Shown piece after piece: positions 1 through 64,000 of a DNA stretch of 64,000 nucleotides. The number at the start of each line of letters is the position of its first letter. The stretch's first letter is position 1. A program made the translations under genes and the position numbers. The notes under the pieces were generated by a model. The model was given only the letters and a program-made list of their open reading frames with translations, did not search any database and was not told where the DNA came from. The stretch is taken from contig NC_088282.1 in assembly GCF_036013445.1 (NCBI RefSeq), positions 133,631 through 197,630 of the forward strand. Reading direction: 5' to 3'. This stretch comes from Caloenas nicobarica (lineage: Eukaryota).

Positions 1-192
1 CTGGGCATACTGGTGGTGATGGACACCATGTTGATACTGGGGAAACTGGAGATACTGGTGAGCCTGGAGTTGACGCTGGTGCTGAACGTCCTGATGTTAC
101 TGGGGATACTGGGGATACTGGGGGCGGTGGTGACCCCGATGACATCGCGATGACATCACGATGACGTCACCGCCCCGGCCCCTCCCCCGCAG

Positions 193-256
193 GCCCGACC
201 ACCTCAACAGCCACGTCCGGCAGGTCCATTCCACCGAGAGGCCCTTCAAGTGCGAG
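193..256 (+). CDS. MAZ: MAZ zinc-finger exon (window starts inside the gene). Encodes (R)PDHLNSHVRQVHSTERPFKCE.
   Basis: The translation matches human MAZ SRPDHLNSHVRQVHSTERPFKCEK. Acceptor cag at 190-192, donor GTAC at 257. Confidence 0.8.
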
Positions 257-1185
257 GTACCCACCGCCCCACAGATCTGCCCCATAGATCTGCCCCACGG
301 ATCCCGCCCCACGGGCCCCGCTCGCTGCGTCGCTTCGCGCCCCAAACCGACCCAATTCCGGCCCGTTTTCCCCCAAACCGAGTCCCTTCGCTCTTCCCAC
401 ACCCCATAACCCGCCCCACACGTCCCTGACCCACATATCCCAGCCCCATAGATCCCGACCCCCGTTCTGACCCATAGAACTGACCCAGGGATCCTGTTTG
501 CTGCGTCAACTTCCCACCCCAAATGGACCCAATTTTGACCCGTTTTCCCCCAAACCCGAGTCCCTTTTTGCTTCCTGCACCCCATAACCCGCCCCATAGA
601 TCCCGCCCCACAGCTCCTGTCCATAACGTCCAATTCCTGCCCATTTCCCACTGAAAATGGACCCAATTCTGCCCCATTTTCCCCCAAACCCGAGTCCCTT
701 TTCGCTTCCTGCACCCCATAACCCGCCCCATAGATCCCACCCCATAGATCCTGCCCCACATCAACATCTTTCACACCATTTCCTGCCCCAAACCGACCCA
801 ATTCTGACCCATATTCCCCCAAACCCGCGTCCCCTTTCCCTCCCCGCGCCCCATAACCCGCCCCATAGATCCCACCCCACAGCTCCTGTCCGTGTCGTCA
901 AATTCCCTCCCATTCCCCATTGAAAATGGACCCAAATCCGCTCCGTTTTCCCCCAAACCCGCATCCCCTTTCCCTCCCCACGCCCCCCCACATCCCGCCC
1001 CACACCCAGCCCCATAACCCCCCCGCCGCAACCCCGAAACGCGCCCGTTTCTCCCCAAACCGAGCCCGTTTCTCCCCGAAACGCGCCCGTTTCTCCCCAA
1101 ACCGAGCCCGTTCTCGCTCCCCGCCCCCCCCCCCCAGCGCCCAGCCCCATAACCCAGCCCCATAACCTGCCCCCCCCACCCCAGA
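255..1185. repeat. Tandem array of a C-rich unit of about 130 bp (about 6 copies) in a MAZ intron. Motif CCCCATAACCCGCCCCATAGATCCC.
   Basis: Direct repeats of gacccaattctgccccattttcccccaaacccgagtcc...ccccataacccgccccatagatccc can be seen. Confidence 0.8.
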
Positions 1186-1353
1186 CGTGCGAGGCCGCGT
1201 TCGCCACCAAGGACCGGCTGCGGGCGCACGCCGTGCGGCACGAGGAGAAGGTTCCGTGTCACGTCTGCGGGAAACTGCTCAGCGCCGCCTACATCGGGGA
1301 CCACATGAAGGTGCACGGGGCGCCCGGGCACAGCTGCGAGCTCTGCAGCAAAG
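1185..1353 (+). CDS. MAZ: MAZ C2H2 zinc-finger exon. Encodes TCEAAFATKDRLRAHAVRHEEKVPCHVCGKLLSAAYIGDHMKVHGAPGHSCELCSK.
   Basis: Near-identical to human MAZ KCEAAFATKDRLRAHTVRHEEKVPCHVCGKMLSSAYISDHMKVH. Acceptor ccccag at 1184, donor aaag|gtgtgg at 1354. Exon ends in phase 1. Confidence 0.85.
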
Positions 1354-2275
1354 GTGTGGGGCGGGGTGTGGGGCAGGATCTATGGGGCAGGGGGGCGGGC
1401 GGGGGGTGGGTGCAGGGAGGGAAAAGGGGACGCGGGTTTGGGGGAAAACGGGGCGGAATTGGGGCCGGTTTAGGTGGGAATGGGTGGGAATTTGACGACA
1501 CGGACAGGAGGTGTGGGGCGGGATCTATGGGGCGGGTTGTGGGGTGCGGGGAGGGAAAGGGGACGGGGGTTTGGGGGAAAATGGGGCGGAATTGGGTTGG
1601 ATTTGGGCAGGAAATGGTGTGAAAGAGGTTGATGTGGGGCGGGATCTATGGGGCGGGTTATGGGGTGCGGGGAGGGAAAGGGGACGCGGGTTTGGGGAAA
1701 ATGGGGCGGAATTGGGTCCATTTTAGGTGGGAATGGGTGGGAATTTGACGACACGGACAGGAGGTGTGGGGCGGGATCTATGGGCGGGTTGTGGGGTGCG
1801 GGGAGGGAAAGGGGACGGGGGTTTGGGGGAAAATGGGGCGGAATTGGGTTGGATTGGGGCAGGAAATGGTGTGAAAGAGGTTGATGTGGGGCGGGATCTA
1901 TGGGGCGGGTTATGGGGTGCGGGGAGGGAAAGGGGACGCGGGTTTGGGGGAGAAGGGGGCGGAATTGGGTCCGTTTTAGGTGGAAATGGGTGGGAATTTG
2001 ACGACACGGACAGGAGCTGTGGGGTGGGATGTGGGGCGGGATCTGTGGGGCGGGTTATGGGGTGCGGTTGGGGGGGGAAAAGGGGGCGCGAGTTTGGGGG
2101 AAACCGGGGCGGAATTGGGCCAATTTTCATCGGGAAAGGGGCAGCGATTTGACGTCACAGGCAGGATCCATGGGGCGGGATCTATGGGTTGGGATCTATG
2201 GGGCGGGTTGCGGGCGGGATCTGTGGGGCGCAGATCTATGGGGTGACCCCCCCCTCCCCCCATCCCATCCCACCT
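1354..2275. repeat. Tandem array of a G-rich unit of about 245 bp (about 3.5 copies). It is the reverse complement of the 255-1185 family.
   Basis: gggatctatggggcgggttatggggtgcggggagggaaaggggac... is the reverse complement of the C-rich motif in the preceding intron. Confidence 0.8.
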
Positions 2276-2291
2276 CCTCCCCTCCCCCCAG

Positions 2292-2392
2292 GCGGTTCGT
2301 GCCCCCTGGCGCCCCCCGGCGGCCCCTCCCCCGCGGTGCCCGCGCTGCCCCTGGAGGGGGCGCCGGCGCTCGGCCCCACCCAGCCCTGGTGA
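2292..2392 (+). CDS. MAZ: MAZ terminal coding exon. Encodes ...GGSCPLAPPGGPSPAVPALPLEGAPALGPTQPW and the stop codon.
   Basis: In frame with the previous exon and ends ...QPW-stop, as human MAZ ends SQPW. Acceptor ccccccag at 2291, TGA at 2390-2392. Confidence 0.7.
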
Positions 2393-2760
2393 AGGGGGCG
2401 GGGCCTTGGGGGGGGGTGGGTGGGCGGGGCTTGGAGGGGGCGGGGCCTCACTGGAGGCTCCACCCCCCCCCCCGGTGGGATGGGGGGAGGGGAGGGGGGG
2501 GGGGCGGGGCCTTTTGTACCAATGGGACGAGACGTGACAATAAAACCCGAGAGGCGCCGGCTGAGGCTCCGCCACCGGGGGGAGGGGCTTGGAGGGGGCG
2601 GGGCCTAAAGGGGGTGGGGTTTAAAGGGGCGGGGTCTGGAGGGGGCGGAGTCAAAATGGGGGGGTGGGGTCTAAAGGGGGCGGGGCCTCCAGGGGGCTCT
2701 AAAGGGGGTGGAGTTTAAAGGGGCGGGGCCTAAAGGGGGCGGGGCTTCCTCCAGGCCACG
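2393..2760. repeat. Array of Sp1-type GC-boxes (GGGGCGGGGC, about 12 copies) spanning the MAZ 3' UTR and downstream.
   Basis: Repeated ggggcggggcct / aaagggggtggggtttaaaggggcggggtctggagggggcgg. Confidence 0.7.
2539..2544 (+). terminator. MAZ: AATAAA polyadenylation signal for MAZ.
   Basis: aataaa sits 147 nt downstream of the MAZ stop codon. Confidence 0.5.
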
Positions 2761-3049
2761 CCCACAAGGGGTCGCCATTCCACCCCCCCCAATTCCATGG
2801 AGTTTGACCCCAAAATGTGGGGGGTTTTCCCCAAAATTGTGGGGATTTTGAGCCAAGTTATGGGGCTTTTTGCCCCCCAAATCCTGTTTGATTTTTCCCC
2901 AAATTCCATTGGAGTTTTCCCAAAATTCTCTTGTATTTTTTTTTCCCCATTTTTTCTCCCCAAATCCCCATTTTTTCCCCCCAAATCAGCCTCTCACCCC
3001 CCAAAACCTTCATTTCTATTTTTCTTTTTATTCCCTGGGGGGGGGGTCG

Positions 3050-4100
3050 CTCAGAGGTCAAAGGTCACTTGGGGTTGTCAATCGCCAGCTGGTTGCTCCC
3101 ACGTGGGGTCACGTGGGGTCACTTGAGGTGTCAATCACTGCTTGGAGGTCAAAGGTCACGCGGGGATGTCAATCACCAGCTCGTCGTCCCCATCCAGGGT
3201 CACGTGGGGTCACAGGGGTCACGTGGGGTCGCTCGGGTTGTCAATCAATGGCCGCTCCGGGGTCACGTGGGGTCACAGGGGTCATGTGGGGTCACAGGGG
3301 TCACTCAGCTTGTCAATCAATCATCGCTCCGGGGTCACATGAGGTCACAGGGATCACATGGGGTCACAAAGGTCATGTGGGGTCACTAGGTTGTCAATCA
3401 ATGGCTGCTCCGGGGTCACGTGGGGTCACTAGGTTGTCAATCAATGGCCGCTCCGGGGTCACGTAGGGTCACAGGGGTCATGTGGGGTCACAGGGGTCAC
3501 TTGGCTTGTCAATCAATCATCACTCCGGGGTCACGTGGGGTCACAGGGGTCACTCCGGTTGTCAATCAATGGCCGCTCCGGGGTCACGTGAGGTCACAGG
3601 GGTCAGTCAGGTTGTCAATCAATCATCACTCCGGGGTCACGTGGGGTCACAGGGGTCACTCCGGTTGTCAATCATCACTCCGGGGTCACGTGGGGTCACA
3701 GGAGTCACTCCGGTTGTCAATCAATGGCCGCTCCGGGGTCACGTGAGGTCACAGGGGTCAGTCAGGTTGTCAATCAATCATCACTCCGGGGTCACGTGGG
3801 GTCACAGGGGTCACTCAGGTTGTCAATCAATGGCGGCTCCGGGGTCACGTGGGGTCACAGGGCTCACTCCGGTTGTCAATCATCACTCCGGGGTCACGTG
3901 GGGTCACAGGGCTCACTCCGGTTGTCAATCATCACTCCGGGGTCACGTGGGGTCACAGGGGTCACTCAGGTTGTCAATCAATGGCGGCTCCGGGGTCACG
4001 TGGGGTCACAGGGCTCACTCCGGTTGTCAATCATCACTCCGGGGTCACGTGGGGTCACAGGGGTCACTCCGGTTGTCAATCAGCGGCCGCTCCGGGGTCA
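3050..4100. repeat. Tandem array of a unit of about 55-58 bp (about 18 copies). Each unit has a CACGTG E-box and three GGGTCA half-sites.
   Basis: Unit ggggtcacgtggggtcacaggggtcactccggttgtcaatcaatggccgctcc. It lies between the convergent MAZ and INO80E 3' ends. Confidence 0.85.
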
Positions 4101-4104
4101 GAGG

Positions 4105-4344
4105 TCACTCGGGGATGTCAATCACCAGCTCGTCGTCCCCGTCCAGGGCGTCGTCCCCGCTGCCCTCCCCCCCCTCCCCCTCCCCCTCCCCCCCCCCGTG
4201 GCTCAGGAGCCTCCGGGGGACGGTGCTGGGGACGGGGGGAGGGGCGGGGGGCGGGGCGGGGGGCGGGGCCAGCGCGGGGGGGGGGAGGGGCCCGGCCTGG
4301 CCACGCCCCGGGGGGGGGAAGGGAAACGGGGGGGTGGGGGGGAC
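4105..4344 (-). CDS. INO80E: INO80E terminal exon. Encodes [20 protein letters not shown]...[45 protein letters not shown] and the stop codon.
   Basis: The C-terminus matches human ...[33 protein letters not shown]-stop. Stop codon (reverse complement TGA) at 4105-4107. Acceptor cccccccccag at 4345-4346. Confidence 0.75.
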   Translation of the reverse strand, partial: [79 protein letters not shown]

Positions 4345-4379
4345 CTGGGGGGGGGGGGGAAATAGGGGGGTCGGGGGGG

Positions 4380-4700
4380 GTCACGTGATGCACTGGGACA
4401 CGGCCCCGCCCCCAGCCCCACAAGTGACCCCCCCACCTCCGGACCCACAAGTGACCCGAAGTGACCCCCAAGTGCCCCGTAACTGCCCCCCCAGCCCCAC
4501 AGATTAACACCCCCAGGCCCGCAAGTGCCCCATAAGTGACCCCATGACCCCCCAGCTGCCCCATAAGTGACCTCATGATCCCCCAGCTGCCCCATAAGTG
4601 ATTTCAGCCCCATATATTGACCCCCAAGTGCCCCATAACTGCCCCCGCAACCCCACAAATTAGCCCCCCCAGGCCCCCAGCTGCCCCATAAGTGCCCCCC
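4380..4700. repeat. CCCCATAAGTGACC-type short tandem repeats.
   Basis: ccccataagtgaccccatgaccccccagctgccccataagtga. The same motif family recurs at 5700-6170 and 19400-20300 (there as its reverse complement). Confidence 0.6.
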
Positions 4701-4729
4701 CCCCCCCCCCCCCAGCGCCCCCCACGGAC

Positions 4730-4849
4730 CTGGGGGCGTCGGCTGCTGCGGCTGCGCCGGGCGGGGCCGGGGCGGGGCCGGGGTGGGCGGGGCCCGTCGG
4801 GCGGGGCCAGAATCTCATTGGGGAACGGGCTGAACGGGGGCGTGGCCAC
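4730..4849 (-). CDS. INO80E: INO80E exon 6. Encodes VATPPFSPFPNEILAPPDGPRPPRPRPGPARRSRSSRRPQ.
   Basis: Matches human [34 protein letters not shown]. Acceptor ccccccccag, donor cag|gtccgt. Phase 0 in and out. Confidence 0.6.
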
Positions 4850-4889
4850 CTGGGGGGGGGGGGCGGGGTCAGCTGGGGACACGCCCCCC

Positions 4890-5210
4890 CCCCCCCCGCT
4901 GCGATTGGCTGGAGAGGGTGGGGGGAGCCCAGACCACGCCCCCTCGCTGGGATTGGCTGGAGAGGGTGGGGGAGCTGAGACCACACCCCCTCACTGGGAT
5001 TGGCTGGGGGAAGAGGGGGCGGAGCCGGGGGGGGGGGGGGAGACCACGCCCCCCTCGCTGCCATTGGTTGAGGGTGAAGGGGGTGGAGCCACGCGGGGGG
5101 GGGGCAGACCACGCCCCCTCACTGGGATTGGTTGGGGGTTGGAGGGGGCGGAGTCACAGGGGGACTGGGACACGCCCCCTCGCTGGGATTGGCTGCGGGT
5201 AAAGGGGGCG
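4890..5210. repeat. Tandem repeat of about 62 bp (about 5 copies). Each unit carries gggattggctgg, an inverted CCAAT box.
   Basis: ccacgccccctcgctgggattggctggagagggtgggggagc repeated inside an INO80E intron. Confidence 0.7.
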
Positions 5211-5227
5211 GGGCCGCGGTCACTCAC

Positions 5228-5279
5228 CATATATGGAGCGGGCGGGGCCGGGAAGGCGGGGGGGGAGGGGCTGCGCTTC
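5228..5279 (-). CDS. INO80E: INO80E exon 5. Encodes (R)KRSPSPPAFPAPPAPYM.
   Basis: Matches human KRKRSPPLGGAPSPSS. Acceptor cccccccag, donor atg|gtgagt. Phase 2 in, phase 0 out. Confidence 0.6.
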
Positions 5280-5299
5280 CTGGGGGGGGGAGGAGGCGG

Positions 5300-5600
5300 G
5301 GTCAGGGGGGCGGGGCCAAGGCGGCAGCCATCTTGGAGCCCCGCCCACCTCCCCGGCGGCCATCTTGGCTGCTGGCAGCGGCCATATTGAAGCCTGGCAG
5401 CCATATTGGAGCCCCGCCCACCTCCCTGGCAGCCATATTGGATGCTGGCGGCGGCCATCTTGAAGCCTGGCGGCCATCTTGGAAGCCTTCCCACGACCCT
5501 GGCGGCCATCTTAGAAGCTGGCGGCGGCCATATTGAAGCCTGGCGGCCATCTTGGAGCCCCGCCCACCACCCCGGCGGCCATCTTGGCCCCGCCCCCCAC
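5300..5600. repeat. Tandem array of about 13 consensus YY1 sites (GGCGGCCATCTTGG and GCCATATTGG variants), unit about 20-24 bp.
   Basis: gcggcagccatcttggagccccgcccacctccccggcggccatcttggctgctggcagcggccatattgaagcctggcagccatattggagcc... It lies in INO80E intron 4. Confidence 0.85.
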
Positions 5601-5667
5601 CTCTTGCCGCCGTCGCTGCCTTTGTTCCCGTCCCCGTCGCTGTCGGACGTCGCCGTCGCCTCCGAAT
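5601..5667 (-). CDS. INO80E: INO80E exon 4. Encodes DSEATATSDSDGDGNKGSDGGK(R).
   Basis: Matches human [21 protein letters not shown]. Acceptor ccccag, donor aagag|gtgggg. Phases agree. Confidence 0.65.
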
Positions 5668-5699
5668 CTGGGGCGGGGAGGAGCCGATGGGGACCCATA

Positions 5700-6170
5700 G
5701 CGACCCCCAAGTCCCCCCCCAGCCCCACAAGTGCCTGAAATTGACCCATAATTGCCCCATAACGACTCCCCGGTGCCCCCCAACTTCCCCATGTTGACCC
5801 CTAAGTGCCCCCAAATGACCCATAAATGCCCCAAAGTGACCCATAAATGCCCCACAGCGACCCCCAAGTTCGCCCGCGGCCCCATAACTACCCCACAATG
5901 TCACCCGGCTGCCCCATACTGATCCCTGAACGACCCATAAATGCCCCAAATTGACCTACACCTGCCCCACAGCGACCCCCAAGTTCCCCCCCGCCCCATA
6001 AGTGCCTGAAACTGACCCATAAGTGCCCCATAGAGAGTCCCCAGTGCCCCCCATTGACCGTCAGCCTCCCCACATTGACCCCCAAGTGCCCCCAAATTGA
6101 CCCATAAATGCCCCAAATTGACCCGTAACTGCCCCATAGCGACCCCCAAGTTCCCCCCCAGCCCCATAAG
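5700..6170. repeat. Short tandem repeats of the CCCATAAGTG / CCCATAAATGCCCCAAAGTGAC type.
   Basis: gacccataaatgccccaaagtgacccataaatgccccacagcgacccccaagtt repeated. Confidence 0.6.
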
Positions 6171-6186
6171 TGTCGCTCCCCATTAC

Positions 6187-6239
6187 CCGTCGTCTCCTCG
6201 TCCACGTTCTCATAGAGCAGCAGCCGGTCCAGCAAATAA
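6187..6239 (-). CDS. INO80E: INO80E exon 3. Encodes (S)YLLDRLLLYENVDEETT.
   Basis: Matches human SFLLDRLLQYENVDED. Acceptor ccccag, donor acgg|gtaatg. Confidence 0.75.
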
Positions 6240-7135
6240 CTGGGGGGAGGGGAGCGGCCGTGAGGGACCCAGGCATCCGGGAGGGACCCAGGCGTTCGGG
6301 GGGGACCCAGGCGTCTGGGAGGGACCCAGGAGTTCGGGGAGGGACCCAGGCGTCCGGGAGGGACCCAGGCATCCGGGAGGGACCCAGGCGTCCGGGGGGA
6401 CCCAGGAGTTCGGGAGGGACCCAGGCGTCCGGGAGGGACCCAGGAGTTCGGGGGGAGACCCAGAAGTCCGGGGGGACCCAGGAGTTCAGGAGGGGACCCA
6501 GGAGTTTGGGAGGGGACCCAGGCGTCCGGGAGGGACCCAGGCGTCCAGGGGGACCCAGGAGTTCGGGAGGGACCCAGGCGTCCGGGAGGGACCCAGGAGT
6601 TCGGGGGGAGACCCAGAAGTCCGGGGGGACCCAGGAGTTCAGGAGGGGACCCAGGAGTTTGGGAGGGGACCCAGGCGTCCGGGAGGGACCCAAGAGTTCG
6701 GGGAGGGACCCAGGCGTCCGGGACGGTCCCAGGCGTCCGGGGGGACCCAGGAGTTCGGGAGGGGACCCAGGAGTTCGGGGAGGGACCCAGGCGTCCGGGG
6801 GAGGGACCCAGGAGTGCGGGAGGGACCCAGGAGTGCGGGGAGGGACCCAGGCGTTCGGGGGAGGGACCCAGGAGTGTGGAGGAGGGACCCAGGCGTCCGG
6901 GACGGTCCCAGGCGTCTGGGAGGGGACCCAGGAGTTTGGGAGGGGACCCAAGAGTCCAGGGAGGGACCCAGGAGTGCGGGAGGGACCCAGGAGTGCGGGA
7001 GGGACCCAGGAGTTCGGGGAGGGACCCAGGAGTCCAGGAGGGGACCCAGGCATTCGGGAGGGACCCAGGAGTTCAGGGAGGGACCCAGGAGTCCGGGAGG
7101 GGACCCAGAGGATGGATTTTGGGGCCGTTTTGAGG
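6240..7135. repeat. 20-bp minisatellite GGGACCCAGGCGTCCGGGAG, about 45 copies.
   Basis: A direct tandem array. The same 20-mer family recurs elsewhere in the window in both orientations. Confidence 0.9.
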
Positions 7136-7146
7136 GATTTTGGGAC

Positions 7147-7217
7147 CTTTTGTCGCGCGAAACCTTCAGGAGTTTGCGCTGGGCCCGACGCAGCTCGTCC
7201 TGGAAACATTCCTGCTC
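7147..7217 (-). CDS. INO80E: INO80E exon 2. Encodes [23 protein letters not shown].
   Basis: Matches human [24 protein letters not shown]. Acceptor ttag and donor aaaag|gtccca on the minus strand. Phases agree with the flanking exons. Confidence 0.8.
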
Positions 7218-7299
7218 CTAATCGAGCAAAAACGGGGGATTTGGGGGAAAAACAGGGAAAAACGTAGCTAGAAATACACAGAGACACCCCCAGGAACCC

Positions 7300-9180
7300 C
7301 CAAACCACCAATTTCAGCCCCCAAAAGCCCAATTTTGGTCCAAAACCCCCTAAATTTAAGCCCCTAAAGCCCCAATTTTAGACCCAAAAAATCAATTTCA
7401 GCCCCCAAAACCCCAATTTTGGTCTCCAAAAAATCACAATTTTGGCCCCAAAAAATGCCAGTTTGACTCCCAAAAGACCCAATTTCACCCCCAAAAAGCC
7501 CAATTTCATCCCCCAAATGCCCCACTTACCCCAAATTCCTCCAGAACCCCCAAGTTCCCCCAAATTTACCCCAGAATCCCTCAAATTCACCCCAAATTTC
7601 CCCAAATTCCCCCAATTTACTCCAGAACTCCTAAAATTTACCCCAAATCCCTCCAAATTTACCCCGAATTCCCCCAAATTCTTCCAGAACCCCCCTAATT
7701 TACCCCAGAACCCCCCAAATTCCCCCAGAACCACCAAATTTACCCCAAATTCCCCCAAATTTACCTTAAATTCCCCCTAATTTTACCCCAGAACCCCCAA
7801 ATTCCTCCAGAACCCCCAAATTTACCCCAAATTCCCCCAAATTTACCCCAGAATCCCTCAAATTTACCCCAAATTCATCTCAAATTCCCCCTAATTTACC
7901 CCAGAACCCCCCAAATTCCCCCAGAACCACCAAATTTACCCCAAATTCCCCCAAATTTACCTTAAATTCCCCATAATTTTACCCCAGAACCCCCAAATTC
8001 CTCCAGAACCCCCAAATTTACCCCAAATTCCCCCAAATTTACCCCAGAATCCCTCAAATTTACCCCAAATTCATCTCAAATTCCACCTAATTTACCCCAG
8101 AACCCCCCAAATTCCCCCAGAACCACCAAATTTACCCCAAATTCCCCCAAATTTACCTTAAATTCCCCATAATTTTACCCCAGAACCCCCAAATTCCTCC
8201 AGAACCCCCAAATTTACCCCAAATTCCCCCAAATTTACCCCAGAATCCCTCAAATTTACCCCAAATTCATCTCAAATTCCACCTAATTTACCTCAAATTC
8301 CCCCTAATTTACCCCAGAACCCCGCAAATTCCCCCCAAATTCCCCCAAATTTACCCCAGAACTCCCCAATTTCCCCCCAAATTCTCCAAATTTTTCCCCA
8401 AATTCCTCCAGAACTCCCAAATTTCCCCCACAACCCCCAAATTTCCCCCAGAATCCCTGAAATTAACCCCAGATTTCCCCCAAATTCCCCCCGATTTACC
8501 CCAAATATATCTCAAATTCCCCCCAATTTACCCCAGAACCCCCCAAATTCCCTCGACTTCCTCCAGAACCCCTAAATTTACCCCCAAACCTCCAAATTTA
8601 CCTCAAATCCCCCCACGTTCACCTCAAATTCCCCCTAATTTACCCCAGAACCCCCCAAATTCCCCCCAAATTCCCCCAAATTTACCCCAGAACTCCCCAA
8701 ATTCCCCCCGAATTCTCCAAAATTTCCCCCGAATCCCCCCAATTTACCCCCAAGTCCCCCCAATTTACCCCAATTTCCCCCCAATCTACACCAAATCCCC
8801 CTAATTTAGCTCAAATCCCCCCAAATCTCCCCAATTTCCCCCCCAATTTCCCCCCAATCCCCCCAATTTCCCCCCAATCCCCCCAATCTACCCCAAATCC
8901 CCCCAATTTACCCCCAATTTCCCCCAAATTTCCCCCAAATCCCCCCAATTCACCCCCAATTTCCCCCCAATCTACCCCAAATCCCCCTAATTTACCCCCA
9001 AATCCCCCCAATTTCCCCCAAATCCCCCCAATTTCCCCCCAATTTGCCCCCAGTTTCCCCCAAACCCCCCCCAATCCCCCCAATTTCCCCTAATTTACCT
9101 CAAATCCCCCCAATTTCCCCCAAATTTACCTCAAATCCCCCCAATTTCCCCCAATTTCCCCCCATTCCCCCCCCCCCCCA
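7300..9180. repeat. C-rich short-unit satellite (CCCCAAATTTACCCCAGAA, units 10-20 bp) of about 1.9 kb.
   Basis: aatttaccccaaattcccccaaatttaccccagaa repeated. The bottom strand is G-rich. Confidence 0.85.
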
Positions 9181-9264
9181 GCCCCGTTCGCGCCCGATCC
9201 CGCGCAAGCCCCGCCCCCCCCGCAAGCCCCGCCCCTCCTCCCGGCCCCGCCCCTTCCCGCTCAC

Positions 9265-9348
9265 GTAAAGCAGCAGCTTGAGGCGCCGCTTGAGCGCCCG
9301 GTAGCGCCGCTTGTAGCCGCCGCCATCCTGCTCGGCCGCCCCGTTCAT
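9265..9348 (-). CDS. INO80E: INO80E exon 1. Encodes MNGAAEQDGGGYKRRYRALKRRLKLLLY.
   Basis: Matches human INO80E [27 protein letters not shown]. ATG (reverse complement) at 9346-9348, donor tac|gtgagc. An upstream in-frame ATG at 9403-9405 lies inside a CCAAT box and is probably not used. Confidence 0.75.
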
Positions 9349-9720
9349 GGCCGCCGCTTCCGCCTCCTTCCCGGAAGCGCGCACCGCCTCCCCCTCGCTT
9401 CCCATTGGCTGGGCGGCGCCGCTCGCCCCGCCCTCTCGCTCCTCATTGGTGCGCCGCGCTGTCTCTCTCCCTGCCCCGGGTTCGCCCCGCCCTCTCGCTC
9501 CCCATTGGCTGGGCGGCGCCGCTCACCCCGCCCTCTCGCTCCTCATTGGTGCGCCGCGCTGTCTCTCTCCCTGCCCCGGGTTCGCCCCGCCCCCTCGCTC
9601 CCCATTGGCTCGCCCGCCTCCTCACGCCCCATTGACCCCTTGGTTCGCCCCGCCCCCTCCCTTCCCATTGACACAAGCGGTTCGCCCCGCCCTCTCGCTC
9701 CCCATTGGCCGCGGCGGGGG
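9349..9720. promoter_or_regulatory. INO80E: INO80E promoter carrying a tandem array of NF-Y sites.
   Basis: Sits immediately upstream of the INO80E ATG on the minus strand. Units of about 60-120 bp each carry CCATTGGCT or TCATTGGTG (ATTGG is the reverse complement of CCAAT), at least six copies. Confidence 0.55.
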
Positions 9721-9779
9721 CGGCGGGGGAACGCGATTGGCTGGCGCCGCCGCGAAGCCCCGCCCACCGCGCCATTCAG

Positions 9780-11700
9780 GGCTTTTCAAAGCAATTCTGG
9801 ACCATTTCAGTTGCTCTTTTGAGGCAAAACCCCCGATTTTTGGGTCATTTCGGGTGGTTTTTGGGCCATTTGAGGCGGTTTTGAGGCGTCCAGTGTTATT
9901 TGGGGGGGGATTCAAAGCGGTATTGGCATTTTTAGGGTTTATTTTTTGCATATTTGCGCCATTTTGGGGCCATTTCCCGTAAAATCTCGCAAAATGTCAC
10001 CAAAATCCCCCCAAAATTCCCCAAAACGCCACAAAATTTCCACGAGGTTTTAAAAAAGGCGCCCAAAATCCCGCAAAAATCTCCCGATTCCACAAAAATC
10101 CCACGAAAAAAGTCACAGAGCCCCAGGAAATTCCCCAGAATTCCCCCAAATCCCCCCAAATTTCGCCCAAATTTTAGAAAAATCTCACAAAAAATTCCCC
10201 AAAATCCGTTATTTTGGGGTTTGTCCGTCGGATCTTCAAATTTGCTCAAATTTCGCATCATTTCTCCCATTTTCTCCACACGTCGGGTCCATTTCTGAGG
10301 CGATTTTGGGTCGAAAACGCCGGTTTTTTGAGGCGAAAAAGACGTTTTTTGAGGCGAAAAAGCCAGTTTTGGGGTCATTTCAGCCGGTTTTGGGTCATTT
10401 TGGGTGGTTTTTGGGTTTGTCCATCACATCTTCATCAACATTTGCTGAATTTTTTGGTGCCAATCGCTCAAATCTTGGTTTTTTTGTCCCGTTTCTTTCC
10501 GCGCATTGGGCCCGTTCCTGAGGCGATTTTGGGTCGAAAACGCGGGTTTTGGGGTCGAAACCGCCGTTTTTTGAGGCGAAAAAGCCGGTTTTGGGGTCGT
10601 TTCAGCCGGTTTTGGGTCATTTTGGGTGGTTTTTGGGTTTGTCCATCACATCTTCATCAACATTTGCTGAATTTTTTGGTGCCAATCGCTCAAATTTTGT
10701 TCCACTTCTCCCGTTTCTTTCCGCGCGTCGGGCCCGTTCCTGAGGCGATTTTGGGTCGAAACGGCCGTTTTTTGAGGCAAAAAAGCCGGTTTTGGGGTCG
10801 TTTCAGCTGTTTTGGGTCATTTTGGGTGGTTTTCCTAAATTCTTCACGCCGATCTCTCGAATTTTGTTTCTTTTGTCCCGTTTCTTTCCGCGCGTCGGGC
10901 CCGTTCCTGAGGCGATTTTGGGTTGAAAACGCCGTTTTTTGAGGCGAAAAAGCCGGTTTTGGGGTCGTTTCAGCTGTTTTGGGTCATTTTGGGTGGTTTT
11001 CCTAAATTCTTCACGCCGATCTCGCAAATTTTGTTTCTTTTGTCCCGTCTCTTTCCGCGCGTCGGGCCCGTTCCTGAGGCGATTTTGGGTCGAAAACGCG
11101 GGTTTTGGGGTCGAAAACACCGTTTTTTGAGGTGAAAAAGCCGGTTTTGGGGTCGTTTCAGCTGTTTTGGGTCATTTTGGGTGGTTTTACTGAATTCTTC
11201 ACGCCGATCTCTCGAATTTTGTTTCTTTTGTCCCGTTTCTTTCCGCGCGTCGGGCCCGTTCCTGAGGCGATTTTAGGTCGAAAACGCGGGTTTTGGGGTC
11301 GAAACCGCCGGTTTTTGAGGCGAAAAAGCCGGTTTTGGGGTCGTTTCAGCTGTTTTGGGTTATTTTGGGTGTTTTTACTAAATTCGTCACGCCGATCTCT
11401 CGAATTTTGTTTCTTTTGTCCCGTTTCTTTCCGCGCGTCGGGCCCGTTCCTGAGGCGATTTTGGGTCGAAAACGCCATTTTTTGAGGCGAAAAAGCCGGT
11501 TTTGGGGTCGTTTCAGCTGTTTTGGGTCATTTTGGGTGGTTTTGCTAAATTCGTCACGCCGATCTCTCGAATTTTGTTTCTTTTGTCCCGTTTCTTTCCG
11601 CGCGTCGGGCCCGTTCCTGAGGCGATTTTGGGTCGAAACGGCCGTTTTTTTGAGGCGAAAAAGCCGTTTTCGGGGTGGGAAAAGCCGTTTTTCGAGGCGA
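9780..11700. repeat. Satellite with a unit of about 190 bp, about 10 copies, between the INO80E promoter and the PAGR1 3' end.
   Basis: Unit gaggcgaaaaagccggttttggggtcgtttcagctgttttgggtcattttgggtggtttt...ccgcgcgtcgggcccgttcctgaggcgattttgggtcgaaaacgcc repeated with minor variants. Confidence 0.9.
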
Positions 11701-11717
11701 AAACGGGGTTTTTCGGG

Positions 11718-11857
11718 TCAGAGCTTGCGCGGGCGCGGGCCGGGGGGGAAGAGGTCGCGGCCCGTGCGCAGGATCTGCTGCTCCAGCGCCTGGTGCCGCT
11801 TCATGTCCCAAAGCACCTTGTCCAGCGCCGCCCGGCGGAAAACGCGCCCGGAGGGGC
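11718..11857 (-). CDS. PAGR1: PAGR1 terminal exon. Encodes (G)[45 protein letters not shown] and the stop codon.
   Basis: Matches human [33 protein letters not shown]. Acceptor ttccag. Stop codon (reverse complement TGA) at 11718-11720. Confidence 0.8.
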
Positions 11858-12249
11858 CTGGAATCGCAAAAAACACACCTTTTCACCCAAAACCGCGGCG
11901 GCCCCCCGCGGGAAAAACGGGGGGGATTGTGGCGCCTTCTCGCCAAAAAAAAAAAAAAAGGCGAATCGGCGGAGGTTTTCTCGTCAGAGACCGTCGGGTT
12001 TTAGCGGTTTTTTGTGTCAGAAACGGGGAATTTGGAAAGTGAACCGAAAGTGGCGAATTTTTGCAGGCGGTTCACGGAAAACAGCGGGTTTTGAGGAGCG
12101 TCGCGCGCAAAACGTTGGGTTCTCGAAGGTGTTTTGCGCGCAGCAGTACGTCTTTAAGGGCTTATCGTCAAAATCGGGGAATTAAGAAGGATTTCGAACC
12201 AAGATAATGGCGCTTGGGAAGGTTTTAAATGAAAATTCGCTTTTGAAGT

Positions 12250-12580
12250 GTTTCCAGTGAAAACTATTTTTTAGAATAATTTATTTCATTTAGATTTTTA
12301 TGTTATTATTATTATATTATATTATATATATATAATAATATATATATAAAATATATTAAAATATATTAAATATATTAAATATATTAAATATATTAAATAT
12401 ATTAAAATATATTAAAATATTATATATATAACAATATATATATAAAATATTTATATTATATTATATTATTAGTATATATATTTTTATTATTGTATTTATA
12501 GTAGTAAAAATAAATTGAATACAATAACCATATCTATAATAAATACAGTAAAAATAACAAATCTAAAGAAAATACAATAT
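12250..12580. repeat. AT-only microsatellite block of (TA)n and (ATATTAAATAT)n.
   Basis: atattaaatatattaaatatattaaatatattaaa. This is a sharp AT island in a window that is otherwise about 65-70 percent GC. Confidence 0.9.
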
Positions 12581-12599
12581 AACATATATATAAAATATA

Positions 12600-13050
12600 C
12601 TGAAAAATTTCAGGTTTTAAAGCTTTTCAAGCAAAACTATTGAGTTTTTATTTAAAAACAGTTTCCTATAACCAAATCAACGTCTAAAAGTTCTTTATAA
12701 AAAAAAAAACAAACTATTTTTTTTTTTTTTTACCAAAAGCAACAAATTTTTTTAAGTTTCTTTGCGGGTAAAATCGAATTTTCAAACGATTTTTACCCAA
12801 AAAACCTGAATTTTTAAACGCTTCTTACTGAAAAAACTAAATTTTCAAAGCATTTTGCGCAAGGAACGGAACTTCCAATGATTTCCTACCGCAAATATTC
12901 AATTTCTAATGTTTCTTTACGAAAAACCCTAAAGTTTAAAGATTTTTACCGGAGAAATGGAAGTTTTGAAGATTTTTATCAAAAGCTCTGAAATTCTACA
13001 GGTGTTTTCGGCAAAAACGCTTCATTTTTTGTTAAGAAAAGCTGAATTTC
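12600..13050. repeat. AT-rich tandem repeat of about 48 bp, about 8 copies.
   Basis: Units of the form (tttt)acc..aaaacctgaatttttaaacgcttcttactgaaaaaactaaattttcaaag are repeated. Confidence 0.7.
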
Positions 13051-13067
13051 TAAAGGTTTGGACTCAC

Positions 13068-13150
13068 CGGGTGTTCGCCGTCGGTCGATGAGGGAACTTT
13101 TTGGGGTAACGGGCTCGTCGTCAAAATCAAATTCGGTCACAACGGGCGGC
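13068..13150 (-). CDS. PAGR1: PAGR1 exon 2. Encodes (K)[27 protein letters not shown](G).
   Basis: Matches human [29 protein letters not shown]. Acceptor ccgcag, donor cccg|gtgagt. Phases agree. Confidence 0.85.
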
Positions 13151-13179
13151 CTGCGGAAAATCACCAGAAATTCTCCTAA

Positions 13180-14570
13180 ATTTAAGGGTTTCCCCCCCAA
13201 AATCCCACAAACTCCCCCCCCCAAAATCCCCCAAACGCTACGAAATGCCCAAATTCTCGCAAAACGGCACCGAAATCCCACAGGAATTGAAGGAAAGTCC
13301 CCACAAAAACCTCCCCAAAATCCCGCGGAAATCTCGCCAAAATTGGCAAAAATCCCACGAAATCTGACGGAGTCCCACGAGAATTCCACCCGACTCCCAT
13401 AAAAATCCCCTCGAATCGCACCCAAATACCACAGATTTCACGAAAATCTCACAATATGCCATAAAAATGCCCCCGAAATTCTGCAAAATCCCACCGAATA
13501 TCCACAAAGTTCCCCCAAAATTGTACTAAATCTCAGAAAAATCCCCCAAAATCTCACAAAGCCTCGAAATCCCTCGAGATCCCCCAAATCTCAGAGAATT
13601 CCCCCAAATCTCACAATATCCAGAAAAATTACCACAAAAACCCCGCAACATCTCCACAAAATTTTGCCCAAATTTTACAAAACCTCACCAAAAAAAAAAA
13701 TCCTCCCCAAAATCTCAGAATCCCACAAAAATCTCCCCAAAATTCCACAAAACCCCACAAAGTCTCCACAAAATTTCCCAAGTTTTACAAAATCCCACAA
13801 ATTTCCCCCTCAATTTTACAAAACCTCCCCCAAATCTCACAAGATCTCCACAAAATTTCCCCCTAAATTTTACAAACCCCACACGTTTCCCCCTAAATTT
13901 CACAAAGTCTCCCCCAAATTTCACAAGATCGCCACAAAATTTCCCCCTAAATTTACAGAATCTCCACAAAACTTCACAAGACCTCCCCAAAATTTCCCCC
14001 AAACCCCACAAATTTCCCCCTAAATTTTACGAAATCTCCCCCAAATTTCAATCTCCCCAAAACTTCCCCAAAATTTCCCCCGAACTCCCCAAATTTCCCC
14101 CAACCCCCCCAAATTCCCCCCTAAACTTCACCAATTCCCTCCTCAATTTTACCAAACCCCCCAAAACTCCCCCCCCCAAATTTCACAAAACCTCCCCCAA
14201 ATTTCACAAGATCTCCACAAAATTTCCCCCTAAATTTTACAACCCCCCCCAAATTTCCCCCAAAATTTTACAAAATCTCCCCCAAATTTCAATCTCCCCA
14301 AAACTTCCCCAAAACTTCCCCAAGACCCCCCAAATTTCCCCTGAAACTTCACAAATTTCCCCCTCGATTTTACAAAACCCCCAAGTTTCCCCCGAAATTT
14401 CACACAATCTCCCAAATTTCCCCCGAAATTTCACACAATCTCCCAAATTTCCCCCGAAATTTCACAAAATCTCCCCCTCAATTTCACAAAATCTCCCCCA
14501 AATTCCACCACCCCTCCCCGAAATTTCCCCCAAACCCCCGCCGCCGCCCCCGAAATAAAAAACTTTTCCA
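13180..14570. repeat. C/A-rich short-unit satellite (CCCCAAATTTCACAAAATCTCC type) in the PAGR1 intron.
   Basis: Repeated caaaatctccccaaaattccacaaaaccccacaaagtctccacaaaatttccc. Confidence 0.8.
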
Positions 14571-14579
14571 GCTCTCTAC

Positions 14580-14974
14580 TTCTCCTGCTGCGGCAGCTGC
14601 GCGTCGGGCTCGGGCGCCTCCTCGCGCTGCTCGTCCCGCGGCGTCTCCGGGGTGGGCGGGCGGCGCGGCCGGGGGGGGCGGGCGAGGGCGACGGTTCCGT
14701 GTTGGGCGATGAGCTCGTAGAGGCGGCGGATTTCGGGGGGCGGCGGCTGCCACCCCCCCGCGGGCTCCCCCTCCTCGTCGCTGCAGGGGACGCCCCAGTC
14801 GTCGCCCTCGGCCCAGTCGGCGGCGGCGTAGTCGGCAGCGGCGTAGTCGGCGGCGGCGTAGTCGGCAGCGGCGGCGTCGCCCGTCATGGCCGCCGGCGCG
14901 GCGGGAACCGGGGGGTCGGCGGGGGACAGGGAGGGGAGAGACGGGGGCGGCGGCGCCTCGGCCTCGGCCGCCAT
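14580..14974 (-). CDS. PAGR1: PAGR1 exon 1. Encodes [11 protein letters not shown]...(DYAAA)x3 [58 protein letters not shown]...QQE(K).
   Basis: Matches human PAGR1 [60 protein letters not shown] (reverse complement) at 14972-14974. Donor gagaa|gtagag on the minus strand, phase 2. Confidence 0.8.
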
Positions 14975-14999
14975 GCCTGGGGAAACGGAGGAAAACGGA

Positions 15000-16880
15000 A
15001 TTCGTTTGCGTCGAGAATCGAATTATTTACCTCAAAAATTCAATTGTTTACCTCAAAAGATGAATGATTTACCTCAAAAATCCAATTGTTTACCTCAAAA
15101 GATGAATTATTTACCTCAAAAATTCAATTGTTTACCTCAAAAGAGGAATGATTTACCTCAAAAATCCAATTGTTTACCTCAAAAGATGAATTATTTACCT
15201 CAAAAATCCAATTGTTTACCTCAAAAGATGAATGATTTACCTCAAAAATCCAATTGTTTACCTCAAAAGATGAATTATTTACCTCAAAATTCAATTGTTT
15301 GCTTCAAAAGATGAATTATTTACCTCAAAAATTCAATTGTTTACCTCAAAAGATGAATTATTTACCTCAAAAATCCAATTGTTTACCTCAAAAGATGAAT
15401 TATTTACCTCAAAAATTCAATTGTTTACCTCAAAAGATGAATTATTTACCTCAAAATTCAATTGTTTGCTTCAAAAGATGAATTATTTACCTCAAAAATC
15501 CAATTGTTTACCTCAAAAGATGAATTATTTACCTCAAAAATCCAATTGTTTACCTCAAAAGATGAATTATTTACCTCAAAAATCCAATTGTTTACCTCAA
15601 AAGATGAATTATTTACCTCAAAAATCCAATTGTTTACCTCAAAAGATGAATTATTTACCTCAAAAATCCAATTGTTTACCTCAAAAGATGAATTATTTAC
15701 CTCAAAAATTCAATTGTTTACCTCAAAAGATGAATTATTTACCTCAAAGATCCAATTGTTTACCTCAAAAGATGAATTATTTACCTCAAAATTCAATTGT
15801 TTGCTTCAAAAGATGAATTATTTACCTCAAAAATTCAATTGTTTACCTCAAAAGATGAATTATTTACCTCAAAAATTCAATTGTTTACCCCAAAAGATGA
15901 ATAATTCAGCTCAAAAAACGAATTATTTACCTCAAAAGTTGCGTTATTTATCTCAAAAATCGAACTGCTTACGTTAAGACATCAACTGTTTCCCTCAAAA
16001 ATGGAATTATTTATCTCAAAAATTCAACTGTTTACATCAAAAATTAAATTATTTACCTCAAAAATTGAATTATTTACCTCAAAAACTGAGCTGTTCACCT
16101 CAAAAACTGGATTATTTACCTCAAAAATTAAATTATTTACCTCAAAAATTGAACTATTTGCCTCAAAAAATGAGTTGTTTGCCTCAAAAATGGGATTGTT
16201 TCCCTCAAAAAATGGATTATTTACCTCAAAAAATGAGTTATTTACCTCAGAAACTGAGTTGTTCGCCTCAAAAATTGCACCGTTTGCCTCGAAAAAATGG
16301 ATTATTTCTCTCAAAAAATGGATTATTTAGCTCGAAAGTTGAATTATTTGCCTCAAAAACAAAGCTATTCACCTCAAAAATTGGATTGTTTGCCTCAAAA
16401 ATGGATTATTTACCTCAAAAAATCAGCTATTTGCCTCAAAATTGAAATATTTACCTCAAAAATTGAATTATTTACCTCAAAACCTGAATTGTTTCCCCCC
16501 AAAATTGAATTATTTACCTCAAAAAATAAACCACCTCCAAAATTCAACTATTTACCTCAAAAACTGAACTATTTGTCTCAAAAATCGAATTATTTGCCTC
16601 AAAGCCTGAGCTGTTTGCCTCAAAAATTGGATTATTTACCTCAAAAAATGAGTTATTTACCTCAAAAAGTGAGTTGTTTGCCTCAAAAATGGAATTATTT
16701 ACCTCAAAAAACGAACTGTTCGCCTCAAAAATTGAATTATTTACCTCAAAAATTGAATTATTTACCTCAAAAACTAAGCTGTTTGCCCCCAAAAATGGAT
16801 TATTTACCTCAAAAAATGAATTATTTGCCTCAAAAATTGAATTATTTGCCTAAAACTGGGAACAGGGGGGATACCGGTGT
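15000..16880. repeat. AT-rich 21/42-bp satellite, about 45 dimers. It starts about 30 bp upstream of the PAGR1 start codon.
   Basis: tacctcaaaagatgaattatt + tacctcaaaaatccaattgtt repeated. The variant distal half is tacctcaaaaattgaattatt. Confidence 0.9.
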
Positions 16881-19000
16881 CAAACTGGGAATGTGGGGGG
16901 TCAAACTGGTGTCAAACTGGGAATGGGGGGGATACTGGGAATGAGGGGCTTATACTGGGAATGGGGGGGGTTACTGGGGCCGTACTGGTCCATACTGGTC
17001 CATACTGGGAATGGGGGGGTTGCTGGGGCCGTACTGGGCCATACTGGTCCATACTGGGAATGGGGGGGGTTACTGGGGCCGTACTGGGCCATACTGGTCC
17101 ATACTGGTCCATACTGGGGATGGAGGGGGGTTACTGGGGCCGTACTGGGGGTTAGTGGGGCCATACTGGTCCATACTGGTCCATACTGGGAACATACTGG
17201 GAATGGGGGGGGTTACTGGGTCATACTGGGGGTTACTGGGGCCATACTGGGCCATACTGGTCCATACTGGGAACATACTGGGAATGGGGGGGTTACTGGG
17301 GCCATACTGGGGGTTACTGGGGCCATACTGGTCCATACTGGTCCATACTGGGAATGGGGGGGTTACTGGGGCTGTACTGGGGGTTACTGGGGCCGTACTG
17401 GTCCATACTGGTCCATACTGGGGATGGAGGGGTTACTGGGGCCATACTGGGGGTTACTGGGGCCGTACTGGTCCATACTGGTCCATACTGGGAATGGGGG
17501 GGTTACTGGGGCCGTACTGGGGGTTACTGGGGCCGTACTGGTCCATACTGGTCCATACTGGTCCATACTGGGAATGGGGGGGGGTTACTGGGGCCATACT
17601 GGTCCATACTGGGAACATACTGGGAATGGGGGGGGTTACTGGGGCCGTACTGGGGGTTACTGGGGCCGTACTGGTCCATACTGGTCCATACTGGTCCATA
17701 CTGGGAATGGGGGGGGGTTACTGGGCCATACTGGGGGTTACTGGGGCCATACTGGTCCATACTGGTCCATACTGGGAATGGGGGGGTTACTGGGGCTGTA
17801 CTGGGGGTTACTGGGGCCATACTGGTCCATACTGGGAATGGGGGGGGGGGCAAACTGGTCCATACTGGGACCATACTGGGAATGGGGGGTGTTACTGGGG
17901 CTGTACTGGGGGTTACTGGGGCCATACTGGGCCATACTGGGCCATACTGGTCCATACTGGGAATGGGGGGGGTTACTGGGCCATACTGGGGGTTACTGGG
18001 GCCATACTGGTCCATACTGGTCCATACTGGGAATGGAGGGGTTACTGGGGCTGTACTGGGGGTTACTGGGGCCATACTGGTCCATACTGGGAATGGGGGG
18101 GGGGGCAAACTGGTCCATACTGGGACCATACTGGCAATGGGGGGGGTTACTGGGGCTGTACTGGGGGTTACTGGGGCCGTACTGGGCCATACTGGTCCAT
18201 ACTGGTCCATACTGGGGATGGGGGGGGGGGGTTACTGGGGCCGTACTGGGGGTTAGTGGGGCCGTACTGGTCCATACTGGTCCATACTGGTCCATACTGG
18301 GAATGGGGGGTGTTACTGGGGCCACACTGGGGGTTACTGGGGCCGTACTGGTCCATACTGGTCCATACTGGGAACATACTGGGAATGGGGGGGTTACTGG
18401 GGCCATACTGGGGGTTACTGGGGCCATACTGGTCCATACTGGTCCATACTGGGAATGGGGGGGGGTTACTGGGCCATACTGGGGGTTACTGGGGCCATAC
18501 TGGTCCATACTGGTCCATACTGGGAATGGGGGGGGTTACTGGGGCTGTACTGGGGGTTACTGGGGCCATACTGGTCCATACTGGGAATGGGGGGGGGGCA
18601 AACTGGTCCATACTGGGACCATACTGGGAATGGGGGGGGTTACTGGGGCTGTACTGGGGGTTACTGGGGCCATACTGGGCCATACTGGTCCATACTGGGA
18701 ATGGGGGGGGTTACTGGGGCCGTACTGGTCCATACTGGTCCATACTGGGGATGGGGGAACAAAACTGGTCCCTACTGGGGCCTTACTGGGCCGTACTGGG
18801 GCCCTACGGGGGCCGTACTGGTCCATACTGGGGGTCACCGGGGCCGTACTGGTCTGTACTGGTCTATACTGGCCTATACTGGTCTATACTGGTCCATACT
18901 GGGGGTCACTGGGCTCCTACCGGCTCCGGCGTCTCCTCGATGGCGGCGGCGGGAGGGGGGCGTGGCCACGCCAATCCCCGCCCACCCGCTCCCCCAATCA
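16880..19000. repeat. G-rich satellite of about 2.1 kb built from CCATACTGGT decamers and 35-bp GGGAATGGGGGGGTTACTGGGGCCGTACTGG units.
   Basis: tactggtccatactgggaatgggggggttactggggccgtactgggggttactggggcc repeated. It has G4-prone GGGG runs. Confidence 0.9.
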
Positions 19001-19200
19001 CCCAATCAGCGCCCTCTCCCTTCCCCTCTCCGCTCTCTGATTGGCCTCACCCCCCTTTAACCCCGCCCACTTTCTGGCACGCCCTCTCCCCTTTCCCTTC
19101 ACGCCCGCCGCACCGCGCATGCGCAACCCTTCCCCGCCCTCCCGCCGGCTTCCACTTCCGGTTTGCCGCCGGCGCCATCTTGGATTCGGGGCGGCGGGAA
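18960..19200 (+). promoter_or_regulatory. TAOK2: TAOK2 CpG-island promoter with CCAAT boxes, NRF1, ETS and YY1 sites.
   Basis: ccaatcc, cccaatcacccaatcagc and ctgattggcc lie at 18970-19046. The NRF1 palindrome gcgcatgcgca is at 19115-19125. ETS cttccacttccgg is at 19149-19161. The YY1 site gccatcttgg is at 19174-19183. This is a TATA-less housekeeping-type promoter. Confidence 0.5.
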
Positions 19201-19384
19201 AAGCGGCGGGACCGGGGGGGTTTCCCCCCCCCCCCAGGGTGATTTTTGGGGTGAAATCGGCGGTTTTTGGGGCTCCCCGGAGCGGAGGGGCGAGCGGAGC
19301 CCCCCCCCGGAGCTGCAGCAACCGGGGGGGGGGAAACGGGGCCGGGTCGGGACCCCCCGGAACCGGAGACGGAGGAGACGAGCG
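19180..19384 (+). other. TAOK2: Putative TAOK2 non-coding exon 1 (5' UTR). The transcription start is not determined.
   Basis: A GC-rich unique segment downstream of the promoter motifs ends at the donor agcg|gtgagg at 19385. The first coding exon has an acceptor at 20351-20354, 54 nt upstream of its ATG. Confidence 0.3.
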
Positions 19385-19399
19385 GTGAGGGGAACGGCG

Positions 19400-20300
19400 G
19401 CCTGGGCGCTTATGGGGCAGGATTTGGACTTTTGGCTCACTTATGGGGCAGAATAGGCAGCTCTGGGGCACTTATGGGGCAGGATTTCGACTTTTGGGTC
19501 CCTTATGGGGCAGAATAGGGATGTCTGGGGCACTTATGAGGCAGAATATGGGTCTCTGGGGCACTTATGGGGCAGGATTTGGACTTTTGGGTCACTTATG
19601 GGGCAGAATATGGATGTCTGCGGCACTTATGGGGCAGAAAAGGGATCTCTGTGGCACTTATGGGGCAGGATTTCTACTTTTGGGTCACTTATGGGGCAGG
19701 ATTTGGAGTCTTGTGTCACTTATGGGGCAGCATATGCATCTCTGGGGCACTTATGGGGCAGAATATGGATCTACGGGTCACTTATGGGGCAGGATTTGGA
19801 GTCTTGTGTCACTTATGGGGCAGAATATGCATCTCTGGGGCACTTATGGGGCAGAATAGGGATGTCTGGGGCACTTATGGGGCAGAATATGGGTCTCTGG
19901 GGCACTTATGGGGCAGGATTTGGATTTCTGAGTCACTTATGGGGCAGAATAGGGATCTCTGGGTCACTTATGGGGCAGAATATGGGTCTCTGTGGCACTT
20001 ATGGGGCAGAATACAGATCTCTGGGTCACTTATGGGGCAGAATACAGATCTCTGGGTCACTTATGGGGCAGAGTTGGGACCCTTGTGTCACTTATGGGGC
20101 AGAGTTGGGGCCTCTGAGTCACTTATGGGGCAGAATGTGGATCTCTGGGTCACTTATGGGGCAGAATATAGAGGCTTGTGTCATTTATGGGGCAGGATTT
20201 GGATCTCTGAGTCACTTATGGGGCAGGATTTGGATCTTTGAGTCACTTATGGGGCAGGATTTAGACCCCTGAGTCACTTATGGGGCAGGATTTGGACCAC
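19400..20300. repeat. 31-bp minisatellite CACTTATGGGGCAGGATTTGGATCTCTGGGT, about 29 copies, in TAOK2 intron 1.
   Basis: A direct tandem array with point variants. Confidence 0.9.
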
Positions 20301-20407
20301 CGAGTCACTTATGGGGCAGACTCTGACCCTCCTCGTCCCTCTCTCCGCTTCCAGGCCGGCTCCCCCCCGACTTGTGGGGCCGCCCCACGGAATCCGTGGG
20401 TCCCGCC

Positions 20408-20527
20408 ATGCCGTCGCTCAGCCCCACGGATCCGGCCGCCTCCCGCTTGTTCCGCCCCGAAGATCCCGAGACCCTTTTCGGCGACTTACGGGAAATCGGC
20501 CACGGCAGCTTCGGCGCCGTCTACTCC
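20408..20527 (+). CDS. TAOK2: TAOK2 first coding exon (the exon begins about 20355). Encodes [40 protein letters not shown].
   Basis: Matches human TAOK2 [33 protein letters not shown], including the kinase glycine loop. Acceptor ttccag at 20354, donor tcc|gtgagt at 20528. Confidence 0.8.
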
Positions 20528-20605
20528 GTGAGTTCCACCCCATAGCCGCCCCATAAGTGCCCCATAAGTGCCCCATAACCGCCCCACACATTCCCCCCCG
20601 CCCAG

Positions 20606-20677
20606 GCCCGCGACCTCCGCACTAACGAGCTCGTAGCAATTAAGAAAATGTCGTACGGCGGGAAACGATCGGATGAG
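20606..20677 (+). CDS. TAOK2: TAOK2 exon. Encodes ARDLRTNELVAIKKMSYGGKRSDE.
   Basis: Matches human ARDVRNSEVVAIKKMSYSGKQSNE. Acceptor cccag at 20605, donor gag|gtaacg. Confidence 0.85.
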
Positions 20678-20756
20678 GTAACGAGGCGGGGTGGGGGGCG
20701 GAGGGAGGACCCAGGCGTCCGGGCCCCACGGATCTGTGGGTCTCTGTGCCCCATAG

Positions 20757-20858
20757 AAATGGCGCGACATCGTGCGCGAGGTGTCGCTGCTGCAGCGGCT
20801 GCGGCACCCGAACACCGTGGGCTTCCGGGGCTGCTACCTCGGGGGACATACGGCCTGG
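20757..20858 (+). CDS. TAOK2: TAOK2 exon. Encodes KWRDIVREVSLLQRLRHPNTVGFRGCYLGGHTAW.
   Basis: Matches human [34 protein letters not shown]. Acceptor ccatag, donor tgg|gtgagc. Confidence 0.85.
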
Positions 20859-20859
20859 G

Positions 20860-21700
20860 TGAGCGACCCACAAGTGTGGGGCTGGACCCAGAAGTGTGGG
20901 GCTGGACCCATAAGTGTGGGGTGGGGGGGGGTTGGGGCCCAAAACTGGGGGTTTGGGAGCTCAGAAAGGGGGTTGTGGGGTCAGAAATGGGTCTCAAGGG
21001 GTGTTTCGGGACCCAGAAGTGTGGGGCGGGACCCAGAAGTGTGGGGCTGGACCCATAAGGGGGGGGGGGGGGGCCCAAAACTGGGGGTTGTGGGGTCAGA
21101 AATGGGCCTCACGGGGTGTTTCGGGACCCATAAGTGTGGGGCAGGACCCAGAAGTGTGGGGCTGGACCCATAAGTGTGGGGTGGGGGGGGGGGTGGGGCC
21201 CAAAACTGGGGGTTTGGGGGCTCAGAAAGGGGGGTTGTGGGGTCAGAAATGGGTCTCACGGGGTGTTTCGGGACCCAGAAGTGTGGGGCGGGAGCCAGAA
21301 GTGTGGGGCTGGACCCATAAGTGTGGGGTGGGGGGGGGAGTGGGGCCCAAAACTGGGGGTTTGGGGGCTCAGAAAGGGGGGTTGTGGGGTCAGAAATGGG
21401 TCTCAAGGGGTGTTTTGGGACCCATAAGTGTGGGGTGGGACCCATAAGTGTGTGGCAGGGGGGGATTTAGGGCCTAGAAATGAGGGTTGGGGGGACATTG
21501 GGCCCCACAGCTGTGGGGCAGGGGGATGTTGGGACCCATACGTGTGGGGCTGGACCCATACGTGTGGGGCGGGACCCATCAGTGTGGGACGGGGGGGGGG
21601 ATTTGGGGCCTAGAAATGAGGGTTTGGGGGACATTGGGCCCCACAGCTGTGGGGCAGGGGGGATGTTGGGCCCCATAGATGTGGGGCAGGGCATGTGGGG
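20860..21700. repeat. Tandem repeat of about 120 bp (gacccagaagtgtggggctggacccataagtgtggggtggggggg...) in a TAOK2 intron.
   Basis: About 6 direct copies. Confidence 0.8.
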
Positions 21701-21750
21701 CAGAGGGGCCGCCCCGCCCCACATCTATGGGGCAGGGCCGGTCTCCTCAG

Positions 21751-21796
21751 CTGGCCATGGAGCGCTGCCTGGGTTCGGCCGCCGACCTGCTGGAGG
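21751..21796 (+). CDS. TAOK2: TAOK2 exon. Encodes [15 protein letters not shown](G/V).
   Basis: Matches human LVMEYCLGSASDLLEV. Acceptor tcctcag, donor gagg|gtgagt. Confidence 0.8.
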
Positions 21797-21880
21797 GTGA
21801 GTGCCGTGGGGCGGCGCTATGGGGCGGCCCCATAGATCTCCCCGCCCCTCACCCCCCCACCTCACGCTCTGCCCCCCAAG

Positions 21881-21977
21881 TGCACAAGAAGCCGCTGCGG
21901 GAGGTGGAGATCGCGGCCGTCAGCCAGGGAGCGCTGCGGGGCCTGGCCTATCTGCACCAGCTCGGGGTCATCCACAG
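21881..21977 (+). CDS. TAOK2: TAOK2 exon. Encodes (V)[31 protein letters not shown](R).
   Basis: Matches human [33 protein letters not shown]. Acceptor ccccaag, donor cacag|gtgcgc. Confidence 0.8.
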
Positions 21978-21989
21978 GTGCGCCCCATA

Positions 21990-23100
21990 GATCTGCCCCA
22001 TAGATCGGACCCATAGATCCGGCCCCGTAGATCGGGAGCCAGAGCGGGACCCACAGCCCCTGTTGTGCTGGTTTCTTTGGGTGTTTTCTTGCTTGTGCTG
22101 CTTGGGGTTGGTTGTTCTGCCCCATAGCGTGCCCCATAAGCTGCCCCATAACCTGCCCCATAGATCAGGACCCATAGATCCGGACCCAGAGCAGGACCCA
22201 CAGCCCCTGTTGTGCTGGTTTCTTTGGGTGTTTTCTTGCTTGTGCTGCTTGGGGTTGGTTGTTCTGCCCCATAAGCTGCCCCATAGCCTGCCCCATAGAT
22301 CAGGACCCATAGATCCGGACCCAGAGCGGGACCCACAGCCCCTGTTGTGCTGGTTTCTTTGGGTGTTTTCTTGCTTGTGCTGCTTGTGGTTGGTTGTTCT
22401 GCCCCATAACCTGCCCCATAGCCTGCCCCATAGGCTGCCCCATAACCTGCCCCATAGATCAGGACCCATAGATCCGGACCCAGAGCGGGACCCACAGCCC
22501 CTGTTGTGTTGGTTTCTTTGGGTGTTTTCTTGCTTGTGCTGCTTGTGGTTGGTTGTTCTGCCCCATAGCCTGCCCCATAGCCTGCCCCATAACCTGCCCC
22601 ATAGATCAGGACCCATAGGTCCGGACCCAGAGCGGGACCCACAGCCCCTGTTGTGCTGGTTTCTTTGGGTGTTTTCTTGCTTGTGCTGCTTGTGGTTGGT
22701 TGTTCTGCCCCATAGCCTGCCCCATAGCCTGCCCCATAGATCCAGACCCATAGGTCCGGACCCACAGCGGGACCCACAGCGTCCGTTCTGCTGGTTTCTC
22801 TGGTGCTTTTCTTGCTTGTGCTTGGCAGTCCCGCCCCATAACCTGCCCCACAGAGCCCACCCCATAGATCCTGCCCCATAGAGTCCACCCTATAGAGCTC
22901 AACGCATAGCGTCCACCCCATAGATCCCGCCCCATAGATCCCGCCCCATAGACCCTGACCCAGGGAGCACACCCCATAGATCCCACCCCACAGAGCCCAC
23001 GGCATAGAGCTGCCCCATAGATCCTGCCCCATAGATCCCGCCCCATAGCGCCCGCCCCATAGAGCCGTACCCCATGAGCCCCCCCACCCCCACTGATCTC
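21990..23100. repeat. Tandem repeat of about 120 bp (about 7 copies), followed by CCCCATAGATCC 18-bp repeats.
   Basis: cagagcgggacccacagcccctgttgtgctggtttctttgggtgttttcttgcttgtgctgcttg...ccccatagatcaggacccatagatccggaccc repeated. Confidence 0.85.
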
Positions 23101-23254
23101 TGCCCCACTGATCTCTGCCCCACACACACGTCAAGGCCGGGAACATCCTCCTGACCCACTGATTCCCCCCCTAGCCCCACTGATCTCAGCCCCACCGACA
23201 TGCCCCGTTCCCCCAGCCCCACAGCGGCTGCCCCACTGATCCCTGCCCCACTGA

Positions 23255-23383
<129 letters not shown>

Positions 23384-23389
23384 TGAGCG

Positions 23390-24000
23390 ACCCCCAAGTG
23401 TGGGGCTGAGCCCCATAGTGCAGCCGGGTGTGATGTTTGCGACCCCCAAGCGTGGGGCTGAGCCCCATAGCGCAGCCGGGTGTGATGTTTGTGACCCCCA
23501 AGCGTGGGGCTGAGCCCCATAGCGCGGCCGGGTGTGATGTTTCCGCCCCCCAAGTGTGGGGCTGAGCCCCATAGCGTGGCCGGGTGTGATGTTTCCACCC
23601 CCCAAGTGTGGGGCCGAGCCTGATGTTTCCGCCCCCCAAGTGTGGGGCCGAGCCTGATGTTTCCGCCCCCCAAGTGTGGGGCCGAGCCTGATGTTTCCGC
23701 CCCCCAAGTGTGGGGCCGAGCCTGATGTTTCCGCCCCCCAAGTGTGGGGCTGAGCCTGATGTTTCTGCCCCCCAAGTGTGGGGCCGAGCCTGATGTTTCC
23801 ACCCCCCAAGTGTGGGGCCGAGCCTGATATTTCCACCCCCCAAGTGTGGGGCCGAGCCTGATGTTTCCACCCCCGAAGTGCAGATCCAGGCCTGATATTT
23901 CCGCCCCCTAAGTGTGCGCCTGGATTTTATGTTTCCACCCCCAAGTGTGGGGCCGGGTTTTATGTTTCCACCCCCCAAGTGTGGGGCCGGGCCTGATGTT
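23390..24000. repeat. Minisatellite of about 30 bp, CCCCCAAGTGTGGGGCCGAGCCTGATGTTTCCG, about 18 copies.
   Basis: A direct tandem array in a TAOK2 intron. Confidence 0.9.
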
Positions 24001-24012
24001 TGTGCCCCCCAG

Positions 24013-24104
24013 GATGGCTCCCGAGGTGATCGTGGCCGTGGACGAGGGGCCGTACGACGGGAGGGCCGACGTCTGGTCCATGGGCATCACCTGCATCGAG
24101 CTGG
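24013..24104 (+). CDS. TAOK2: TAOK2 exon. Encodes [30 protein letters not shown].
   Basis: Matches human [30 protein letters not shown]. Acceptor ccccccag at 24012, donor ctgg|gtgagc. Confidence 0.85.
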
Positions 24105-24300
24105 GTGAGCGCTATGGGGCTGCCCCACACGTCCGCCCCACAAGCGGCGCGGCGGCCGAGCCGGCGTTGGGTCGTTTGTATTGAGACCGGGGGGGCACTT
24201 AGGGGGCAGCTCCGGGACACTCGGGGGTCGGTTACAGCACAGTTAGAGGGGGGTTATGGGGCTTCTGTGGGGCTGCCCCACATGTGGCCGTGCCCCACAG

Positions 24301-24394
24301 CGGAGCGGAAGCCGCCGCTGTTCCACCTGAACGCCATGAGCGCCCTTTACCACATCGCCCAGAGCGACCCCCCCCGTCTGCAGGGACCCAACTG
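24301..24394 (+). CDS. TAOK2: TAOK2 exon. Encodes (A)[30 protein letters not shown](W).
   Basis: Matches human [32 protein letters not shown]. Acceptor ccccacag at 24300, donor actg|gtgagc. Confidence 0.85.
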
Positions 24395-24399
24395 GTGAG

Positions 24400-25060
24400 C
24401 CCGGACGCCTGGGTCCCCCCCCGGACGCCTGGGTTCCTTCCTGAACACCTGGGTCCCCTCCCTGAACTCCTGGGTCCCTTATTTGGGTCCCCCCCCCGGA
24501 CGCCTGGGTCCCGTCCTGAACTCCTGGGTCCCTTTTTGGGTGTCCCCCGCCGGATGCCTGGGTCCCCCCCCGGACACCTGGGTCCGTCCTGAACTCCTGG
24601 GTCCCCTCCCGGATACCTGGGTCCCTTCCCAAATGCCTGGGTCTGCTCCCTGAACTCCTGGGTCCCTTTTTGGGTCTCCCCCCCGGATGCCTGGGTCCCC
24701 CCCCGGACGCCTGGGTCTCTCCCAAACTCCTGGGTCCTTTATTTCGGTTTCCCCCCGGATGCCTGGGTCCCCCCCCGGATGCCTGGGTCCCCCCCCGGAC
24801 ACCTGGGTCCCCTCCCTGAACTCCCGGGTCCCTTATTTCGGTCCCCTGCCCAGACGCCTGGGTCCCCCCCCTGCACTCCTGGGTCCCCCCCCTGCACTCC
24901 TGGGTCCCCCCCGGACGCCTGGGTCCCTCCCGGACGCCTCGGTCCCTCCCGAACTCCTGGGTTCCCTCCACATTCTTGGGTCTCCCCCCGGACGCCTGGG
25001 TCTCCCCGCACTCCTGGGTCCCCCCCGGACGCCTGGGTCCCTCCCTCACGGGGGGTCCCA
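24400..25060. repeat. 20-bp minisatellite CCGGACGCCTGGGTCCCCCC (about 30 copies). It is the reverse complement of the 6240-7135 family.
   Basis: ccggacgcctgggtcccccccggacgcctgggttccttcctgaacacctgggtcccc. Confidence 0.9.
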
Positions 25061-25061
25061 G

Positions 25062-25143
25062 GTCCCCCAGTTTCCGGGGGTTCGTGGGTTCGTGTCTGCA
25101 GAAGCTGCCGCTGGATCGACCCACGGCCGAGGAGCTGCTGCAG
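25062..25143 (+). CDS. TAOK2: TAOK2 exon. Encodes (W)SPSFRGFVGSCLQKLPLDRPTAEELLQ.
   Basis: Matches human [28 protein letters not shown]. Acceptor tcccag at 25061, donor cag|gtaccg. Confidence 0.8.
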
Positions 25144-25149
25144 GTACCG

Positions 25150-26700
25150 GGCCAGCCCGCCCCGCCCCGTTGGCCCCGTTGGCCCGTTACCCGTTATCTC
25201 CTTGTGTCATTGTCCCGTTACCCGTTATCTGCTTGTGTCATTGTCCCGTTACCCGTTATCTGCTTGTGTCACGGTCCCGTTACCCGTTATCTCCTTGTGT
25301 CATTGTCCCATTACCCGTTATCTGCTTGTGTCATTGTCCCGTTACCCGTTATCTGCTTGTGTCACGGTCCCGTTACCCGTTATCTGCTTGTGTCACGGTC
25401 CCGTTACCCGTTATCTGCTTGTGTCACGGTCCCGTTACCCGTTATCTGCTTGTGTCATTGTCCCGTTACCCGTTATCCGCTTGTGTCATTGTCCCGTTAC
25501 CCGTTATCTGCTTGTGTCATTGTCCCGTTACCCGTTATCTGCTTGTGTCACGGTCCCGTTACCCGTTATCTGCTTGTGTCACGGTCCCGTTACCCGTTAT
25601 CTGCTTGTGTCACTGTCCCGTTACCCGTTATCTGCTTGTGTCACGGTCCCGTTACCCGTTATCTGCTTGTGTCACGGTCCCGTTACCCGTTATCTCCTTG
25701 TGTCATTGTCCCGTTACCCGTTATCCGCTTGTGTCATTGTCCCGTTACCCGTTATCTGCTTGTGTCATTGTCCCGTTACCCGTTATCTCCTTGTGTCATT
25801 GTCCCGTTACCCGTTATCTGCTTGTGTCACGGTCCCGTTACCCGTTATCTGCTTGTGTCACTGTCCCGTTACCCGTTATCTGCTTGTGTCACGGTCCCGT
25901 TACCCGTTATCTCCTTGTGTCATTGTCCCGTTACCCGTTATCTCCTTGTGTCACGGTCCCGTTACCCGTTATCTCCTTGTGTCATGGTCCCGTTACCCGT
26001 TATCTGCTTGTGTCATTGTCCCGTTACCCGTTATCTGCTTGTGTCACGGTCCCGTTACCCGTTATCTGCTTGTGTCACTGTCCCGTTACCCGTTATCTCC
26101 TTGTGTCACGGTCCCGTTACCCGTTATCTCCTTGTGTCATGGTCCCGTTACCCGTTATCTGCTTGTGTCATTGTCCCGTTACCCGTTATCTGCTTGTGTC
26201 ATGGTCCCGTTACCCGTTATCTGCTTGTGTCACTGTCCCGTTACCCGTTATCTGCTTGTGTCATTGTCCCGTTACCCGTTATCTGCTTGTGTCATTGTCC
26301 CGTTACCCGTTATCTCCTTGTGTCACTGTCCCGTTACCCGTTATCTGCTTGTGTCATTGTCCCGTTACCCGTTATCTGCTTGTGTCATTGTCCCGTTACC
26401 CGTTATCTCCTTGTGTCACTGTCCCGTTACCCGTTATCTCCTTGTGTCATTGTCCCGTTACCCGTTATCTGCTTGTGTCACGGTCCCGTTACCCGTTATC
26501 TGCTTGTGTCACTGTCCCGTTACCCGTTATCTGCTTGTGTCATTGTCCCGTTACCCGTTATCTGCTTGTGTCATTGTCCCGTTACCCGTTATCTGCTTGT
26601 GTCACTGTCCCGTTACCCGTTATCTCCTTGTGTCACTGTCCCGTTACCCGTTATCTCCTTGTGTCACGGTCCCGTTACCCGTTATCTCCTTGTGTCATTG
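25150..26700. repeat. 30-bp minisatellite CCGTTACCCGTTATCTGCTTGTGTCATTGT, about 50 copies.
   Basis: A very regular direct array in a TAOK2 intron. It creates the 1109-aa pseudo-ORF on the plus strand. Confidence 0.95.
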
Positions 26701-27950
26701 TCCCATCATCCGCATTATTCCCTTATCCCTTTGTCGCATTATCCCCGTCATCCCCGTCATCCCCGTTATCTCTGTTATCTCCGTTATCCCCATTATCCCG
26801 TTATCCCCATTATCCCGTTATCCCCGTTATCCCGTTATCTCCGTTATCCCCATTATCCCCATTATCCCGTTATCTCCATTATCCCGTTATCCTCATTATC
26901 CCATTATCCCATTATCTCCATTATCTCCATTATCCCCATTATATCAATTATCTCTATTATCTCCATTATCCCGTTATCTCCATTATCTCCATTATCCCAT
27001 TATCCTCTTATCTTCATTATCTCCATTATCTCCATTATCCCCATTATTTCCATTATCCCATTATCCCCATTATCTTCATTATCCCCGTTATCCCCGTTAT
27101 GTCCATTATCCCATTATCCCCATTATGTCCATTATCCCGTTATCTTCATTATCCCCGTTATCCCCGTTATGTCCATTATCCCATTGTCTCCGTTAACTTC
27201 ATTATCCCCATTATCTCCTTTATCCCCATTATCCCCATTATCCCCATTATCTCCATTATCTCCATTATCTCTATTATCCCATTATCTCCATTATCTCCAT
27301 TATGCCATTATCTCATTATCCCCGTTATCCCCGCTATCCCATTATCTCCATTATCCCATTATCCCCATTATCCCATTATCTGCATTATCCCCATTGTCCC
27401 ATTATCCCCATTATCCCATTATCTCCATTGTGCCTTTATCTTCATTATCCCATTATCTTCATTATGTCCATTATGTCTATTATCTCATTATCTCTATTAT
27501 CCCATTATCCCATTATCCCCATTATCTTTATTATCCTGTTGTCTCTTTTATCCCATTATTCCCTTGTGCCATTATCCTCATTATCTCCATTGTCCCTGTT
27601 ATCCCATTATTGTCATTGGCCCATTGTCCCCATTATCCTCATTATCCCATTATCCCATTGTCCCCATGTCCCCATTATCCCCATTACCCCATTGTCCCCA
27701 TTGTCCCATTGTTTCCATTGTCCCATTGTCCCCATTACCCCATTGTCCCCATTGTCCCCATTGTCCCCATTGTCCCCGTTATCCCATTGTCTCCGTTGTC
27801 CCCGTTATCCCATTGTTCCTATTACCCCATTGTTCCCATTACCCTATTGTCCCCATTGTCCCCATTATTCTCATTATCCCATTATCCCATTGTCCCCATT
27901 GTCCCATTGTCCCCATTACCCCATTGTCCCTGTTACCCCATTGTCCCCTT
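26700..27950. repeat. 9-bp satellite CCATTATCC / CCATTGTCC, about 130 copies.
   Basis: ccattatccccattatcccattatctccattatc repeated. Confidence 0.9.
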
Positions 27951-27967
27951 GGCCCCGCCCCCCCCAG

Positions 27968-28147
27968 CACCACTTCCTGCGGAGGCCCCGCCCCCCCCGC
28001 GTGCTCCTCGACCTGATTGGCCGAGCCCAGGCGGCCGCCCGCGCCCTGGACCAGCTGCACCTGCGGCCAATGAGGAAGCTGCTGCTCCCGGAAGGCCCCG
28101 CCCACTCCGGCCCCGCCCACCCCGGCCCCGCCCACCCCGGCCCGCAG
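27968..28147 (+). CDS. TAOK2: TAOK2 exon. Encodes HHFLRRPRPPRVLLDLIGRAQAAARALDQLHLRPMRKLLLPEGPAHSGPAHPGPAHPGPQ.
   Basis: Matches human [48 protein letters not shown]. Acceptor cccccag at 27967, donor cag|gtgggt. Confidence 0.8.
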
Positions 28148-28149
28148 GT

Positions 28150-29260
28150 GGGTGCCGACAATTTGGGGACATTTAGGGGGGTTTGGGGACGTTTAGGGGG
28201 GTTCTGAGGACATTTAGGGGGGTTTGGGGACATTCTGGGGATGTTTTGAGACATTTAGTGGGGTTTGGGGACATTTGGGGGACGTTTTGAGACATTTCGG
28301 GGGGATTTGGGGACATATCAGGTGGATTTGGGGACATTTAGGGGGTTTGGGGACATTTTGGGGGGATTTGGGGACATTTCGAGGGGATTTGGGAGGGATT
28401 TGGGGACATTCAGGCACATTTTGGGGACATATCGGGGGGATTTGGGGACATATCGGGTGGATTTGGGGACATTTCGGGGGGTTTGGGGACATTTTGGGGA
28501 CGTTTTGAGACATTTCGGGGGAGGTTTGGGACATTTAGGGGGGTTCTGAGGACATTTAGGGGGGTTTGGGGACATTTTGGGGATGTTTTGAGACATACTA
28601 GGTGGATTTGGGGACATTTTGGGGGGGTTTGGGGACATTTTGGGGGGGGTTGGGGACATTTAGGGGGGTTTGGGGACATTTCGGCGGGATTTGGGGACAT
28701 TTCGAGGGGATTTGGGGATATTTAGGGACATTTTGGGCACATTTCTGGGGGATTTGGGGACATTTCGGGGGGATTTGGGGACGTTTTGGGGGGATTTGGG
28801 GACATTTTGGGGACATCGTCCCTATTGTCTCATCGTCCGCATTGTCCCATTGTCCCCATCGTCCCCATTGTCCCATTGTCCCCATCATCGCCATTGTCCC
28901 ATTATCCCCATTGTCTCCATCATCCCCATTGTCCCATTGTCCCCATCGCCCCCATTGTCCCCATCGCCCCCATTGTCCCCATCGCCCCCATTGTCCCATT
29001 GTCCCCATTGTCCCATCGTCCCCATCATCCCCATCATCCCCATCATCCCCATCATCCCCATCGTCCCCATCGTCCCCATCGTCCCCATCGTCCCCATTGT
29101 CCCCATTGTCCCCATTGTCCCCATCGTCCCCATTGTCCCCATCGTCCCCATTGTCCCCATCATCCCCATTGTCCCATTGTCCCCATTGTCCCCATCGTCC
29201 CCATTGTCCCATTATCCCCATTGTCTCCATCATCCCCATTGTCCCATCGTCCCCATCGTC
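28150..29260. repeat. G-rich repeats of about 20 bp (GGGGACATTTCGGGGGGATTT), followed by CCATTGTCCCCATCGTCC repeats.
   Basis: A direct tandem array. The second family is related to the 26700-27950 array. Confidence 0.8.
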
Positions 29261-29265
29261 CCCAG

Positions 29266-29445
29266 GGGGCGGAGCCTCCGGGCGCCACCGAGCGCAGCCA
29301 TTGGCCGCCCAGCGCGTCCGTCAGCGCCTCCAGCAGCAGCAGCGGCGCCAGCGCGGCCAACGACGATGACGATGGTGACGACGACGATGACGACGATGAC
29401 GGTGACAACGAGGAACGTCCCCCATTGGCCGCCCAGCAGCCGCCC
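29266..29445 (+). CDS. TAOK2: TAOK2 serine/acidic-region exon. Encodes GAEPPGATERSHWPPSASVSASSSSSGASAANDDDDGDDDDDDDDGDNEERPPLAAQQPP.
   Basis: Corresponds to the human Ser-rich and poly-acidic segment SISASSQSSSVNSLADASDNEEEEEEEEEE. Acceptor cccag at 29265, donor ccc|gtgagc. Phase 0 in and out. Confidence 0.6.
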
Positions 29446-29639
29446 GTGAGCACAGAAGGGGACGGGGGTGGGGGGGACGGTCCCAAAGACCCAAAAAGGT
29501 CCCAAAACGGGGTTCGGGAAGCGGGAGAAGGGCCCAGGATGAGGCTCCACCAGCCCGAGGTGGATCCGGCACCACGAGAACGTCCCAAAATGGGGTTCAA
29601 CCACCACGGGAAGGTCCTAAAATGGGGTTTATCCACCGT

Positions 29640-31200
29640 GAGAAGCTCCTAAAATGAGTCTCAATCAACATTAGAAGGTTCTACGGTGGTTTCAACCACC
29701 ATGAGAAGGTTCTAAAATGGGGTTAAACCAACACTAGAAGGTTCCAAGGTGGTTCCAGCCCCATGAGAAGGTCCCAAAATGGGATTAAACCACCATGAGA
29801 AGGTTCTGAGGTGGTTTTTCCACCATGAAAAGGTCCTAAAATGGGGTTGAATCGACACTAGAAGGTTCTAAGGTGGTTCCACCGCCATGAAAAGGTCCTA
29901 AAATGGGATTAAACCACCATGAGAAGGTCCTAAAATGAGTCTCAACCAACACTAGAAGGTTCCAAGGTGGTTCCAGCCCCATGAGAAGGTCCCAAAATGG
30001 GATTAAACCCCCTTGAGAAGGTTCCAAGGTGGTTTTTCCACCTCGAGAAGGTCCTAAAATGGGGTTTATCCACCATGAGAAGTTCCTAAAATGGGATTAA
30101 ACCACCATGGGAAGGTTCTGAGGTGGTTTTTCCACCATGAAAAGGTCCTAAAATGGGGTTAAACCAACACTAGAAGGTTCCAAGATGGTTCCAGCCCCAT
30201 GAGAAGGTCCTAAAATGGGATTAAACCACCATGAGAAGGTCCTAAAATGAGTCTCAACCAACACTAGAAGGTTCCAAGGTGCTTCCACCACCATGAGAAG
30301 GTCCCAAAATGGGATTAAACCACCATGAGAAGGTTCTGAGGTGGTTTTTCCACCATGAAAAGGTCCTAAAATGGGGTTAAACCAACACTAGAAGGTTCTA
30401 AGGTGGTTCCACCACCATGAGAAGGTCCCAAAATGGGATTAAACCACCATGAGAAGGTCCTAAAATGAGTCTCAACCAACACTAGAAGGTTCCAAGGTGG
30501 TTCCAGCCCCATGAGAAGGTCCCAAAATGGGATTAAACCACCATGAGAAGGTTCCGAGGTGGTTTTTCCACCACGAGAAGGTCCTAAAATGGGGTTTATC
30601 CACCATGAGAAGTTCCTAAAATGGGATTAAACCACCATGAGAAGGTTCTGAGGTGGTTTTTCCACCATGAAAAGGTCCTGAAACGGGATTAAACCACCAT
30701 GAGAAGATCCTAAAATGAGTCTCAACCAACACTAGAAGGTTCCAAGGTGGTTCCACCACCATGAGAAGGTCCCAAAATGGGATTAAACCACCATGAGAAG
30801 GTTCCGAGGTGTTTTTTCCACCATGAAAAGGTCCTAAAATGGGGTTAAACCAACACTAGAAGGTTCTAAGGTGGTTCCACCACCATGAGAAGGTCCCAAA
30901 ATGGGATTAAACCCTCTTGAGAAGGTTCCAAGGTGGTTTTTCCACCTCGAGAAGGTCCTAAAATGGGGTTTATCCACCATGAGAAGTTCCTAAAATGGGA
31001 TTAAACCACCATGAGAAGGTTCTGAGGTGGTTTTTCCACCATGAAAAGGTCCTAAAATGGGGTTAAACCAACACTAGAAGGTTCCAAGATGGTTCCAGCC
31101 CCATGAGAAGGTCCTAAAATGGGATTAAACCACCATGAGAAGGTCCCAAAATGGGATTATGGGCTTAAACCCCCATGGGAAGGTCCCCAAACGGGGCTCA
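29640..31200. repeat. Satellite of 80 bp with a higher-order unit of about 160 bp, about 10 copies.
   Basis: ccaccatgagaaggtcctaaaatgggattaaaccaccatgagaaggttctgaggtggtttttccaccatgaaaaggtcctaaaatggggttaaaccaacactagaaggttccaaggtggttccagcc repeated. Confidence 0.9.
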
Positions 31201-31619
31201 ATCCCCCAGGAAGGCGCCAACGTGGGTTAGTGCTTCTCTATTGGCGGGGGGGAGCGTTTGACGCCCCCAAAAAGCCCCGAAATTCCCCCAAAACTGACCC
31301 CGAAACCTCCCGGGGTTGCCGGAAATTTCCCGGAACTCCCCAAAAATACCCAAAAAGACCCAAAACACCCCCAAAATAGCCCCAAAACCACCCCGAACAA
31401 GCCCGAAAACGGCCCCGAAATAACCCAACCGCCCCCCCAAAATTAAGCCAAACCAGCCCAAAATGAGCCCAAAAATTAGAGGGGGATATTTTGGGGGGTT
31501 TACGTCCCTATCTCAAGATTTTGGGGCTCAAAAGTGGAATTTTGGGGCGTTTCGTGTCATTATTTCAGCATTTTGGGGTCTCCGAGCCCCAAAAACCTCC
31601 GTTTTTCCCCCAATTTCAG

Positions 31620-33647
31620 GCGCGCCGGGACCAAGAATTTCCCCCCGTCGTTCATAACGAGGAAACGGGACAATTAGAGATTCAATTAACGAGCCCGCGG
31701 GGCCAATACGACCAGTATGACCAGTTCGACCAGTATGACCAGTACAACCAGTTCAACCCTGTAGGTGACACAGGGACCCGGGGGGGACGTTCCCGCCCCA
31801 AACCCCCAAATTCCGGCGATTTAGCCCCAAATTCCAGCAATTTAGCCCCAAATTCCCCCCGTTTTCCCCCCGATCCCTCCAGTTCCTCGCCCAGTTCCTC
31901 CCAGTTTCCTCCCAGTTCCTCCCAGTTTCCTCCCAGTTCCCACGTCCCCCCAAATTCCCCCGTTTCCCTCAATTTTCACCCCGATTTCCCCCCCAGTTCC
32001 CCCATTGATTCCCCCAGTTCTCCCAGTTCTGACCCCAATTTTCCCCCCAGTTTCCCCCCCATTAATTCCCCCAGTTCCCCCAGTTCCGACCCCAGTTCCA
32101 CCCCCAATTTCCCCTCCAGTTCCCCCATTAATTCCCCCATTTCTCCCCCAAATTCCTCTCCCAGTTCCCCCATTAACCCCCCCAGTTCCCCCAGTTTCTC
32201 CCCCGTTAATTCCCCCAGTTGCCCCATTAATCCCCCCGTTAATTGCTCCATTAATCCCCCCGGTTCCCCCCCAAATTTCCCCCCCAGTTCCCCCATTAAT
32301 CCTCCCAGTTCCCCCCCCAGTTCCCCCAGTTTCCCCCCCATTAATCCCCCCAGTTCCCCCATTAACCCCCCCAGTCCCCCCAGTTTCCCCCCCATTGATC
32401 CCCCCAGTTCCCCCATTAATCCCCCCAGTTTCCCCATTGATCCCCCCAGTTTCCCCCCCATTAATCCCCCCAGTTCCCCCATTAACCCCCCCAGTCCCCC
32501 CAGTTTCCCCCCCATTGATCCCCCCAGTTCCCCCATTAATCCCCCCAGTTTCCCCATTGATCCCCCCAGTTTCCCCCCCATTGATCCCCCCAGTTTCCCC
32601 CCCATTAATCCCCCCAGTTCCCCCATTAACCCCCCCAGTCCCCCCAGTTTCCTCCCCATTGATCCCCCCATTGATCCCCCCAGTTTCCCCATTAACCCTC
32701 CCATTGATCCCCCCAGTTCCCCCATTGATCCCCCCAGTTTCCCCCCCATTGATCCCCCCCTTGACCCCCCCGCGTTCCCCCCCATGCCCCGCCCCCTCCC
32801 CAAGCCCCGCCCCCCCGCCCTCCCCGCCCCTCTCCCATTGGCCGCCGCCCTGGCCGCCCTCTGGCTCCGCCCCTCCCTGCCCCTCCTCTTCCTCTTCCTG
32901 TTCCTCTTGCTCCTCCCCCGCGGGGGGCGTGGCCGGGCGGGGGGCGGGGCCGTGGGCGTGGCCTTGGCCTTGACCCTCCCGGCCCCGTTTTGGCGCTTCG
33001 GGGCCGTGACCTTGGCCTTGACCGGGGGGGTTTTGGGGCTCCTGGGGTTCCCCCCTCCCCGCGCTCGCGCTTACGCCCCCGTTTTCCTCTTGGCCGCCCA
33101 ATTTTTCCTCTTCCCGTGGCTCTTTTTGGCGCTTTATTTAGCCGGCTTGGGGGGCCGGGGGGTTTTGGGGGGCGCCGGGGGGCGGAACCGACTCCACCGC
33201 TGGTTATTCCGGGGGGTCCTCGCTTTACCCCCCCCGGTTTTCCGCCTCTTGTCCCGTTTGGGTTTCGTCAGCGAACGGCGATTTTTTCAATTTTTCCCCC
33301 GGGCTAAAAAAACGGGATTTCGGTCCCGTTTGCCCATCCCCCGCCGGGGACCCCCCCCGCCCCCCCGCCCCTCCCCCAACGCCTCTGGAGCCGCGTCCGG
33401 CGCTTCCTGGGGGGGAGGGGGGGGCGGGGGGGGGGGCGGGGGGGGGAACCCCCCAGCCGGATCCCCCGCCCCTCCCCCCGCCCCCCCCGAACCCCCCCGA
33501 GCGGGGGAGGGGGGGGGGGGAGGGGGGCGAAGGGGGGCGGGGGAGGGGGGAGGGGAACGGCCCCGCCCCCCCGCAAACCCTGGAGGTGACGCCGGCCCCT
33601 CCCCCCCACCCCCCCGCCGTGTTCTGGGGGAAAAATTGGGGAAATAG
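31620..33647 (+). CDS. TAOK2: Putative TAOK2 long terminal exon (isoform-1-like tail). It contains a proline-rich coding minisatellite and a multi-hydrophobic tail.
   Basis: One open frame runs from the acceptor cag at 31617-31619 to TAG at 33645-33647. The distal part reads [12 protein letters not shown]...[16 protein letters not shown]...[22 protein letters not shown]. This matches the human TAOK2 isoform-1 tail LLLLLLPLLAAQ...YPKTNKDGFRSRLPVPGPRRRNP. The proximal part [16 protein letters not shown] is only weakly similar to human SSIIHRLPGSDNLYDD. An internal donor cct|gtaggt at 31761 could mark an alternative boundary. The coiled-coil exons that belong between here and 29445 were not found. 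Confidence 0.4.
   Translation, partial: [675 protein letters not shown]
31800..32780 (+). repeat. TAOK2: Proline-rich coding minisatellite of about 30 bp inside the open reading frame of the putative TAOK2 tail exon.
   Basis: Repeated ccccccagttcccccattaatcccccagtt encodes [12 protein letters not shown]-type peptides. Confidence 0.7.
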
Positions 33648-33649
33648 GG

Positions 33650-35330
33650 ATTTGGGGGGGAAAAATTGAAAAAAGGGATTTCAGGGGAAAAATTTGAAAA
33701 AAGGGATTTGGGGGAAAAATTTGAAAAAAGGGATTTGGGGGGAAATTTGGGAAAAAAGGGTTTGGGGGGAAATTTGGGAAAAAAGGGTTTGGGGGGAAAA
33801 GTTGGAAAGAAAAAGGATTTGGGGGAAAATTGGAAAGAAAAGGGATTTGGGGGAAAAAAATTTAAAAAAGGGATTTGGGGGGAAAAATTTTAAGGGATTT
33901 GGGGGAAATTTGGGGAAAAAGGGTTTGGGGGGAAAAATTGGGAAAAAAGGGATTTGGGGGGAAAAAATAGAAAAAAGGAATCGGGGCAAAAAATTGGAAA
34001 AAAAAGGATTTGGGATGAAAAATTTAGAAAAAAAAGGATTCGGGGGAAGAATTAAAAAAGGATTTGGGGGGGAAAATTGGGAAAAAAAGGGATTTGGGGG
34101 AAAAATTGGGGAAAAAAAGGATTTGGGGAAAAAATTGAAAACAAAAAGGATTTTGGGGGAAAAATTGGGGAAAAAAAGGGATTTGGGGCAAAAACATGCC
34201 ATTTCAGGGAAAGAAAAAAAATTGGCGCTGAAACGGGGAATTTGGGGGGGGGAAGTTTAATTTTGGGGTGAAAAGCACAGATTTGGGGGAAAAAAAAATT
34301 GGGGTAGAAATCAGTGATTTGGGGCACAAAAATGGGCCCCAAAACTGGGAATTTTGGGGTGGAAAAGTGTAATTTGGGGGTGAAAAGCCCTAAATTTGGG
34401 GTCAGAAATCCCTGATTTGGGGAGGGAAAAAAAGCCCAAATTTGGGGGCAGAAACCCCCAATTTGAGGCAAAAAAATATATATATATTTGGGCCCTAAAA
34501 CACCGAATTTTGGGGCCAGAAAACTCCAATTTGGGGGCAAAAATCCCTAATTTGGGGAGAAAACAAAAAGCCCGAATTTGGGGGCAGAAATCCTCAATTT
34601 GGGGCAAAAAAAAAGAAAAAATTGTGGGCGCTGAAACCCCGAATTTTGGGGTCAGAAAACTCTAATTTTGGGGTGAAAACCCCTAATTTGGGGAGCTACA
34701 AACTCCCGATTTGGGGCCAGAAATGCCTAATTTGAGGGCCAGAAAAGTCCAATTTTGGGACCCAAACCCCCCCAGTTTTGGGACCCGAAACCCCCGATTA
34801 TTTTGGGGTCAGAAATCCCTGATTTGGGGGGGAAAAAAACCCCAAATTTGGGGCTAAAAGTCCCTAATTTGGGGGGCAGAAAACTCTAATTTTGGGACCT
34901 GAAACCCCCAGTTTTGGGGCCGGAAATTCCCAATTTTGGGGCCAGAATCCCCCAATTTGGGGGGCACAAAACTCTAATTTCGGGGGCGGAAATCCCCGAA
35001 TTTGCGGGCGGAAATCTGCGATTTAGGTTCGGAAATGCTCGATTTTGGGGCCAGAAATCCCCAATTTTGGGGGCCGGAAAGCCCAAATTTGGGACCCGAA
35101 AGTCACGATTTGGAGCCGGAAACTCCAGATTTGGGGTCAGGGAACCCCCAAAATTTGGGGACCCCCCCAAATTTTGGGCCCCCCCTCAATTGTAGGTCGC
35201 CGGGGGGTGGGGGCCGGGCAGCGTTTTTGGGGCAATTTCTCCCTTTTCCATCATTTCGCGTTATTTTTTTCCTCGCTCATTTTTCCCGATTTTCGTTGGT
35301 TTTGAGTTCGGAGTTTAATTTTATTTTATT
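33650..35330. repeat. G/A-rich repeats of 22-26 bp (GGGATTTGGGGGAAAAATTGAAAAAA), then CCCCAATTTTGGGGCCAGAAAT-type repeats.
   Basis: Direct tandem arrays. Confidence 0.8.
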
Positions 35331-35349
35331 TTATGTTAAATAGAATTAT

Positions 35350-38000
35350 TTAAACATCCCCCAAATTCATCCTTTTCGGGTTGTTTTTTTCGGGGCACCC
35401 ATGGGTGGGGGGCACCCAATGGGGACCCAACGATCGCCCAACAGGGACCCGACGCGGAGCCGAGAGCAATGAGCCAATGGGGAGCCAGAAATGGCTGAGG
35501 GACCCAACGATGAGCCAATGGGGACCGAGAGGTGGGTGAAGGGACCAATGGGGACCCAGCCATGAGCCGGTGGCCAATAGGGAGCCGGCGGGGTCTTGGT
35601 GGGGACGCGGGGGACCAATGGGGAGCAAGAGGTGGGCGAGGGAACCAATGGGGACCCAACGATGACCCAATGGGAGCCAACGGCCAATGGGGACCCAACG
35701 ATGACCCAACGGCCAATGGGGACCCAACAATGACCCAACGGCCAATGGGGACCCAACGATGACCCAATGGCCAATGGGGACCCAACATTGACCCAACGGC
35801 CAATGGGGACCCAACGATGACCCAATGGCCAATGGGGACCCAACAATGACCCAACGGCCAATGGGGACCCAACGATGACCCAATGGGAGCCAATGGGGAC
35901 CCAACGTTGACCCAATGGGACTCAATGGGACCCAACGATGACCCAATGGCCAATGGGGACCCAACGATGACCCAACAGCCAATGGGACCCCACGATGACC
36001 CAACGGCCAATGGGGACCCAACGTTGACCCAATGGGACTCAATGGGACCCAACGATGACCCAATGGGCAATGGGGACCCAACGATGACCCAACGGCCAAT
36101 GGGGACCCAATGATGACCCAATGGGGACCCAACGATGACCCAATGGGAGCCAATGGGGACCCAACGATGACCCAACGTTGACCCAATGGGACTCAATGGG
36201 ACCCAACGATGACCCAACGGCCAATGGGGACCCAACAATGACCCAATGGGACGCAAGGGCCAATGGGGACCCAATGGGGTCTTGATGGGGACGTGGGGAC
36301 CCAATGGGGACCCAACGATGACCCAATGGGGTCTTGATGGGGACATGGGGACTCAATGGGGATCCAATGGGGTCTTGAAGGGGTCTTGGGGACCCAATGC
36401 AGACCCAACGTTGACCCAATGGAGACCAAGAGGGGGGTGAAGGACCCAATGGGGACCCAACATTGACCCAACAAGGACCCAATGGGGGCTTGGGGACCCA
36501 ACATTGACCCAATGGGGACCCAACGGGGTCTTGATGGGGACACGGAGACCCAATGGGGTCTTGGTGGGGTCTTGGGGACCCAACAGTGACCCAATGGAGA
36601 ACAAGGAGTGGGTGCAGGACCCAATGGGGACCCAACATTGACCCAATGGGGACCCAATGGGGTCTTGGTGGGGTCTTGAGGACCCAACAATGACCCAACA
36701 TTGACCCAATGGGGACCAGGAGGTGGGTGAGGGACCCAATGGGGACCCAACGATGACCCAGTGGGGTCTTGCTGGGGACATGGGGACCCAACGATGACCC
36801 GACAAGGACCCAATGGGGTCTTGGGGACCCAACAATGGCCCAACATTGACCCAATGGGGACCAGGAGGTGGGTGAGGGACCCAATGGGGACCCAACGATG
36901 ACCCAACGGGGTCTTGGGGACCCAACGATGACCCAGTGGGGTCTTGGTGGGGTCTTGGGGACCCAACATTGACCCAACGGGGTTTTGGGCACCCAACAAT
37001 GACCCAACATTGTCCCAATGGGGACCCAATGGGGTCTTGATGGGGTCATGGGGACCCAACGATGACCCAACGATGACCCAATGGGGTCTTGGTGGGGTCT
37101 TGGGGACCCAATGGGGACCAGGAGGTGGGTGAGGGACCCAATGGGGACCCAACGATGACCCAACATTGTCCCAATGGGGACCCAACAATGACCCAGCAAG
37201 GACCCAATGGCCAATGGGGACCCAATGGGGTCTTGATGGGGACATGGGCACCCAATGGGGACCCAACGGGGTCTTGGGGACCCAACGGTGACCCAACGAT
37301 GACCCAATGGGGTCTTGGTGGGGTCTTGGGGACCCAATGGGGTTTTGGGCACGCAACAATGACCCAACATTGTCCCAATGGGGACCCAATGGGGTCTTGA
37401 TGGGGACATGGGGACCCAACGATGACCCAACGATGACCCAATGGGGTCTTGGTGGGGTCTTGGGGACCCAATGGGGACCAGGAGGTGGGTGAGGGACCCA
37501 ATGGGGACCCAACGATGACCCAATGGGGTCTTGGTGGGGTCTTGGGGACCCAACGATGACCCAATGGAGTCTTGGGGACCCAACAATGACCCAACATTGT
37601 CCCAATGGGGACCCAACAATGACCCAGCAAGGACCCAATGGCCAATGGGGACCCAATGGGGTCTTGATGGGGACATGGGCACCCAATGGGGACCCAACGG
37701 GGTCTTGGGGACCCAACAATGACCCAATGGGGTCTTGGGGACCCAATGGGGACCCAACATTGACCCAACAGGGTTTTGGGCACCCAACAATGACCCAACA
37801 TTGTCCCAATGGGGACCCAATGGGGTCTTGATGGGGTCATGGGGACCCAACGATGACCCAACGATGACCCAATGGGGTCTTGGTGGGGTCTTGGGGACCC
37901 AACAATGACCCAACATTGTCCCAATGGGGACCCAATGGGGACCCAACGATGACCCAACGGGGTCTTGGGGACCCAACAATGACCCCAAACGTGTGGGGTG
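35350..38000. repeat. Satellite of about 21 bp, GACCCAATGGGGACCCAACGAT, more than 100 copies over about 2.6 kb.
   Basis: gacccaacgatgacccaatggccaatggggacccaacaatgacccaacggccaatgggg repeated. Confidence 0.9.
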
Positions 38001-38760
38001 AGGGGTCCCCAAACCCCCATTTTTCCAATGGGGGGGATCCCCACACCCCCATTTTATTTGGAGGGGGGGGTCCCCAAACCCCCATTTTTCCATTGGGGGG
38101 GATCCCCAAACCCCAATTTTATTGGGGGGGGGATCCCCACACCCCCATTTTTATTGGGGGGGATCCCCAAACCCCCATTTTATTTGGGGAGGGGGTCCCC
38201 AAACCCCCATTTTTCCATTAGGGGGGATCCCCAAACCCCCATTTTATTGGGGGGGGGGGGTCCCCAAACCCCCATTTTTCCATTGGGGGGGATCCCCAAA
38301 CCCCCATTTTATTTGGGGGGGGGGTCCCCAAACCCCCATTTTTCCATTGGGGGGGATCCCCAAACCCCCATTTTTATTGGGGGGGGGTCCCCAACCCCCA
38401 TTTTATTTGGGGGGGGGGTCCCCAAACCCCCATTTTATTTGGGGTGGGGATCCCCACACCCCCATTTTTCCATTGGGGGGTCTCCAAACCCCCATTTTAA
38501 TGGGGGGAGGGGTCCCCAAACCCCCATTTTATTTGGGGGGGGGTCCCCAAACCCCCATTTTTCCATTGGGGGGGATCCCCAACCCCCATTTTATTTGGGG
38601 GGGGGTCCCCAAACCCCCATTTGGCTCCTTTGGGCCCCTCCCCTCCCCCCCAAAAAAAACCCATTTTATTTTGGGCAGCCCCAAAAATCCCCATTTTCTC
38701 TTTTTTTGGGGGGGGCCCTTCCCACCCCCCCCCCCAAGCCCCCGCCCTCCCCCCCTTTTT
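38000..38760. repeat. Tandem repeat of about 40 bp, GGGGGGATCCCCAAACCCCCATTTTATTTGG.
   Basis: A direct tandem array with alternating poly-G and poly-C runs. Confidence 0.85.
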
Positions 38761-38989
38761 TAACCGATTTTTAATTAAAATATGAACGAAAACCGAGTGG
38801 TTTTGAAGCCCCGCCCACTCTGTGACGCGCCCGGACGCCTGGGTCCTCCCGGAAGTGAGGGGGGGGGGGGCGTTAATTAAGGTTCTAATTAGCGGGGAGG
38901 CCCGGGGGGGGGGGGGGGGGGCTATGGGAGGCTCGGGGGAGGGGCTAATTACCCCCTTCATTAATTCCTCACGCGTTAATTAGCGATTT

Positions 38990-39253
38990 CCCGCCCCGTT
39001 GCCATGGAAACCGCGGCGGGAGCGGAACAGGCCGCGGCCCCGCGCGGGCGCGCGGGGGATGCCGGGAAGCGCCGCCCCTTTTGGGCGGGGCGGAGTGTGG
39101 AGGTGTGGGGGGGGAAGCGCCGCTGATTGGTCGCGGCGGGGGAGAGCGGGGCGCTGATTGGCTGCGGGCGGCGGGGAGGCGGGCGTTCCCGGGGTCACGT
39201 GGGAGGCGGGCGCTCTTAAAGGGGCCGCGGAGGGGCCGGGGGGTCGCGGGGCG
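38990..39253 (+). promoter_or_regulatory. CDIPT: CDIPT promoter with two inverted CCAAT boxes, a USF-type E-box and a TATA-like element.
   Basis: gctgattggtcg is at about 39125 and gctgattggctg at about 39155. ggtcacgtggg is at about 39193. ctcttaaagggg is at about 39218. The CDIPT ATG is at 39254. Confidence 0.5.
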
Positions 39254-39293
39254 ATGGGGGAGAACGTGCTGGTGTTTGTGCCCAACGTCATCG
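39254..39293 (+). CDS. CDIPT: CDIPT exon 1. Encodes MGENVLVFVPNVI(G).
   Basis: Matches human CDIPT MPDENIFLFVPNLIG. Donor atcg|gtgagg at 39294. Confidence 0.8.
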
Positions 39294-39299
39294 GTGAGG

Positions 39300-40800
39300 G
39301 GGCGGGGGACCGGGGGGGCTGGGATGGACTGGGGGGACTGGGATATACTGGGGGAACTGGGATGGACTGGGGGGACTGGGGGACCGGGGGGACTGGGATA
39401 TACTGGGGGAACTGGGAGGGATTGGGGGGAACTGGGATGGACTGGGGTAAACTGGGGGACTGGGAGGGACTGGGGGGACTGGGATATACTGGGGGAACTG
39501 GGAGGGACTGGGGGAACTGGGGGAACTGGGATATACTGGGGGAACTGAGATAAACTGGGATATACTGGGGGGAACTGGGATGGACTGGGGTAAACTGGGG
39601 GACTGGGGGGAACTGGGATATACTGGGGGAACTGGGAGGGACCGGGGGGACTGGGGGGAACTGGGATAAACTGGGGGACTGGGAGGGACTGGGATAAACT
39701 GGGATATACTGGGGGAACTGGGGGACTGGGAGGGACTGGGATAAACTGCGATATACTGGGGTAAACTGGGATGGACTGGGGGGAACTGGGATAAACTGAG
39801 GGGACTGGGAGGGACTGGGGGGAACTGGGAGGGACTGGGATATACTGGGGGGACCGGGGGGAACTGGGATAAACTGGGATATACTGGGGGGACTGGGAGG
39901 GACCGGGGGAACTGGGATATACTGGGTTATACTGGGGGAACTGGGGGGAACTGGGATATACTGGGTTATACTGGGGGAACTGGGAGGGACCGGGCGGACC
40001 GGGGTAAACTGGGATAAACTGGGGTGGACTGGGGGGAACTGGGATAAACTGGGGGACTGGGAGGGACTGGGGGGAACTCGGAGGGACTGGGGGACCAGTG
40101 GGAACTGGGATAAACTGGGATGAACTGGGGGGACTGGGATGAACTGGGGGGACTGGGATTGACTGGGGAACTGGGGGGAACTGGGATAAACTGGGATATA
40201 CTGGGGGGAACTGGGGGATTGGGATTAACTGGGGTAAACTGGGATAAACTGGGGGACTGGGATGTGCTGAGGGGACTGGGGGGAACTGGGATAAACTGGG
40301 ATATACTGGGATGGACTGGGGGGAATTGGGGGGACTGGGGTGAACTGGGGGGGACTGGGATAAACTGGAGGCACTGGGATGGACTGAGGGGACTGGGATA
40401 AACTGGGAGGACTGGGGGGGAACTGGGATGGACTGGGATAAACTGGAATGGACTGGGGGGGGGGACTGGGATGGACTGGGGGGGACTGGGGGGAATTGGG
40501 GGACTGGGGGGGACTGGGATAAACTGGGAGGACTGGGGGGGAACTGGGATGGACTGGAGGACTTGGGGGGGACTGGGGTAAACTGGGATAAACTGGGATG
40601 GACTCGGGGGGGACTGGGATGGACTGGGGGGACTGGGGGGAATTGGGGGGACTGGGGTAAACTGGGATAAACTGGGATGGACTGGGGGGGACTGGGATGG
40701 GCTGGGGGGACCGGGGGGAATTGGGGGGACTGGGATAAACTGGAGGCACTGGGATGGACTGGGGGGACTGGGATGAGCTGGGGGGGACGGGGGGGTTCAG
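39300..40800. repeat. Satellite of about 21 bp, GGGACTGGGATATACTGGGGGAACT, in CDIPT intron 1.
   Basis: A direct tandem array. The same family recurs at 44090-45530. Confidence 0.9.
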
Positions 40801-40825
40801 GGGTGACCCCCGTCCATCCCCCCAG

Positions 40826-40960
40826 GCTACGGCCGCCTGGCTCTGGCCGCCGCCTCCTTCTGGCTGATGCCGACGCGGCCGGGCCCGGCGGCCGCGCTCT
40901 ACGGGGCCAGCGCCCTGCTGGACGCCGTGGACGGCGCCGTGGCCCGGATGTTGGGCCAGG
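40826..40960 (+). CDS. CDIPT: CDIPT exon 2. Encodes (G)YGRLALAAASFWLMPTRPGPAAALYGASALLDAVDGAVARMLGQ.
   Basis: Matches human YARIVFAIISFYFMPCCPLTASSFYLLSGLLDAFDGHAARALNQ. Acceptor cccccag at 40825, donor cagg|gtgggc. Confidence 0.8.
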
Positions 40961-41650
40961 GTGGGCGGGGCTTCCGGGGGGCGGGGCCTCGGGGGGCGGG
41001 GCCGGGGGCGGGGCCTCGGGGGGGCGGAGCTAAGGGGGGAAGGGGGTCATACAGGGGGTGGGGGGGAAGAATGGTGCTGTTGGGGGCGTGGCTTAGAGGG
41101 AAGGGGCGTGGTTTGGAGGGGGCGTGGCTTATAGGGGTCTGAGGGGGCGGGGCCTGGGGGGGTGGAGCTAAGGGGGGTGGGGGAAGGGGGTGTATAGGGG
41201 GTGGGGGGTAAAGAATGGGGCTGTTGGGGGCGTGGCTTGGAGCGAAGGGGCGTGGTTTGGAGGGCAGGGGGCGTGGCCTGCAGGGGAGGGGTCTGAGGGG
41301 GCGGAGCTAAGGGGGGGAAGGGGGTCATACAGGGGGTGGGGGGGGAAGAATGGGGCTGTTGGGGGCGTGGCTTAGAGGGAAGGGGTGTGGTTTGGAGGGG
41401 GGCGTGGCTTATAGGGGTCTGAGGGGGCGGGGCCTCGGGGGGGCGGAGCTAAGGGGGAAGGGGGGTGTATCATAGGGGGTGGGGGTAAAGAATGGGGTGG
41501 GGGGCGTGGCTTGGAGAGAATGGGCGTGGTTTAGCGGGGAGGGGGCGTGGCTTGGAGGGGCGTGGCTTTAGGGGTGGGGAGTCGAGGGGAGGAGCCTGAG
41601 GGGGCGTGGCCTGGAGGGGGCGGAGCTTGGGGGGTAACTGGGGTGAATGG
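40960..41650. repeat. G-rich repeat of about 180 bp (about 3.5 copies) with GC-boxes (GGGGCGGGGC) and GGGGCGTGGC elements.
   Basis: ggggcggggcctcgggggggcggagctaagggggg...gggggcgtggcttagagggaaggggcgtggtttggagggg repeated in CDIPT intron 2. Confidence 0.8.
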
Positions 41651-42520
41651 GGGTGGGAGGGGCCATGGGGGGGCGGGGCCTCGAGGGGGCGGAGCCTGCA
41701 GGGGTCACTGGGGTGTATGGGGTGGGAAATGGTCCAAACTGGTTTATACTGGTTTGTACTGGAAATGGCATTAACAACGGTTATGGGGCTTTTTGGGGGC
41801 AGGGGGTGCCAGGGGGGTGTTAGGGGGTCACTGGGGGGTCCCACATGACCATTGGCGAGGTGAACTGGTCCATACTGGTCCATACTGGTTTATACTGGAA
41901 ATGGCATTAACAGCAGTTATGGGGGTTTTTGCGGGCAGGGGGTGTCGGGGAGGTGTTAGGGGGTCACTGGGAGGTCCCACATGACCATTGGTGAGGTGAA
42001 CTGGTCCATACTGGTCCATACTGGTCCATACTGGTTTATACTGGAAATGGCCTTAACAACAGTCATGGGGGTTTTTGTGGGCAGGGGGTGTTGGGGGGGG
42101 TCAGGGGGTCACTGGGGGGTCCCCCAGGACCCTTGGGGAGGTGAACTGGTCCATACTGGTCCATACTGGTGCATACTGGTCCATACTGGTTTATACTGGA
42201 AATGGCCTTAACAGCAGTTATGGGGGGTTTTGCGGGCAGGGGGAGTCGGGGGGGGTCAGGGGGTCACTTGGGGGTCCCCCAGGACCCTTGGGGAGGTGAA
42301 CTGGTCCATGCTGGTTTATACTGGTTTATACTGGAAATGACATTAACAGCAGTTATGGGGCTTTTTGTGGGCAGGGGGTGTCGGGGGGGTGTTAGGGGGT
42401 CACTGGGGGGTCCCCCAGGACCCTTGGGGAGGTGAACTGGTCCATACTGGTCCATACTGGTTTATACTGGAAATAGGCTTAACAGCAGTTATGGGGGGTT
42501 TTGCGGGCAGGGGGTGTCGG
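41650..42520. repeat. Tandem repeat of about 180 bp containing CCATACTGG decamers.
   Basis: ggtccatactggtttatactggaaatggcattaacagcagttatgggg...gtcactggggggtcccacatgaccattggcgaggtgaactggtcc repeated about 5 times. Confidence 0.8.
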
Positions 42521-42583
42521 GGGGGGTTCCGGGAGGGTCCCCGCCCCCCCGGTGGGCGTGTCCATCGCTGGCCCCGCCCCCAG

Positions 42584-42737
42584 GCTCGCGCTTCGGCGCC
42601 ATGCTGGACATGCTGACCGACCGGCTGAGCTCCATGTGCCTGTTGGTCAACCTGGCGCTGCTCTACCCGGCAACCGCCGCCCTGTTCCAGCTCAGCATGG
42701 CCCTGGACGTGGCCAGCCATTGGCTGCACGTGCACTG
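42584..42737 (+). CDS. CDIPT: CDIPT exon 3. Encodes (G)SRFGAMLDMLTDRLSSMCLLVNLALLYPATAALFQLSMALDVASHWLHVH.
   Basis: Matches human GTRFGAMLDMLTDRCSTMCLLVNLALLYPGATLFFQISMSLDVASHWLHLH. Acceptor cccccag at 42583, donor cactg|gtgggc. Confidence 0.85.
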
Positions 42738-42739
42738 GT

Positions 42740-43330
42740 GGGCGGGGCTTGGGGGAGGGGGTGGAGCCAAGGGAGGGGGCGGGGCTGGGGGGTGTGGCCT
42801 GGGGGGTGGGGCTAAGGGAGGGGGTGGGGCTTTGGGGGTGTGGTCTGGGGAGGGGGTGGAGCTAAGGGGGTGGGGATTGAGGGGGTGTGGCCAAAGGAGG
42901 GGGCGGAGCCAAGGGAGGGGGTGGGGCTGGGGGTGTGGCCTGGGGAGGGGGCGGAGCTAAGGGGGTGGGGATTGAGGAGGTGTGGCCAAGGGGGGAGGGG
43001 GTGGGGGGAGGGGGCGGGGCTAAGGAGGGGTGGGGATCGAGGGGGTGTGGCCATGGGGGGGCGGGGCTAAGGGGGGTGGGGAAAGGGGGAGGGGGTTGAG
43101 GGGGTGTGGCCAAAGGAGGGGGTGGGGCTAGAGAGGTGGGGCCAAGGGAGGGGGCGGGGCCAAGGGGGTGGGATTGGGGGTTGGTCAATGGGGAAGGGGG
43201 CGGAGCCTGGGGAAGGGGGTGGAGCTTGGGGAAGGGGGCGGGGCCTCGTGGTGGGCGGGCCCAGGGGCGGGTTTCCCATGGGCTGTATGGGGAGGGCGGG
43301 GCTTAACGCGGGGGGGCGTGGCCGCCGCCT
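42740..43330. repeat. GC/GT-box array (GGGGGCGGGGC, GGGGTGTGGCC, GGGGTGGAGC) with a unit of about 60 bp.
   Basis: gggggtggagccaagggagggggcggggctggggggtgtggcctgggg repeated in CDIPT intron 3. Confidence 0.8.
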
Positions 43331-43364
43331 GACCCCGCCCCCTCGCCCCTCCCCTCCCCCCCAG

Positions 43365-43446
43365 CACCACCCTGGAGGGCGGGGCCTCCCACAAGGCTGT
43401 GGGGGGGGAGGGGCACCCGCTGCTGCGGCTGTACTACAGCTCCAGG
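43365..43446 (+). CDS. CDIPT: CDIPT exon 4. Encodes (C)TTLEGGASHKAVGGEGHPLLRLYYSSR.
   Basis: Matches human SSVVRGSESHKMIDLSGNPVLRIYYTSR. Acceptor ccccccag at 43364, donor tccagg|gtgagg. Confidence 0.8.
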
Positions 43447-43449
43447 GTG

Positions 43450-43980
43450 AGGGGGGAGGGGTGGGGGGAGGGGTCGGGATGGGGGAGGGGTCGGGGGAGG
43501 GGGAGGGGCTGGGGGGGAGGGGGAGAGAGGAGGGGGAGGGGCCAAGGGGGGGAGGGACCTTGAGGGGGGAGGGGTTGGGGGGGGTCAAGGGGTTGGGGGG
43601 AGGGGTCGGGGTGGGGGAGGGGTGGGGGTGGGGCCAAGGGGGGGATGGGGTGGGGGAGGGGCTGGGGGAGGGGCTGGGGATGGGGGAGGGGCCTTGGGGA
43701 GGGAGGGGGGTGGGGGAGGGGCAAAGGGGGTGGGGGGGAGGGGACTTGGGGAGGGGGTGGGGGCGGGGGTGGGGGGAGGGGCCAAGGGGGGAGGGTTTGG
43801 GGGAGGGGGGAAAGGGGAGGGGTCGGGGGTGGGGGAGGGGCCAAGGGGGAGGAGGGGTTGGGGGGAGGGGCTGGAGGTGGGGGAGGGGTTGGGGGTGTTG
43901 TCAGGGAGTGGAGGGGGGGGAGGGGTAAAAGGGAGGGGGGGGGAGGGGCAAAGGGGGTGGGGGCGGGGCCTGTGTGGCTG
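43450..43980. repeat. GGGGAGGGG-rich repeats (unit about 30-40 bp).
   Basis: gggggaggggtcggggtgggggaggggccaagggggg repeated in CDIPT intron 4. Confidence 0.7.
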
Positions 43981-43994
43981 ACCCCGCCCCCCAG

Positions 43995-44076
43995 CCGCTG
44001 CTGTTCCTGGTGTGCGCGGGGAACGAGGCGTTTTACTGCAGCCTGTACCTGCTGAGCTTCACGGAGGGACCCCCCG
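43995..44076 (+). CDS. CDIPT: CDIPT exon 5. Encodes PLLFLVCAGNEAFYCSLYLLSFTEGPP(G).
   Basis: Matches human PALFTLCAGNELFYCLLYLFHFSEGPLVG. Acceptor ccccccag at 43994, donor ccccg|gtgaga. Confidence 0.8.
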
Positions 44077-44089
44077 GTGAGAGCCGGAG

Positions 44090-45530
44090 GGGCTGGGAGG
44101 GACTGGGAGGGACTGGGATATACTGGGAAGGAACTGGGAAAGACTGGGAGGGAACTGGGATATACTGGGAGGGAACTGGGATATACTGGGAGGAGATTGG
44201 GATGGACTGGGAGGGAACTGGGAGGCACTGGGATATACTGGGAGGGAACTGGGAGGAGATTGGGATGGACTGGGAGGGACTGGGATATACTGGGAGGGAA
44301 CTGGGAGGAGATTGGGATGGACTGGGAGGGAACTGGGAGGGACTGGGATATACTGGGAGGGAACTGGGAGGAGATTGGGATGGACTGGGAGGGAACTGGG
44401 AGGGACTGGGAGGGGACTGGGAGAGACTGGGGGGGACTGGAAGGGACTGGGAGGGGACTGGGATATACTGGGAGGGGACTGGGAGAGACTGGGAGGGAAC
44501 TGGGAGGGGATTGGGATGGACTGGGAGGGAACTGGGAGGCACTGGGATATACTGGGAGGGAACTGGGAGGAGATTGGGATGGACTGGGAGGGAACTGGGA
44601 GGCACTGGGATATACTGGGAGGGAACTGGGAGGAGATTGGGATGGACTGGGAGGGAACTGGGATATACTGGGAGGGAACTGGGAGGAGATTGGGATGGAC
44701 TGGGAGGGAACTGGGAGGGACTGGGATATACTGGGAAGGACTGGGAGGGGACTGGGAGAGACTGGGGGGGACTGGAAGGGACTGGGAGGGGACTGGGATA
44801 TACTGGGAGGGGACTGGGAGGGAACTGGGAGAGACTGGGAGGGGATTGGGATGGACTGGGAGGGAACTGGGAGGCACTGGGAGGGACTGGGATATACTGG
44901 GAGGGACTGGGAGGAGATTGGGATGGATTGGGATATACTGGGAGGGACTGGGGGGAACTGGGAGGGACTGGGAGGGGACTGGGAGAGACTGGGAGGGACT
45001 GGGAGGGACTGGGATATACTGGGATGGACTTGGGGGTCAGTGGGATATACTGGGATGGAGCTGGGGGGATACTGGGATGAACTGGGGGGATACTGGGATA
45101 TACTGGGGTGGAGTTGGGGGTCAGTGGGATATACTGGGATGAACTGGGGGGATACTGGGATATACTGGGATGGACTTGGGGGGCACTGGGATGAACTGGG
45201 GGGATACTGGGATATACTGGGATGGACTTGGGGGTCACTGGGATGAACTGGGAGGATACTGGGATATACTGGGATGGACTTGGGGGTCACTGGGATGAAC
45301 TGGGGGGATACTGGGATATACTGGGATGGACTTGGGGGTCACTGGGATATACTGGGATGGAGTTGGGGGGCACTGAGATGAACTGGGGGGATACTGGGAT
45401 ATACTGGGATGGACTTGGGGGTCACTGGGATGAACTGGGATGGACTTGGGGGTCACTGGGATGAACTGGGGGGATACTGGGATATACTGGGCTGGAGTTG
45501 GGGGGATACTGGGATGAACGGGGGGATACT
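44090..45530. repeat. Satellite of about 21 bp, GGGACTGGGATATACTGGGAGGGAACT, the same family as 39300-40800.
   Basis: A direct tandem array in CDIPT intron 5. Confidence 0.9.
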
Positions 45531-45560
45531 GGTGTGAACTGGTCCGTACTGGTGTCCCAG

Positions 45561-45733
45561 TGCTCCCGGGGGGCCCGGGGCTGTTCCGGGTCGTTCTGTG
45601 GGTCGCGACCCCCACGGCCGCCCTCAAGTTCCTGCTGAACCTGCTGCAGTTGGGCGGAGCCGCCACGCGATTGGCCGCCCTGGACGCCGCTGCCAGGCGA
45701 TTGGCTGAGCCCCCCAGACCCAAAACCCAATGA
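45561..45733 (+). CDS. CDIPT: CDIPT terminal exon. Encodes (V)LPGGPGLFRVVLWVATPTAALKFLLNLLQLGGAATRLAALDAAARRLAEPPRPKTQ and the stop codon.
   Basis: Matches human SVGLFRMGLWVTAPIALLKSLISVIHLITAARNMAALDAADRAKKK. Acceptor tcccag at 45560, TGA at 45731-45733. Confidence 0.8.
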
Positions 45734-45869
45734 ATTCGCCCCAAAATACAAACCCCGTCCCCCCCACCCCGGAACCCCTGGGGAAAATCCCCAAAGCGAC
45801 CCCGAAAAGGACGCCCGATAAACGGCGCTGGTGCCCCCGCCCGCCTGGGTCCTTCGGTGTTGGCTCGTT

Positions 45870-46400
45870 AAGACCTTGGCCAATCAATGGGGGGTTAATT
45901 AGGGGTTAATTAAGAGCAAGGAGAGGCCTCCCGAATATCTAGACCCCATAACTACCAATGTCATGGAGACACGATGACCTTGAACCCCATGGACACCCAA
46001 CAACCCCTTGAGATGTTTCTTCACCACTGACTCGTCAAGACCTTGGCCAATCAATGGGGGGTTAATTAGGGGTTAATTAAGAGCGGGGAGGGGCCTCCCG
46101 ACCTTCTAGACCCCATAACTACCAATGTCATGGAGACACGATGACCTTGAACCCCATGGACACCCAATAACCCCTTGAGATGTTTCTTCACCATTGACTC
46201 ATCAAGACCTTGGCCAATCAATGGGGGGTTAATTAGGGGTTAATTAAGAGCGGGGAGGGGCCTCCCGACCTTCTAGACCCCATAACTACCAATGTCATGG
46301 AGACACGAAGACCGTGAACCCCATGGACACCCAACAACCACCAACCCCTTGAGATGTTTCTCCACCATTGACTCGTTAAGACCTTGGCCAATCAAGAAGG
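45870..46400. repeat. Tandem repeat of about 180 bp, 3 copies. Each copy carries a CCAAT box and two TTAATTAG motifs.
   Basis: tcgttaagaccttggccaatcaatggggggttaattaggggttaattaagagcggggagggg...catggacacccaacaaccccttgagatgtttcttcaccattgac repeated. It lies between the convergent CDIPT and MFAP4 3' ends. Confidence 0.85.
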
Positions 46401-46446
46401 GGGTTTAATTGCGTGCACGGGGGAGGGGCGAGGAGGGGGAGGGGCC

Positions 46447-46694
46447 TCAGAGCCGCCGGATCTTCATCTCGCTCTTCTTGAGCGAGTAGTAGAAGCCCTT
46501 CCACTGGGCCCAGTTGATGCCGTTGGCGTAGGAGAGGTGGGCGCCCCCCAGGTAGAAGCCGTTGAGGTTGGAGAAGTGGCAGCTCTTGAACCACCAGGCG
46601 CCCGAGGAGAGGGCGGCGCAGTTCTGCACGTACAGGTCCTGGTCGCGGTCGAACGTGGAGAATTTCTGCCCGTTGTGGTAGCTCAGGGAGTCGC
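46447..46694 (-). CDS. MFAP4: MFAP4 terminal exon (fibrinogen C-terminal domain). Encodes (G)[81 protein letters not shown] and the stop codon.
   Basis: Near-identical to human MFAP4 [81 protein letters not shown]. The stop codon (reverse complement TGA) begins at 46447. Confidence 0.9.
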
Positions 46695-46699
46695 CTGGG

Positions 46700-49330
46700 G
46701 GGGGGGGGGGGTTGGGGACATCACGGGGGGGGCGGCGGCGCCGCTGTGGACCTGGGGTCCCCACATCGTGGGCAACGTTGACCTGTTGTCCCCTCCGTTG
46801 ACCTGGGGTCCCCTCCCCATGGTCCATGTTGACCTGGGGTCCCTTCTATTGACCTGGGGTCTCCATTGACCTGGGGTCCCCTTCCCATGGTCCACGTTGA
46901 CCTGGGGTCTCCATTGACCTGGGGTCTCCTTCCCATGGTCTATGTTGACCTGTTGTCCCCTCCATTGACCTGGAGTACCCTCCCCATGGTCCATGTTGAC
47001 CTGGGGTCTCCATTGATCTGTTGTCCCCTCCATTGACCTGTTGTCCCCTCCATTGACCTGGGGTCCCCTCCCCATGGTCCATGTTGACCTGGGGTCTATA
47101 TTGACCTGGGGTCTCCGTTGACCTGGGGTCCCCTTCCCATGGTCTACGTTGACCTGTCGTCCCCTCAGTTGACCTGGGGTCCCCTCCCCATGGTCTATGT
47201 TGACCTGGGGTCTCCATTGACCTGGGGTCCCCTTCCCATGGTCTCGTTGACCTGTTGTCCCCTCTGTTGACCTGGGGTCCGCTCCCCGTGGTCCATGTTG
47301 ACCTGGGGTCTCCATTGATCTGTTGTCCCCTCCATTGACCTGTTGTCCCCTCCATTGACCTGGGGTCCCCTTCCCATGGTCTACGTTGACCTGTTGTCCC
47401 CTCCGTTGACCTGGGGTCCCCTCCCCATGGTCTATGTTGACCTGGGGTCTCCATTGACCTGTTGTCCCCTCCATTGACCTGGGGTCCCCTCCCCATGGTC
47501 CATGTTGACCTGGGGTCCCTTCTATTGACCTGGGGTCTCCATTGACCTGGGGTCCCCTTCCCATGGTCCACGTTGACCTGGGGTCTCCATTGACCTGGGG
47601 TCTCCATTGACCTGGGGTCTCCTTCCCATGGTCTATGTTGACCTGTTGTCCCCTCCGTTGACCTGGGGTCCCCTCCCCATGGTCCATGTTGACCTGGGGT
47701 CTCCATTGACCTGTTGTCCCCTCCATTGACCTGGAGTCCCCTTCCCATGGTCTACGTTGACCTGTTGTCCCCTCTGCTGACCTGGGGTCCCCTCCCCATG
47801 GTCCATGTCGACCTGGGGTCCCCTCCATTGACCTGGGGTCTCCTCCCCGTGGTCCATGTTGACCTGGGGTCTCCATTGACCTGTTGTCCCCTCCATTGAC
47901 CTGGGGTCCCCTTCCCATGGTCCATGTTGACCTGGGGTCTCCATTGACCTGGGGTCTCCATTGACCTGGGGTCCCCTTCCCATGGTCTACGTTGACCTGT
48001 TGTCCCCTCCGTTGACCTGGGGTCCCCTCCCCATGGTCCATGTTGACCTGGGGTCCCTTCTATTGACCTGGGGTCTCCATTGACCTGGGGTCCCCTTCCC
48101 ATGGTCTACGTTGACCTGGGGTCCCTTCTATTGACCTGGGGTCTCCATTGACCTGGGGTCCCCTTCCCATGGTCTATGTTGACCTGTTGTCCCCTCCATT
48201 GACCTGGGGTCCGCTCCCCGTGGTCCATGTTGACCTGGGGTCTCCATTGACCTGTTGTCCCCTCCATTGACCTGGGGTCCCCTTCCCATGGTCCATGTTG
48301 ACCTGGGGTCTCCATTGACCTGGGGTCCCCTTCCCATGGTCTCGTTGACCTGTTGTCCCCTCCATTGACCTGGGGTCCCCTCCCCATGGTCCATGTTGAC
48401 CTGGGGTCTCCATTGACCTGGGGTCCCCTCCTCATGGTCCACAGTGACCTGGTGTCCCCCCATCATTGTCTACGTTCACCTGGGGTCCCCCCACCTCGTC
48501 CCCATGCCCAGTGTTGACCCATTGACCCCCCATGGCCAACGTTGACTTCGTGACCCCTCCCCATGGCCAATCTTGACTTGGTGTCCCCTCCCCATGCCCC
48601 CCATTGACCCCTTGACCCCCCATGGCCAACGTTGACCCCTTGACCCCCCATTGACCCATTGACCCTTCCCCATGCCCCCCATTGACCCCTTGCCCCCCAT
48701 GGCCAATGTTGACCCATTGACCCCTCCCCATGCCCCCCATTGACCCCCCATGGCCAATATTGACTTGGTGTCCCCTCCCCACATCCCCCATTGACCCATT
48801 GACCCCCCATGGCCAACGTTGACTTCATGACCCCTCCCCAAGCCCCACATTGACCCCCCATGGCCAACGTTGCCCCATTGACCCCCCATGGCCAACGTTG
48901 ACCCATTGACCCCCCATGGCCAACGTTGCCCCATTGACCCCCCATGGCCAACGTTGCCCCATTGACCCCCCATGGCCAACGTTGACTTCATGACCCCTCC
49001 CCACGCCCCCCATGCCAATATTGACTTGGTGTCCCCTCCCCATTGACCCATTGACCCCCCATGGCCAACGTTGACTTCATGACCCCTCCCCAAGCCCCAC
49101 ATTGACCCATTGACCCCCCATGGCCAACGTTGCCCCATTGACCCCCCATGGCCAACGTTGACTTCATGACCCCTCCCCAAGCCCCACATTGACCCATTGA
49201 CCCCCCATGGCCAACGTTGACTTCATGACCCCTCCCCAAGCCCCACATTGACCCCCCATGGCCAACGTTGCCCCATTGACCCCCCCATGGCCAACGCTGA
49301 CTTCATGACCCTTCCCCACGCCCCCCATTG
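46700..49330. repeat. Two adjacent satellites. A unit of about 60 bp, GACCTGGGGTCTCCATTGACCTGGGGTCCCCTTCCCATGGTC, runs 46700-48450. CCCCATGGCCAACGTTGACCCATTGA units run 48450-49330.
   Basis: Direct tandem arrays fill the last MFAP4 intron. Confidence 0.85.
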
Positions 49331-49399
49331 ACCCATTGCCCCCCACGCCCCAACGTTGCCCCACGGACCCCTCCGTGGGGCGCCCCCCCGCGCTCTCAC

Positions 49400-49582
49400 C
49401 GGCGCCCCCGTCCACGAAGCCCCCCACGTGCAGGGTGTATCCGTCCTCCTCGGCGCTGACCGCGTGGGGCGAGAGCGCGAAGCTGCCGTAGGTGGCGGCC
49501 GCCGTGTTGTTCTCGAAGTCCTCGAGCTCCACGCGCAGCTCGTAGCGGCCCTGCAGCGTCAGCAGGTGCAGCGTCTGCAGCC
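49400..49582 (-). CDS. MFAP4: MFAP4 exon. Encodes (G)LQTLHLLTLQGRYELRVELEDFENNTAAATYGSFALSPHAVSAEEDGYTLHVGGFVDGGA(G).
   Basis: Matches human LQNMHLLTLKQKYELRVDLEDFENNTAYAKYADFSISPNAVSAEEDGYTLFVAGFEDGGAG. Acceptor ccccccag, donor gccg|gtgaga on the minus strand. Confidence 0.9.
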
Positions 49583-49599
49583 CTGGGGGGCACAGCGGG

Positions 49600-50250
49600 G
49601 CGGATGTGGGGCGGGGTGTGGGGCAAATGGGGCGGGATGTGGGGCAGGACGTGGGGCACGGTGGGGTGGGATTTCGGGCAGGATCTGGGCACGATGCGGG
49701 GCAGATAGGGTAGGATGGGGGGCGGGATGTGGGGTGGGGTTTGGGGCACAGTGGGGTGGGATGTGGGGCACAATGTGGGGTGGGATGTGGGGCAAGCGGG
49801 GCAGGATGTGGGGCGGGGTGTGGGGCAGAAATGGGGCACAGTGGGGCACAAATGGGGCGCAGTGGGGCGGGATGTGGGGTACAAAGTGGGGTGCGGTGGG
49901 GTGGGATTTCAGGCAGGATCTGGGGCAACGTGTGGGTGGGATGTGGGGTAGATGTGGGGCAGGATGTGGGGCAGGATTTGGGGTACCACATGGGTGGGAT
50001 GTGGGGCATAATGTGGGGTGGGATTTGGGGCAAATGGGGCGGGATGTGGGGCAGGATTTGGGGTCTACGACGGGGCGCAGTGGGGCAGGCGCTGGGGCAT
50101 GGAGGGGGGGATGTGGGGCAGGATCTATGGGGCAGCTTATGGGGCAGAACCGAGGAGACAAAACCCCCCGAAGCAACAGGAGCTGCTGCAAACCCAGGAC
50201 TGGGGAGGGGAGTGGGAGCAACTGGGGGCTACTGGGGCGTAACTGGGGGC
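49600..50250. repeat. GGGGCAGGATGTGGGGCGGGGTGTGGGGCA-type G-rich repeats.
   Basis: A direct tandem array in an MFAP4 intron. Confidence 0.75.
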
Positions 50251-50290
50251 TACTGGTTTATACTGGGAGGGCCCGTTGCTCGTTGCTCAC

Positions 50291-50387
50291 CCAGCCAGTA
50301 CTCGCCGTCGGCGCGCCCGAAGCCCTGCTTGTAATCGTTCCAGCCCCGGAAAAAACTGACGGATCCGTTAAATCGCTTCTGAAAAAC
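50291..50387 (-). CDS. MFAP4: MFAP4 exon. Encodes [32 protein letters not shown](G).
   Basis: Identical to human [33 protein letters not shown] apart from one residue. Acceptor aaattcag, donor ctgg|gtgagc on the minus strand. Confidence 0.9.
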
Positions 50388-50399
50388 CTGAATTTGTGG

Positions 50400-51060
50400 G
50401 GAAGGGGTTGGGGGGATCCCTCCCCGAACTCCTGGGTCCCTCCCCGAACTCCTGGGTCCCTCCTCGAACTCCTGGGTCCCACCCGGATGCCTGGGTCCCT
50501 CCTCGAACTCCTGGGTCCCTCCCCGAACGCCTGGGTCCCACCCGGATGCCTGGGTCCCTCCTCGAACTCCTGGGTCCCTCCCCGCACTCCTGGGTCCCTC
50601 CCGGATGCCTGGGTCCCCCCTAAAACTCCCGGATTCCCCCCTGAAATTAGTGGGTCTCCCAGGGAGACCAGGTCTATCCCGGACCCACCCGGGGCCACCA
50701 GGTCTACTCAGGATCCCCAGGGCCACCAGGTCTACCCTGCACTCAGCCCTCCTGGGTCCCTCCAGCACTCCTGTGTTCTTCCCCGCATTCCTGGGTCCCT
50801 CCGCCCTACTGGGTCCCTCCCGCACTCCTGGGTCCCCCCGCAAACTCCCGGGTCCCCCCTGAACGCTTAGATCCCACAGGGAGACCAGGTCTACCCAGGA
50901 CCCGCCCAGAGCCACTAGGTCTACCCAGGACCCTCCCAGAGCCACCAGGTCTACCCAGGATCCCCAGGGCCACCAGGTCTATCCCGCACTCTGGTCCCTC
51001 CCGCACTCCTGGGTCCCCCCGCACTCCTGGGTCCCCCCCCGCACTCCTGGGTCCCCGGTA
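50400..51060. repeat. 20-bp minisatellite of the CGAACTCCTGGGTCCCTCCC / GGACGCCTGGGTCCC family.
   Basis: The same family as 6240-7135 and 24400-25060. Confidence 0.85.
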
Positions 51061-51061
51061 C

Positions 51062-51222
51062 CGTCCAGACGTGTCCCAGGGTGCTCATGTCGCAGAACAC
51101 GGGCAGCGGGGCCGCCCCCGCGCCCCCCGGGTACACCAGGTAGACGCCGTCGCCGCGTCCCCCCCCCGCGTGGATGTCGTGACAGTCGCGGGGGGGCGGG
51201 GGGACCTCGCAGGGGGGAGGGG
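51062..51222 (-). CDS. MFAP4: MFAP4 exon. Encodes ...PPCEVPPPPRDCHDIHAGGGRGDGVYLVYPGGAGAAPLPVFCDMSTLGHVWT.
   Basis: Matches human MFAP4 PLDCDDIYAQGYQSDGVYLIYPSGPSVPVPVFCDMTTEGGKWT. It contains an RGD. Acceptor tgtccccag, donor acg|gtaccg on the minus strand. Confidence 0.75.
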
Positions 51223-51239
51223 CTGGGGACAGGGACAGG

Positions 51240-52100
51240 GGGAGGGGGGACTTGGGGGGGTTGTCCCCAGTGTCCCCGTCCCATTGTCCCCATTGTCCCA
51301 TTATCCCCTTATCCCATTATCCCATTATCCCATTGTCCCCATTGTCCCATTCTCCCATTATCCCCATTATCCCATTGTCCCCATTATCCCATTGTCCCCA
51401 TTGTCCCCTTATCCCATTATCCCCATTATCCCATTGTCGCCATTATCCCCATTATCCCATTATCCCATTGTCCCATTGTCCCATTGTCCCCATCATCCCG
51501 TTATCCCCATTATCCCATTGTCCCCATTATCCCATTGTCCCCGTTGTCCCCTTATCCCATTATCTCATTATCTCATTATCCCATTGTCCCATTGTCCCAT
51601 TATCCCATTATCTCATTATCCCATTCTCCCATTATCCCCATTATCCCATTATCCCCATTACCCCATCGTCCCCATTGTCCCATTGTCCCCATTTTCCCAT
51701 TTTCCCGTTATCCCCATTGTCCCCATTGTCCCATTGTCCCCATTACCCCATTATCTCATTATCTATCTCGTTATCCCATTATCCCATTGTCCCATTATCC
51801 CATTATCTCATTATCCCATTATCCCCATTGTCCCCATTATCCCATTGTCCCATTGTCCCCATTTTCCCATTTTCCCGTTATCCCCATTACCCCATTATCC
51901 CATTATCTCATTATCCCGTTATCCCATTATCCCATTGTCCCATTATCCCATTATCTCACTATCCCATTATCCCCATTATCCCATTGTCCCCCCGTCCGTG
52001 TGTCCGTGTGTCCGTGTGTCCGTGTGTCCGTGTGTCCGTGTGTCCGTGTCCGTGTGTCCGTGTGTCCGTGTGTCCGTGTGTCCGTGTGTCCGTGTCCGTG
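51240..52100. repeat. 9-bp CCCATTATC/CCCATTGTC satellite, then a (CCGTGTGT)n microsatellite.
   Basis: The first part is the same family as 26700-27950. (tccgtgtg)n runs 51985-52100. Confidence 0.85.
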
Positions 52101-52116
52101 TGTCCGTGTGTCTCAC

Positions 52117-52185
52117 CTCGGGGGGCGATCGGCTGCCCCCGTCCCAGCGTCCCCAGTGTCCCCAGCGCCAGCAGCACCCACAGTG
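52117..52185 (-). CDS. MFAP4: Putative MFAP4 signal-peptide exon. Encodes ...ALWVLLALGTLGTLGRGQPIAPR. The 5' limit and start codon are unresolved.
   Basis: A hydrophobic signal-like segment ends at the donor cgag|gtgaga on the minus strand at 52115-52116. It is in phase with the next exon. No in-frame ATG lies directly upstream. Confidence 0.35.
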
Positions 52186-52199
52186 CCTGGGGACGGGGG

Positions 52200-53340
52200 G
52201 CACGGTCCCTATAGGATCCATAGGGGGGTCCCTATAGGATCCATAGGAGGGTCCCAGGTCCCTATAGGATCCATGGGGGGGGTCCCAGGTCCCTATAGGA
52301 TCCATAGGGGGGTCCCTATAGGATCCATAGGAGGGTCCCAGGTCCCTATAGGATCCATGGGGGGGGTCCCAGGTCCCTATAGGATCCATAGGGGGGTCCC
52401 TATAGGACCCATGGGGGGGTCCCAGGTCCCTATAGGATCCACGGGGGGTCCCTATAGGATCCATAGAGGGAAGGTCCCAGGTCCCTATAGGATCCATAGG
52501 GGGGTCCCTATAGGATCCATGGGGGGGGTCCCAGGTCCCTATAGGATCCATAGGAGGGTCCCTATAGGATCCATGGGGGGGGTCCCAGGTCCCTATAGAA
52601 TCCATGGGGGGGAGGTCCCAGGTCCCTATAAGATCCATGGGGGGTTCTCGGGTCCCTATAGGATCCACAGGAGGGTCCCTATAGGATCCATAGGGGCTCC
52701 CAGGTCCCTATAGGATCCATGGGGGGGGTCCCAGGTCCCTATAGGATCCATAGGAGGGTCCCTATAGGATCCATAGGGGCTCCCAGGTCCCTATAGGATC
52801 CATGGGGGGGGTCCCAGGTCCCTATAGGATCCATAGGAGGGTCCCTATAGGATCCATGGGGGGGTCCCGATAAGACCCACGAGGGGCAATTCGGTCCCTA
52901 TAGGATCCATAGGGGGGTCGGTTTGATCCCTATAGGATCCGTGGGGGGATCTGGTGGTCCCTATATGATCCATAGAGGGGGTCTCAGGTCCCTATAGGAC
53001 CCATGGGGGGGGCTCAGGTCCCTATAGGATCCATAGGAGGGTCCCTATAGAATCTATGGGGGGGGGGTCCCAGGCCCCTATAGGATCCACGGGGGGTCCC
53101 TATAGGATCCGTGGGGGCGGTCCCAGGTCCCTATAGGATCCATAGGAGGGTCCCTATAGAATCCATGGGGGGGGGGGTCCCAGGTCCCTATAGGATCCAT
53201 AGGGGGGTCCCTATGGGATCCAGGGGGGGTCCCAGGTCCCTATAGGATCCATAGGGGGTTCTCGGGTCCCTATAGGATCCATAGGAGGGTCCCTATAGGA
53301 TCCAGAGGGGGGGTCCCAGGTCCCTATAGGATCCAGGGGG
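52200..53340. repeat. GGTCCCTATAGGATCCATAGGGG minisatellite with units of 21-35 bp.
   Basis: A direct tandem array upstream of MFAP4. Confidence 0.9.
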
Positions 53341-53639
53341 GTCCCTATGGGATCCCCGGGCCCCCGCGTCCGTCCGTCCGTCCGGCCGCCCTACCTCCGT
53401 CCGTCCGTCCATGGCGCCGCCGCCGCCGCCCCCCGCCCCTCCCCCACCCCGGGGGGGCCCCGCCGAGGGGGGAGGGGGCGCCCGGACGCCTGGGTCCCTT
53501 CCCGGACGCCTGGGTCCCTTCCCGGACGCCTGGGTTCCCCCGGCGGCGGGAGGCCCCGATGGGGGAAACGGCCTCGAAACGAGGGCTCTACGGGCAATTT
53601 GGGGGGGTTTGGGGGAAAAACGCCCGAAATTTGGGGTTC

Positions 53640-54360
53640 TATAGGGGAAACGCCCCGAATTTGGGGTTTTTAGAGTAAATTATGTTTGTTTTATACATTT
53701 TAGTGCTTATATGTCGTGTTTTTAAGGCTTAATCGGGGGATTTTGTGAGGAAAAGAGCCCGAAATCGGCGTTTCTATAGGGGAAACGCCCTGAATTTTGG
53801 GGTTTTTAGAGTAAATTATGTTTATTTTAAACATTTTAGTGCTTATATATTGTGTTTTTAAGGCTTAATCGGGAATTTTATAGGGAAAAGAGCCCGAAAT
53901 CGGCGTTTCTATAGGGGAAACGCCCTGAATTTGGGGTTTTTAGAGCAGATTATAGTTATTTTATAAATTTTATCCCTTATATATTGTGGTTTTAAGGCTT
54001 AATCGGGGGATTTTGTGAGGAAAAGAGCCCGAAATCGGCGTTTCTATAGGGGAAACGCCCTGAATTTGGGGTTTTTAGACCAGATTGTAGTTATTTTATA
54101 TATTTTAGTGATTATATATTGTGTTTTTAAAGCTTAATCAGGGGATTTTGTGAGGAAAAGAGCCCGAAATCGGCGTTTCTATAGGGGAAACGCCTTAAAT
54201 TTGGGGTTTTTAGAGCGGATTATATTTGTTTTATATATTTTAGTGATTATATATTGTGTTTTTAAGGCTTAATCGGGGGATTTTATAGGGAAAAGAGCCC
54301 GAAATCGGCGTTTCTATAGGGGAAACGCCTTAAATTTGGGGGTTTCTATAGGGAGAAGTT
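53640..54360. repeat. AT-rich tandem repeat of about 125 bp, about 6 copies.
   Basis: ggggtttttagagtaaattatgtttgttttatacattttagtgcttatatgtcgtgtttttaaggcttaatcgggggattttgtgaggaaaagagcccgaaatcggcgtttctataggggaaacgccc repeated. Confidence 0.85.
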
Positions 54361-54699
54361 GCTGCAATCTGTATTTTTATAGGGGTTTATCCGAATTATT
54401 TCTCCTAATTTAGGCTAAAACCCCCTAATTTCGCCGCTTTCTGGGAAATACCCCTTTAAATCTACTGTACCTCTGGGTAATACACCCTGGGAAGCGCTTA
54501 TATTTAACCGATATACCTTAAATTTGGGGTTTCTATAGGGGAGACGCCCTGAACTGTGGTGCCTGCGCGGGGTTGTGGCCACAACTTCGCTCCCTACGGC
54601 GAATATACCTTTAAATTTGCCTGGCTATAGGTCCAGGCCTTACCTCCGCCCCCTATTTATACGTAGTTTTAAAAATATGAAGTTTTATAGTCTTTTATA

Positions 54700-55060
54700 T
54701 ATATATATATATATAGGGACGCCAGGCCGCCTCACAAGATGGCGGCCCCGCGCGGGGCACGCTGGGAGTTGTAGTCCCGTCCCCCATTAACCCCAATGCG
54801 CCCCGGCCCTCGGCGGACTACAACTCCCAGCGTCCCCCGCGCGGGGCAACGGCGGCCGCCGCCACAAGATGGCGGGGGAGGCCGCGGTGCACGCTGGGAG
54901 TTGTAGTCCGCGCGTCCATTAAAACACACGGGGAGGGCGGGGCCGGAGGACTACACTTCCCGGCGTGCCCCGCGGGGGCGCATGCGCGCTGACTTCCGGC
55001 TCTCGGCGGGACCGGAAGAGAAAGGCGGAGAGAGGGAGTTGGGGGGGGTGCGCGCGTGGC
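54700..55060 (+). promoter_or_regulatory. SRRM2: SRRM2 CpG-island promoter with a duplicated YY1 plus ZNF143-SBS module, an NRF1 site and ETS sites.
   Basis: The YY1 site cacaagatggcgg occurs at 54733-54745 and 54863-54875. A ZNF143-type ACTACAAxTCCCAGCG motif occurs four times: 54761-54777 (reverse complement), 54817-54832, 54892-54909 (reverse complement) and 54951-54966. NRF1 gcgcatgcgcgc is at 54979-54990. ETS/GABP gacttccggc and accggaag are at 54991-55018. The module of about 130 bp is duplicated. Confidence 0.55.
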
Positions 55061-55160
55061 GTCGCCCTCTCGCGTCTCCGGGGGTTTTCTTTTATCTTTT
55101 TTTAATCTTTTTGAGGGAAAAAAGAGGCGAAAACTCCTCAAATCGGCGGCGGAGGAGCCG
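55000..55160 (+). other. SRRM2: Putative SRRM2 non-coding exon 1. The transcription start is uncertain.
   Basis: The donor gagccg|gtgagg lies at 55161, downstream of the promoter module. The next exon's acceptor, ccccccgcag at 58078-58080, is 15 nt before the ATG. Confidence 0.3.
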
Positions 55161-55169
55161 GTGAGGACC

Positions 55170-58060
55170 CCGGGGGGGGTTTTGGGTTTTTTTGGGGTTT
55201 TTTTTGGGGGGTTTTTGGGGATAGTTGGGCGTTGAGGCCCGCGCGGTGCGGGGAAAATGGCGGGTTGGGGGGAAAAAGGGCTAAAAAAGGGGTTTTTTTG
55301 GGGAAAAATGGGGTTTTATGAGGAAAAAAGGGGGGGTTATGAGGGAAAAATGGGGGTTTTGTGAGGAAAAGTGGGGGTTTCGTGGGGAAAAATGGGGGGT
55401 TGGGGGTGGGGGGAGGGGAATGGGGGGAAAAAGTGGCTTTTTTGGGGTTTTTTTTGAGGGGAAAAAGGGGGTTTTGGGGGTTTTGTGAGGGGGAAAGGGG
55501 GGGGGAGGGGGAAATGGGGTTTGGGGGAGTTTTGGGGTGAAAAAGTGGGATTTTGGGGGAGATTTGGGGAGAAAATGGGATTTTGGGGGAGATTTGGGGA
55601 GAAAATGGGATTTTGGGGCGAATTTTGAGGGAAAAAGTGGGTTTTGGGGGGAGATTTGAGGGAAAAAAGTGGGTTTTGGGGGGAGAAGGAAAGTTTTTTA
55701 AAGAGGATTTTTGAAGCAAAAAGGGTCTTTTCGTGGGAGGTTTTGAGGAAAAAAAGTGGGTTTTGGGGAAAAATATGAAGGTTTTGGGAGGAAAAAGAGG
55801 TTTTTTGGGGGTGATGAGGGAAAAAGGGCAATTTTGGGGAGTTTTGAGGGAAAAAAGTGGAGTTTTGGGAGGGGAAAAGTGGGAAGTTTTGAGGGAAAAG
55901 CGAATTTTGGGGGGAAAAAAGTGGTTTTGGGGTTTATGAAGGAAAATGTGGGGAGTTGTGAGGAAAAAAGTGGAATTTGGGGGTGAGTTTGAGGGGTAAA
56001 AGTGGCGTTTTGGGGCAGTTCTAAGGAGAAAAAAATGGGGGTTTTGGGAAAAATCGAAGTTTTTGGGGAAAGAAAATCAGGTTTGGGGGAAAAAAAAGAT
56101 GATTTTGGGGGAATTTTGAGGGGAAAAAGTGGTTTTTTGGGGGGTAATGAAGCGGAAAGGGGGTTTTGGGGCACTTTTTGAGGAGAAAAAGCCGTTTTTT
56201 GGGGTTGGAAGAGGCTGGGGGGGGGTGGGGGTGGGCGGGAAAAGGGGCAGTTTGGGGGGAAAAGAGGGAAAATTGGGCAAAATGGGGGAGGGGGGTGGGT
56301 TTGGGGGGAAATGGGGGAAAATTGGGAGGGAAATTGGGGGGAATTGGGAGGGAAATGGGGGAAATTGGGGTGCAAAGGGGGGGAAATTTGGGGGAAATGG
56401 GAGGAAATGGTGGGAATTTGGGGGGGAAATGGGGAAAATTTGGGGGGAAAATGGGGGAAATTGGGGCAAAATGGGGGAAATTGGGATGCAAAGGGGGAAA
56501 TTGGGAGGAAATGGGGAAAATTTGGGGGGAAAATGGGAAATTGGGGTGCAAATGGGGAAATTTGGGGGGGAAATGGGGGAAATTTGGGGGGGAAATGGGG
56601 GAAATTGGGGCAAAATGGGGGAAATTGGGATGCAAAGGGGGGGAAATTGGGAGGGGAAATTGGGAGGAAATGGGGGAAAATTGGGTGCAAATGGAAAATG
56701 GGGGAAATTGGGAGGGAAATGGGGGAAATTGGGGTGCAAAGTGGGGGAAATTTGGGGGAAATGGGAGGAAATGGTGGGAATTTGGGGCAAAATGGGGGAA
56801 ATTGGGAGGCAAAGGGGGGGAAATTGGGGCAAAATGGGGAAAATTTGGGGGGAAATGGGAGAAATTGGGGGGGAAATGGGGGTGCAAGGGGGTGGGAAAG
56901 GGGGAAATGGGGGCACAGGGTGGGCAGAAAAGGGGGGACATGGGGGTGGGACAAGGGGGTGCGGGGCGGGCTGGGGTGTAATAACGGAGGGTTTGGGGGG
57001 CGGGGAATGGGGAGAAATGGGGTGGGAGAAATTGGGGTGCAGGGAGGGGGGGAAAGGGGGAAAATGGGGCTGCAGGGAATGGGGAAAAGGGGGCGCGGGG
57101 GGTGGGAAATTGGGGTGCAGGGGATGGGAGAGGGGGAAAATGGGGGTGCGGGGCGGAGAGAAACTGGGGTGCAGAGGCAGAGAAAAGGGGGTGTGGGGGG
57201 AGAAAAGGGGGACATGGGGGTGCAGGGAAGGGCTGGGGGTGTAATAACGGGGGGTTTGGGGGGTGGGCAAAGGGGTTTTGGGGGGCAGGGGGTTTTGGGG
57301 GGCGGGCAGAGGGGTTTTGGGGGGCCGGGAGGTTTTGGGGGGCAGGCAAAGGGGTTTTGGGGGGCAGGCAAAGGGGTTTTGGGGGGCAGGCAAAGGGGTT
57401 TTGGGGGCCGGGGGATTTTGGGTGGTGGGGGTTTTGGGGGGCAGGCAAAGGGGTTTTGGGGGACTGGGGGTTTTGGGGGGCTGAGGGTTTTGAGGGGCAG
57501 GCAAACGGGTTTTGGGGGGCAGGAGGTTTTGGGGGGCAGGCAAAGGGGGTTTTGGGGGTGGGGGGTTTTGGGTGGTGGGGGTTTTGGGGGCCGGGCAAAG
57601 GGGTTTTGGGGGGCTGAGGGTTTTGAGGGGCAGGCAAAGGGGTTTTGGGGGACTGGGGGTTTTGGGGGGCTGAGGGTTTTGGGGGCAGGAGGTTTTGGGG
57701 GGCAGGCAAAGGGGGTTTTGGGGGTGGGGGGGTTTGGGTGGTGGGGGTTTTGGGGGGCAGGCAAAGGGGTTTTGGGGGGCAGGGGGTTTTGGGGGGCAGG
57801 CAGAGGGGGTTTTGGGGGGGGTTTGGGTGGTGGGGGTTTTGGGGGGCAGGCAAAGAGGGTTTTGGGGGGCAGGCAAAGAGGGTTTTGGGGGGCAGGCAAA
57901 GAGGGTTTTGGGGGGCAGGCAAAGGGGTTTTGGGGGCAGGCAAAGGGGTTTTGGGGGGCAGGGGTTTTGGGGGGCAGGCAAAGGGGTTTTGGGGGGCCGG
58001 GAGGTTTTGGGGGCAGGCAAAGGGGTTTTGGGGGACGAGGGTTCTGGGGGGCGGGGGGTG
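55170..58060. repeat. G-rich satellites of about 2.9 kb filling SRRM2 intron 1. GGGGTTTTGGGG-type, GGGAAATTGGGG-type and 30-bp GGGGCAGGCAAAGGGGTTTTGG units.
   Basis: Direct tandem arrays of G4-prone T4G4-like motifs. Confidence 0.85.
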
Positions 58061-58095
58061 GCTGACGCGTCCCCCCGCAGGGGGCTTTTGGGGCC

Positions 58096-58373
58096 ATGTA
58101 CAATGGGATCGGGCTGGCGACGCCGCGGGGCAGCGGCACCAACGGCTACGTCCAGCGCAACCTCTCGGCCCTGCGGGGCAAACGGGAACCCAGAACCGGC
58201 AGCACCGGGACCGGCAGCACCGGAGACCCCCCCGGGGGGGAGCAGGAGGAGCCGCGCAGGCTGGAGGCCGGGGGGCTGCTCCGCAAACCCAACCCCGACA
58301 TCCTCGACCACCAGCGCAAGAGGAAGGTGGAGCTGAAATGCCTGGAGCTGGCCGAGCTCATGGAGGAACAGGG
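58096..58373 (+). CDS. SRRM2: SRRM2 first coding exon. Encodes [35 protein letters not shown]...LLRKPNPDILDHQRKRKVELKCLELAELMEEQ(G).
   Basis: Matches human SRRM2 [28 protein letters not shown]...RPNPDILDHERKRRVELRCLELEEMMEEQG. ATG at 58096-58098, donor cagg|ggtgagc (GT at 58374). Confidence 0.85.
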
Positions 58374-58379
58374 GTGAGC

Positions 58380-59915
58380 GACCCGAAAACGGGCAGAAAC
58401 GGCCCAAAAATGTGCCCAAACGACCCGAAAATGTGCCCAGACGGCCCAGAAATGTGCCTACGTGGCCCAAAAATGTGCCCAGATGGCCCAGAAATGCACC
58501 CAAACAACCCGAAAATGTGACTAGACGGCCCAAAAACGTGACCAGGTGGCCCAAAAATGCGCCCAAAGAGCCCAAAAATGCGCCCAAAGAGCCCAAAAAT
58601 GTGCCCAGGTGGCCCGAAAATGTGCCTAGATGGCCCAGAAATGTGCCTACGTGGCCCAAAAATGTGACTGGACAGCCCAAAAATGTGCCCAAAGAGCCCA
58701 AAAATGTGCCTAGATGGCCCAGAAATGCACCCAAAGAGCCCAAAAATGTGCCCAGGTGCCCCAAAAAATGTGCCCCCCAAAAATCCCCTAAGTCCCCCCA
58801 AAATCCCCCCATATCCCCCCCCCCCAAAATTATTACATATTCCGAACTTTTCCTGTGTCCCCCAACTTCTGGATCCCCAAAACTCCCCCATACGCCCCCA
58901 AAACCCCTCTAGACCCTTCCAGCCCCCCAAAAATCCCCCCGTTCCCCCCCAAAAATTTTTCCAGCACCCCCCAAAAGCTTCATCTGGATCCTTTTCCTGC
59001 ATCCCTGAACTCTCGCACCCCCAAAACTCCCCCGTGTGCCCCAAAACCCCCTGTAGACCCCTCCAGCCCCCCCAAAATCCCCCCAGCACCCCAAAAATTC
59101 CCCCGGTCCCCCCCACATTCCCCCAACACCCCAAAAATCCCCGAAGTCCCCCCCCAAAATTCCCCCCATATTCTCCAAATAAATTACTATGCGTTCCGAA
59201 CTTCTCCCACGTCCCCAAACTTTTTGGCCCCCAAAACTCCCCCGTGTGTCCCCAAAACCCCCTCTAGACCCCCCCCAGCCCCCCAAAAATCCCCCCAGCA
59301 CCCCAAAAATCCCCCTGGTCCTCCCCAAATTCCCCCAACACCCCCAAATTCCCCCCACATCCCCAAAAACTTCACCTGGATCCTCCAAACTTTTCCTGCA
59401 TCCCCCAACTTCTGCGCCCCCAAAACTCCCCTGTGCGCCCCCAAATCCCCACCCTGCACCCCCAAAACCCCCTCTAGACCCCCCCAGCCCCCCCAAAATC
59501 CCCCCAGCCCCCCCAAACTTCCCCCGGTCCCCCCAAATTCCCTCCAGTCCCCCCAAAATCCCCCCATATTCCCCCCGCACTCTCCAAATAAATTACTACA
59601 AGTTCTGAACTTCTCCCGCGTCCCCAAACTTTTGGGCCCCCAAAACTCCCCCGTGCGCCCCCAAAACGCCCTCTAGACCCCCCCAGCCCCCCAAAAATAT
59701 CTCCCTGGTCCCCCCCAAATTCACCCAACACCCCCAAAAACTCCGCCTGGATCCTCCAAACTTTTCCTGCATCCCCCAACTTCTGCGCCCCCAAAACTCC
59801 CCTGTGCGCCCCCAAAACTCGCCCGTGTGCCCCCAAACCGCCTCCCTGCGCCCCCCAAACCCCCCCAGCCCCCCCAAAAATCCCCCCAGCCCCCCAAAAA
59901 CCCCCTTTTTTCCCC
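58380..59915. repeat. C-rich satellites in SRRM2 intron 2. A 30-bp unit CCCAAAAATGTGCCCAGATGGCCCAGAAATGTGC is followed by a unit of about 190 bp, CCCCAAAACTCCCCCGTGTGCCCCCAAAACCCCCTCTAGACCC.
   Basis: Direct tandem arrays. Confidence 0.85.
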
Positions 59916-59924
59916 CCCTCGCAG

Positions 59925-60023
59925 GTACACGGAGAGCGAAATCCAGGAGAAAGTCTCCACCTTCCGCACGATGCTGCTGGAGCGCGACGTGGCGCTGGCC
60001 GACCCGGCCGACCCCAAACCCGC
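59925..60023 (+). CDS. SRRM2: SRRM2 exon. Encodes (G)YTESEIQEKVSTFRTMLLERDVALADPADPKP(A).
   Basis: Matches human YEEQQIQEKVATFRLMLLEKDVNPGGKEETPGQRPA. Acceptor ctcgcag at 59924, donor ccgc|gtgagt. Confidence 0.8.
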
Positions 60024-60111
60024 GTGAGTTCCCCCCAAAAAACCCGCCCCCCGAACCCCCAAAAATCACTGATTACCGCCCCCTTCTTAACGAGCCGCGT
60101 GCCCTCGTTAG

Positions 60112-60267
60112 CGTGACGGAGACTCATCAGCTGGCGGAAGCTAACGAGAAGAAGAACGAGCGGCTGCGGGCGGCGTTCGGTATCAGCGACGCCTACGTGG
60201 ACGGCAGCTCCTTCGACCCCGCTCGCCGCGCCAAGGAGAACCCCCCGGAGCCCCCCGAGCCCCCCAG
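60112..60267 (+). CDS. SRRM2: SRRM2 exon. Encodes (A)VTETHQLAEANEKKNERLRAAFGISDAYVDGSSFDPARRAKENPPEPPEPP(R).
   Basis: Matches human AVTETHQLAELNEKKNERLRAAFGISDSYVDGSSFDPQRRAREAKQPAPEPPKPY. Acceptor cgttag at 60111, donor cccag|gtacgc. Confidence 0.85.
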
Positions 60268-60269
60268 GT

Positions 60270-61390
60270 ACGCATGGGGGGGGTCCCCAAAACTCCCCTG
60301 GACCCCCCAAAATTGTCCTGACCTCCCCAAAATTGTCCTGGACCCCCCAAAATTGTCCCCAGCCCCCCAAACCCACCGGAGTCCCGTCAAGCTCGTGTTA
60401 GTGTCTCCAACCTCCCTGATCCCCCCAAAACACACCTGAGCTCCCCCCAGAGCCCCCCAGGTACCCACAGGGGGAGATTTGGGGGTACGGGGGGGTCCCC
60501 AAAACCCACCTGACCCCCCTAATATTGTCCTGGACCCCCCAAAATTGTCTCGTGTCCCCCGAATGCCCCAGAGTCCCGTCAAGCTCTTGTTAGTGTCTCC
60601 AACCTCCCTGATCCTCCCAGGGAGGATTTGGGGGTACAGGGAGGTCCCCAAAACTCACCTGAGTCCCCCAAAAACCTTTAAGCCCCCCCAGGTACCTCCC
60701 AGGGCGCATTTAGGGGTACGGGGGGGTCCCCAAAAAGTCCCCCGAGCGCCCCCCAGGTGCCCATTGTGTGTGTGTGTGGGGATTTTGGGGTACAGGGGGG
60801 TCCCCCAAAACTCTTAATCCCCCTCAGGGATATATTGGGGTACAGGGGGGTCCCCATTCCCTCCTAGGGATATATTGGGGTGCGGGGGGGGTCCCCAAAC
60901 CCCCATAGGGATATATTGGGGTATGGGGGGGTCCCCAAACCCCCATAGGGATATATTGGGGTACAGAGGGGTCCCCATTCCTCCATAGGGATATATTGGG
61001 GTGCGGGGGGGTCCCCAAACCTCCATAGGGATATATTGGGGTACGGGGGGGTCCCCATTCCCCCATAGGGATATATTGGGGTACGGGGGGGGTCCCTAAA
61101 CCCCCCTAGGGATATATTGGGGTGCGGGGGGGGTCCCCAAACCTCCATAGGAATATATTGGGGTACAGGGGGGTCCCCAAACCTCCATAGGGATATATTG
61201 GGGTACGGGGGGGGTCCCTAAACCCCCATAGGGATATATTGGGGTGCGGGGGGGGTCCCCATTCCCCCATAGGATATATTGGGGTGCGGGGGGGGTCCCC
61301 ATTCCCCCATAGGGATATATTGGGGTACGGGGGGGGGGGTCCCCATCCCCCCTAGGGATATATTGGGGTGCGGGGGGGTCCCCAAAGCCC
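60270..61390. repeat. CCCCAAAATTGTCCTGGACC repeats of about 90 bp, then 30-bp CCATAGGGATATATTGGGGTACGGGGGGGTCC repeats.
   Basis: Direct tandem arrays in SRRM2 intron 4. Confidence 0.85.
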
Positions 61391-61416
61391 CTGACCCCCA
61401 TGTTTTGCGCCCCCAG

Positions 61417-61494
61417 CGCGGGGCGGGAGGACTCGAGCTCCCGGTCGCCGTCGCCCAAGCAGAAAAAGAAGAAAAAGAAGAAGGATCGGGGCAG
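61417..61494 (+). CDS. SRRM2: SRRM2 exon. Encodes (S)AGREDSSSRSPSPKQKKKKKKKDRG(R).
   Basis: Matches human SLVRESSSSRSPTPKQKKKKKKKDRGR. Acceptor cccccag at 61416, donor ggcag|gtgagg. Confidence 0.8.
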
Positions 61495-61619
61495 GTGAGG
61501 GCGATTCGGGGCCAAAAAGGAGCATTTTGGGGCCGGGGGGGGCGGAAAAAGGGGGTTTTGGGGAGGAAAAGGGGGTTTTGGGGGGTGTTTTGGCCCCATG
61601 GAATCTGTGGGTCCCGCAG

Positions 61620-61673
61620 GTCGGCCAGTCGCTCCGGGGAGAGGAAGAAAAGCTCCAAGAAGAAGAAACACAG
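61620..61673 (+). CDS. SRRM2: SRRM2 exon. Encodes (R)SASRSGERKKSSKKKKH(R).
   Basis: Matches human RSESSSPRRERKKSSKKKKHR. Acceptor cccgcag at 61619, donor cacag|gtagga. Confidence 0.8.
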
Positions 61674-61679
61674 GTAGGA

Positions 61680-61910
61680 TCTGTGGGGCACGATCTATGG
61701 GGCGGGATCTATGGGTCAGGATCCATAGGGCAGGTCTATAGGGTGGGATCTGTGGGTCAGGATCCATAGGGTGGGATCTACGGGGTGGGATCTACGGGTC
61801 AGATTTACAGGCGGGATCTATGGGGCGGGATCTATGGGGCAGGATCTATGGGGCAGGATCTATAGGGCAGATTTCTTAGTGGGATCTATGGGGCGGGATC
61901 TATGGGGCCG
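61680..61910. repeat. GGGATCTATGGGGCG 15-bp repeats.
   Basis: gatctgtggggcacgatctatggggcgggatctatgggtcaggatccatagggcag repeated. The motif is shared with the MAZ and TAOK2 intron arrays. Confidence 0.85.
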
Positions 61911-61937
61911 CCCCTCACCCCCATTTCGCCCCCCCAG

Positions 61938-61970
61938 GTCGGAGTCGGAGGCCAAGAAGCGGAAGCACCG
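61938..61970 (+). CDS. SRRM2: SRRM2 micro-exon. Encodes (R)SESEAKKRKH(R).
   Basis: Matches human SESESKKRKHR. Acceptor cccccccag at 61937, donor accg|gtgagg. Confidence 0.75.
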
Positions 61971-62094
61971 GTGAGGGGGGGGGGGTGTCGGATTTTGGGG
62001 GGATTTGGGGGGATTTGGGGGTCGGTGGTGACGTCACTGCTGACGTCACTGCTGACGTCACCGCTGACCTCCCGCTGACGTCATCTCCCCCCAG

Positions 62095-62145
62095 CTCTCC
62101 CAGCCCCAAGAGCAAACATAAGGCCAAGGAGAAGAAGCGCAAGAG
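62095..62145 (+). CDS. SRRM2: SRRM2 exon. Encodes (R)SPSPKSKHKAKEKKRK(R).
   Basis: Matches human SPTPKSKRKSKDKKRKR. Acceptor ccccccag at 62094, donor aagag|gtgaga. Confidence 0.75.
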
Positions 62146-62149
62146 GTGA

Positions 62150-63250
62150 GACCCCCCACTGTCCCCCCTGTGTCCCCCAATGTCCCCCTGTGTCCCCCCA
62201 ATGTCCTCGTTGTGTCCCCCCCAATGTCCCCCAATGTGTCCCCCCCATGTCCCCCTGTGTCCCCCAATGTCCTCGTTGTGTCCCCCCTGTGTCCCCCCCA
62301 CGTTCCCCCATGTCCCCAGTGCGTCCCCATTATGTCCCCCCGTGTCCCCCGCCATGTCCCCCCATGTGTCCTCTCAGTGTCCCCGTTGTGTCCCCCCATG
62401 GTGTCCCCCAGTGTCCCCATTGTGTCTCCCCCATTGTCCCCCATGTCCCCATTGTGTCCCCCCATTGTGTCCCCCCGTGTCCCCATTATGCCCCCACTGT
62501 GTCCCCCCATGTCCCCATTGTCCCCCCACATTGTGCCCCCTCCATGTCCCCATGGTGTGGCCCCCCTATGTCCCCATTGTGGCCCCCCCCATTGTATGTC
62601 CCATGTCCCCATTGCGTCCCCATTGTCTGTCCCCATTGTGTGTCCCCCCCATGTCCCCATTGTGTGTCCCCCCATGTCCCCATTGCCCCCCACATTGTGT
62701 GTCCCCCCATGTCCCCATTGTCCCCCACATTGTGTCCCCCCCATGTCCCCATGGTGTGTCCCTTCATGTCCCCATTGTGTCCCCATTGTGTCCCCCACTG
62801 TGTCCCCCCATGTCCCCATTGTGGCCCCCCCCATTGTATGTCCCATGTCCCCATTGCGTCCCCATTGTCTGTCCCCATGGTGTGTCCCCCCGTGTCCCCA
62901 TTGCCCCCCACATTGTGTGTCCCCCCGTGTCCCCATGGTGTGTCCCCCCATGTCCCCATGGTGTGTCCCCCCGTGTCCCCATTGCCCCCCACATTGTGTC
63001 CCCCCCATGTCCCCATGGTGTGTCCCCCCCATGGTGTGTCCCCCCCATGGTGTGTCCCCCATGTCCCCATTGTCCCCCCGCATTGTCCCCCTGCATTGTC
63101 CCCCCGCATTGTGTGTCCCCCCACGTCCCCATTGTGTGTCCCCCCACGTCCCCATTGCCCCCCACGTTGTGTCCCCCCACATTGTGTCCCCCCATGTCCC
63201 CATGGTGTGTCCCCCCCATTGTGCCCCCCCATTGTCCCCCATGTCCCCCG
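62150..63250. repeat. C-rich minisatellite of about 24 bp, CCCCATTGTGTCCCCCCATGTC.
   Basis: A direct tandem array in SRRM2 intron 8. It creates the long TVSP-rich pseudo-ORFs. Confidence 0.85.
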
Positions 63251-63259
63251 TGCCCCCCC

Positions 63260-63361
63260 AGGCTCACCGTCCCCGTCCCGCCCCCCAGATCCACCAGCGA
63301 ATCAGCTTCCCAGAAGAGCCGCCGCGAGGACGGCCCCTCCTCCTCAGGCTCCTCCCCCTCC
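63260..63361 (+). CDS. SRRM2: SRRM2 exon. Encodes (R)LTVPVPPPRSTSESASQKSRREDGPSSSGSSPS(R).
   Basis: Matches human SRSTTPAPKSRRAHRSTSADSASSSDTSRSRS. Acceptor cccccccag at 63259, donor cccg|gtaagt. An alternative in-frame acceptor ccccccag sits 27 nt downstream at 63286. Confidence 0.6.
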
Positions 63362-63442
63362 CGGTAAGTCCCGCCCCCCGCCCCCCAACCCCCCCCCGCC
63401 CCCCAGACCCCCCAAAAACCGACCCCCCCGTCCCCCCCGCAG

Positions 63443-63488
63443 GTCCCAGCGCCAGGAGGAGGAGCCGGCGCCGCCCCCCGCACCCCAG
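63443..63488 (+). CDS. SRRM2: SRRM2 small exon. Encodes (R)SQRQEEEPAPPPAPQ.
   Basis: In phase with its neighbours. Acceptor cccgcag at 63442, donor cag|gtgagc at 63489. Confidence 0.5.
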
Positions 63489-63607
63489 GTGAGCGCCGGG
63501 GGGGCCGGGACCACCCCCATCGCCCCCAAAAATCCCCTTTTTTCACCTCATTTCTTCTATCTCTTTTTGGTTTTTTTTTTGTTTTGTTTTGTTTCGTTTT
63601 CCCCCAG

Positions 63608-64000
63608 GGGGAGCCGCAGCCGCAGCCGCAGCCCAACCCCCCCCCGGCGGCCCCGGACCCGCCCGTGAGCCCCGCCCCCCCCGCCGCCCCTCCCCCCACC
63701 ACCGCCGCCCCCTCCCCTCCCCCGCCGCCCCCACCCCCCCCGCCGCCCCCTCCCCCGCCCCCAAAACCCCCACCCCCCCCCGCGACCCCTCCCCCACCCC
63801 CCCCCCAAAACGCTCGCGGGCCGGGGGAGGGGGGGGACGCCGCTCCCCCTCCCCCTCCCCCCCTATATCGCGACGGAACCGCTCGCCCTCCCCCGTATCG
63901 CGACGCAACCGCTCGCCCTCCCCGGTATCGCGACGCAACCGCTCGCCCTCGTCGCGCCGGAACCGCTCGCCCTCCCCGGTATCGCGCCGCAACCGCTCGC
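63608..64000 (+). CDS. SRRM2: Start of the large proline/arginine-rich SRRM2 exon, truncated by the window end. Encodes GEPQPQPQPNPPPAAPDPPVSPAPP...PPYRDATARPPRYRDATARP.
   Basis: The frame stays open from the acceptor cccccag at 63605-63607 to the window end. The proline-rich and YRDATARP-repeat composition fits the giant RS-domain exon of SRRM2. Confidence 0.4.

What the first reader, a model, noticed from the sequence alone, without database searches (positions are those of the whole stretch)
1..64000. A compact avian-like gene block combining human 16p11.2 genes with MFAP4 and SRRM2, in an order unlike human
Seven genes are recognisable from their exons: MAZ(+), INO80E(-), PAGR1(-), TAOK2(+), CDIPT(+), MFAP4(-) and SRRM2(+). 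The first five are 16p11.2 neighbours in human. The human order is MAZ-PRRT2-PAGR1-MVP-CDIPT-SEZ6L2-ASPHD1-KCTD13-TMEM219-TAOK2-HIRIP3-INO80E. Here INO80E and PAGR1 sit between MAZ and TAOK2, and CDIPT follows TAOK2 directly. No exon of PRRT2, MVP, SEZ6L2, ASPHD1, KCTD13, TMEM219 or HIRIP3 is visible. MFAP4 (human 17p11.2) and SRRM2 (human 16p13.3) adjoin. The extreme GC content and repeat load fit the hard-to-assemble bird microchromosome regions where such genes were long reported missing.
Basis: partly seen in the sequence, partly recalled or inferred. Interest (0 to 1): 0.6.

Follow-up and report, generated by a model that had tools for sequence, protein, structure and literature searches.

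The report
Pigeon microchromosome block of seven genes
This window is a repeat-choked stretch of a tiny Nicobar pigeon microchromosome that carries seven real genes in a bird-type order.

Summary
Observation confirmed. All seven genes are present on the stated strands and in the stated order: MAZ(+), INO80E(-), PAGR1(-), TAOK2(+), CDIPT(+), MFAP4(-), SRRM2(+).

NCBI RefSeq proteins of Caloenas nicobarica (PAGR1, CDIPT, TAO2, MFAP4-like, SRRM2) all lie on one 774,814-bp record. The four that were aligned to the window match its exons at about 100%. The window is therefore annotated Nicobar pigeon DNA.

About 75% of the window is tandem repeat and GC is 0.58 overall.

I found no trace of SEZ6L2, HIRIP3 or PRRT2 by tblastn with archosaur sequences. 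No Pfam domain of MVP, KCTD13, ASPHD1 or TMEM219 appeared.

The order is not an assembly accident:
- Band-tailed pigeon has the same PAGR1-TAOK2-CDIPT-MFAP4 run.
- Crane has SEZ6L2-PAGR1-INO80E-MAZ.
- Goose has SRRM2 head-to-head with MFAP4.
- Ostrich and alligator have SEZ6L2-PAGR1-HIRIP3-INO80E.
- Xenopus is human-like (KIF22, PAGR1, MVP).

Part of the "unlike human" order is therefore older than birds.

Hron et al. 2026 describe avian "dot chromosomes" with exactly these traits: gene loss and repeat "stuttering". They place MAZ and MFAP4 on chicken chr38, list KCTD13 as lost in all birds, and name the Nicobar pigeon assembly.

Verdict: real, correctly read, already known in kind. Interest is low.

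The parts
197..1361 (+). 3' part of MAZ. Two zinc-finger exons, 197-268 and 1182-1361. The earlier exons lie upstream of the window, and the last short coding exon was not located.
   Evidence: tblastn of crane and ostrich MAZ gave 84-88% identity. The best database hits are named myc-associated zinc finger protein.
4108..9348 (-). INO80E, complete. Start codon exon 9348-9265. Further exons at 7217-7149 and 6241-6188, and by eye at about 5.7 kb, 5.25 kb and 4.8 kb. Last exon 4377-4108.
   Evidence: Pfam INO80E PF24237, 41.5 bits. tblastn of crane INO80E gave 96% identity on exons 1-2. Hits are named INO80 complex subunit E.
3197..4100 (.). Tandem array directly 3' of the INO80E stop codon. It is built from copies of the last ~20 nt of the coding sequence, an example of 'exon stuttering'.
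   Evidence: TRF periods of 53, 102 and 208 nt. There are 13 copies of TCACTCCGGNNGTCAATCA against 0 expected. The source sequence is at 4105-4128.
11721..14974 (-). PAGR1, complete, three coding exons: 14974-14579, 13152-13060, 11861-11721.
   Evidence: 100% tblastn match to XP_065511389.1, PAGR1 of Caloenas nicobarica. Pfam PAXIP1_C.
14975..20407 (.). Spacer between the divergent PAGR1 and TAOK2 genes. It is 88% tandem repeat, mainly a 21/42-nt array at 15016-16855 and a 10/21/70-nt array at 17023-18904. This is where SEZ6L2 sits in crane, ostrich and alligator.
   Evidence: TRF. SEZ6L2 tblastn was negative with a positive control. Synteny.
20408..33644 (+). TAOK2. Kinase-domain exons from 20408 to 25143, regulatory exon 27965-28186, Ser/acidic exon 29260-29445, and a probable large terminal exon, the 726-codon ORF at 31467-33644.
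   Evidence: 99-100% match to XP_065511397.1, TAO2 of Caloenas nicobarica. PDB TAO2 scores 497.6 bits against 473.4 for TAO3. The terminal ORF is conserved in frame with Patagioenas.
39248..45733 (+). CDIPT, complete, six coding exons.
   Evidence: 97-100% match to XP_065511360.1. Pfam CDP-OH_P_transf.
46447..52177 (-). MFAP4 (RefSeq name 'MFAP4-like'), five coding exons.
   Evidence: Pfam Fibrinogen_C, 183.5 bits. 89-100% identity to Columba livia MFAP4-like. Turtle and mammal MFAP4 are the next best hits. Caloenas XP_065511358.1 is in the same 90% cluster.
54700..55165 (+). Probable SRRM2 promoter and non-coding first exon. It has four ZNF143-type motifs in alternating orientation, with YY1-like and NRF1-like motifs and a GT donor near 55160.
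   Evidence: Motif search gave 4 matches against 0.03 expected. Sequence read. The promoter assignment is an inference from known motif types.
58096..64000 (+). SRRM2 coding exons. The gene runs off the window end inside the Arg/Ser-rich exon.
   Evidence: 100% match to XP_065511380.1. Pfam cwf21. Human SRRM2 chain 5mqf_S matches with E 1.6e-96.

Best explanation
The window is a 64-kb piece of a 774,814-bp Nicobar pigeon (Caloenas nicobarica) microchromosome record. The record is of the 'dot chromosome' type and corresponds to chicken chromosome 38 (vertebrate paralogon 2B, largely human 16p11.2).

It carries seven genuine genes. All appear intact apart from the structurally unusual TAOK2. They are packed into 64 kb, with introns and spacers filled by locally generated tandem repeats.

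The gene order is a lineage-specific arrangement, built in steps:
1. Rearrangements in the reptile/bird lineage placed PAGR1 between SEZ6L2 and HIRIP3-INO80E. This is shown for alligator and ostrich, and partly for a turtle. Xenopus keeps the human-like PAGR1-MVP neighbourhood.
2. Genes were lost or moved in birds. KCTD13 is published as missing in all birds. HIRIP3 is absent between PAGR1 and INO80E in crane and pigeon.
3. In pigeons, SEZ6L2 is also absent from between PAGR1 and TAOK2.
4. MFAP4 and SRRM2 are already on the same chromosome as PAGR1 in a turtle, 0.59 Mb away. In birds they lie next to the block.

Shown: gene identities, order, strands, repeat content, and the arrangements in the other species.

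Inferred: the direction and number of rearrangements. One workable path from the human-like order is inversion of PAGR1..INO80E, re-inversion of SEZ6L2..TAOK2, and relocation of PAGR1. Whether the absent genes were deleted or moved elsewhere is also inferred.
For: Species and annotation:
- Four RefSeq proteins of Caloenas nicobarica on one 774,814-bp record match window exons at about 100%; the MFAP4-like protein on that record was placed only by its 90% cluster.

Gene identities:
- Pfam, source names and PDB.

Same order in an independent chromosome-level assembly:
- In Patagioenas fasciata CM104795.1, PAGR1(-) lies at 408,469-415,456, the TAOK2 model(+) at about 419,559-434,415, CDIPT(+) at 436,658-444,315, and MFAP4(-) from 446,091.

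Other species:
- Crane CM054343.1: Sushi-domain gene, PAGR1, INO80E, MAZ convergent, no HIRIP3.
- Goose CM079404.1: SRRM2 head-to-head with MFAP4-like.
- Ostrich and alligator: SEZ6L2-PAGR1-HIRIP3(-)-INO80E.
- Turtle: PAGR1 then HIRIP3, with MFAP4 on the same chromosome at 1.35 Mb against 0.76 Mb.
- Xenopus: kinesin gene (KIF22-like), PAGR1, MVP.

Repeat content:
- 75% TRF overall, 0.40-0.85 inside genes, 0.70-0.88 between genes.

Literature:
- Hron et al. 2026 (PMC12954441) describe dot-chromosome gene loss and intron/exon 'sequence stuttering'.
- They show MAZ at chr38:339,873-355,391 and MFAP4 at chr38:1,462,727-1,477,796 in chicken.
- They list KCTD13, DOC2A and CORO1A as missing in all birds, and SEZ6L2 as missing in Galliformes and Anseriformes.
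- They name the Nicobar pigeon assembly as having dot-chromosome-like content.
Against: - I could read only 64 kb of the 775-kb record. Relocation of the 'absent' genes elsewhere on it cannot be excluded.
- In Patagioenas, INO80E was not found within 10 kb downstream of PAGR1. The INO80E-PAGR1 adjacency is therefore confirmed only in crane and in this window.
- In chicken, MAZ and MFAP4 are 1.1 Mb apart on chr38, against 45 kb here. The block is not uniform across birds.
- Lovell et al. list a HIRIP3 entry in the passerine P. humilis. HIRIP3 is therefore not lost in all Neoaves.
- The Pfam screen on concatenated pieces missed the MAZ zinc fingers, so its sensitivity for short exons is limited.
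- No lookup located TAOK2 or CDIPT in crane, ostrich or alligator. The rearrangement path is a reconstruction, not an observation.
Confidence: 0.88

Rival explanations
1. The unusual adjacencies are assembly artefacts. Collapse or mis-joining across long tandem arrays deleted the intervening genes and joined unrelated pieces.
For: 75% of the window is tandem repeat. Every gene junction lies in repeat arrays with 70-88% TRF coverage. Such regions are known to be hard to assemble (PMC9516821 title and abstract).
Against: An independent chromosome-level assembly of another pigeon genus has the same PAGR1-TAOK2-CDIPT-MFAP4 order and strands, with a similar 4-5 kb PAGR1-TAOK2 spacer. Crane shares PAGR1-INO80E-MAZ, and goose shares SRRM2/MFAP4.
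Confidence: 0.04
2. The 'missing' neighbours are present in the window but unrecognisable. They would be too diverged or buried inside the repeat arrays.
For: Proteins here evolve very fast. PAGR1 is only 66-82% identical between two pigeon genera. The Pfam screen missed the MAZ zinc-finger exons. 64% of the window, the short-period arrays, was not screened with Pfam.
Against: - SEZ6L2 exons are 87-98% identical between crane, ostrich and alligator, yet give only repeat-like noise here.
- Five conserved HIRIP3 segments give nothing better than E 0.03.
- The PRRT2 CD225 tail from alligator gives no hit.
- No extra Pfam family appears in non-repeat or long-period-repeat DNA.
- The free spacers are 0.7-5.8 kb and mostly arrays of units under 60 nt, too small for MVP or SEZ6L2.
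Confidence: 0.04
3. The bird order is the ancestral tetrapod order and the human order is the derived one.
For: Alligator, ostrich and a turtle share PAGR1 next to HIRIP3 (with INO80E beyond in alligator and ostrich). Bird karyotypes are said to resemble the ancestral vertebrate karyotype (PMC12954441).
Against: Xenopus tropicalis has a kinesin gene, PAGR1 and MVP in the human arrangement. Xenopus locus tags for PAGR1 and MAZ differ by 2, and Phrynosoma tags for PAGR1 and MAZ are consecutive. This is as expected for the human-like MAZ-(PRRT2)-PAGR1 arrangement.
Confidence: 0.08
4. Some of the seven genes, TAOK2 above all, are decaying copies rather than functional genes.
For: The coiled-coil region present in gull TAOK2-like (aa 300-675) cannot be found in the window or in Patagioenas. 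The RefSeq model is only 457 aa and ends in a doubtful exon. Kinase exons are only 58-92% identical between the two pigeons.
Against: All kinase-domain exons are open and match solved TAO2 over residues 7-315 at 497.6 bits. The catalytic motifs [11 protein letters not shown] and APE are visible in the translation. The long terminal ORF is kept open in both pigeons, and its length differs by a multiple of three.
Confidence: 0.12

Closest known systems
Chicken dot chromosome 38 (GGswu T2T assembly; Huang et al. 2023, Hron et al. 2026, PMC12954441)
   Same: - It carries MAZ and MFAP4 together with other 16p11.2-type genes (TUFM, SLC5A2, KAT8).
- It shows gene loss: KCTD13, DOC2A and CORO1A in all birds, and SEZ6L2 in Galliformes and Anseriformes.
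- Its introns are dominated by locally expanded tandem repeats, with examples of exon-derived repeats.
   Different: In chicken, MAZ and MFAP4 are about 1.1 Mb apart. Here they are 45 kb apart. The exact chicken order of INO80E, PAGR1, TAOK2, CDIPT and SRRM2 could not be read with these tools.
Patagioenas fasciata chromosome CM104795.1, 398-454 kb
   Same: PAGR1(-), TAOK2(+), CDIPT(+) and MFAP4(-) lie in the same order and on the same strands. The tandem-repeat families are homologous, and TAOK2 has the same long terminal ORF.
   Different: INO80E was not seen within 10 kb of PAGR1. Protein identities are only 58-99% depending on the gene.
Human 16p11.2 BP4-BP5 interval (PMC7945342)
   Same: MAZ, PAGR1, CDIPT, TAOK2 and INO80E are all members of this interval.
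   Different: - The human order is MAZ-PRRT2-PAGR1-MVP-CDIPT-SEZ6L2-ASPHD1-KCTD13-TMEM219-TAOK2-HIRIP3-INO80E.
- Seven intervening genes are absent here and the order is rearranged.
- MFAP4 is at 17p11.2 and SRRM2 at 16p13.3 in human. These two locations come from my own knowledge and were not checked with a tool.
Alligator mississippiensis CM061338.1, 289-310 kb, and ostrich CM081617.1, 642-663 kb
   Same: PAGR1 lies upstream of INO80E on the same strand. The genes are very compact.
   Different: HIRIP3 lies between PAGR1 and INO80E, and SEZ6L2 lies on the other side of PAGR1. In alligator, INO80E is followed by a 199-aa gene and CLN3, not by MAZ.

Membership tests
Avian dot-chromosome gene block (chicken chr38 / paralogon 2B type) | Gene content shared with chicken chr38 | tested here: met
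   MAZ and MFAP4 are in the window. Both are on chicken chr38 in Hron et al. Fig. S5.
Avian dot-chromosome gene block (chicken chr38 / paralogon 2B type) | Introns dominated by simple or tandem repeats. The chicken dot-chromosome median is 7-93% coverage, against about 0 on other chromosomes. | tested here: met
   TRF coverage is 0.40-0.85 within the seven gene bodies and 0.75 overall. Definition from PMC12954441.
Avian dot-chromosome gene block (chicken chr38 / paralogon 2B type) | Exon-derived repeat copies next to the source exon ('exon stuttering') | tested here: met
   There is one clear case, 13 copies of the INO80E stop-codon end at 3229-4082. A 37-nt copy of a TAOK2 exon start lies at 23121-23157. 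The other 27 exons tested have no copies.
Avian dot-chromosome gene block (chicken chr38 / paralogon 2B type) | Loss of conserved neighbours relative to other tetrapods | tested here: inconclusive
   SEZ6L2, HIRIP3 and PRRT2 are absent from the window. KCTD13 loss in all birds is published. The rest of the pigeon genome could not be searched.
Avian dot-chromosome gene block (chicken chr38 / paralogon 2B type) | Small chromosome size | tested here: met
   The source record is 774,814 bp. Homologous records are 0.55 Mb in crane, 2.1 Mb in Patagioenas, and 4.8 Mb in goose and ostrich. Whether the 775-kb record is a whole chromosome is not known.
Human 16p11.2 BP4-BP5 syntenic block | Shared gene content | tested here: met
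   Five of the twelve genes from MAZ to INO80E are present.
Human 16p11.2 BP4-BP5 syntenic block | Colinear gene order and orientation | tested here: not met
   The window order is MAZ, INO80E, PAGR1, TAOK2, CDIPT. The human order is MAZ, PAGR1, CDIPT, TAOK2, INO80E with seven further genes interspersed.
TAOK2 (as opposed to TAOK1 or TAOK3) | Kinase domain closest to TAO2 | tested here: met
   PDB TAO2 scores 497.6 bits against 473.4 for TAO3. TAO1 is not among the solved sequences returned. The RefSeq name is TAO2. The margin is modest.
TAOK2 (as opposed to TAOK1 or TAOK3) | Genomic neighbourhood of 16p11.2 genes | tested here: met
   The gene is flanked by PAGR1 and CDIPT in the window and in Patagioenas.
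TAOK2 (as opposed to TAOK1 or TAOK3) | Central coiled-coil region | tested here: not met
   Gull TAOK2-like aa 300-675 has no match in the window or in Patagioenas by tblastn or phmmer --max.
MFAP4 | Fibrinogen C-terminal domain with best hits to MFAP4 orthologues | tested here: met
   Fibrinogen_C scores 183.5 bits. The last exon is 90-100% identical to MFAP4 of turtles, mammals and birds.
SRRM2 | N-terminal cwf21 domain followed by Arg/Ser-rich sequence, closest to human SRRM2 | tested here: met
   cwf21 scores 47 bits. Human SRRM2 chain 5mqf_S residues 1-283 match with E 1.6e-96. RS-rich ORFs run from 63.3 kb to the window end.

The most novel reading that the evidence does not exclude
In pigeons, dot-chromosome instability may have gone further than gene loss and intron bloat. 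SEZ6L2 and HIRIP3 would have been lost from this block independently of the Galloanserae losses. Repeat expansion would have entered coding sequence and remodelled TAOK2, a conserved neurodevelopmental kinase. The resulting protein would have a kinase domain, no recognisable coiled coil, and a terminal exon carrying a species-variable, in-frame Pro/Ser-rich tandem repeat. That would be a natural example of 'sequence stuttering' reshaping a protein rather than only its introns.
Probability: 0.25. Interest if true: 0.45.

Novelty: already known. Interest (0 to 1): 0.2.

Why it matters
The window is a clean, checkable example of what an avian dot chromosome looks like at base level. Real, mostly intact genes that were once called 'missing in birds' sit a few kilobases apart. 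They are separated by locally generated tandem arrays, with neighbours deleted or moved.

This finding does not open a new question. The sequence is RefSeq-annotated, and the class of region, its gene losses and its repeat behaviour were described for chicken in 2023-2026.

Its modest added value is comparative:
- PAGR1 lies next to INO80E, or to HIRIP3-INO80E, in alligator, ostrich and crane.
- HIRIP3 is absent there in crane and pigeon.
- SEZ6L2 is absent there in two pigeon genera.

This gives a stepwise picture of erosion of the 16p11.2 homologue.

Tried and rejected
- Exact-protein lookups of the Caloenas proteins P0001 and P0121 and of ostrich MAZ returned 'not on record'. I could not read the pigeon record beyond the window or place MAZ in ostrich.
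- Pfam on concatenated six-frame pieces found six of the seven genes but not the MAZ zinc fingers. It is therefore only a moderate-sensitivity negative screen. An extra screen of long-period repeat DNA found nothing.
- The search for the TAOK2 coiled coil with gull and ruff TAOK2-like proteins found only the Ser/acidic exon.
- The exon-stuttering screen of 29 exons found only two cases.
- A blastn comparison with Patagioenas was dominated by shared satellite families and was not useful for exon finding.
- Rfam at gathering threshold and the tRNA scan found nothing.
- Literature searches for '16p11.2 + chicken + microchromosome' and 'HIRIP3 + TAOK2 + chicken' found no paper on avian synteny of this block.
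- I considered and rejected the idea that the window is a paralogous duplicate block. Every gene's best named hits are the orthologues, and the same block occurs once per species record examined.
- Structure prediction, fold search and the representative-protein search were not used, because sequence identity already settled the gene identities.

Full report
**What the window is**

The window has 58% GC overall, with 2-kb windows ranging from 0.34 to 0.71. Tandem Repeats Finder covers 75.3% of it. Arrays with units shorter than 60 nt make up 64.4%, and a further 10.9% is covered only by longer-period repeats.

I translated the non-repeat DNA in six frames and scanned it against Pfam. Exactly six families appeared:
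- Pkinase and CDP-OH_P_transf on the + strand
- cwf21 on the + strand and Fibrinogen_C on the - strand
- PAXIP1_C and INO80E on the - strand

**Gene identities and species**

Chimeric exon queries against the large protein database returned these best named hits:
- PAGR1 and INO80E
- CDIPT and MAZ
- TAO2, MFAP4 and SRRM2

The top hits for PAGR1, CDIPT, TAO2 and SRRM2 are RefSeq proteins of Caloenas nicobarica. All lie on one 774,814-bp record. Their accessions are XP_065511389.1, XP_065511359.1/60.1, XP_065511397.1 and XP_065511380.1. An MFAP4-like entry, XP_065511358.1, is on the same record.

Local tblastn of these proteins onto the window gives 100% identity over whole exons. The window is therefore Nicobar pigeon DNA that NCBI has already annotated.

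MAZ is cut by the window start. Only its last zinc-finger exons are present, at 197-268 and 1182-1361. SRRM2 runs off the window end.

Solved structures give additional support. The kinase part matches TAO2 (497.6 bits) slightly better than TAO3 (473.4 bits). The SRRM2 N-terminus matches human SRRM2 residues 1-283 with E 1.6e-96.

**The absent neighbours**

I obtained real archosaur sequences for three of the seven 'missing' genes from fetched loci and proteins, then searched the whole unmasked window.

- HIRIP3: five conserved ostrich segments give nothing better than E 0.03. The same segments find HIRIP3 in alligator and turtle.
- SEZ6L2: ORFs from the alligator, ostrich and crane SEZ6L2 regions give only repeat-like noise. 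They match each other at 87-98% identity.
- PRRT2: the CD225 tail, present in two alligator MAZ-PRRT2 read-through models, gives no hit.

For MVP, KCTD13, ASPHD1 and TMEM219 I have only the absence of their Pfam domains, in non-repeat DNA and in long-period repeat DNA. That screen found six of the seven real genes but missed the MAZ zinc fingers, so it is not fully sensitive.

The free spacers are 0.7-5.8 kb and 70-88% tandem repeat. That leaves no room for MVP or SEZ6L2.

**Is the order real, and how old is it?**

| Species and record | Arrangement seen |
|---|---|
| Band-tailed pigeon, CM104795.1 (2.1 Mb) | PAGR1(-), 966-aa TAOK2 model(+), CDIPT(+), MFAP4(-), same order and strands |
| Whooping crane, CM054343.1 (0.55 Mb) | Sushi-domain gene (SEZ6L2), PAGR1, INO80E, then MAZ convergent; nothing between PAGR1 and INO80E |
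| Swan goose, CM079404.1 | SRRM2 head-to-head with MFAP4-like |
| Ostrich and American alligator | SEZ6L2, PAGR1, HIRIP3 on the opposite strand, INO80E |
| Turtle, Pangshura | PAGR1 followed by HIRIP3; MFAP4 on the same chromosome 0.59 Mb away, next to a trypsin-like gene |
| Xenopus tropicalis | Kinesin gene, PAGR1, MVP, as in human |

Four conclusions follow:
- The adjacencies in the window are not an assembly accident.
- PAGR1 beside HIRIP3-INO80E and SEZ6L2 is at least archosaurian.
- HIRIP3 is missing from that position in crane and pigeon.
- SEZ6L2 is missing from that position in two pigeon genera, although crane and ostrich keep it.

Lovell et al. list a HIRIP3 entry for a passerine. 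I therefore do not claim loss across Neoaves.

One path from the human-like order to the bird order is inversion of PAGR1..INO80E, re-inversion of SEZ6L2..TAOK2, and relocation of PAGR1, followed by deletions. This is my inference and was not tested.

**What is already known**

Hron et al. 2026 (PMC12954441) make these points:
- Avian 'dot chromosomes' have lost 29% of ohnologs.
- Genes retained there show massive local expansion of short sequences in introns, sometimes copied from the adjacent exon. They call this 'sequence stuttering'.
- Dot-chromosome-like content can be seen in NCBI annotations of several birds, including the Nicobar pigeon.

Their supplement adds detail:
- Chicken MAZ is at chr38:339,873-355,391 and MFAP4 at chr38:1,462,727-1,477,796.
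- KCTD13, DOC2A and CORO1A (paralogon 2B, chr38) are missing in all birds.
- SEZ6L2 is missing in Galliformes and Anseriformes but not in Neoaves.

Yin et al. 2019 list TAOK2, CDIPT, INO80E and SRRM2 among formerly 'missing' avian genes that were later recovered from transcripts.

I found no paper that describes the gene order of this block in birds. That is a small gap inside a described phenomenon.

**Side observations**

- INO80E exon stuttering. The array at 3197-4100, just past the INO80E stop codon, is made of copies of the last ~20 nt of the coding sequence. This is a textbook case of exon stuttering.
- TAOK2 structure. A 726-codon ORF (31467-33644) links a conserved segment to a hydrophobic C-terminal tail through an in-frame Pro/Ser-rich tandem repeat. 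Patagioenas has the same ORF, 357 nt (119 codons) shorter between the two conserved anchors. No coiled-coil region like that of gull TAOK2-like can be found in either pigeon.
- SRRM2 promoter. The only large unique non-coding piece, 54.3-55.2 kb, carries four ZNF143-type motifs and looks like the SRRM2 promoter.
- Uneven divergence. Protein identity between the two pigeon genera runs from 96-99% for MFAP4 to 66-82% for PAGR1.

**Verdict**

The block is an already annotated piece of a Nicobar pigeon dot-type microchromosome, and its peculiarities fit a published description. Interest is low. The most novel reading still open is pigeon-specific further erosion together with coding-level remodelling of TAOK2.

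Noticed in passing
window 3197-4128: The tandem array directly after the INO80E stop codon is built from copies of the last ~20 nt of the INO80E coding sequence. There are 13 copies of TCACTCCGGNNGTCAATCA against 0 expected. This is an instance of 'exon stuttering' as defined by Hron et al. 2026.
   Followed up: yes
window 31467-33644 (+); L003 5195-7036: A 726-codon ORF joins a conserved TAOK2 segment to a hydrophobic C-terminal tail through an in-frame Pro/Ser-rich tandem repeat with periods of 12, 21, 45 and 120 nt. Patagioenas has the matching 614-codon ORF, and the spacing between the conserved anchors differs by 357 nt, a multiple of three. It is probably a large terminal coding exon carrying a variable repeat.
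   Followed up: partly
window 25-34 kb; L003 1-10000: The coiled-coil region of gull TAOK2-like (P0301 aa 300-675) has no detectable counterpart in either pigeon. The RefSeq model XP_065511397.1 (457 aa) ends in a doubtful exon at 35445-35495, inside a repeat.
   Followed up: partly
window 54700-55165: Four ZNF143-type motifs (ACTACAACTCCCAGCGTGC) lie in alternating orientation. Three have an AAGATGGCGG (YY1-like) motif close by. A GCGCATGCGC (NRF1-like) motif and a GT donor near 55160 follow. This is probably the SRRM2 promoter and a non-coding first exon.
   Followed up: partly
window exons compared with L002/L003 (Patagioenas): Divergence between two pigeon genera is very uneven. MFAP4 exons are 91-99% identical (96-99% when Columba livia MFAP4-like is aligned to the window), TAOK2 kinase exons 58-92%, CDIPT 76-87% and PAGR1 66-82%.
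   Followed up: no
window 1-1361 and 4108-9348: No Caloenas nicobarica MAZ or INO80E protein appeared among the database hits, although both genes look intact here. They may be unannotated or poorly modelled in RefSeq.
   Followed up: no
window 25179-26704: A 31-nt unit is repeated 49 times at 95% identity inside a TAOK2 intron. This is far more homogeneous than the other arrays and suggests very recent expansion.
   Followed up: no
window 12000-14000: An AT-rich island (GC 0.34) lies inside the PAGR1 introns. It is mostly free of tandem repeats and contrasts with the surrounding DNA of over 60% GC.
   Followed up: no
window 6258-7108, 24400-25045, 50413-51056; L002 and L003, several places: One 19-20-nt repeat family (CCGGGAGGGACCCAGGAGT and variants) occurs in introns of INO80E, TAOK2 and MFAP4 in the window, and at several places in the two Patagioenas loci. 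Not all arrays are therefore purely local in origin.
   Followed up: no
L006 (alligator) 2311-20894; proteins P0129 and P0133: The alligator block is as compact as the bird one: SEZ6L2, PAGR1, HIRIP3, INO80E, a 199-aa gene and CLN3 within 19 kb. Two alligator MAZ models read through into a CD225 (PRRT2-like) tail, which implies MAZ-PRRT2 adjacency there.
   Followed up: partly
L003 20166-21689 (Patagioenas MFAP4 intron): A fragment of the last MFAP4 exon (aa 177-194) recurs at least three times in the upstream intron of Patagioenas. This is exon stuttering. No such copies were found in the Caloenas window.
   Followed up: partly

What the first reader, a model, noticed from the sequence alone, without database searches (positions are those of the whole stretch)
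255..63250. Nearly every intron and spacer is filled by its own private tandem array, about 45 distinct satellites in 64 kb
Outside about 8 kb of exons and promoters, almost all sequence is tandem repeat, with units from 9 to 250 bp. Each intron carries a different family. A few families recur in both orientations across genes: the GGACGCCTGGGTCCC 20-mer at 6240-7135, 24400-25060 and 50400-51060, and the GGATCTATGGGGC motif at 255-2275, 21700-23100 and 61680-61910. Strong strand asymmetry produces very long stop-free frames. This is an unusual genomic architecture in which genes are embedded in satellite DNA.
Basis: seen in the sequence. Interest (0 to 1): 0.7.

Follow-up and report, generated by a model that had tools for sequence, protein, structure and literature searches.

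The report
Repeat-filled genes on pigeon dot chromosome
This is a gene-dense piece of a tiny, GC-rich bird microchromosome (Nicobar pigeon) in which almost every intron and spacer has been inflated by tandem copies of its own short sequence; the pattern is real and striking, but it was described in chicken in 2025-26 as "sequence stuttering", so this is a new example rather than a new phenomenon.

Summary
Tandem Repeats Finder covers 75% of the window, against about 1% in composition-matched shuffles. With self-similarity added, 83% is repeated. There are 70 sizeable arrays in about 52 families, 40 of them unique.

The window is from Caloenas nicobarica. It carries MAZ, INO80E, PAGR1, TAOK2, CDIPT, MFAP4 and SRRM2. 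MFAP4 lies on chicken dot chromosome 38.

In TAOK2, unexpanded introns are 78-196 bp. Expanded introns are 630-2824 bp and 79-99% array, and the arrays often start 1-6 nt from the splice sites.

Comparison with Columba livia and C. guinea shows in-place amplification. One intron has 4.5 motif copies in Caloenas and about 108 in C. livia. Another has 1 copy against about 57. In 16 of 19 intervals the orthologous Columba interval is the best match.

This matches "sequence stuttering" of avian dot chromosomes (Hron et al. 2026). It does not fit genes sitting inside a classical satellite block.

What this adds is modest. Array identity is positionally conserved across pigeons that split roughly 25 My ago, and lineage-specific arrays are the more homogeneous ones. 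Intraspecific length variation could not be tested.

Interest is low to moderate.

The parts
194..1319 (+). MAZ, last zinc-finger exons (peptide anchors 194-256 and 1188-1319). The gene starts upstream of the window.
   Evidence: Peptides located. Weak zf-C2H2 Pfam hits. The gene name comes from my recall of the human MAZ sequence.
521..2050 (.). One array family in inverted orientation on both sides of the MAZ exon (521-972 and 1408-2050). The best arms are 722-917 and 1476-1671.
   Evidence: 84% identity over 478 nt, minus orientation; 196-nt arms, 90% complementary.
4108..9348 (-). INO80E. The ATG is at 9348 and the C-terminal exon ends near 4108. TRF covers 77% of the gene.
   Evidence: Peptides. 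The Pfam INO80E hit is weak. Coverage.
4880..5600 (.). Tandemly multiplied promoter-like modules inside the INO80E gene body. About 7 units carry a CACCC box, a CCAAT box and a GC box. About 11 units carry a YY1-like GGCGGCCATCTTGG.
   Evidence: Sequence read. TRF rows 4891-5215 and 5323-5587.
6258..7108 (-). Array of a 19/39-bp unit (about 44 copies) of the dispersed GGACGCCTGGGTCCC family, in an INO80E intron.
7509..9172 (.). (CCCCAAATT)-type array with higher-order periods of 42-196 bp, in an INO80E intron.
9390..9760 (-). INO80E 5' flank. A 100-bp unit x2.2 (96% identical) plus a 37-bp unit x3 give at least 8 CCAAT boxes.
10262..11719 (.). Arrays with periods of 167-355 bp in the INO80E-PAGR1 spacer.
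11748..14800 (-). PAGR1 (PAXIP1_C domain). The intron array is at 13528-14527. There is an AT-rich island at 12.0-13.5 kb.
   Evidence: Pfam PAXIP1_C, E = 1e-27. Anchors. Composition.
15016..20320 (.). PAGR1-TAOK2 spacer, 86% TRF, with three different arrays. They are a 42-bp unit x44 (15016-16855), a 10/70-bp unit (17023-18904) and a 31-bp unit x30 (19402-20320).
20408..33644 (+). TAOK2. Twelve exons are mapped (20408-31760) with AG/GT splice sites, plus a conserved C-terminal open frame (32802-33644).
   Evidence: 100% identity to the NCBI Caloenas nicobarica TAO2 protein P0013. C-terminal frame.
20865..24011 (+). Arrays filling TAOK2 introns 3, 5 and 6 (20865-21687, 21982-23086, 23387-24011).
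   Evidence: introns 90-99% TRF, with arrays 2-6 nt from most splice sites. One search gives the intron 6 sequence.
24403..25041 (+). TAOK2 intron 8 array of the dispersed GGACGCCTGGGTCCC family.
   Evidence: The same family fills the orthologous C. livia intron.
25179..27947 (+). TAOK2 intron 9. A 31-bp unit x49 (95% homogeneous) has no match in the Columba loci fetched. It is followed by a CCCATTATC-type 17-bp unit x73.
28161..29264 (+). TAOK2 intron 10. An 83-bp G-rich array is followed by a CATTGTCCC array that runs to 1 nt before the acceptor.
33626..38622 (.). TAOK2-CDIPT spacer arrays (27-bp, 136-bp, 58/145/431-bp and 62-bp units).
40816..45700 (+). CDIPT, 83% TRF. Arrays lie at 41004-42527, 42755-43078 and 44086-45474. 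The related upstream array is at 39307-40785.
   Evidence: Pfam CDP-OH_P_transf. Anchors..
45860..46410 (-). A 167-bp unit x3.2 array whose first unit is the MFAP4 3'UTR, 40-108 nt after the stop codon.
   Evidence: Copies lie at 46169-46234, 46001-46067 and 45860-45900, about 90% identical.
46450..52186 (-). MFAP4 (fibrinogen C domain), 82% TRF. Arrays lie at 46849-49334, 49628-50064, 50426-51056 and 51279-51990.
   Evidence: Pfam Fibrinogen_C, E = 1e-70..
52227..58052 (.). MFAP4-SRRM2 divergent spacer arrays (31-bp x40, 135-bp x5.4, 21-bp x27, 39-bp x20).
58096..64000 (+). SRRM2 5' part (cwf21 domain exons 58096-60238, an RS-rich piece at 63600). It runs off the window. Arrays lie at 58397-58754, 60819-61391, 61670-61908 and 62160-63087.
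   Evidence: Pfam cwf21, E = 7e-17..

Best explanation
The window is euchromatin of a small, GC-rich microchromosome of the Nicobar pigeon, orthologous to chicken dot chromosome 38. Its introns and spacers have undergone 'sequence stuttering'.

**What happened.** Short resident segments, usually containing G or C runs, were amplified in place into imperfect tandem arrays. Ancestral introns of about 80-200 bp became 0.6-2.8 kb. Exons and the few bases of splice signal stayed intact.

**Dynamics.** Arrays are inherited at their position. They then change in copy number and unit structure, are occasionally born anew, and may be lost.

**What is shown.**
- Local origin of the arrays.
- Confinement between splice sites.
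- Positional orthology across pigeon genera.
- Large length differences between species.

**What is inferred.** The molecular driver is probably replication slippage or error-prone repair at G-quadruplex/i-motif-prone GC-rich DNA. Unequal exchange or non-crossover gene conversion, on a chromosome that recombines very often, may contribute. These are the mechanisms Hron et al. propose. They are not demonstrated here.
For: **Species and chromosome.**
- TAOK2 exons are 100% identical to NCBI TAO2 of Caloenas nicobarica, on a 775-kb contig.
- Chicken MFAP4 and SLC5A2 are on chr38 and appear in the Hron et al. Fig. S5 catalogue, which their text describes as the list of exon-stuttering genes. ALDOA is also on chr38.

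**Repetitiveness.** TRF covers 75% of the window against 1% in shuffles.

**Confinement to introns.**
- TAOK2 introns 2, 4 and 7 (79, 84 and 196 bp) have no array. Intron 1 (78 bp) has only a 4.5-copy proto-array.
- Seven introns of 630-2824 bp are 79-99% array.
- Arrays begin within 1-6 nt of the junction at 7 of the 14 ends of those seven introns.

**Local origin.**
- The intron 6 unit equals the intron's own polypyrimidine tract plus near-acceptor.
- The MFAP4 3'UTR is the first unit of the downstream array.
- TAOK2 intron 1 is 78 bp with 4.5 copies of CCCCATAACCG in Caloenas. It is 1168 bp with about 108 copies in C. livia.
- TAOK2 intron 2 is 79 bp with one GGACCCAGGCGTCCGGG in Caloenas. 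It is 1235 bp with about 57 copies in C. livia, between conserved flanks.

**Inheritance.** In an all-against-all matrix of 19 inter-exon intervals, the orthologous Columba interval is the best same-strand hit in 16. Chance expectation is about 1.

**Turnover.**
- Interval lengths differ up to 15-fold between genera.
- Arrays without Columba matches are the more homogeneous ones (Spearman -0.50, p = 0.001).

**Other bird orders.** A honeyguide locus and a parrot locus with the same gene order are 81% and 62% TRF, with different introns expanded.

**Structure-prone DNA.** There are 510 canonical G4 motifs against 110 in shuffles, and 431 of them lie in arrays.

**Not coding.** Periods divisible by 3 are at chance level.
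Against: - Intraspecific length variation is one of the three published hallmarks, and it could not be tested.
- Exon stuttering is nearly absent for coding exons. There is one 30-nt copy of the TAOK2 exon 6 start (46 bits against a shuffled maximum of 37).
- A few families are not private. These are the 19-mer at three or more loci, CCCATTRTC and CCCCAAATT. In-place amplification alone does not explain them.
- Generic short cores cause cross-matches. Of 27 control arrays placed outside the nominal orthologous ranges, 13 still get >=50% BLAST coverage from the Columba loci. The 13 include the dispersed 19-mer array 6258-7108 and array 37048-37968, which adjoins an aligned stretch. Simple coverage therefore overstates sharing.
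- G4 enrichment is correlative.
- Only 41 of 70 arrays carry a canonical G4 motif.
Confidence: 0.85

Rival explanations
1. Assembly artefact. The arrays are mis-assembled, collapsed or chimeric HiFi contigs in a hard-to-sequence GC-rich region.
For: The bCalNic1 assembly is HiFi plus Hi-C only. Huang et al. report that dot-chromosome euchromatin is poorly accessible to HiFi. The contig is only 775 kb. Copy numbers of individual arrays may therefore be wrong.
Against: - Genomes of other species (C. livia, C. guinea, honeyguide, parrot) show the same architecture.
- In pigeons the same families sit at the same positions.
- Exons are intact, collinear and have canonical splice sites.
- Arrays are imperfect, with structured variants.
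- Chicken arrays were verified with raw nanopore reads.
Confidence: 0.03
2. Classical satellite or heterochromatin block in which genes happen to be embedded.
For: Repeat density is very high. A few families recur in both orientations across genes.
Against: - 40 of 52 families occur only once.
- Arrays stop at splice sites.
- No family spans a gene.
- Seeds are present as single copies in unexpanded orthologous introns.
- Chicken dot-chromosome heterochromatin is a separate compartment from the gene-rich euchromatin.
Confidence: 0.04
3. Dispersal of mobile or ectopically copied minisatellites is the main source of the arrays. The source could be a transposable element, eccDNA or ectopic gene conversion.
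For: The 19-nt GGGAC...GTCCC hairpin unit occurs in an INO80E intron, TAOK2 intron 8, an MFAP4 intron and at 53.5 kb. In C. livia it also fills TAOK2 intron 2. The MAZ exon is flanked by inverted copies of one family.
Against: - Most families are private.
- The C. livia intron 2 array grows from a single copy that already sits between conserved flanks in Caloenas.
- No transposable-element-like open reading frame was noticed on reading the stop-free fragments outside the arrays. No formal repeat-library or Pfam screen was run.
Confidence: 0.05
4. The arrays are selected, functional elements, such as regulatory, splicing or chromatin elements. They are not a by-product of instability.
For: Array families are positionally conserved across pigeons that split about 25 My ago. 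Promoter-type modules are multiplied. Arrays abut the splice sites.
Against: - Lengths, unit sizes and even presence differ freely between genera (78 against 1168 bp, 2824 against 971 bp).
- Different introns are expanded in different orders.
- Sequence identity between orthologous arrays is only 67-81%.
- No Rfam family matches.
Confidence: 0.06

Closest known systems
Sequence stuttering of genes on avian dot chromosomes (Hron et al., Genome Biol Evol 2026, PMC12954441)
   Same: - Each intron carries one or several locally expanded imperfect tandem motifs of tens to hundreds of bases.
- Blocks are isolated within introns and the exons are intact.
- Intergenic DNA is also affected.
- The genes are GC-rich and G4-rich.
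- Orthologous introns differ in length between species.
- Chicken MFAP4 on chr38 is in their catalogue.
   Different: - This locus is in a pigeon, not chicken.
- Coding-exon stuttering is almost absent here.
- Array families are positionally conserved between genera that split about 25 My ago. The paper stresses recent, independent expansion.
- Intraspecific variation was not tested here.
Euchromatin of chicken dot chromosomes (Huang et al., PNAS 2023, PMC9974502)
   Same: Small, very GC-rich, gene-dense and repeat-rich chromosomes carrying housekeeping genes that are hard to sequence.
   Different: That paper deals with chromosome-scale features and with the pericentromeric satellites and CNM repeat. 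It does not deal with intron-by-intron private arrays.
Gigantic satellite-filled introns of Drosophila Y-linked fertility genes (Fingerhut and Yamashita 2022, cited by Hron et al.)
   Same: Introns consist largely of tandem repeats that must be transcribed and spliced out.
   Different: According to my own knowledge, those introns are megabase-sized. They are made of simple satellites shared genome-wide, lie in heterochromatin, and occur in a handful of testis-specific genes. Here the arrays are kilobase-sized, private, and affect every gene in euchromatin.
Human-type minisatellites (VNTRs)
   Same: Units of 10-100 bp, GC-rich with strand asymmetry, changing in length by slippage and gene conversion. 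This comparison rests on my own knowledge.
   Different: VNTRs are sporadic, one locus here and there. Here about 80% of all non-exonic DNA over at least 64 kb is such arrays.
Extremely GC-rich gene cluster of gerbils (Hargreaves et al. 2017, as cited)
   Same: Hron et al. state, with data not shown, that a stuttering-like pattern occurs in these GC-rich mammalian genes.
   Different: Not examined here. It is a different lineage.

Membership tests
Sequence stuttering (Hron et al. 2026) | Introns are highly repetitive, holding one or several locally expanded imperfect tandem motifs that TRF detects. | tested here: met
   The seven expanded TAOK2 introns are 79-99% TRF. The nine CDIPT/MFAP4 intervals are 72-97% TRF. 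The whole window is 75% TRF against 1% in shuffles.
Sequence stuttering (Hron et al. 2026) | Repeat blocks are isolated within single introns, do not cross exons, and leave the coding sequence intact. | tested here: met
   Exons are collinear with the annotated protein and have AG/GT borders. Arrays stop 1-35 nt from the junctions in the most fully filled introns, 5, 6, 8, 9 and 10. 40 of 52 families are singletons.
Sequence stuttering (Hron et al. 2026) | The repeated unit has a local origin. | tested here: met
   The seed motif is present as 1-4.5 copies in short Caloenas introns and as 57-108 copies in C. livia, between conserved flanks. The intron 6 unit equals its own acceptor region. The MFAP4 3'UTR is the first unit of the downstream array.
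Sequence stuttering (Hron et al. 2026) | Exon fragments are occasionally involved (exon stuttering). | tested here: inconclusive
   There is one proximal 30-nt copy of the TAOK2 exon 6 start (46.4 bits against a shuffled maximum of 37.4). There are no proximal intronic copies for 22 other coding anchors; the only non-self hit of at least 40 bits was distal and GC-rich. There is 3'UTR-derived stuttering at MFAP4. The paper calls this feature occasional, so its near-absence does not exclude membership.
Sequence stuttering (Hron et al. 2026) | Intron length varies extensively within a species. | not testable with these tools
   No reads or second haplotype were available. Only between-species variation was shown, up to 15-fold.
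Sequence stuttering (Hron et al. 2026) | Location on a dot chromosome. | tested here: met
   Tested by synteny only. Chicken MFAP4 and SLC5A2 are on chr38 and ALDOA is on chr38. The honeyguide has SLC5A2-like, TAOK2 and CDIPT on a 4.95-Mb chromosome. The window has 58% GC and comes from a 775-kb contig. The pigeon chromosome itself was not identified.
Sequence stuttering (Hron et al. 2026) | The euchromatin is devoid of interspersed repeats. | not tested
   No repeat library was available. No transposable-element-like open reading frame was noticed by eye among the stop-free fragments outside arrays.
Classical satellite DNA / heterochromatin | One unit or a few units form long homogeneous arrays that extend across large regions, independent of gene structure. 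| tested here: not met
   There are 52 families in 64 kb. The longest array is 1.9 kb. Arrays are bounded by exons.

The most novel reading that the evidence does not exclude
The arrays are more than short-lived debris of a recent instability. Three points are compatible with this reading.

- The same array family stays in the same intron for at least about 25 My.
- Arrays lie flush against splice sites.
- Whole promoter modules (CCAAT, GC-box and YY1-like) are multiplied.

Under this reading the arrays are long-lived, locus-intrinsic and possibly selected. They might act as G4/R-loop or recombination-hotspot elements, or as buffers of intron length and transcription timing. The dispersed 19-nt GGGAC...GTCCC hairpin unit might be a seed that can move between introns.
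Probability: 0.1. Interest if true: 0.65.

Novelty: new member of a known kind. Interest (0 to 1): 0.3.

Why it matters
- **Generality.** The locus shows that sequence stuttering, described in chicken, operates just as strongly in Columbiformes. At the same locus it also operates in a honeyguide and a parrot.
- **Natural before-and-after pairs.** The pigeon comparison gives clean pairs, such as 1 copy against about 57 copies between conserved flanks. These support in-place amplification.
- **Age of the arrays.** Array identity can outlive about 25 My. This qualifies the published view that the events are recent.
- **Annotation.** The arrays mislead gene annotation. The NCBI TAO2 model ends in exons called inside arrays.
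- **Splicing.** The arrays raise a concrete question, because some introns carry many acceptor-like units. TAOK2 intron 6 holds about 17 copies of a unit carrying a near-acceptor, and C. livia intron 1 holds about 108 CCCCATAG units.

Tried and rejected
1. **Exon-stuttering screen.** BLAST of 12 TAOK2 exons and 22 coding anchors, with shuffled controls, gave only one proximal hit.
2. **Sharing measured as BLAST coverage.** I measured array sharing with Columba as BLAST coverage. A control showed that 13 of 27 arrays placed outside the nominal orthologous ranges also reach 50% coverage, partly through generic cores and the dispersed 19-mer family. I replaced this measure with an all-against-all positional matrix.
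3. **Arrays as stuttered polypyrimidine tracts.** The idea was that arrays should then be pyrimidine-rich on the sense strand. I rejected it. CDIPT, MFAP4 and INO80E arrays are G-rich on the sense strand (with the gene map), and the CCCCATAG motif occurs in both orientations.
4. **Coding repeats.** Rejected, because periods divisible by 3 are at chance level.
5. **Rfam scan.** No family matched.
6. **Relation of the 19/39-mer to the chicken PO41 repeat.** Untestable. The paper I read gives no sequence.
7. **Contig look-ups.** Look-ups for the Caloenas TAO2 protein and the zebra finch TAO2 protein found nothing. The window's own annotation and a zebra finch comparison were therefore not obtained.
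8. **Calidris locus L006.** It is 38% N and was not used.
9. **Cross-order array matches.** Matches between honeyguide and pigeon are suggestive. They may reflect shared simple cores, so I make no claim from them.

Full report
**Observation**

Tandem Repeats Finder reports 560 rows, which cover 75.3% of the 64-kb window. Coverage is 64% at score >=200. Five composition-matched shuffles give 0.6-1.1%. Adding self-BLAST hits raises the repeated fraction to 82-83% and leaves about 11 kb unique.

A non-overlapping selection gives 59 arrays of >=200 bp, with periods of 8-436 bp. At score >=150 there are 70 arrays. Linking arrays that share a >=80-bit hit gives 52 families, of which 40 occur once.

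- GGACGCCTGGGTCCC gives 78 matches against 0.8 expected. It lies at 6264-7094 (-), 24403-25041 (+) and 50426-51055 (+), with a short run at 53.5 kb and single copies at 20706 and 38833.
- GGATCTATGGGGC gives 44 matches against 0.27 expected.

Stop-free frames reach 1120 aa, and 112 are >=200 aa against about 29 in shuffles. Array periods are divisible by three in 24 of 70 cases, which is chance level, so the frames do not indicate coding.

**What the locus is**

Exon-like fragments outside the arrays identify seven genes:

| Gene | Strand | Coordinates | Note |
|---|---|---|---|
| MAZ | + | 194-1319 | partial |
| INO80E | - | 4108-9348 | |
| PAGR1 | - | 11748-14800 | |
| TAOK2 | + | 20408-33644 | |
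| CDIPT | + | 40816-45700 | |
| MFAP4 | - | 46450-52186 | |
| SRRM2 | + | from 58096 | runs off the window |

- Pfam supports PAXIP1_C, CDP-OH_P_transf, Fibrinogen_C and cwf21 clearly. Support for the zinc fingers and INO80E is weak.
- Concatenated TAOK2 kinase exons are 100% identical over their full length to NCBI 'serine/threonine-protein kinase TAO2 [Caloenas nicobarica]', which lies on a 774,814-bp contig.
- That protein maps back onto the window as 13 pieces. Most have plain AG/GT borders, and a few have the junction offset by a base or two.
- The window is therefore Nicobar pigeon, from a PacBio HiFi plus Hi-C assembly.
- In chicken, MFAP4 and SLC5A2 are on dot chromosome 38 and are listed in the Hron et al. 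exon-stuttering catalogue. ALDOA, a human 16p11.2 neighbour of these genes, is also on chr38.

**Anatomy**

The TAOK2 introns fall into two classes.
- Three introns of 79-196 bp have no array. A fourth, of 78 bp, has only a 4.5-copy proto-array.
- Seven introns of 630-2824 bp are 79-99% array.

In the seven expanded introns, the arrays start or end within 1-6 nt of the splice junction at 7 of the 14 ends. After removing arrays, 5-117 bp remain in six of them and 466 bp in intron 11. The expansion therefore accounts for essentially all the extra length.

Intron 6 reads as a donor, then a 52-nt unit x4.5, then a 34-nt sub-unit x12.5, then the acceptor. The unit (TGATGTTTCCGCCCCCCAAG...) is a copy of the intron's own polypyrimidine tract and acceptor (tgatgtttgtgccccccag|). 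Intron 10 ends in (CATTGTCCC)n, which runs into tccccag|.

Gene bodies are 41-83% TRF and spacers 72-86%.

The spacer between the convergent 3' ends of CDIPT and MFAP4 holds a 167-bp unit x3.2 array. Its first unit is the MFAP4 3'UTR, 40-108 nt after the stop codon.

**Related loci**

Two Columba contigs were fetched. L003 from C. livia carries PAGR1 and TAOK2. L002 from C. guinea carries CDIPT and MFAP4. Both are collinear with the window. Exons are 81-98% identical.

The introns tell the story:

| TAOK2 intron | Caloenas | C. livia |
|---|---|---|
| 1 | 78 bp, 4.5 copies of CCCCATAACCG | 1168 bp, about 108 copies, between the same donor and acceptor |
| 2 | 79 bp, one GGACCCAGGCGTCCGGG | 1235 bp, about 57 copies, with both unique flanks conserved |
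| 7 | 196 bp | 1011 bp |
| 9 | 2824 bp | 971 bp |

- Introns 3, 5, 8 and 10, and all nine CDIPT/MFAP4 intervals, carry related arrays in both genera, at different lengths and unit sizes.
- I first measured sharing as BLAST coverage and found it inflated. Of 27 control arrays placed outside the nominal orthologous ranges, 13 also reached 50% coverage. Generic cores and the dispersed 19-mer family contribute to this.
- The stricter test is an all-against-all matrix of the 19 intervals. The orthologous interval is the best same-strand hit in 16 of 19 rows, usually by a wide margin (402 against 69 bits, 490 against 39). The exceptions involve the simple CCCATTRTC family.
- Caloenas belongs to the Indo-Pacific clade, and Columba is taken here to be in the Holarctic clade. 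These clades split about 24.7 Mya (95% CI 18.9-31.3) in Soares et al. 2016.
- Arrays without Columba matches are the more homogeneous ones. An example is the 31-bp x49 array, 95% matches, at 25179-26704. The correlation is Spearman -0.50, p = 0.001. It uses the inflated coverage measure and should be read as indicative only.
- A parrot locus and a honeyguide locus have the same TAOK2-CDIPT(-MFAP4) order and are 62% and 81% TRF. Other introns are expanded there; honeyguide TAOK2 intron 5 is 14 kb.

**Explanation**

The evidence fits in-place tandem amplification of short resident segments of introns and spacers. The arrays are inherited at their position and keep changing in copy number and unit structure.

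This is the phenomenon Hron et al. (2026) named sequence stuttering on avian dot chromosomes:
- Repetitive introns with private, imperfect units of tens to hundreds of bases.
- Blocks confined to introns.
- Intergenic DNA also affected.
- Orthologous introns that differ between species.

The molecular cause is not shown here. Hron et al. suggest repair or replication problems at GC-rich, G4-forming DNA, or meiotic non-crossover conversion. Consistent with that, the window has 510 canonical G4 motifs against 110 in shuffles, 431 of them in arrays. Only 41 of 70 arrays have one. Most units contain G4+ or C4+ runs.

**Rivals**

- *Assembly artefact.* Copy numbers may be imperfect. A wholesale artefact is unlikely, because genomes of other species show the same families at the same positions and the exons are intact.
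- *Classical satellite block.* This fails on family number, array size and exon-bounded limits.
- *Mobile or ectopically copied minisatellites.* These may explain the few dispersed families, but not the private majority.
- *Selection for function.* The free variation in length and presence between genera argues against it, but it is not excluded.

**Comparison and novelty**

The kind is known: preprint 2025, Genome Biol Evol 2026. The window is a new example in a pigeon.

Three points go somewhat beyond the paper:
- Clean single-copy against array pairs between conserved flanks.
- Positional conservation of array families over roughly 25 My, where the paper emphasises recent independent expansion.
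- The near-absence of coding-exon stuttering at this locus.

Intraspecific length variation, one of the three published hallmarks, could not be tested.

**Verdict**

The locus is a known kind, and interest is low to moderate.

Noticed in passing
window 521-2050 (arms 722-917 and 1476-1671): The MAZ exon at about 1188-1400 is flanked by the same array family in inverted orientation. The arms are 196 nt, 90% complementary and 558 nt apart. In the pre-mRNA this could form a long stem that loops out the exon, favouring exon skipping or back-splicing.
   Followed up: partly
window 4880-5600: Promoter-type modules are tandemly multiplied inside the INO80E gene body. About 7 units carry CCACGCCCC, GATTGGCTG (a CCAAT box) and GGGGCGGAGCC. 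A perfect CArG box, CCATATATGG, lies at 5228-5237. About 11 units carry the YY1-like GGCGGCCATCTTGG. Which gene these serve, if any, is unknown.
   Followed up: partly
window 9390-9760: The INO80E 5' flank is itself stuttered. A 100-bp unit x2.2 (96% identical) plus a 37-bp unit x3 give at least 8 CCAAT boxes within about 400 bp upstream of the ATG at 9348 (- strand).
   Followed up: partly
window 31620-31760, 35445-35495 and 33291-33350: The NCBI TAO2 model (P0013, 457 aa) ends in 'QYDQYDQFDQYDQYNQF...SQWGARNG'. These are exons called partly or wholly in TRF-annotated repeat. It omits a conserved TAOK2 C-terminal open frame (32802-33644, containing FFPRAKKTGFRSRLPIPRRG). The arrays mislead automatic annotation.
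   Followed up: partly
whole window (gene order): The gene order is MAZ-INO80E-PAGR1-TAOK2-CDIPT-MFAP4-SRRM2. From my memory of the human map, it lacks the 16p11.2 neighbours PRRT2, MVP, SEZ6L2, ASPHD1, KCTD13, TMEM219, HIRIP3 and DOC2A, and it joins genes from human 17p11 and 16p13.3. This is consistent with the dot-chromosome gene loss reported by Hron et al. I did not search for degenerate remnants of the missing genes.
   Followed up: no
window 12000-13500 and 15016-16855: There are AT-rich islands in an otherwise GC-rich setting. One is a stretch with GC 0.34 and (TA)n at 12313-12481, within and around PAGR1. The other is a 42-bp AT-rich unit x44. Neither has a match in the C. livia locus. 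Their origin is unknown; a transposable-element remnant is possible.
   Followed up: no
window 6258-7108, 24403-25041, 50426-51056, 53484-53538, 20706, 38833; L003 11429-12556 and 19421-20461; L002 8041-8601: The dispersed 19-nt unit contains a 5-bp inverted repeat (GGGAC N6 GTCCC). It recurs in introns of three genes in Caloenas and in both Columba species. Whether it spreads between introns or is a common pre-existing motif is unresolved. A possible relation to the chicken PO41 repeat could not be tested.
   Followed up: partly
L005 5072-7067 and 35098-37464 against window 17393-19978 and 44092-45470: The honeyguide locus carries arrays that match pigeon arrays in comparable places, upstream of TAOK2 and within or after CDIPT, at 66-74% identity over 0.6-1.4 kb. 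This could mean array families older than Neoaves orders, or convergence on the same simple cores.
   Followed up: partly
window 20408-29445 (TAOK2 kinase domain): The pigeon TAOK2 kinase domain is only about 70-73% identical to the TAO2 or TAO2-like proteins of other birds (zebra finch, chicken, honeyguide, parrot) and about 93% to C. livia. This is fast protein evolution for a kinase domain, as reported for GC-rich dot-chromosome genes.
   Followed up: no

Follow-up and report, generated by a model that had tools for sequence, protein, structure and literature searches.

The two introns flanking a 169-nt zinc-finger exon of the MAZ gene in the Nicobar pigeon (Caloenas nicobarica, Columbidae) are filled by one 125/252-nt repeat family, laid down in opposite orientation on the two sides, and the exon occupies the spacer, or loop position, of the resulting palindrome. 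This mirror structure around the exon is real, and confidence in its description at the DNA level is high. The reading that best accommodates it, to which we assign a probability of roughly 55%, is that of an imperfect intronic DNA palindrome, centred on the exon, with arms kept alike by exchange and made up of stuttering arrays, the minisatellites characteristic of introns in avian dot-chromosome genes; any looping-out of the exon in the RNA would arise as a by-product.

Mirror-image arrays around MAZ exon B

The window (the whole 64-kb stretch of DNA that was analysed) holds the 3′ end of MAZ, and the exons and introns under discussion are laid out in Table 1. The 111-aa peptide assembled from the three exons A, B and C is 100% identical to the NCBI entry "myc-associated zinc finger protein [Caloenas nicobarica]" and carries zf-C2H2 Pfam matches. 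All splice sites follow the GT/AG rule; the edges of exon B, AG/ACGTGC ... CAAAG/GTGTGG (slashes marking the exon boundaries), are canonical, and NCBI models from four birds join exons A, B and C canonically, with exon B included. A preliminary description of this DNA had placed a 169-nt MAZ zinc-finger exon at exactly these coordinates; its limits of 255 and 2275 for the surrounding region have to be moved slightly, to the outer intron ends at 257 and 2291.

Table 1. Coordinates of MAZ exons, repeat arrays and inverted pairs. Positions refer to the window, except in the last row, which refers to a Columba guinea sequence.
Feature	Position	Strand	Description
MAZ exon A	191-256	+	66 nt, peptide RPDHLNSHVRQVHSTERPFKCE; GT donor at 257; tblastn 100%, splice-site context, gene model
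Intron A-B, C-rich arm	257-1184	+	928 nt; 50% C; GC skew -0.46 to -0.70
13/14-mers CCCCAYAGATCY in intron A-B	266-312	+	
~134-nt units, intron A-B	roughly 334-1012	+	TRF
21/42-nt sub-repeat, intron A-B	1032-1112	+	
Polypyrimidine tract and AG acceptor, intron A-B	1132-1184	+	
MAZ exon B	1185-1353	+	169 nt, phase 0 to phase 1; peptide TCEAAFATKDRLRAH...CELCSK (including TCEAAF); two C2H2 fingers
Intron B-C	1354-2291	+	938 nt, 51% G
G-rich arm inside intron B-C	1354-2243	+	890 nt; GC skew up to +0.75
252-nt higher-order repeat, G-rich arm	1408-2050	+	2.5 copies, 94%, TRF
Diverged unit, G-rich arm	2050-2160	+	
14-mer GGCGGGATCTATGG, G-rich arm	2160-2243	+	6 copies
Polypyrimidine tract and AG acceptor, last intron	2244-2291	+	48 nt, C-rich; outside inverted arm
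MAZ exon C, last coding segment	2292-2392	+	GGSCPLAPP...GPTQPW; stop TGA 2390-2392
AATAAA signal, MAZ last exon	2539-2544	+	
Best ungapped arms	722-917 / 1476-1671	inverted pair	196 nt, 90% complementary; inverted-repeat search
Second palindrome, C. guinea L001	2978-6353 / 6486-8902		2.4 kb, 74%; centre ~6385

Imperfect tandem repeats dominate both introns, with TRF periods of 14, 121-134 and 252 nt spanning the two. The C-rich arm upstream bears nine acceptor-like CCCCAYAG motifs, and the G-rich arm downstream 19 G4 motifs on the sense strand. Within the downstream array the donor 10-mer of exon B, AGGTGTGGGG (at 1352), recurs as exact copies at 1509 and 1762. The intron preceding exon A is G-rich up to its acceptor. 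An Rfam scan of the whole 64-kb window returned zero families at gathering score, so that the arrays are not explained by any known structured RNA. That MAZ might regulate itself by binding GGGAGGG in the G-rich arm was considered and rejected, the five sites found there being a non-significant excess over the 2.7 +/- 1.6 expected.

The preliminary description had proposed a single repeat family lying inverted on both sides of the exon, and every one of the 22 blastn HSPs between the two introns is indeed on the minus strand. The best of them covers 478 nt at 84% (E = 4e-129). A back-splicing locus calls for reverse-complementary sequence of at least 30-40 nt in both introns beside the exon; here the matches reach 478 nt by blastn and 196 nt in the inverted-repeat search. 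The 25-mer GGGATCTATGGGGCGGGTTATGGGG, quoted in the preliminary description, occurs as three perfect minus-strand copies upstream (580, 714, 849) and two perfect plus-strand copies downstream (1641, 1893), along with near-copies; at up to three mismatches it has 15 matches in the window against none in 100 shuffles. The complementarity of the arrays therefore stands, but its supposed extent of roughly 900 nt was overstated: global alignment of the 928- and 890-nt arms yields 684 aligned columns, in 599 of which (88%) the arms pair. Within the 64 kb the full 252-nt unit is confined to these two introns, and a short sub-motif alone recurs elsewhere. No other inverted pair in the window scores as high as the MAZ arms, and theirs is the sole pair with arms less than 17 kb apart. 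When the collinearity of the mirror was examined, permuted blocks scored similarly, tandem arrays aligning in any register.

A fold-back or chimeric read could in principle have made a false inverted duplication, and minisatellites of dot chromosomes are hard to sequence and to assemble. The GC-rich, repeat-dense character of the window, together with the neighbours of MAZ in the crane (INO80E, eIF3C and PAXIP1_C, which we take to be genes of human 16p11.2), is consistent with a dot-chromosome location. An artefact is nevertheless very improbable here: artefactual palindromes are near-perfect and these arms are 84-88% identical, a functional exon with intact splice sites sits between them, and the arrangement is repeated in assemblies made independently for a second pigeon genus and for two songbirds.

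Inversion of the array and probable exchange between its arms

The MAZ 3′ regions of six further assemblies, fetched via annotated proteins and with exons placed by tblastn, fall on both sides of the presence or absence of the mirror. Columba guinea has the same arrangement on a larger scale, with introns of 2522 nt (2.5 kb) upstream and 3325 nt (3.3 kb) downstream, against 928 and 938 nt in Caloenas; its arms match over 1152 nt (86%) and over 1890 nt (79%), and all 1468 HSPs fall on the minus strand, none on the plus strand. In the blackbird (two copies) and the canary, the upstream intron is C-rich and 1.2-2.4 kb long, and inverted homology extends over 100-200 nt at 75-84%. Here the C-rich/G-rich mirror at the same exon is built from the 13-mer CCACGCCCACTGA upstream and TCAGTGGGTGTGG downstream, and the pigeon and songbird arrays share zero matches at E <= 1e-5. 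That an unrelated songbird repeat should show the same polarity hints that something beyond accident may favour the arrangement at exon B. Cross-exon inverted homology is lacking in the crane, whose upstream intron is 84 nt long, 65% C and free of arrays, with G-rich TGGGGC arrays downstream only; in the scimitarbill, with a C-rich upstream intron of 488 nt; and in the bird labelled L007, where that intron is C-rich and at least 930 nt long. All three have the compositional polarity, but not the sequence-specific complementarity.

In the two pigeons the arms of one species are much closer to each other than either is to its counterpart in the other species. With every array put in one orientation first, the upstream and downstream arms score 446 bits against each other in Caloenas and 1131 bits in C. 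guinea, whereas the upstream arms of the two species score 121 bits and the downstream arms 82 bits. Species-diagnostic unit segments are common to both arms (for example, GCCGATCGGGGSAGAAACGGCCGAGATTTGGGGCATTTT in C. guinea versus GGGACGCGGGTTTGGGGGAAAATGGGGCGGAATTGGG in Caloenas), alternative sub-unit types of the higher-order repeat are found in both arms, and, once a unit's own array is set aside, 26 of the 29 complex units have their closest relative in the opposite arm of the same species. The pigeon units group by species, not by position: the arms evolve in concert, or else have been copied anew time and again. Such likeness could reflect either repeated, independent inverted duplications in each pigeon lineage or a continuing conversion, block permutations scoring similarly; for classical gene conversion, arms that are 84-88% identical are rather dissimilar. 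The songbirds are the opposite: the upstream arrays of blackbird and canary align with each other over 1.0-1.26 kb at ~75%, while similarity between upstream and downstream arrays is weak; their arms are not being homogenised.

How the mirror probably came about can be sketched in outline. The downstream G-rich array would be the original and the upstream C-rich array its inverted copy. This polarity of descent is argued by the donor copies inside the downstream array, by the crane, with arrays downstream only, by the G-rich intron before exon A, and by the predominance, on the dot chromosomes of songbirds, of introns that are G-rich on the coding strand (bioRxiv 10.1101/2025.10.17.683159). 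The copies of the donor at 1509 and 1762 further suggest that the array grew out of the splice-site region, a signature of stuttering, whose arrays are reported to be of local origin and to grow from such regions (Hron et al. 2026, PMC12954441). The inverted copying itself was probably a replication template switch across the short exon between its C-rich and G-rich flanks, and the arms would since have been homogenised by exchange, either gene conversion or repeated switching, with the essential exon B serving as the palindrome's spacer.

A second palindrome in C. guinea (Table 1) bears directly on this scheme. Its centre is a bare junction without an exon, at which a G-rich minisatellite passes into its own reverse complement at GGGACAGACACAGTGTCCCC. 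Array inversion is by this evidence a DNA-level process for which an exon is not required, and the arrangement can arise and persist without a splicing role. Template switching followed by exchange between the arms would be the simplest explanation of the palindromes.

Predicted pairing in the pre-mRNA and the case for selection

The arrays had also been proposed to pair in the pre-mRNA into a long stem, with the zinc-finger exon looped out. Folding in silico returns just such a cross-exon stem with exon B in its loop: the MFE of 257-2291 is -1451 kcal/mol, and the MFE structure contains 632 upstream-downstream pairs against only 37 and 76 pairs within the respective introns. Each array is strand-biased and hence finds almost no partner within its own intron. 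With the downstream arm reversed, the MFE is still -995 kcal/mol with 532 cross pairs, and mononucleotide shuffles give -925 to -944 kcal/mol with about 540, while the direct orientation yields -367 kcal/mol and 5 cross pairs. These controls imply that composition alone drives cross-pairing, to which true homology adds about -460 to -520 kcal/mol; some two thirds of the predicted energy can be put down to the contrast between C-rich and G-rich composition by itself. A fold of the core, 770-1769, gave -663.5 against -484.5 +/- 9.6 kcal/mol (z = -18.7). The native MFE minus that of the control with the downstream arm reversed is -870 kcal/mol in C. guinea, -336 in the blackbird and -243 in the canary, and -53, -37 and -32 in L007, crane and scimitarbill.

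The large compositional share (about -930 to -995 of the -1451 kcal/mol) invites the alternative that strand-composition selection or local array seeds, not pairing, set the polarity, and that no loop-out stem forms in vivo. Stuttering would then amplify C-rich sequence preceding the acceptor and G-rich sequence following the donor (a G-run enhancer), strengthening exon definition, with proteins and G-quadruplexes holding the RNA strands apart. Much in the comparison fits such a process. In all the birds whose intron A-B is expanded, the GC skew turns from negative to positive precisely at exon B; among them are the scimitarbill and L007, both without sequence-specific complementarity, and the composition of the short crane intron shows the same bias already. 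Of the four skew flips in C. guinea, three fall on exons of MAZ, namely exon A, exon B and the zinc-finger exon at 9447-9656. The G4 motifs, the acceptor-like motifs and the donor copies inside the array, as well as the local origin reported for stuttering arrays (Hron et al., PMC12954441), point the same way. What composition leaves unexplained is the sharing of complex units of 125-250 nt, 84-90% alike in reverse complement, and the co-evolution of the arms in two pigeon genera; the G-rich intron before exon A, moreover, means that C-richness upstream of exons is no rule within MAZ. On balance we regard this alternative as possible, though rather doubtful.

On the preferred reading, that of a palindrome whose arms are maintained by exchange, the C-rich and G-rich arrays would be each other's only good partners in the pre-mRNA, and part of the pre-mRNA pool would fold into a long, imperfect stem juxtaposing the splice sites of exon B. 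That reverse-complementary introns flanking an exon promote back-splicing, as the preliminary description had stated of this geometry, is established as a general rule (PMC8516420, PMC12218527). The by-product here would be some 169-nt circular RNA and/or exon-skipped, frameshifted mRNA, canonical inclusion of exon B staying the main outcome. Because 169 is not divisible by 3, skipping of exon B shifts the frame, and the predicted product loses the last two fingers and acquires a frameshifted 81-aa Arg/Pro/Gly tail ending at TGA 2535-2537; since this stop lies within the last exon, NMD is not expected. The loop-out geometry appears physically plausible, and confidence in a measurable change of splicing from the mirror arrays is moderate to low. 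The 19 G4 motifs of the G-rich arm would compete with the duplex and may block the stem in vivo. G-rich and C-rich RNA is normally protein-bound, and the proteins that bind either may likewise prevent the stem from forming. Protein matches in Logan/ENA were set aside as transcript evidence, being unspliced genomic read-through ORFs, as was the C. guinea model P0013, which is chimeric and joins exon B to a kinase-like exon. Human circMAZ had one mention, with no exon detail, in the literature reached by a non-exhaustive search.

Conceivably, the complementarity could itself have been selected as an RNA device that loops out exon B and tunes MAZ through a circle or a frameshifted protein, convergently in pigeons and songbirds and possibly after loss of the isoform-2 exon. 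This exon is present in the crane, the scimitarbill and L007 and undetectable in both pigeons and both songbirds, so that the species with complementarity are exactly the four without a detectable isoform-2 exon. Unrelated repeats have given rise to sequence-specific complementarity at this one exon in two pigeons and in two songbirds, and a scan of eight sequences totalling 223 kb found close inverted arrays (100 nt or more, E <= 1e-10, gap <= 5 kb) around MAZ exon B in these four species and at one other site only, although all the loci scanned had been chosen around exon B and the background rate is thus poorly gauged. Selection on the sense RNA would also be expected to produce an excess of G.U over A.C among transition mismatches. 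Such an excess is seen in Caloenas (25 vs 8, p = 0.005) and in blackbird copy 1 (9 vs 1), but not in C. guinea, the largest sample (62 vs 52, p = 0.40), and the counts are non-independent, coming from tandem copies, and confounded by transcription-linked mutation bias. The songbird arms, furthermore, show decay (75-84% over 100-200 nt), yet arrays in corresponding positions can still be aligned over ~1 kb, which is contrary to purifying selection on pairing, and the palindrome lacking an exon lies nearby. Selection for such a device is in our judgement improbable. Its fullest form, a selected RNA switch, convergent in songbirds, that yields a 169-nt circle or a MAZ without its last two fingers and perhaps replaces the role of the isoform-2 exon, is a long shot.

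Relation to known systems and significance

Exon circularisation by flanking inverted repeats is familiar from the inverted Alu pairs of primates and from the long inverted repeats around mouse Sry. MAZ resembles these in having reverse-complementary introns around a canonical exon, with predicted pairing across the introns exceeding that within them. It differs from them in that its elements are local minisatellite arrays, not dispersed transposons, that the arrays fill essentially both introns, that the arms co-evolve and that the exon is short (169 nt). The palindromes of sex chromosomes offer a second comparison. Their inverted arms measure tens to hundreds of kb, exceed 99% identity and undergo arm-to-arm gene conversion. 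They have in common with MAZ a unique spacer between inverted arms, and a likeness of the arms that is greater inside a species than across species, the mark of concerted evolution. Unlike theirs, however, the MAZ-type arms are 1-2.5 kb long, consist of tandem arrays without genes, enclose a coding exon as the spacer, and at 84-88% stay well short of >99% identity.

In teleosts, Lin et al. (2016) reportedly described introns with (GT)n at one end and (AC)n at the other, complementary repeats that bridge the splice sites. Both there and in MAZ, repeats of opposite strand composition provide for long-range pairing of the pre-mRNA near splice sites. In the teleost introns, however, pairing takes place within one intron and aids its removal, whereas the partners in MAZ lie in two introns and would have an exon between them. 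The teleost-like order, G-rich and then C-rich, is found in the second C. guinea palindrome, which ends at the zinc-finger exon that begins at 9447.

Another close relative is avian intronic stuttering (PMC12954441). As in that phenomenon, MAZ is a GC-rich gene, its introns are filled by imperfect tandem repeats whose units are tens to hundreds of bases long, copies of exon edges or splice sites occur in the array, and intron length differs widely between related birds (0.9 vs 2.5 kb). The donor copies at 1509 and 1762 are consistent with the local origin of stuttering arrays. Stuttering blocks have been described as isolated within individual introns, with inverted copies unmentioned (Hron et al. 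2026, PMC12954441), unlike the MAZ family, which spans two adjacent introns and is mirrored across an exon. In non-exhaustive searches, inverted arrays across an exon were not described in the literature on avian dot-chromosome repeats, and the word "minisatellite" was absent from the circRNA literature found. The MAZ case is a variant that joins inverted-repeat geometry around an exon to the intronic stuttering of birds, both of them known, and is no new kind of system.

For stuttering itself, the MAZ locus indicates that arrays are not always restricted to a single intron, that inversion is possible whether or not an exon lies at the centre, and that the inverted copies evolve in concert. 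In mammals the inverted repeats behind exon circularisation usually derive from transposons, in which bird genomes are poor. If dot-chromosome minisatellites flip across exons and stay complementary, they would constitute a different and fast-evolving source of long-range pre-mRNA structure; and were the selected RNA switch true, stuttering arrays would supply splicing-regulatory structure in these transposon-poor genomes. MAZ is a dosage-sensitive transcription and insulator factor, and the predicted loss of two fingers, or the diversion of transcripts into a circle, could have consequences.

The isoform-2 zinc-finger exon

An alternative zinc-finger exon (FTTAAYLRVHAVKDHG...), which we take to be the isoform-2 exon of mammalian MAZ, lies between exon B (the 169-nt zinc-finger exon) and the last exon in crane, scimitarbill and a further bird (Table). 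At E <= 10 it was not detected in Nicobar pigeon (window 1354-2291), Columba guinea, blackbird or canary. These species without a detectable alternative exon are exactly the four that carry complementary arrays across exon B.

Features in and around avian MAZ
Feature	Sequence	Position	Location
Alternative exon	L002 (crane)	12656-12865	between exon B and last exon
Alternative exon	L004 (scimitarbill)	13302-13463	between exon B and last exon
Alternative exon	L007 (further bird)	1999-2172	between exon B and last exon
Exon A-intron-exon B copies	L003 (blackbird)	3205-5627 and 10064-12710	
Second large array palindrome	L001 (C. guinea MAZ region)	2978-8902, centre ~6385	
GGGGCGGGGCC-type 16-mer repeats	window	2395-2760	short MAZ 3' UTR and stretch just beyond poly(A) signal
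Higher-order array, 53/102/208 nt (GGGGTCACGTGGGGTCACAGGGGTCAC...GTCAATCAATGG)	window	3050-4100	immediately 3' of MAZ

Palindrome, duplication and gene models

The second palindrome of C. guinea has arms of ~2.4 kb matching at 74%, and at its centre, which contains no exon, a GGGGACACTGG-type G-rich minisatellite passes directly into its own reverse complement at GGGACAGACACAGTGTCCCC. Throughout the MAZ gene of this species (L001 1-26000), GC skew switches sign in multi-kilobase blocks, one of which (10000-14500) reaches a skew of up to +0.9; in three of four cases the flips coincide with exons, namely the zinc-finger exon at 9447-9656, exon A (the exon preceding exon B) at 18159 and exon B at 20747.

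In the blackbird, the segment running from exon A through the intron to exon B is present as two tandem copies, spaced ~6.9 kb apart, together with a single copy of the upstream zinc-finger exon (L003 872-1084). Inclusion of both copies would shift the reading frame (235 nt). The doubling is either a real intragenic duplication of which one copy is skipped, or else an assembly problem.

Public models of bird MAZ (P0001, from Nicobar pigeon; P0013, from C. guinea; P0002, P0003 and P0008) are truncated to 121-147 amino acids and begin within the intron that precedes exon A. The C. guinea model joins exon B to a kinase-like exon, and its gene range spans ~51 kb. Evidently, automatic annotation has been broken by the array-filled introns.

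Other arrays in the window

Within the 2395-2760 stretch, TRF places 10.7 copies of the 16-mer at 2578-2745; these repeats look like GC-box arrays or G-rich pause elements. The GGGGTCAC core of the higher-order array at 3050-4100 is similar to the motif GTGACCCC, with which the upstream intron of songbirds is filled. Another family occurs in opposite orientations at 6262-7108 versus 24400-25045 and 50413-50866, with inverted matches (up to 675 nt at 79%, and 236 nt at 87%) over distances of 17 kb and 43 kb. Arrays at 22144-22858 (-), 50120 (+) and 61676-61908 (+) also contain CTATGGGGCAGGTTATGGGG, a short sub-motif of the MAZ arrays, and a CTATGGGGC/CCCCATAG core is common in crane introns. 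The motif looks like a generic building block of such minisatellites.

Follow-up and report, generated by a model that had tools for sequence, protein, structure and literature searches.

Does a dense run of E-boxes and nuclear-receptor-type half-sites beside two convergent genes mark a regulatory element, or can such motifs come about as products of the sequence from which a repeat was built? The question is raised by a tandem array near the 3' ends of MAZ and INO80E in a 64,000-nucleotide stretch of Caloenas nicobarica DNA (called the window), where the first-pass annotation described a putative USF/MYC/MITF and nuclear-receptor site array. We addressed it by examining the gene context of the array, its internal structure, the source of its units, the number and state of its motifs, and the same locus in other birds.

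Gene context and predicted 3' ends

The identities of INO80E and MAZ and their convergent layout, as given previously, were confirmed by tblastn, translation and a database search. The tblastn query was a human INO80E sequence. The database search with the encoded protein returned INO80E (PF24237), with birds best and full-length matches at 45-57%. A query with the N-terminal part matched Lathamus at 91%, while the last exon by itself gave no useful match. The INO80E coding sequence is intact, its frame ends in …DGDDELVIDIPE followed by the stop as in Grus, Athene and human, and exon-level identity is 90-94% to Grus and Athene and 85-89% to passerines. A convergent arrangement of INO80E and a zinc-finger gene is also present in Grus and Myiozetetes. 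The minus-strand INO80E stop placed earlier at 4105 is indeed there (TGA, 4107-4105). Feature coordinates are collected in Table 1.

The first minus-strand AATAAA past this stop had been located at 3036-3041; its actual site is 3032-3027, at sense nt 1076 and about 5 nt past the last repeat. A GU-rich stretch follows, and GGTTTTGGGGGGTG stands about 20 nt beyond the hexamer. A scan of the 1,071 sense nt downstream of the INO80E stop for 15 variants of the poly(A)-signal hexamer found none. Because no such hexamer precedes 3032-3027, the array is probably 3' UTR: it would account for about 1.05 kb of an INO80E 3' UTR of some 1.1 kb, the end of which we place at about 3005-3012. The earlier suggestion that the array may be transcribed as INO80E 3' UTR thus stands as a prediction, to which both the hexamer-free 1,071 nt and the Myiozetetes array, followed by its own AATAAA, point. 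The poly(A) signals of MAZ and INO80E are 490 bp apart. With the MAZ signal at 2539, the two predicted 3' ends would lie about 450 bp apart, and the array would fall within the INO80E transcription unit.

Table 1. Features of the MAZ/INO80E region in the window and same-position arrays in other birds.
Feature	Position	Strand	Description and basis
MAZ C2H2 zinc-finger exons	161-260, 1233-1370	+	3' part of MAZ
MAZ coding end	about 2390-2392	+	…GPTQPW, then stop; translation
MAZ poly(A) signal AATAAA	2539..2544	+	only plus-strand AATAAA below 6000
Predicted MAZ/INO80E 3'-end spacer	2570..3010	.	unrelated 16-22 bp repeats of the GGGGCGGGGCCTGAA and CCCCAAAAT types
First poly(A) signal AATAAA past INO80E stop	3027..3032	-	sequence scan
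Third, more diverged coding-end copy plus two sub-repeats	3040..3136	-	distal end of the array
Second coding-end copy	3137..3222	-	…LDGDDELVIDIPA-stop-like
Older heterogeneous units	3223..3514	-	43-81 bp, 2-5 sub-repeats; E-box variants CACATG, CATGTG, CACGTA
Young homogeneous half	3515..4081	-	11 units of 53 or 49 bp, three subtypes
Unit 20 (seed)	4082..4123	-	true coding end, stop and first 3' UTR bases: GATTGACATCCCCGAGTGACCTCTGACCCCGGAGCGGCCGCT
INO80E stop codon TGA	4105..4107	-	in-frame translation
INO80E last coding exon	4108..4380	-	ends …SGDDALDGDDELVIDIPE; tblastn, in-frame translation, database matches
INO80E exon 2	about 7217	-	tblastn, translation
INO80E exon 1	starts at about 9345	-	begins MNGAAEQDGGGYKRRYRALKRR…; tblastn, translation
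Hawfinch array	L002 12045-13680		1.6 kb; 11-bp GAGTGACCACT sub-repeat and ATCGACCTGCCCGAGTGACC copies
Myiozetetes array	L005 13654-14150		period 49; AATAAA directly after
Malkoha (Phaenicophaeus) array	L008 6883-8075		period 57/49/33; GTGATTGACAGCCCTGAGTGA copies

Structure of the array and its surroundings

The tandem array exists where it had been described and occupies window positions 3037-4123, about 1.1 kb. Anchoring on GTCAATC divides it into 20 units, an exact copy number that could still be wrong. The repeat reported before is therefore real; its size, put then at about 18 units of about 57 bp, is now 20 units with a mean spacing of 54.7 bp and a modal unit of 53 or 49 bp. Unit spacings are 53 bp seven times, 49 bp four times, 72 bp three times, and 38, 42, 43 and 81 bp once each. 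The units are imperfect by both TRF and GTCAATC anchoring, with lengths of 38-81 bp and matches of 76-88%. On 3474-4100, TRF gives periods of 53, 102 and 208 bp with 85-88% matches; on 3197-3605 the periods are messier, at 43, 72 and 124 bp.

A typical unit, GATTGACAACCGGAGTGACCCCTGTGACCCCACGTGACCCCGGAGTGATGATT, consists of a coding-end copy followed by two extra sub-repeats of 9-10 bp, GTGACCCCnn. Several units of the young half are mutually identical, and every unit of that half carries one intact CACGTG, while irregular units of 38-81 bp fill the older part from 3037 to 3514. When the whole window was searched with a 41-nt unit core at up to 3 mismatches, all 12 occurrences fell within the array; the repeat is thus local and no dispersed satellite. 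Canonical G-quadruplexes were considered as well: the array holds 3, all on the plus strand in its old half, against 199 on the plus strand window-wide, and they are not distinctive.

According to TRF, 75% of the window lies in tandem arrays, 41 of them large and many more small, and GC content is 58-71%. The orthologous loci lie on records in Grus (CM054343.1, 0.55 Mb) and Athene (OZ222766.1, 0.75 Mb). Judged by these repeats, the GC content and the orthologous Grus and Athene loci, the window would have a dot-chromosome setting. INO80E has been listed among the GC-rich "hidden" bird genes (PMC4539667).

Source of the units

Alignment of the units with the INO80E coding end identified unit 20 as the genuine end of the gene (…VIDIPE and stop, read as I D I P E stop). 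Its TGACCTCTGACCCCG stretch is identical in Grus, which itself has no array. The array had been said to start right after the stop codon; its first unit, 4082-4123, instead includes both the stop and the last codons. A copy of ATTGACAnCCnGAGTGA opens each unit, and the last 20-23 coding nt are found in register in all units. At the distal end, positions 3156-3199 match the last 44 nt of the INO80E coding sequence with 95.5% identity (71.6 bits), and 3065-3093 match the coding end with 86% identity (35.6 bits); in the alignment, 3137-3222 and 3040-3125 are further coding-end copies. Compared with 42.1 bits, the BLASTn confidence threshold that was derived from shuffled controls (PMC12954441), the first score is above and the second below, and the copied source ends exactly at the stop. 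The border of the copied source is the coding/UTR boundary within the terminal exon, with no splice junction. As far as these alignments allow us to judge, the array is built of amplified last codons and the stop codon of the bird INO80E gene.

Both motifs follow from this origin. Because the array copies the coding end, plus-strand GGGTCA is the TGA stop plus CCC read in reverse complement, and the 'TCA' of all GGGTCA half-sites goes back to the INO80E stop. For the same reason, CACGTG is the junction …CCCCAC|GTGACCCC of two sub-repeats of 9-10 bp.

Motif counts and decay

CACGTG occurs 17 times in 3050-4100 vs 4 times in the remaining 63 kb, and GGGTCA 48 times in the array (RGGTCA about 56 times). 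Dinucleotide shuffles of the whole array contained on average 0.8 CACGTG (max 4) and 12.4 GGGTCA (max 21). The observed motif counts are far above chance, as they should be when a single unit has been copied many times. The appropriate null is the shuffled 53-bp consensus unit, for which the probability of CACGTG is 0.019 and that of any CANNTG is 0.20. The proposed comparison of E-boxes with shuffled units accordingly came out as enriched, yet trivially so for copies of a unit, and it decides nothing.

The motifs are less regular than had been stated. A perfect CACGTG was ascribed to each unit; the E-boxes are perfect and number 17, and they are carried by 15 of the 20 units. Three GGGTCA per unit had likewise been counted, and the 48 half-sites bear out their presence; individual units contain anywhere from 0 to 5, and just 7 of them have exactly three. 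The DR3/DR4-like arrangement was correctly recognised: start-to-start spacing of half-sites is 10 bp in 20 cases (DR4-like), 9 bp in 13 (DR3-like) and 7 bp in 3. All 17 CACGTG have suitable flanks, the context being CCCCACGTGACCCC / ACGTGACCC.

Twenty-one junctions are of DR4 type, with 15 CGTG, 3 TGTG, 2 CATG and 1 CGTA. All six variants sit in the old half, where intact and decayed E-boxes are equally frequent (6 vs 6), and 5 of the 6 are CpG transitions. The young half has all 11 of its E-boxes intact, which would reflect recent copying, several units being identical. Their state is also compatible with protection from methylation. Since subtypes pass on by block duplication, the units are not independent and offer no basis for a formal per-site test of constraint. 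Taken on their sequence, the E-boxes and DR3/DR4 half-sites appear to be accidental products of the unit, without detectable constraint.

The INO80E stop region in other birds

The INO80E locus was taken from seven other sources for comparison; one of these, a galliform mRNA contig (L007), ends 42 nt past the INO80E stop and is too short for an array comparison. Hawfinch, Myiozetetes and malkoha have arrays that all begin at the INO80E stop, each made from its own coding end. Array length varies from 0.5 to 1.6 kb across lineages, and the unit and sub-repeat differ as well. Copies in the malkoha array retain the ancestral GTGATTGAC, whereas GTTATCGAC stands in the malkoha coding sequence today; the derived form is found in the two most proximal copies. 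The presence of ancestral and derived copies implies copying in more than one wave. No array follows the INO80E stop in Grus, Athene or Dryobates; what comes after it there is a short stretch of unique sequence, at most 120 nt long in two of the three. AATAAA stands 48 nt past the stop in Dryobates and 124 nt past it in Athene, and the simplest reading would be that the 3' UTR was short to begin with and later received the array. Cross-species alignment of the poly(A) regions is dominated by repeats, too much so to establish that the AATAAA hexamers are orthologous.

Within the first 1 kb past the stop, GTGA occurs 62 times in the window, 118 times in hawfinch, 29 times in Myiozetetes and 61 times in malkoha, vs 0 in each of Grus, Athene and Dryobates. 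TGACC is found 56, 123, 40 and 0 times in the window, hawfinch, Myiozetetes and malkoha, and 1, 0 and 1 times in Grus, Athene and Dryobates. CACGTG occurs 17 times in the window and is absent from the same interval in all six other birds. Copies of GAGTGA, the Glu-stop codon pair, number 17 in the window, 101 in hawfinch, 26 in Myiozetetes and 48 in malkoha. What the four arrays have in common is the coding-end core alone (GAGTGA, ATYGAC).

The check on conservation that had been proposed for the array went against it, with no CACGTG in the three same-position arrays and no array in the three other birds. The half-sites are not conserved as such either: hawfinch has TGACCA at 11 bp, Myiozetetes spacings of 11 and 7 bp, and malkoha no TGACC. 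Among the birds compared, the E-box would thus be restricted to the lineage of the window, and not every array has the half-site. Arrays at the INO80E stop, as identified from these loci, span at least three bird orders.

An array is present at one and the same site in four of seven sampled lineages, and the site may possibly be selected, not merely mutable.

Origin of the array and alternative explanations

The array is, with good confidence, a locally born minisatellite that arose by stuttering of the INO80E terminal exon and would be carried as a passenger in the 3' UTR. It would be an unexceptional outcome of repeat instability on dot chromosomes. By analogy with published cases (PMC12954441), misalignment would have been enabled by the short direct repeats found around the end of the coding sequence (TGAC…TGAC in GTGATTGACATCCCCGAGTGAC, and TGACCTCTGACC after the stop), by way of replication slippage, unequal exchange or non-crossover conversion. 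A block of about 90 bp, running from roughly 13 codons before the stop into the start of the UTR, may have been copied early on; 3137-3222 and 3040-3136 would be relics of that event. Later, the sub-repeat GTGACCCCnn of 9-10 bp could have been amplified, followed by the 49/53-bp unit GATTGACAACCGGAGTGACCCCTGTGACCCCACGTGACCCCGGAGYGRYSATT, and this amplification would have been placed between the true coding end and the distal relics.

The E-boxes, in the form CACGTGAC, and the DR3/DR4 sites could alternatively form a functional DNA element, either an enhancer or a chromatin barrier that separates MAZ from INO80E. Seventeen perfect CACGTG and 33 RGGTCA pairs with DR3 or DR4 spacing within 1.1 kb would suit such an element. 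USF and TFE factors favour the CACGTGAC flank. CpG o/e is slightly higher in the array (0.61) than the window mean (0.48), a small difference that is confounded by unit composition and carries no interpretable signal. We nevertheless consider a functional element improbable: CACGTG is missing from the arrays of three other birds and RGGTCA from that of malkoha, Grus, Athene and Dryobates do without an array, half of the older E-box positions have decayed, mostly by CpG transitions, and the stop codon together with the sub-repeat junction explains the motifs fully. The array would also lie within a predicted transcription unit and not between two 3' ends. The claim of a meaningful USF/MYC/MITF and nuclear-receptor array accordingly gives way to one of repeat by-products, unconserved and decayed in the older half.

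Selection might instead act on the RNA, with GAGUGA/UGACC serving an RNA-binding protein or transcript stability, or on the array as a spacer that makes the INO80E transcription unit longer and so reduces collision with the convergent transcription of MAZ. Four divergent lineages share the coding-end seed and the position from stop to poly(A) signal, the GAGTGA core is common to all four arrays, and the poly(A) signals of the two genes lie close together. Against this, three other birds have a short unique segment past the stop, and length, unit and sub-repeat vary by lineage. The sense RNA of the array folds without unusual structure (z = -1.0), and a search of Rfam 15 gave no match within 3037-4123, with weak sub-threshold miRNA-like matches only outside it. 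With 75% of the surrounding sequence in tandem arrays, no selection is needed for one more, and we regard a selected 3' UTR feature as unlikely. An assembly artefact, in which a repeat was mis-expanded or mis-collapsed within GC-rich DNA that sequences poorly, is the least probable of these alternatives and in our view very improbable. Assembly problems caused by dot-chromosome repeats have been described (PMC12954441, PMC4539667), and the Lathamus contig breaks inside INO80E; the ordered interior of the array, with an old-to-young gradient, three unit subtypes and coding-end relics, and the similar arrays in three independent assemblies of other species speak against it.

The 48 "nuclear-receptor half-sites" here all trace back to a single stop codon. 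What looks like a cluster of transcription-factor sites can be a mechanical by-product of the birth of a repeat, which calls for caution in motif scans of bird dot chromosomes. The site could help to study how expansions start (from short direct repeats?) and whether they recur or persist. A more speculative idea, to which we give little credence, is that the INO80E stop region is a persistent hotspot or a selected site in Neoaves and that the arrays may buffer or regulate the convergent MAZ/INO80E pair. If this were true, what is maintained would be a long, stop-rich, repeated 3' UTR or, here, E-box DNA.

Comparison with known systems

The array resembles E-box and DR3/DR4 response elements in its perfect CACGTG and in its RGGTCA direct repeats with 3- and 4-nt spacers. 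It differs from them in the lack of conservation, in the CpG decay of older copies and in its origin from a stop codon. A classical 3' UTR minisatellite is the 40-bp VNTR in the 3' UTR of human SLC6A3 (DAT1). As in that VNTR, units of tens of bp stand in tandem from the stop codon to the poly(A) site; unlike the INO80E array, a VNTR of the SLC6A3 type has units that are not known to be copied from the gene's own stop and last codons.

Closer parallels come from dot chromosomes. Their minisatellites in the T2T zebra finch genome favour units that are multiples of 10-11 bp (bioRxiv 10.1101/2025.10.17.683159). Similarly, the sub-repeats at INO80E measure 9-10 bp in the window, and those of hawfinch and Myiozetetes 11 bp. 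Units of 49, 53 or 57 bp are about five times as long as a sub-repeat, and the template strand of the gene is the G-rich one. The zebra finch study treats intronic minisatellites in bulk, and individual arrays were not traced to coding ends.

Sequence stuttering on chicken dot chromosomes is an imperfect tandem expansion of local sequence over tens to hundreds of bp (PMC12954441, Genome Biol Evol 2026). In exon stuttering, partial copies of an exon edge (20-187 nt, median 36) are present in numbers of 1-44 and span a median of 1.75 kb while the coding exon is intact, as exemplified by PHF8 intron 18 (PMC12954441). The screen covered chicken introns only, with copies that abut splice sites; intergenic sequence is also affected (PMC12954441). 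Our literature search found no paper on the INO80E array locus or on stuttering of a stop codon. The INO80E array shares with exon stuttering the local, imperfect tandem arrangement, a span of about 1.1 kb with the coding sequence intact, and GC-rich, repeat-saturated surroundings with dot-chromosome genes. Its 44-nt copy of the coding end may correspond to the published exon-edge copies. Unlike the published cases, it copies a stop codon into a predicted 3' UTR and not splice sites, and unlike the chicken introns, the INO80E site has stuttered in at least four non-galliform lineages. The array would therefore fit the published definition of stuttering by extension. What is modestly new is that stuttering would start at a stop codon, enter the 3' UTR and affect the same site in several bird lineages, which would extend exon stuttering from introns to a terminal exon and its 3' UTR.

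Arrays downstream of INO80E in other birds

At the INO80E locus of Phaenicophaeus curvirostris (malkoha; L008), the copies of the array at 6883-8075 retain the ancestral form of the coding end, GTGATTGAC, whereas the present malkoha coding sequence reads GTTATCGAC, and this derived form is found in the two array copies proximal to the stop. The ancestral form in the array copies together with the derived form in the two nearest the stop points to copying in at least two waves. In Athene noctua the segment amplified after the INO80E stop is the one bearing AATAAA, which occurs 25 times in 1.6 kb; about 77 copies of a 19-bp unit, TTTTGGGGAAAAATAAAA, lie downstream of the gene (L001, the Athene INO80E locus, 12242-13671).

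Repeat content and further gene fragments of the window

Tandem arrays detected by TRF cover 75% of the 64-kb window, and 41 large arrays (TRF score of 300 or more) cover 58%. Many of the long open reading frames are merely in-frame repeats. The window has a GC content of 57-71% except for a low-GC island (GC 0.34-0.43) at about 12-16 kb. Further gene fragments are listed in the table.

Further gene fragments in the window
Feature	Window position	Strand	Pfam
Fibrinogen_C exon, MFAP4-like	46450-46845	-	1.8e-28
cwf21-domain N-terminus, SRRM2-like	58066-58374	+	9e-8
Putative TAOK2-like kinase exons (identified by eye only)	21679-21987 and 24030-24395	+	no match

INO80E exons and intronic repeats

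In exons 3-4 of INO80E (about 5600-6235, minus strand; provisional exon limits) the window has …YENVDEETTGNGE… and …DSEATATSDSDGDGNKGSDGGKR… versus …YENVDDDSSDSEATASSDNSDGEG… in other birds, an unusual divergence. The last exon has an additional CACGTG at its 5' edge (4382; GGGGTCACGTGATGC).

Intronic sequence of INO80E also carries repeats. An array of 73-bp period within an intron (5323-5587) contains ten GCCAT[CA]TTG motifs, nine of them as GGC[GA]GCCAT[CA]TTG; read on the INO80E sense strand, this repeat gives AAGATGGCC, which resembles the YY1 core motif. The last intron (4390-4600) holds the repeat CACAAGTGACCCC, distinct from the array at the stop, and this repeat contains GTGACCCC on the strand opposite to that array. 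The translation of the Myiozetetes gene model P0062 runs across a …KMAA… repeat similar to the 73-bp-period array, and the same last intron of Athene (L001 11500-11840) is filled with a 19-bp repeat related to CACAAGTGACCCC.

Follow-up and report, generated by a model that had tools for sequence, protein, structure and literature searches.

Tandem YY1-type motifs in INO80E intron 4 of Caloenas nicobarica and related sites in turtles, crocodilians and other birds

The INO80E locus and its intron 4 array

The window, a 64-kb stretch of Caloenas nicobarica DNA, contains the INO80E gene on its minus strand, with avian proteins as the best matches. Introns and exons are counted here from the first coding exon (Table 1). 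Among full-length protein matches the best is Grus at 67%, and the N-terminal exons have a Neoavian appearance; the contig of the parrot Lathamus, the closest protein match over these exons, reaches only into INO80E intron 3. The small exon 5 is skipped in some annotated INO80E isoforms. A CArG box, CCATATATGG, at 5228-5237 was rejected, as it consists of the end of exon 5 and the GTGAGT donor. Each unit of the tandem array in intron 5 reads, on the sense strand, AGCCAATCC (CCAAT box) and GGGGGCGTGG (GC/KLF box), and goose intron 5 has related GGCCACGCCCC units.

Table 1 Features of the INO80E locus in the window (a slash marks an exon–intron border).
Feature	Position	Strand	Basis or remark
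INO80E first coding exon, encodes MNGAAEQDGGGYKRRYRALKRRLKLLLY	9265..9348	-	
INO80E exon 2, encodes EQECFQDELRRAQRKLLKVSRDK	7147..7217	-	boundaries approximate
INO80E exon 3, encodes (S)YLLDRLLLYENVDEETT	6187..6239	-	boundaries approximate
INO80E exon 4, encodes (D)SEATATSDSDGDGNKGSDGGK(R)	5601..5667	-	orthologous exon found in other species
INO80E intron 4, 321 nt	5280..5600	-	donor AG/GTGGGG, acceptor CCCCCCAG/G
Higher-order repeat, 3.6 x 73-bp unit	5323..5587	-	TRF and register alignment
YY1-type motif array, 11 motifs	5324..5586	-	matrix scores, spacing
INO80E exon 5, encodes (R)KRSPSPPAFPAPPAPYM	5228..5279	-	match to transcript-derived bird protein P0001
Intron 5 tandem array	4891..5215	-	sequence and TRF
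INO80E exon 6, encodes VATPPFSPFPNEILAPPDGPRPP...RRPQ	4730..4849	-	
INO80E last coding exon, encodes ...DDALDGDDELVIDIPE and stop codon	4105..4344	-	

Intron 4 is filled by YY1-type motifs that lie head to tail on a single strand, each reading YAAKATGGCYGC on the sense strand. The preliminary description had placed about 13 such sites in this intron; mapping of the exons on the minus strand bears out the location and the tandem arrangement, whereas the count is 11. In sense orientation the motifs take the forms CAAGATGGCCGC (five copies), CAATATGGCCGC and CAATATGGCTGC (two copies each), and CAAGATGGCTGC and TAAGATGGCCGC (one copy each). CAAGATGGCCGC is a good match to the YY1 consensus CAAGATGGCGGC, in line with the claim that the units fit this consensus, and CAACATGGCTGC is a further motif form set beside CAAGATGGCCGC as a candidate YY1-binding sequence. 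At motif position 10 the array has C or T where the YY1 consensus has G.

The 12-mers start at plus-strand positions 5324, 5356, 5378, 5397, 5429, 5451, 5470, 5502, 5524, 5543 and 5575, so that the site-to-site spacing follows a strict 32-22-19 bp cycle across the array. TRF describes the repeat with a period of 73, 85% matches and 0 indels. Every 73-bp unit combines three YY1-type motifs with a single GC box (GGTGGGCGGGGC), in the sense orientation of the gene. In addition, the exon-4 donor junction is copied within the unit as GAG/GTGGGCGGGGCTCCAAGATGGC, which matches the real exon-4 junction in both the window and Myiozetetes.

The motifs were scored with an approximation of the YY1 matrix JASPAR MA0095.2, which makes the values approximate. 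The 11 sites range from 14.5 to 18.2 bits against a maximum of 18.3, each above the threshold for p<1e-5 (14.2 bits), the outcome that the proposed position-weight-matrix check had looked for. The array is the sole high-scoring YY1-matrix cluster within the 64-kb window. The word GCCATNTTG occurs 14 times in the window, versus 3.1 expected from shuffles, and 10 of the 14 copies lie at 5327-5586, throughout on the plus strand; the eleventh YY1-type core is GCCATCTTA at 5505. For a tandem repeat, nevertheless, chance is not the appropriate null, since duplicating a unit multiplies any motif in it. Observed/expected CpG in intron 4 (0.52) is not elevated over the window (0.48). Likeness to CTCF and ZNF143 sites, judged by eye against their consensus sequences, was rejected on account of missing key positions (GGC of CTCF, terminal GCG of ZNF143).

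Repeat-saturated surroundings and recurrence in other species

The window is GC-rich and repeat-saturated, consistent with an avian dot-chromosome setting. Tandem repeat makes up 75% of it and 42-98% of every INO80E intron (87% of intron 4). A likeness to transcription-factor sites is shared by further tandem units in the vicinity, including the CCAAT and GC boxes of intron 5, CACGTG downstream and TGACGTCA, so such resemblance alone is weak evidence. Moreover, in goose a 27-copy perfect YY1 array is located directly 5' of the ATG of PAGR1, which neighbours INO80E. YY1, named beforehand as an INO80 subunit, is indeed an integral one (PMC9733932), but the "striking coincidence" seen in a YY1 array within this gene loses force beside the arrays of similar appearance throughout the window and the goose array at PAGR1.

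Introns on avian dot chromosomes undergo "sequence stuttering", that is, expansions that often run across exon borders and are reported to vary among species and individuals (PMC12954441). The intron 4 array resembles them in the imperfect tandem expansion of a block of tens of bases, in its copy of an exon–intron border, in structural differences between species and in the similar arrays all around. Unit length, spacers and copy number differ in every bird examined, and the unit is of local origin, as its copy of the exon-4 donor junction provides the signature of local stuttering. Unlike the published units, which are described as arising independently in each species, the INO80E seed is common from turtle to passerine, and its transcription-factor contact bases resist change.

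The pattern GCCAG-N4-YAANATGGCYGCC (sense) is present in INO80E introns 4-6 of a passerine, a cuckoo, a tinamou, goose (1 copy), alligator and turtle; the extended form of the element, GCCAG-N4-YAANATGGC(C/T)GCC in sense orientation, numbers 1 to at least 18 copies per species. The bipartite GCCAG-N4-YAANATGG is found six times in the window, versus 0.04 expected, and 11 more times in four other species, always in sense orientation. Outside INO80E introns 4-6, no copy occurs in the approximately 250 kb examined, a confinement that lends no support to a dispersed repeat or transposon. Matches to the YY1 matrix show a similar concentration, with densities per kb in introns 4-5 versus the rest of the locus of 14.7 versus 0.62 in the window, 22.7 versus 0.42 in Myiozetetes, 11.5 versus 0.59 in Cuculus and 6.2 versus 0.24 in the turtle Natator, and 19.4 in introns 4-5 of Nothoprocta. 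Alligator has three high-scoring sense sites across 7.7 kb, all of them in INO80E introns 5-6. The Poisson probability of this clustering is 6e-9 in turtle and 2e-7 in alligator. In a comparison independent of any matrix, the top shared 8-mers are ATGGCTGC, TGGCTGCC, CAAGATGG and AAGATGGC, whereas the words shared in a control span (introns 2-3) are all G/T-rich and of low complexity.

Thus Myiozetetes, Cuculus, Nothoprocta, Natator and Alligator all have a cluster at the homologous position. Sites are sense-only in all birds, including goose, and in alligator, and four of six are in sense orientation in turtle; turtle and tinamou have sites on both sides of exon 5. Copy number runs through 0, 1, 3, 6, 11, 13+ and 18 among species, and the main array lies in intron 4 in some birds and in intron 5 in tinamou. 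Introns 4 and 5 of the crane Grus americana, about 100 bp each, contain no site, and goose retains a single YY1-type site in introns 4-6; therefore neither the array nor the element is indispensable. The YY1-type cluster is also absent from the INO80E locus of goat (Capra), and that of the monitor lizard Varanus has no convincing cluster, which indicates that the cluster is not a general INO80E feature. Variability among close relatives had been put forward beforehand as a mark of a neutral satellite, and the evidence is divided: copy number is indeed highly variable, yet from turtle to passerine a cluster occupies the homologous position, which argues against a purely neutral satellite.

Within the array, mismatches to the unit consensus are rarer in motifs (7/132) than in spacers (19/142; Fisher p=0.024). 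The seven high-information motif positions have none (0/77, versus the same 19/142 in spacers; p=0.0002), and the eight differences among the 11 motif copies are confined to motif positions 1, 4 and 10, where YY1 specificity carries the least information. Between lineages, any of the four bases can stand at the N of CCATNTT, whereas AA and ATGGC do not vary. Degeneracy at this N is known for YY1 (PMC1904287), whose DNA-binding domain is essentially unchanged among animals.

Comparison with known elements and alternative explanations

A close parallel is offered by the first intron of the YY1 gene, in which a cluster of YY1 sites serves as an autoregulatory sensor (Kim, Yu & Kim 2009, PMC2743690). 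In both, an intron begins with several near-consensus motifs in a span of some 100-300 bp, and in both the sites are conserved among distant species while the sequence and length of the spacers are not. As INO80E is a YY1-pathway gene, a feedback reading comes naturally here, as it does for YY1 intron 1. The two differ in host gene and in intron (4, or 5-6, in INO80E). All vertebrates are reported to have the YY1 cluster, whereas the INO80E one is restricted to turtles, crocodilians and birds, with loss in at least one bird. Furthermore, the INO80E sites point one way and are unstable in number (0 to at least 18), in contrast to the conserved mixed orientation and fixed five sites of YY1 intron 1, and the latter cluster is functional.

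Several other readings were weighed. The array could be a neutral intronic minisatellite, a stuttering product whose YY1 likeness is fortuitous and whose counterparts in other species result from descent and re-amplification. This is possible, though on balance we think it unlikely. It would account for the repeat load of the window and of every INO80E intron, the reported variation of stuttered introns among species and individuals, the range of 0 to 18 copies with the main array in intron 4 or, in tinamou, intron 5, the crane with no sites and the neighbouring arrays that mimic transcription-factor sites too. It sits less easily with spacers and spacing that have fully diverged around a retained 12-14 bp core, which varies only where YY1 tolerates it, or with introns 2-3, which are equally repetitive and have no complex word common across species. 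Turtle and alligator, moreover, possess the element in few sites, with no long arrays. An element acting at the RNA level is improbable; here the sense repeats (CCAAGAUGGCYGCC, G-run spacers and decoy GAG/GUGGGC 5' splice sites) would regulate splicing of exon 5. Consistent with it are the sense-only sites of birds, goose and alligator (with 4/6 in turtle), the sites on both sides of exon 5 in turtle and tinamou, and Grus isoform X2, which has no exon 5. Uniform strand, however, follows automatically from head-to-tail duplication, the pattern of tolerated variation fits the DNA specificity of YY1, and we know of no RNA-binding protein for this motif, which also counts against this reading. A structured RNA was rejected, since RNA of intron 4 folds no better than shuffles (z = -0.27) and an Rfam search of 3000-10500 (E<=0.1) returned no match. 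Splicing does enter another comparison, that with the 5'-UTR intron of UbC, where YY1 sites raise both host-gene expression and splicing efficiency (PMC3680475), an effect that also speaks for the RNA-level reading. The UbC and INO80E introns both combine YY1 motifs with Sp1-type GC boxes, but UbC has few sites in a 5'-UTR intron near the promoter, whereas the 11 sites of INO80E lie within an internal intron, some 3.7 kb away from the start codon.

Still less credible is an internal promoter or a cluster of TISU-type starts, in which motifs like SAASATGGCGGC, the GC boxes and the intron 5 CCAAT array would drive a transcript. The TISU element, SAASATGGCGGC, lies at +5 to +30 of the transcription start, with its ATG as the start codon (PMC2518114, PMC3177215). 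Against this literature consensus, six of the 11 sites match at 11/12 positions, including the ATG in strong context, with C or T for G at position 10, and two positions differ in the variants CAATATGG and TAAGATGG. The combination of YY1, Sp1 and NF-Y motifs is typical of housekeeping promoters, genuine promoter-like regions of the window use the same motif vocabulary, and the goose YY1 array abuts the PAGR1 ATG. These motifs, by contrast, stand in an internal intron, away from any transcription start or start codon, and the frames that their ATGs open reach a stop or end short of exon 5, as in the final one, ATG GCT GCC GCC TTG GCC CCG CCC CCC TGA; membership in the TISU class was rejected on this ground. 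In addition, the CCAAT array is downstream rather than upstream of the YY1-type array, and CpG content is not raised. Translation of a retained intron 4, which would insert 107 residues into INO80E, is very hard to credit. The intron length (3 x 107 nt) and its freedom from stops in frame with exons 4 and 5 would permit it, gene models extend into the array in Passer, Myiozetetes and Nothoprocta, and one from cuckoo has a 16-residue exon within it. The read-through models, however, are flagged as low quality or end in stops, bird protein P0001 (transcript-derived) and Grus X1 join exon 4 directly to exon 5, and a stop-free in-frame intron at 70% GC has by rough estimate a chance of about 4%, which is not compelling. 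An imprinting-control-type differentially methylated region, the analogy to Peg3 and Xist drawn in the preliminary description, is the least plausible reading and was not upheld. In mammalian CGCCAT, the CpG makes YY1 sites methylation-sensitive; all 11 sites here have GGCCAT, with no internal CpG, and the nearest CpG is one base off (GGCCGCC, sense) or lost (GGCTGCC). The architecture is shared, as the clusters of the Peg3-DMR, Xist/Tsix and Nespas also consist of tandem intronic YY1 motifs in the same orientation, with the cluster conserved and number and spacing variable among species (PMC2665242). The ECMFinder class defined there comprises at least three cgCCATntt in 500 bp with at most one lower-case mismatch, with homologous clusters, irrespective of spacing, in two or more further species (PMC2665242), and all 11 sites fall within it (GGCCAT[C/A]TT within 263 bp). 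The host, though, is a bird, and no imprinting has been detected transcriptome-wide in chicken (PMC3973300, PMC5607270); the cluster is dispensable in crane, and its expansion proceeded via general dot-chromosome instability.

Proposed origin and possible role of the array

We give about an even chance to the explanation that the array arose when an ancient YY1-type element in an INO80E intron was amplified in tandem within one lineage, as the cross-species sequence comparison suggests. The common ancestor of turtles, crocodilians and birds would already have had a few such sites around exon 5. Purifying selection would have preserved the bases contacted by YY1, with drift in spacers, spacing and copy number, and slippage or unequal exchange would have raised the number to 11 in the species of the window. 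Turtles and crocodilians are slow-evolving, and their copies could also be neutral survivors, an observation against this explanation.

The intron 4 array is probably a YY1 docking site that acts on INO80E. Most likely, the unmethylated array would bind YY1 and, as a docking platform within the gene, adjust how much INO80E is produced. One possible route is intron-mediated enhancement or splicing efficiency, after the model of the UbC intron; an alternative is a dosage sensor, after the cluster that YY1 has in its own intron 1. By either route, INO80E expression would follow the level of its complex partner YY1. Heavy methylation is reported for avian dot chromosomes and may keep YY1 off the array.

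A bolder and doubtful proposal is that an intronic YY1 sensor, approximately 250 million years old, couples INO80E expression or splicing to the YY1 level in turtles, crocodilians and birds, with stuttering providing a natural dosage series. Such a sensor would parallel the autoregulatory cluster in intron 1 of YY1.

Should YY1 not bind, the array would be a caution that perfect-looking transcription-factor motif arrays are common in GC-rich, repeat-saturated bird DNA and need cross-species and binding evidence ahead of interpretation. If YY1 does occupy the sites, INO80E would be the second YY1-pathway gene, after YY1, with a deeply conserved intronic cluster, and feedback would be suggested between YY1 and the INO80 remodeler that it recruits. 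If the sensor reading is true, living birds with 0, 1, 11 and at least 18 sites would form a natural series relating site number to gene output. Occupancy by YY1 would also mean large natural differences between species in binding-site number, and that intron expansions on dot chromosomes can amplify functional regulatory seeds besides junk.

Position and anatomy of the intron 4 array

INO80E was located by tblastn and frame translations, which place it on the minus strand. The human query proved a near-perfect match to the goat locus. The closest protein matches are birds, so the window is avian. As the preliminary description stated, the array lies in intron 4, numbering from the first coding exon; it starts 14 nt past the donor and fills the intron.

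Features of the window
Feature	Position	Strand	Detail
INO80E coding exon 1	9265-9348	minus	
INO80E exon 2	about 7147-7217	minus	
INO80E exon 3	about 6187-6239	minus	
INO80E exon 4	5601-5667	minus	
INO80E intron 4	5280-5600	minus	321 nt, donor AG/GTGGGG
INO80E exon 5	5228-5279	minus	
INO80E exon 6	4730-4849	minus	
INO80E last exon	4105-4344	minus	
YY1-type sites	5324-5586	plus	GCCAT[C/A]TT(G/A) x11
73-bp tandem repeat	5323-5587		3.6 copies, 85% matches, no indels
Intron 5 tandem array	4891-5215		
Second C-terminal coding tail	3162-3200	minus	TLDGDDELVIDIP
53-bp tandem repeat	3197-4100		CACGTG-bearing
YY1-matrix match	9319-9330	minus	CAGGATGGCGGC
YY1-matrix match	9955-9966	minus	CAAAATGGCGCA
PAGR1 exon	14699-14812		
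Promoter signature	18950-19200	minus	
Promoter-like region	54700-55010	plus	

The tandem clustering described earlier stands, with 11 sites counted instead of about 13. Ten are exact GCCATNTTG, and the site at 5505 reads GCCATCTTA; the 64-kb window contains 14 matches to GCCATNTTG, against 3.1 expected from dinucleotide-preserving shuffles. Tandem Repeats Finder (TRF) resolves the array into a 73-bp unit. Site-to-site distances repeat as 32-22-19 bp, and thus each unit holds three motifs, with a GC box (GGTGGGCGGGGC) in its long spacer. The motif on the sense strand is CAAGATGGCCGC, with variants CAATATGG.., TAAGATGG.. and ..GGCTGC.

Two more matches to the YY1 matrix lie near the 5' end of INO80E. 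One is within coding exon 1, encodes QDGGG and is probably incidental; the other precedes the ATG by about 600 bp and may represent a YY1 site proximal to the promoter. The genuine last exon is followed, about 900 bp further downstream, by a second C-terminal coding tail, which adjoins the 53-bp repeat and resembles 'exon stuttering'.

Agreement with YY1 specificity and pattern of variation

Scored with an approximate version of the YY1 matrix JASPAR MA0095.2 (base counts), all 11 sites reach 14.5-18.2 bits (maximum 18.3), above the 14.2 bits that mark the 1e-5 quantile of random sequence, which upholds the earlier assignment to the YY1 consensus. The same approximate matrix revealed no second cluster of such high scores in the window. 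Independently of the matrix, every site fits the cgCCATntt text rule with one lower-case mismatch, the published definition for YY1 clusters (PMC2665242), and every site agrees with CGCCATNTT, including both T's, which YY1 requires (PMC1904287). The sole systematic departure is the base following ATGGC, C or T in the array and G in the consensus; the two array forms are interrelated through CpG decay (GGCCGCC to GGCTGCC). The zinc fingers of YY1 reportedly show essentially no change among animals (PMC1904287), so the mammalian motif is reasonably applicable to a bird.

Mismatches to the 73-bp consensus fall at 7/132 motif positions, compared with 19/142 spacer positions (Fisher p=0.024). Differences among the 11 motif copies are confined to positions 1, 4 and 10, where the YY1 matrix carries the least information, and high-information positions show 0/77 mismatches (p=0.0002), the copies being non-independent and the position classes resting on the approximate matrix. 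Across lineages AA and ATGGC are invariant, and all four bases occur, among and within lineages, at the N of CCATNTT (G/T in the window; C in tinamou, turtle and goose; A/G in cuckoo). Species-averaged information is high over C-CAA-n-ATGGC-y-GC-C and close to nil in the flanking bases, a profile partly inflated by choosing the sites with the matrix. In a matrix-free comparison of five species, the top shared 8-mers of the intron 4-5 span were ATGGCTGC, TGGCTGCC, CAAGATGG, AAGATGGC and ATGGCCGC; the equally repetitive control span of introns 2-3, short in two species, had only G/T-rich low-complexity words in common. The pattern of differences within the window's own array would be the expected product of purifying selection on the bases contacted by YY1.

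Distribution of the element among species

INO80E loci of other species were fetched via annotated proteins, and exons were mapped in each.

Matches of at least 9.7 bits to the approximate YY1 matrix, in the intron 4-5 span and in the rest of the locus
Species	Matches in span	Per kb, span	Per kb, elsewhere	Remark
Window species	11	14.7	0.62	
Myiozetetes (passerine)	18	22.7	0.42	
Cuculus (cuckoo)	11	11.5	0.59	
Nothoprocta (tinamou, palaeognath)	13	19.4		running off contig end, mostly intron 5
Natator (sea turtle)	6	6.2	0.24	

The alligator has high-scoring sites in intron 5 (two) and intron 6 (one), with none elsewhere in 7.7 kb. Matches of at least 14.2 bits are far above chance in turtle and alligator (Poisson P 6e-9 and 2e-7), and a comparable array is read through by the house-sparrow protein P0048. 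Mammals, and apparently squamates too, are without the element: the Capra (goat) locus has no site, and that of Varanus has weak matches only, at about background density. Conservation in related species, which the preliminary description proposed to check, therefore holds for the cluster, recurring from turtle to passerine, but not for copy number. Anser (goose) has a single site, in intron 4, and Grus (crane), whose introns 4 and 5 are about 100 bp each, has none; thus a large array is dispensable, and loss of the element is possible.

In turtle, alligator, goose, cuckoo and the window, GCCAG precedes YAANATGG with a gap of exactly four bases. The bipartite pattern matches 6 times in the window, where 0.04 matches are expected, and 11 times across four other loci. 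All are confined to INO80E introns 4-6, on the sense strand without exception, and elsewhere in the roughly 250 kb examined there are none, which within the available sequence speaks against a dispersed repeat. A pattern so shared and locus-specific argues for common descent from the ancestor of turtles, crocodilians and birds, which lived roughly 250 million years ago, and hence for an amplified motif that is old and, over the same sequence, specific to the INO80E locus.

Repeat setting, alternatives and possible role

Tandem repeats (TRF score at least 50) make up 75% of the window, and their share in the individual INO80E introns ranges from 42 to 98%, a saturation typical of an avian dot chromosome; the window is GC-rich from end to end. 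A 2026 paper describes "sequence stuttering", imperfect local tandem expansions that fill the introns of avian dot-chromosome genes in blocks of tens to hundreds of bases, often with a source across the exon-intron border and with a structure varying among species and even individuals (PMC12954441; background on dot chromosomes in PMC9974502). The array fits this description. Its unit includes GAG/GTGGGCGGGGCTCCAAGATGGC, which duplicates the authentic junction of exon 4 with intron 4 as present in the window and in Myiozetetes, so the amplification mechanism is well explained and not special.

Intron 5 is also a tandem array, with sense-strand units carrying a CCAAT box (AGCCAATCC) and a GC/KLF box (GGGGGCGTGG); counting the YY1 array, promoter-like motif arrays border exon 5 on both sides. 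At the goose locus (L004), intron 5 contains related GGCCACGCCCC units (11470-11888), and intron 3 contains GGTGACGTCACACCC tandem units with CRE-like TGACGTCA sites (11090-11240). The CACGTG array downstream of INO80E also mimics a transcription-factor site. Given these nearby arrays, resemblance alone proves little. Directly 5' of the ATG of PAGR1, the upstream neighbour of INO80E, the goose repeats the perfect YY1 consensus CAAGATGGCGGC 27 times (L004, 4073-5145), and the crane locus (L009) has two perfect YY1 sites upstream of PAGR1 (368, 573); the window is without such an array there. YY1-motif arrays thus expand at more than one bird gene. The promoter signature at 18950-19200 is compact and of housekeeping type, combining CCAAGATGGCG (YY1), CCGGAAGTG (ETS), GCGCATGCGC (NRF1), several CCAAT boxes and GC boxes. 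The promoter-like region at 54700-55010 duplicates a module of about 130 bp with a perfect YY1 site (CAAGATGGCGGC at 54735, CAAGATGGCGGG at 54865) and ACTACAACTCCCAGC (ZNF143/THAP11 type), followed by GCGCATGCGC and ETS motifs.

The main alternative, a purely neutral minisatellite, we judge somewhat improbable; turtles and crocodilians show slow molecular evolution, so neutral copies could survive in them. An RNA-level splicing element is possible, as the sites lie on the sense strand and flank exon 5, which an annotated Grus isoform skips, but the RNA fold of the intron is not unusual, there is no Rfam match, and head-to-tail duplication makes a uniform strand automatic. The ATGs of the array do not lead into exon 5, which makes an internal TISU-type promoter unlikely; TISU identity was rejected on this ground.

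Retention of intron 4 would be in frame with exons 4 and 5, its stop-free 321 nt (3 x 107) inserting 107 residues. The gene models of Passer, Myiozetetes and Nothoprocta enter their own arrays with KMAA-type repeats (proteins among P0048, P0002, P0028 and P0008), and the cuckoo model places a 16-residue exon (SQDGVCPHRSTWLPEQ) inside the array, between AG and GT (locus L003, about 13529-13575), whereas transcript-derived proteins join exon 4 straight to exon 5. The analogy drawn earlier with imprinting control regions such as Peg3 and Xist fails, and such a region was rejected, on the avian host lineage and the missing core CpG. CpG observed/expected is 0.52 in intron 4 versus 0.48 in the whole window, and the array is not distinguished from its surroundings as a protected CpG island; high methylation is reported for the dot chromosomes of chicken (PMC9974502).

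Judged by sequence, the array qualifies as a conserved YY1-site cluster under the operational definition. Beyond its observed anatomy, amplification signature, cross-species homology and variation pattern, we infer that YY1 may bind it, with consequences for the gene. The first intron of the YY1 gene opens with five YY1 sites, themselves conserved while their spacers are not; promoter activity depends on this cluster, through which homeostatic down-regulation also operates under YY1 excess (PMC2743690). In UbC, both intron-mediated enhancement and full splicing efficiency depend on YY1 sites within the 5'-UTR intron (PMC3680475). By analogy, these two precedents, both examined by experiment, suggest ways in which intronic YY1 sites may act on a host gene. 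Human INO80 includes YY1 as an integral subunit (PMC9733932), in line with the earlier statement, and a recent paper finds YY1 protein stabilised by INO80E (PMC13510582), so a feedback loop between YY1 and INO80E through these sites is conceivable.

Full-text literature searches turned up no publication that connects YY1 sites with the INO80E gene; the feature thus appears newly recognised, and appears to be a conserved intronic YY1-motif cluster amplified by known avian instability. This reading is tempered by an array form commonplace in this genomic setting, by an element dispensable in some birds and by YY1 binding that is predicted; what makes it suggestive is the conservation from turtle to passerine together with the identity of the host gene.
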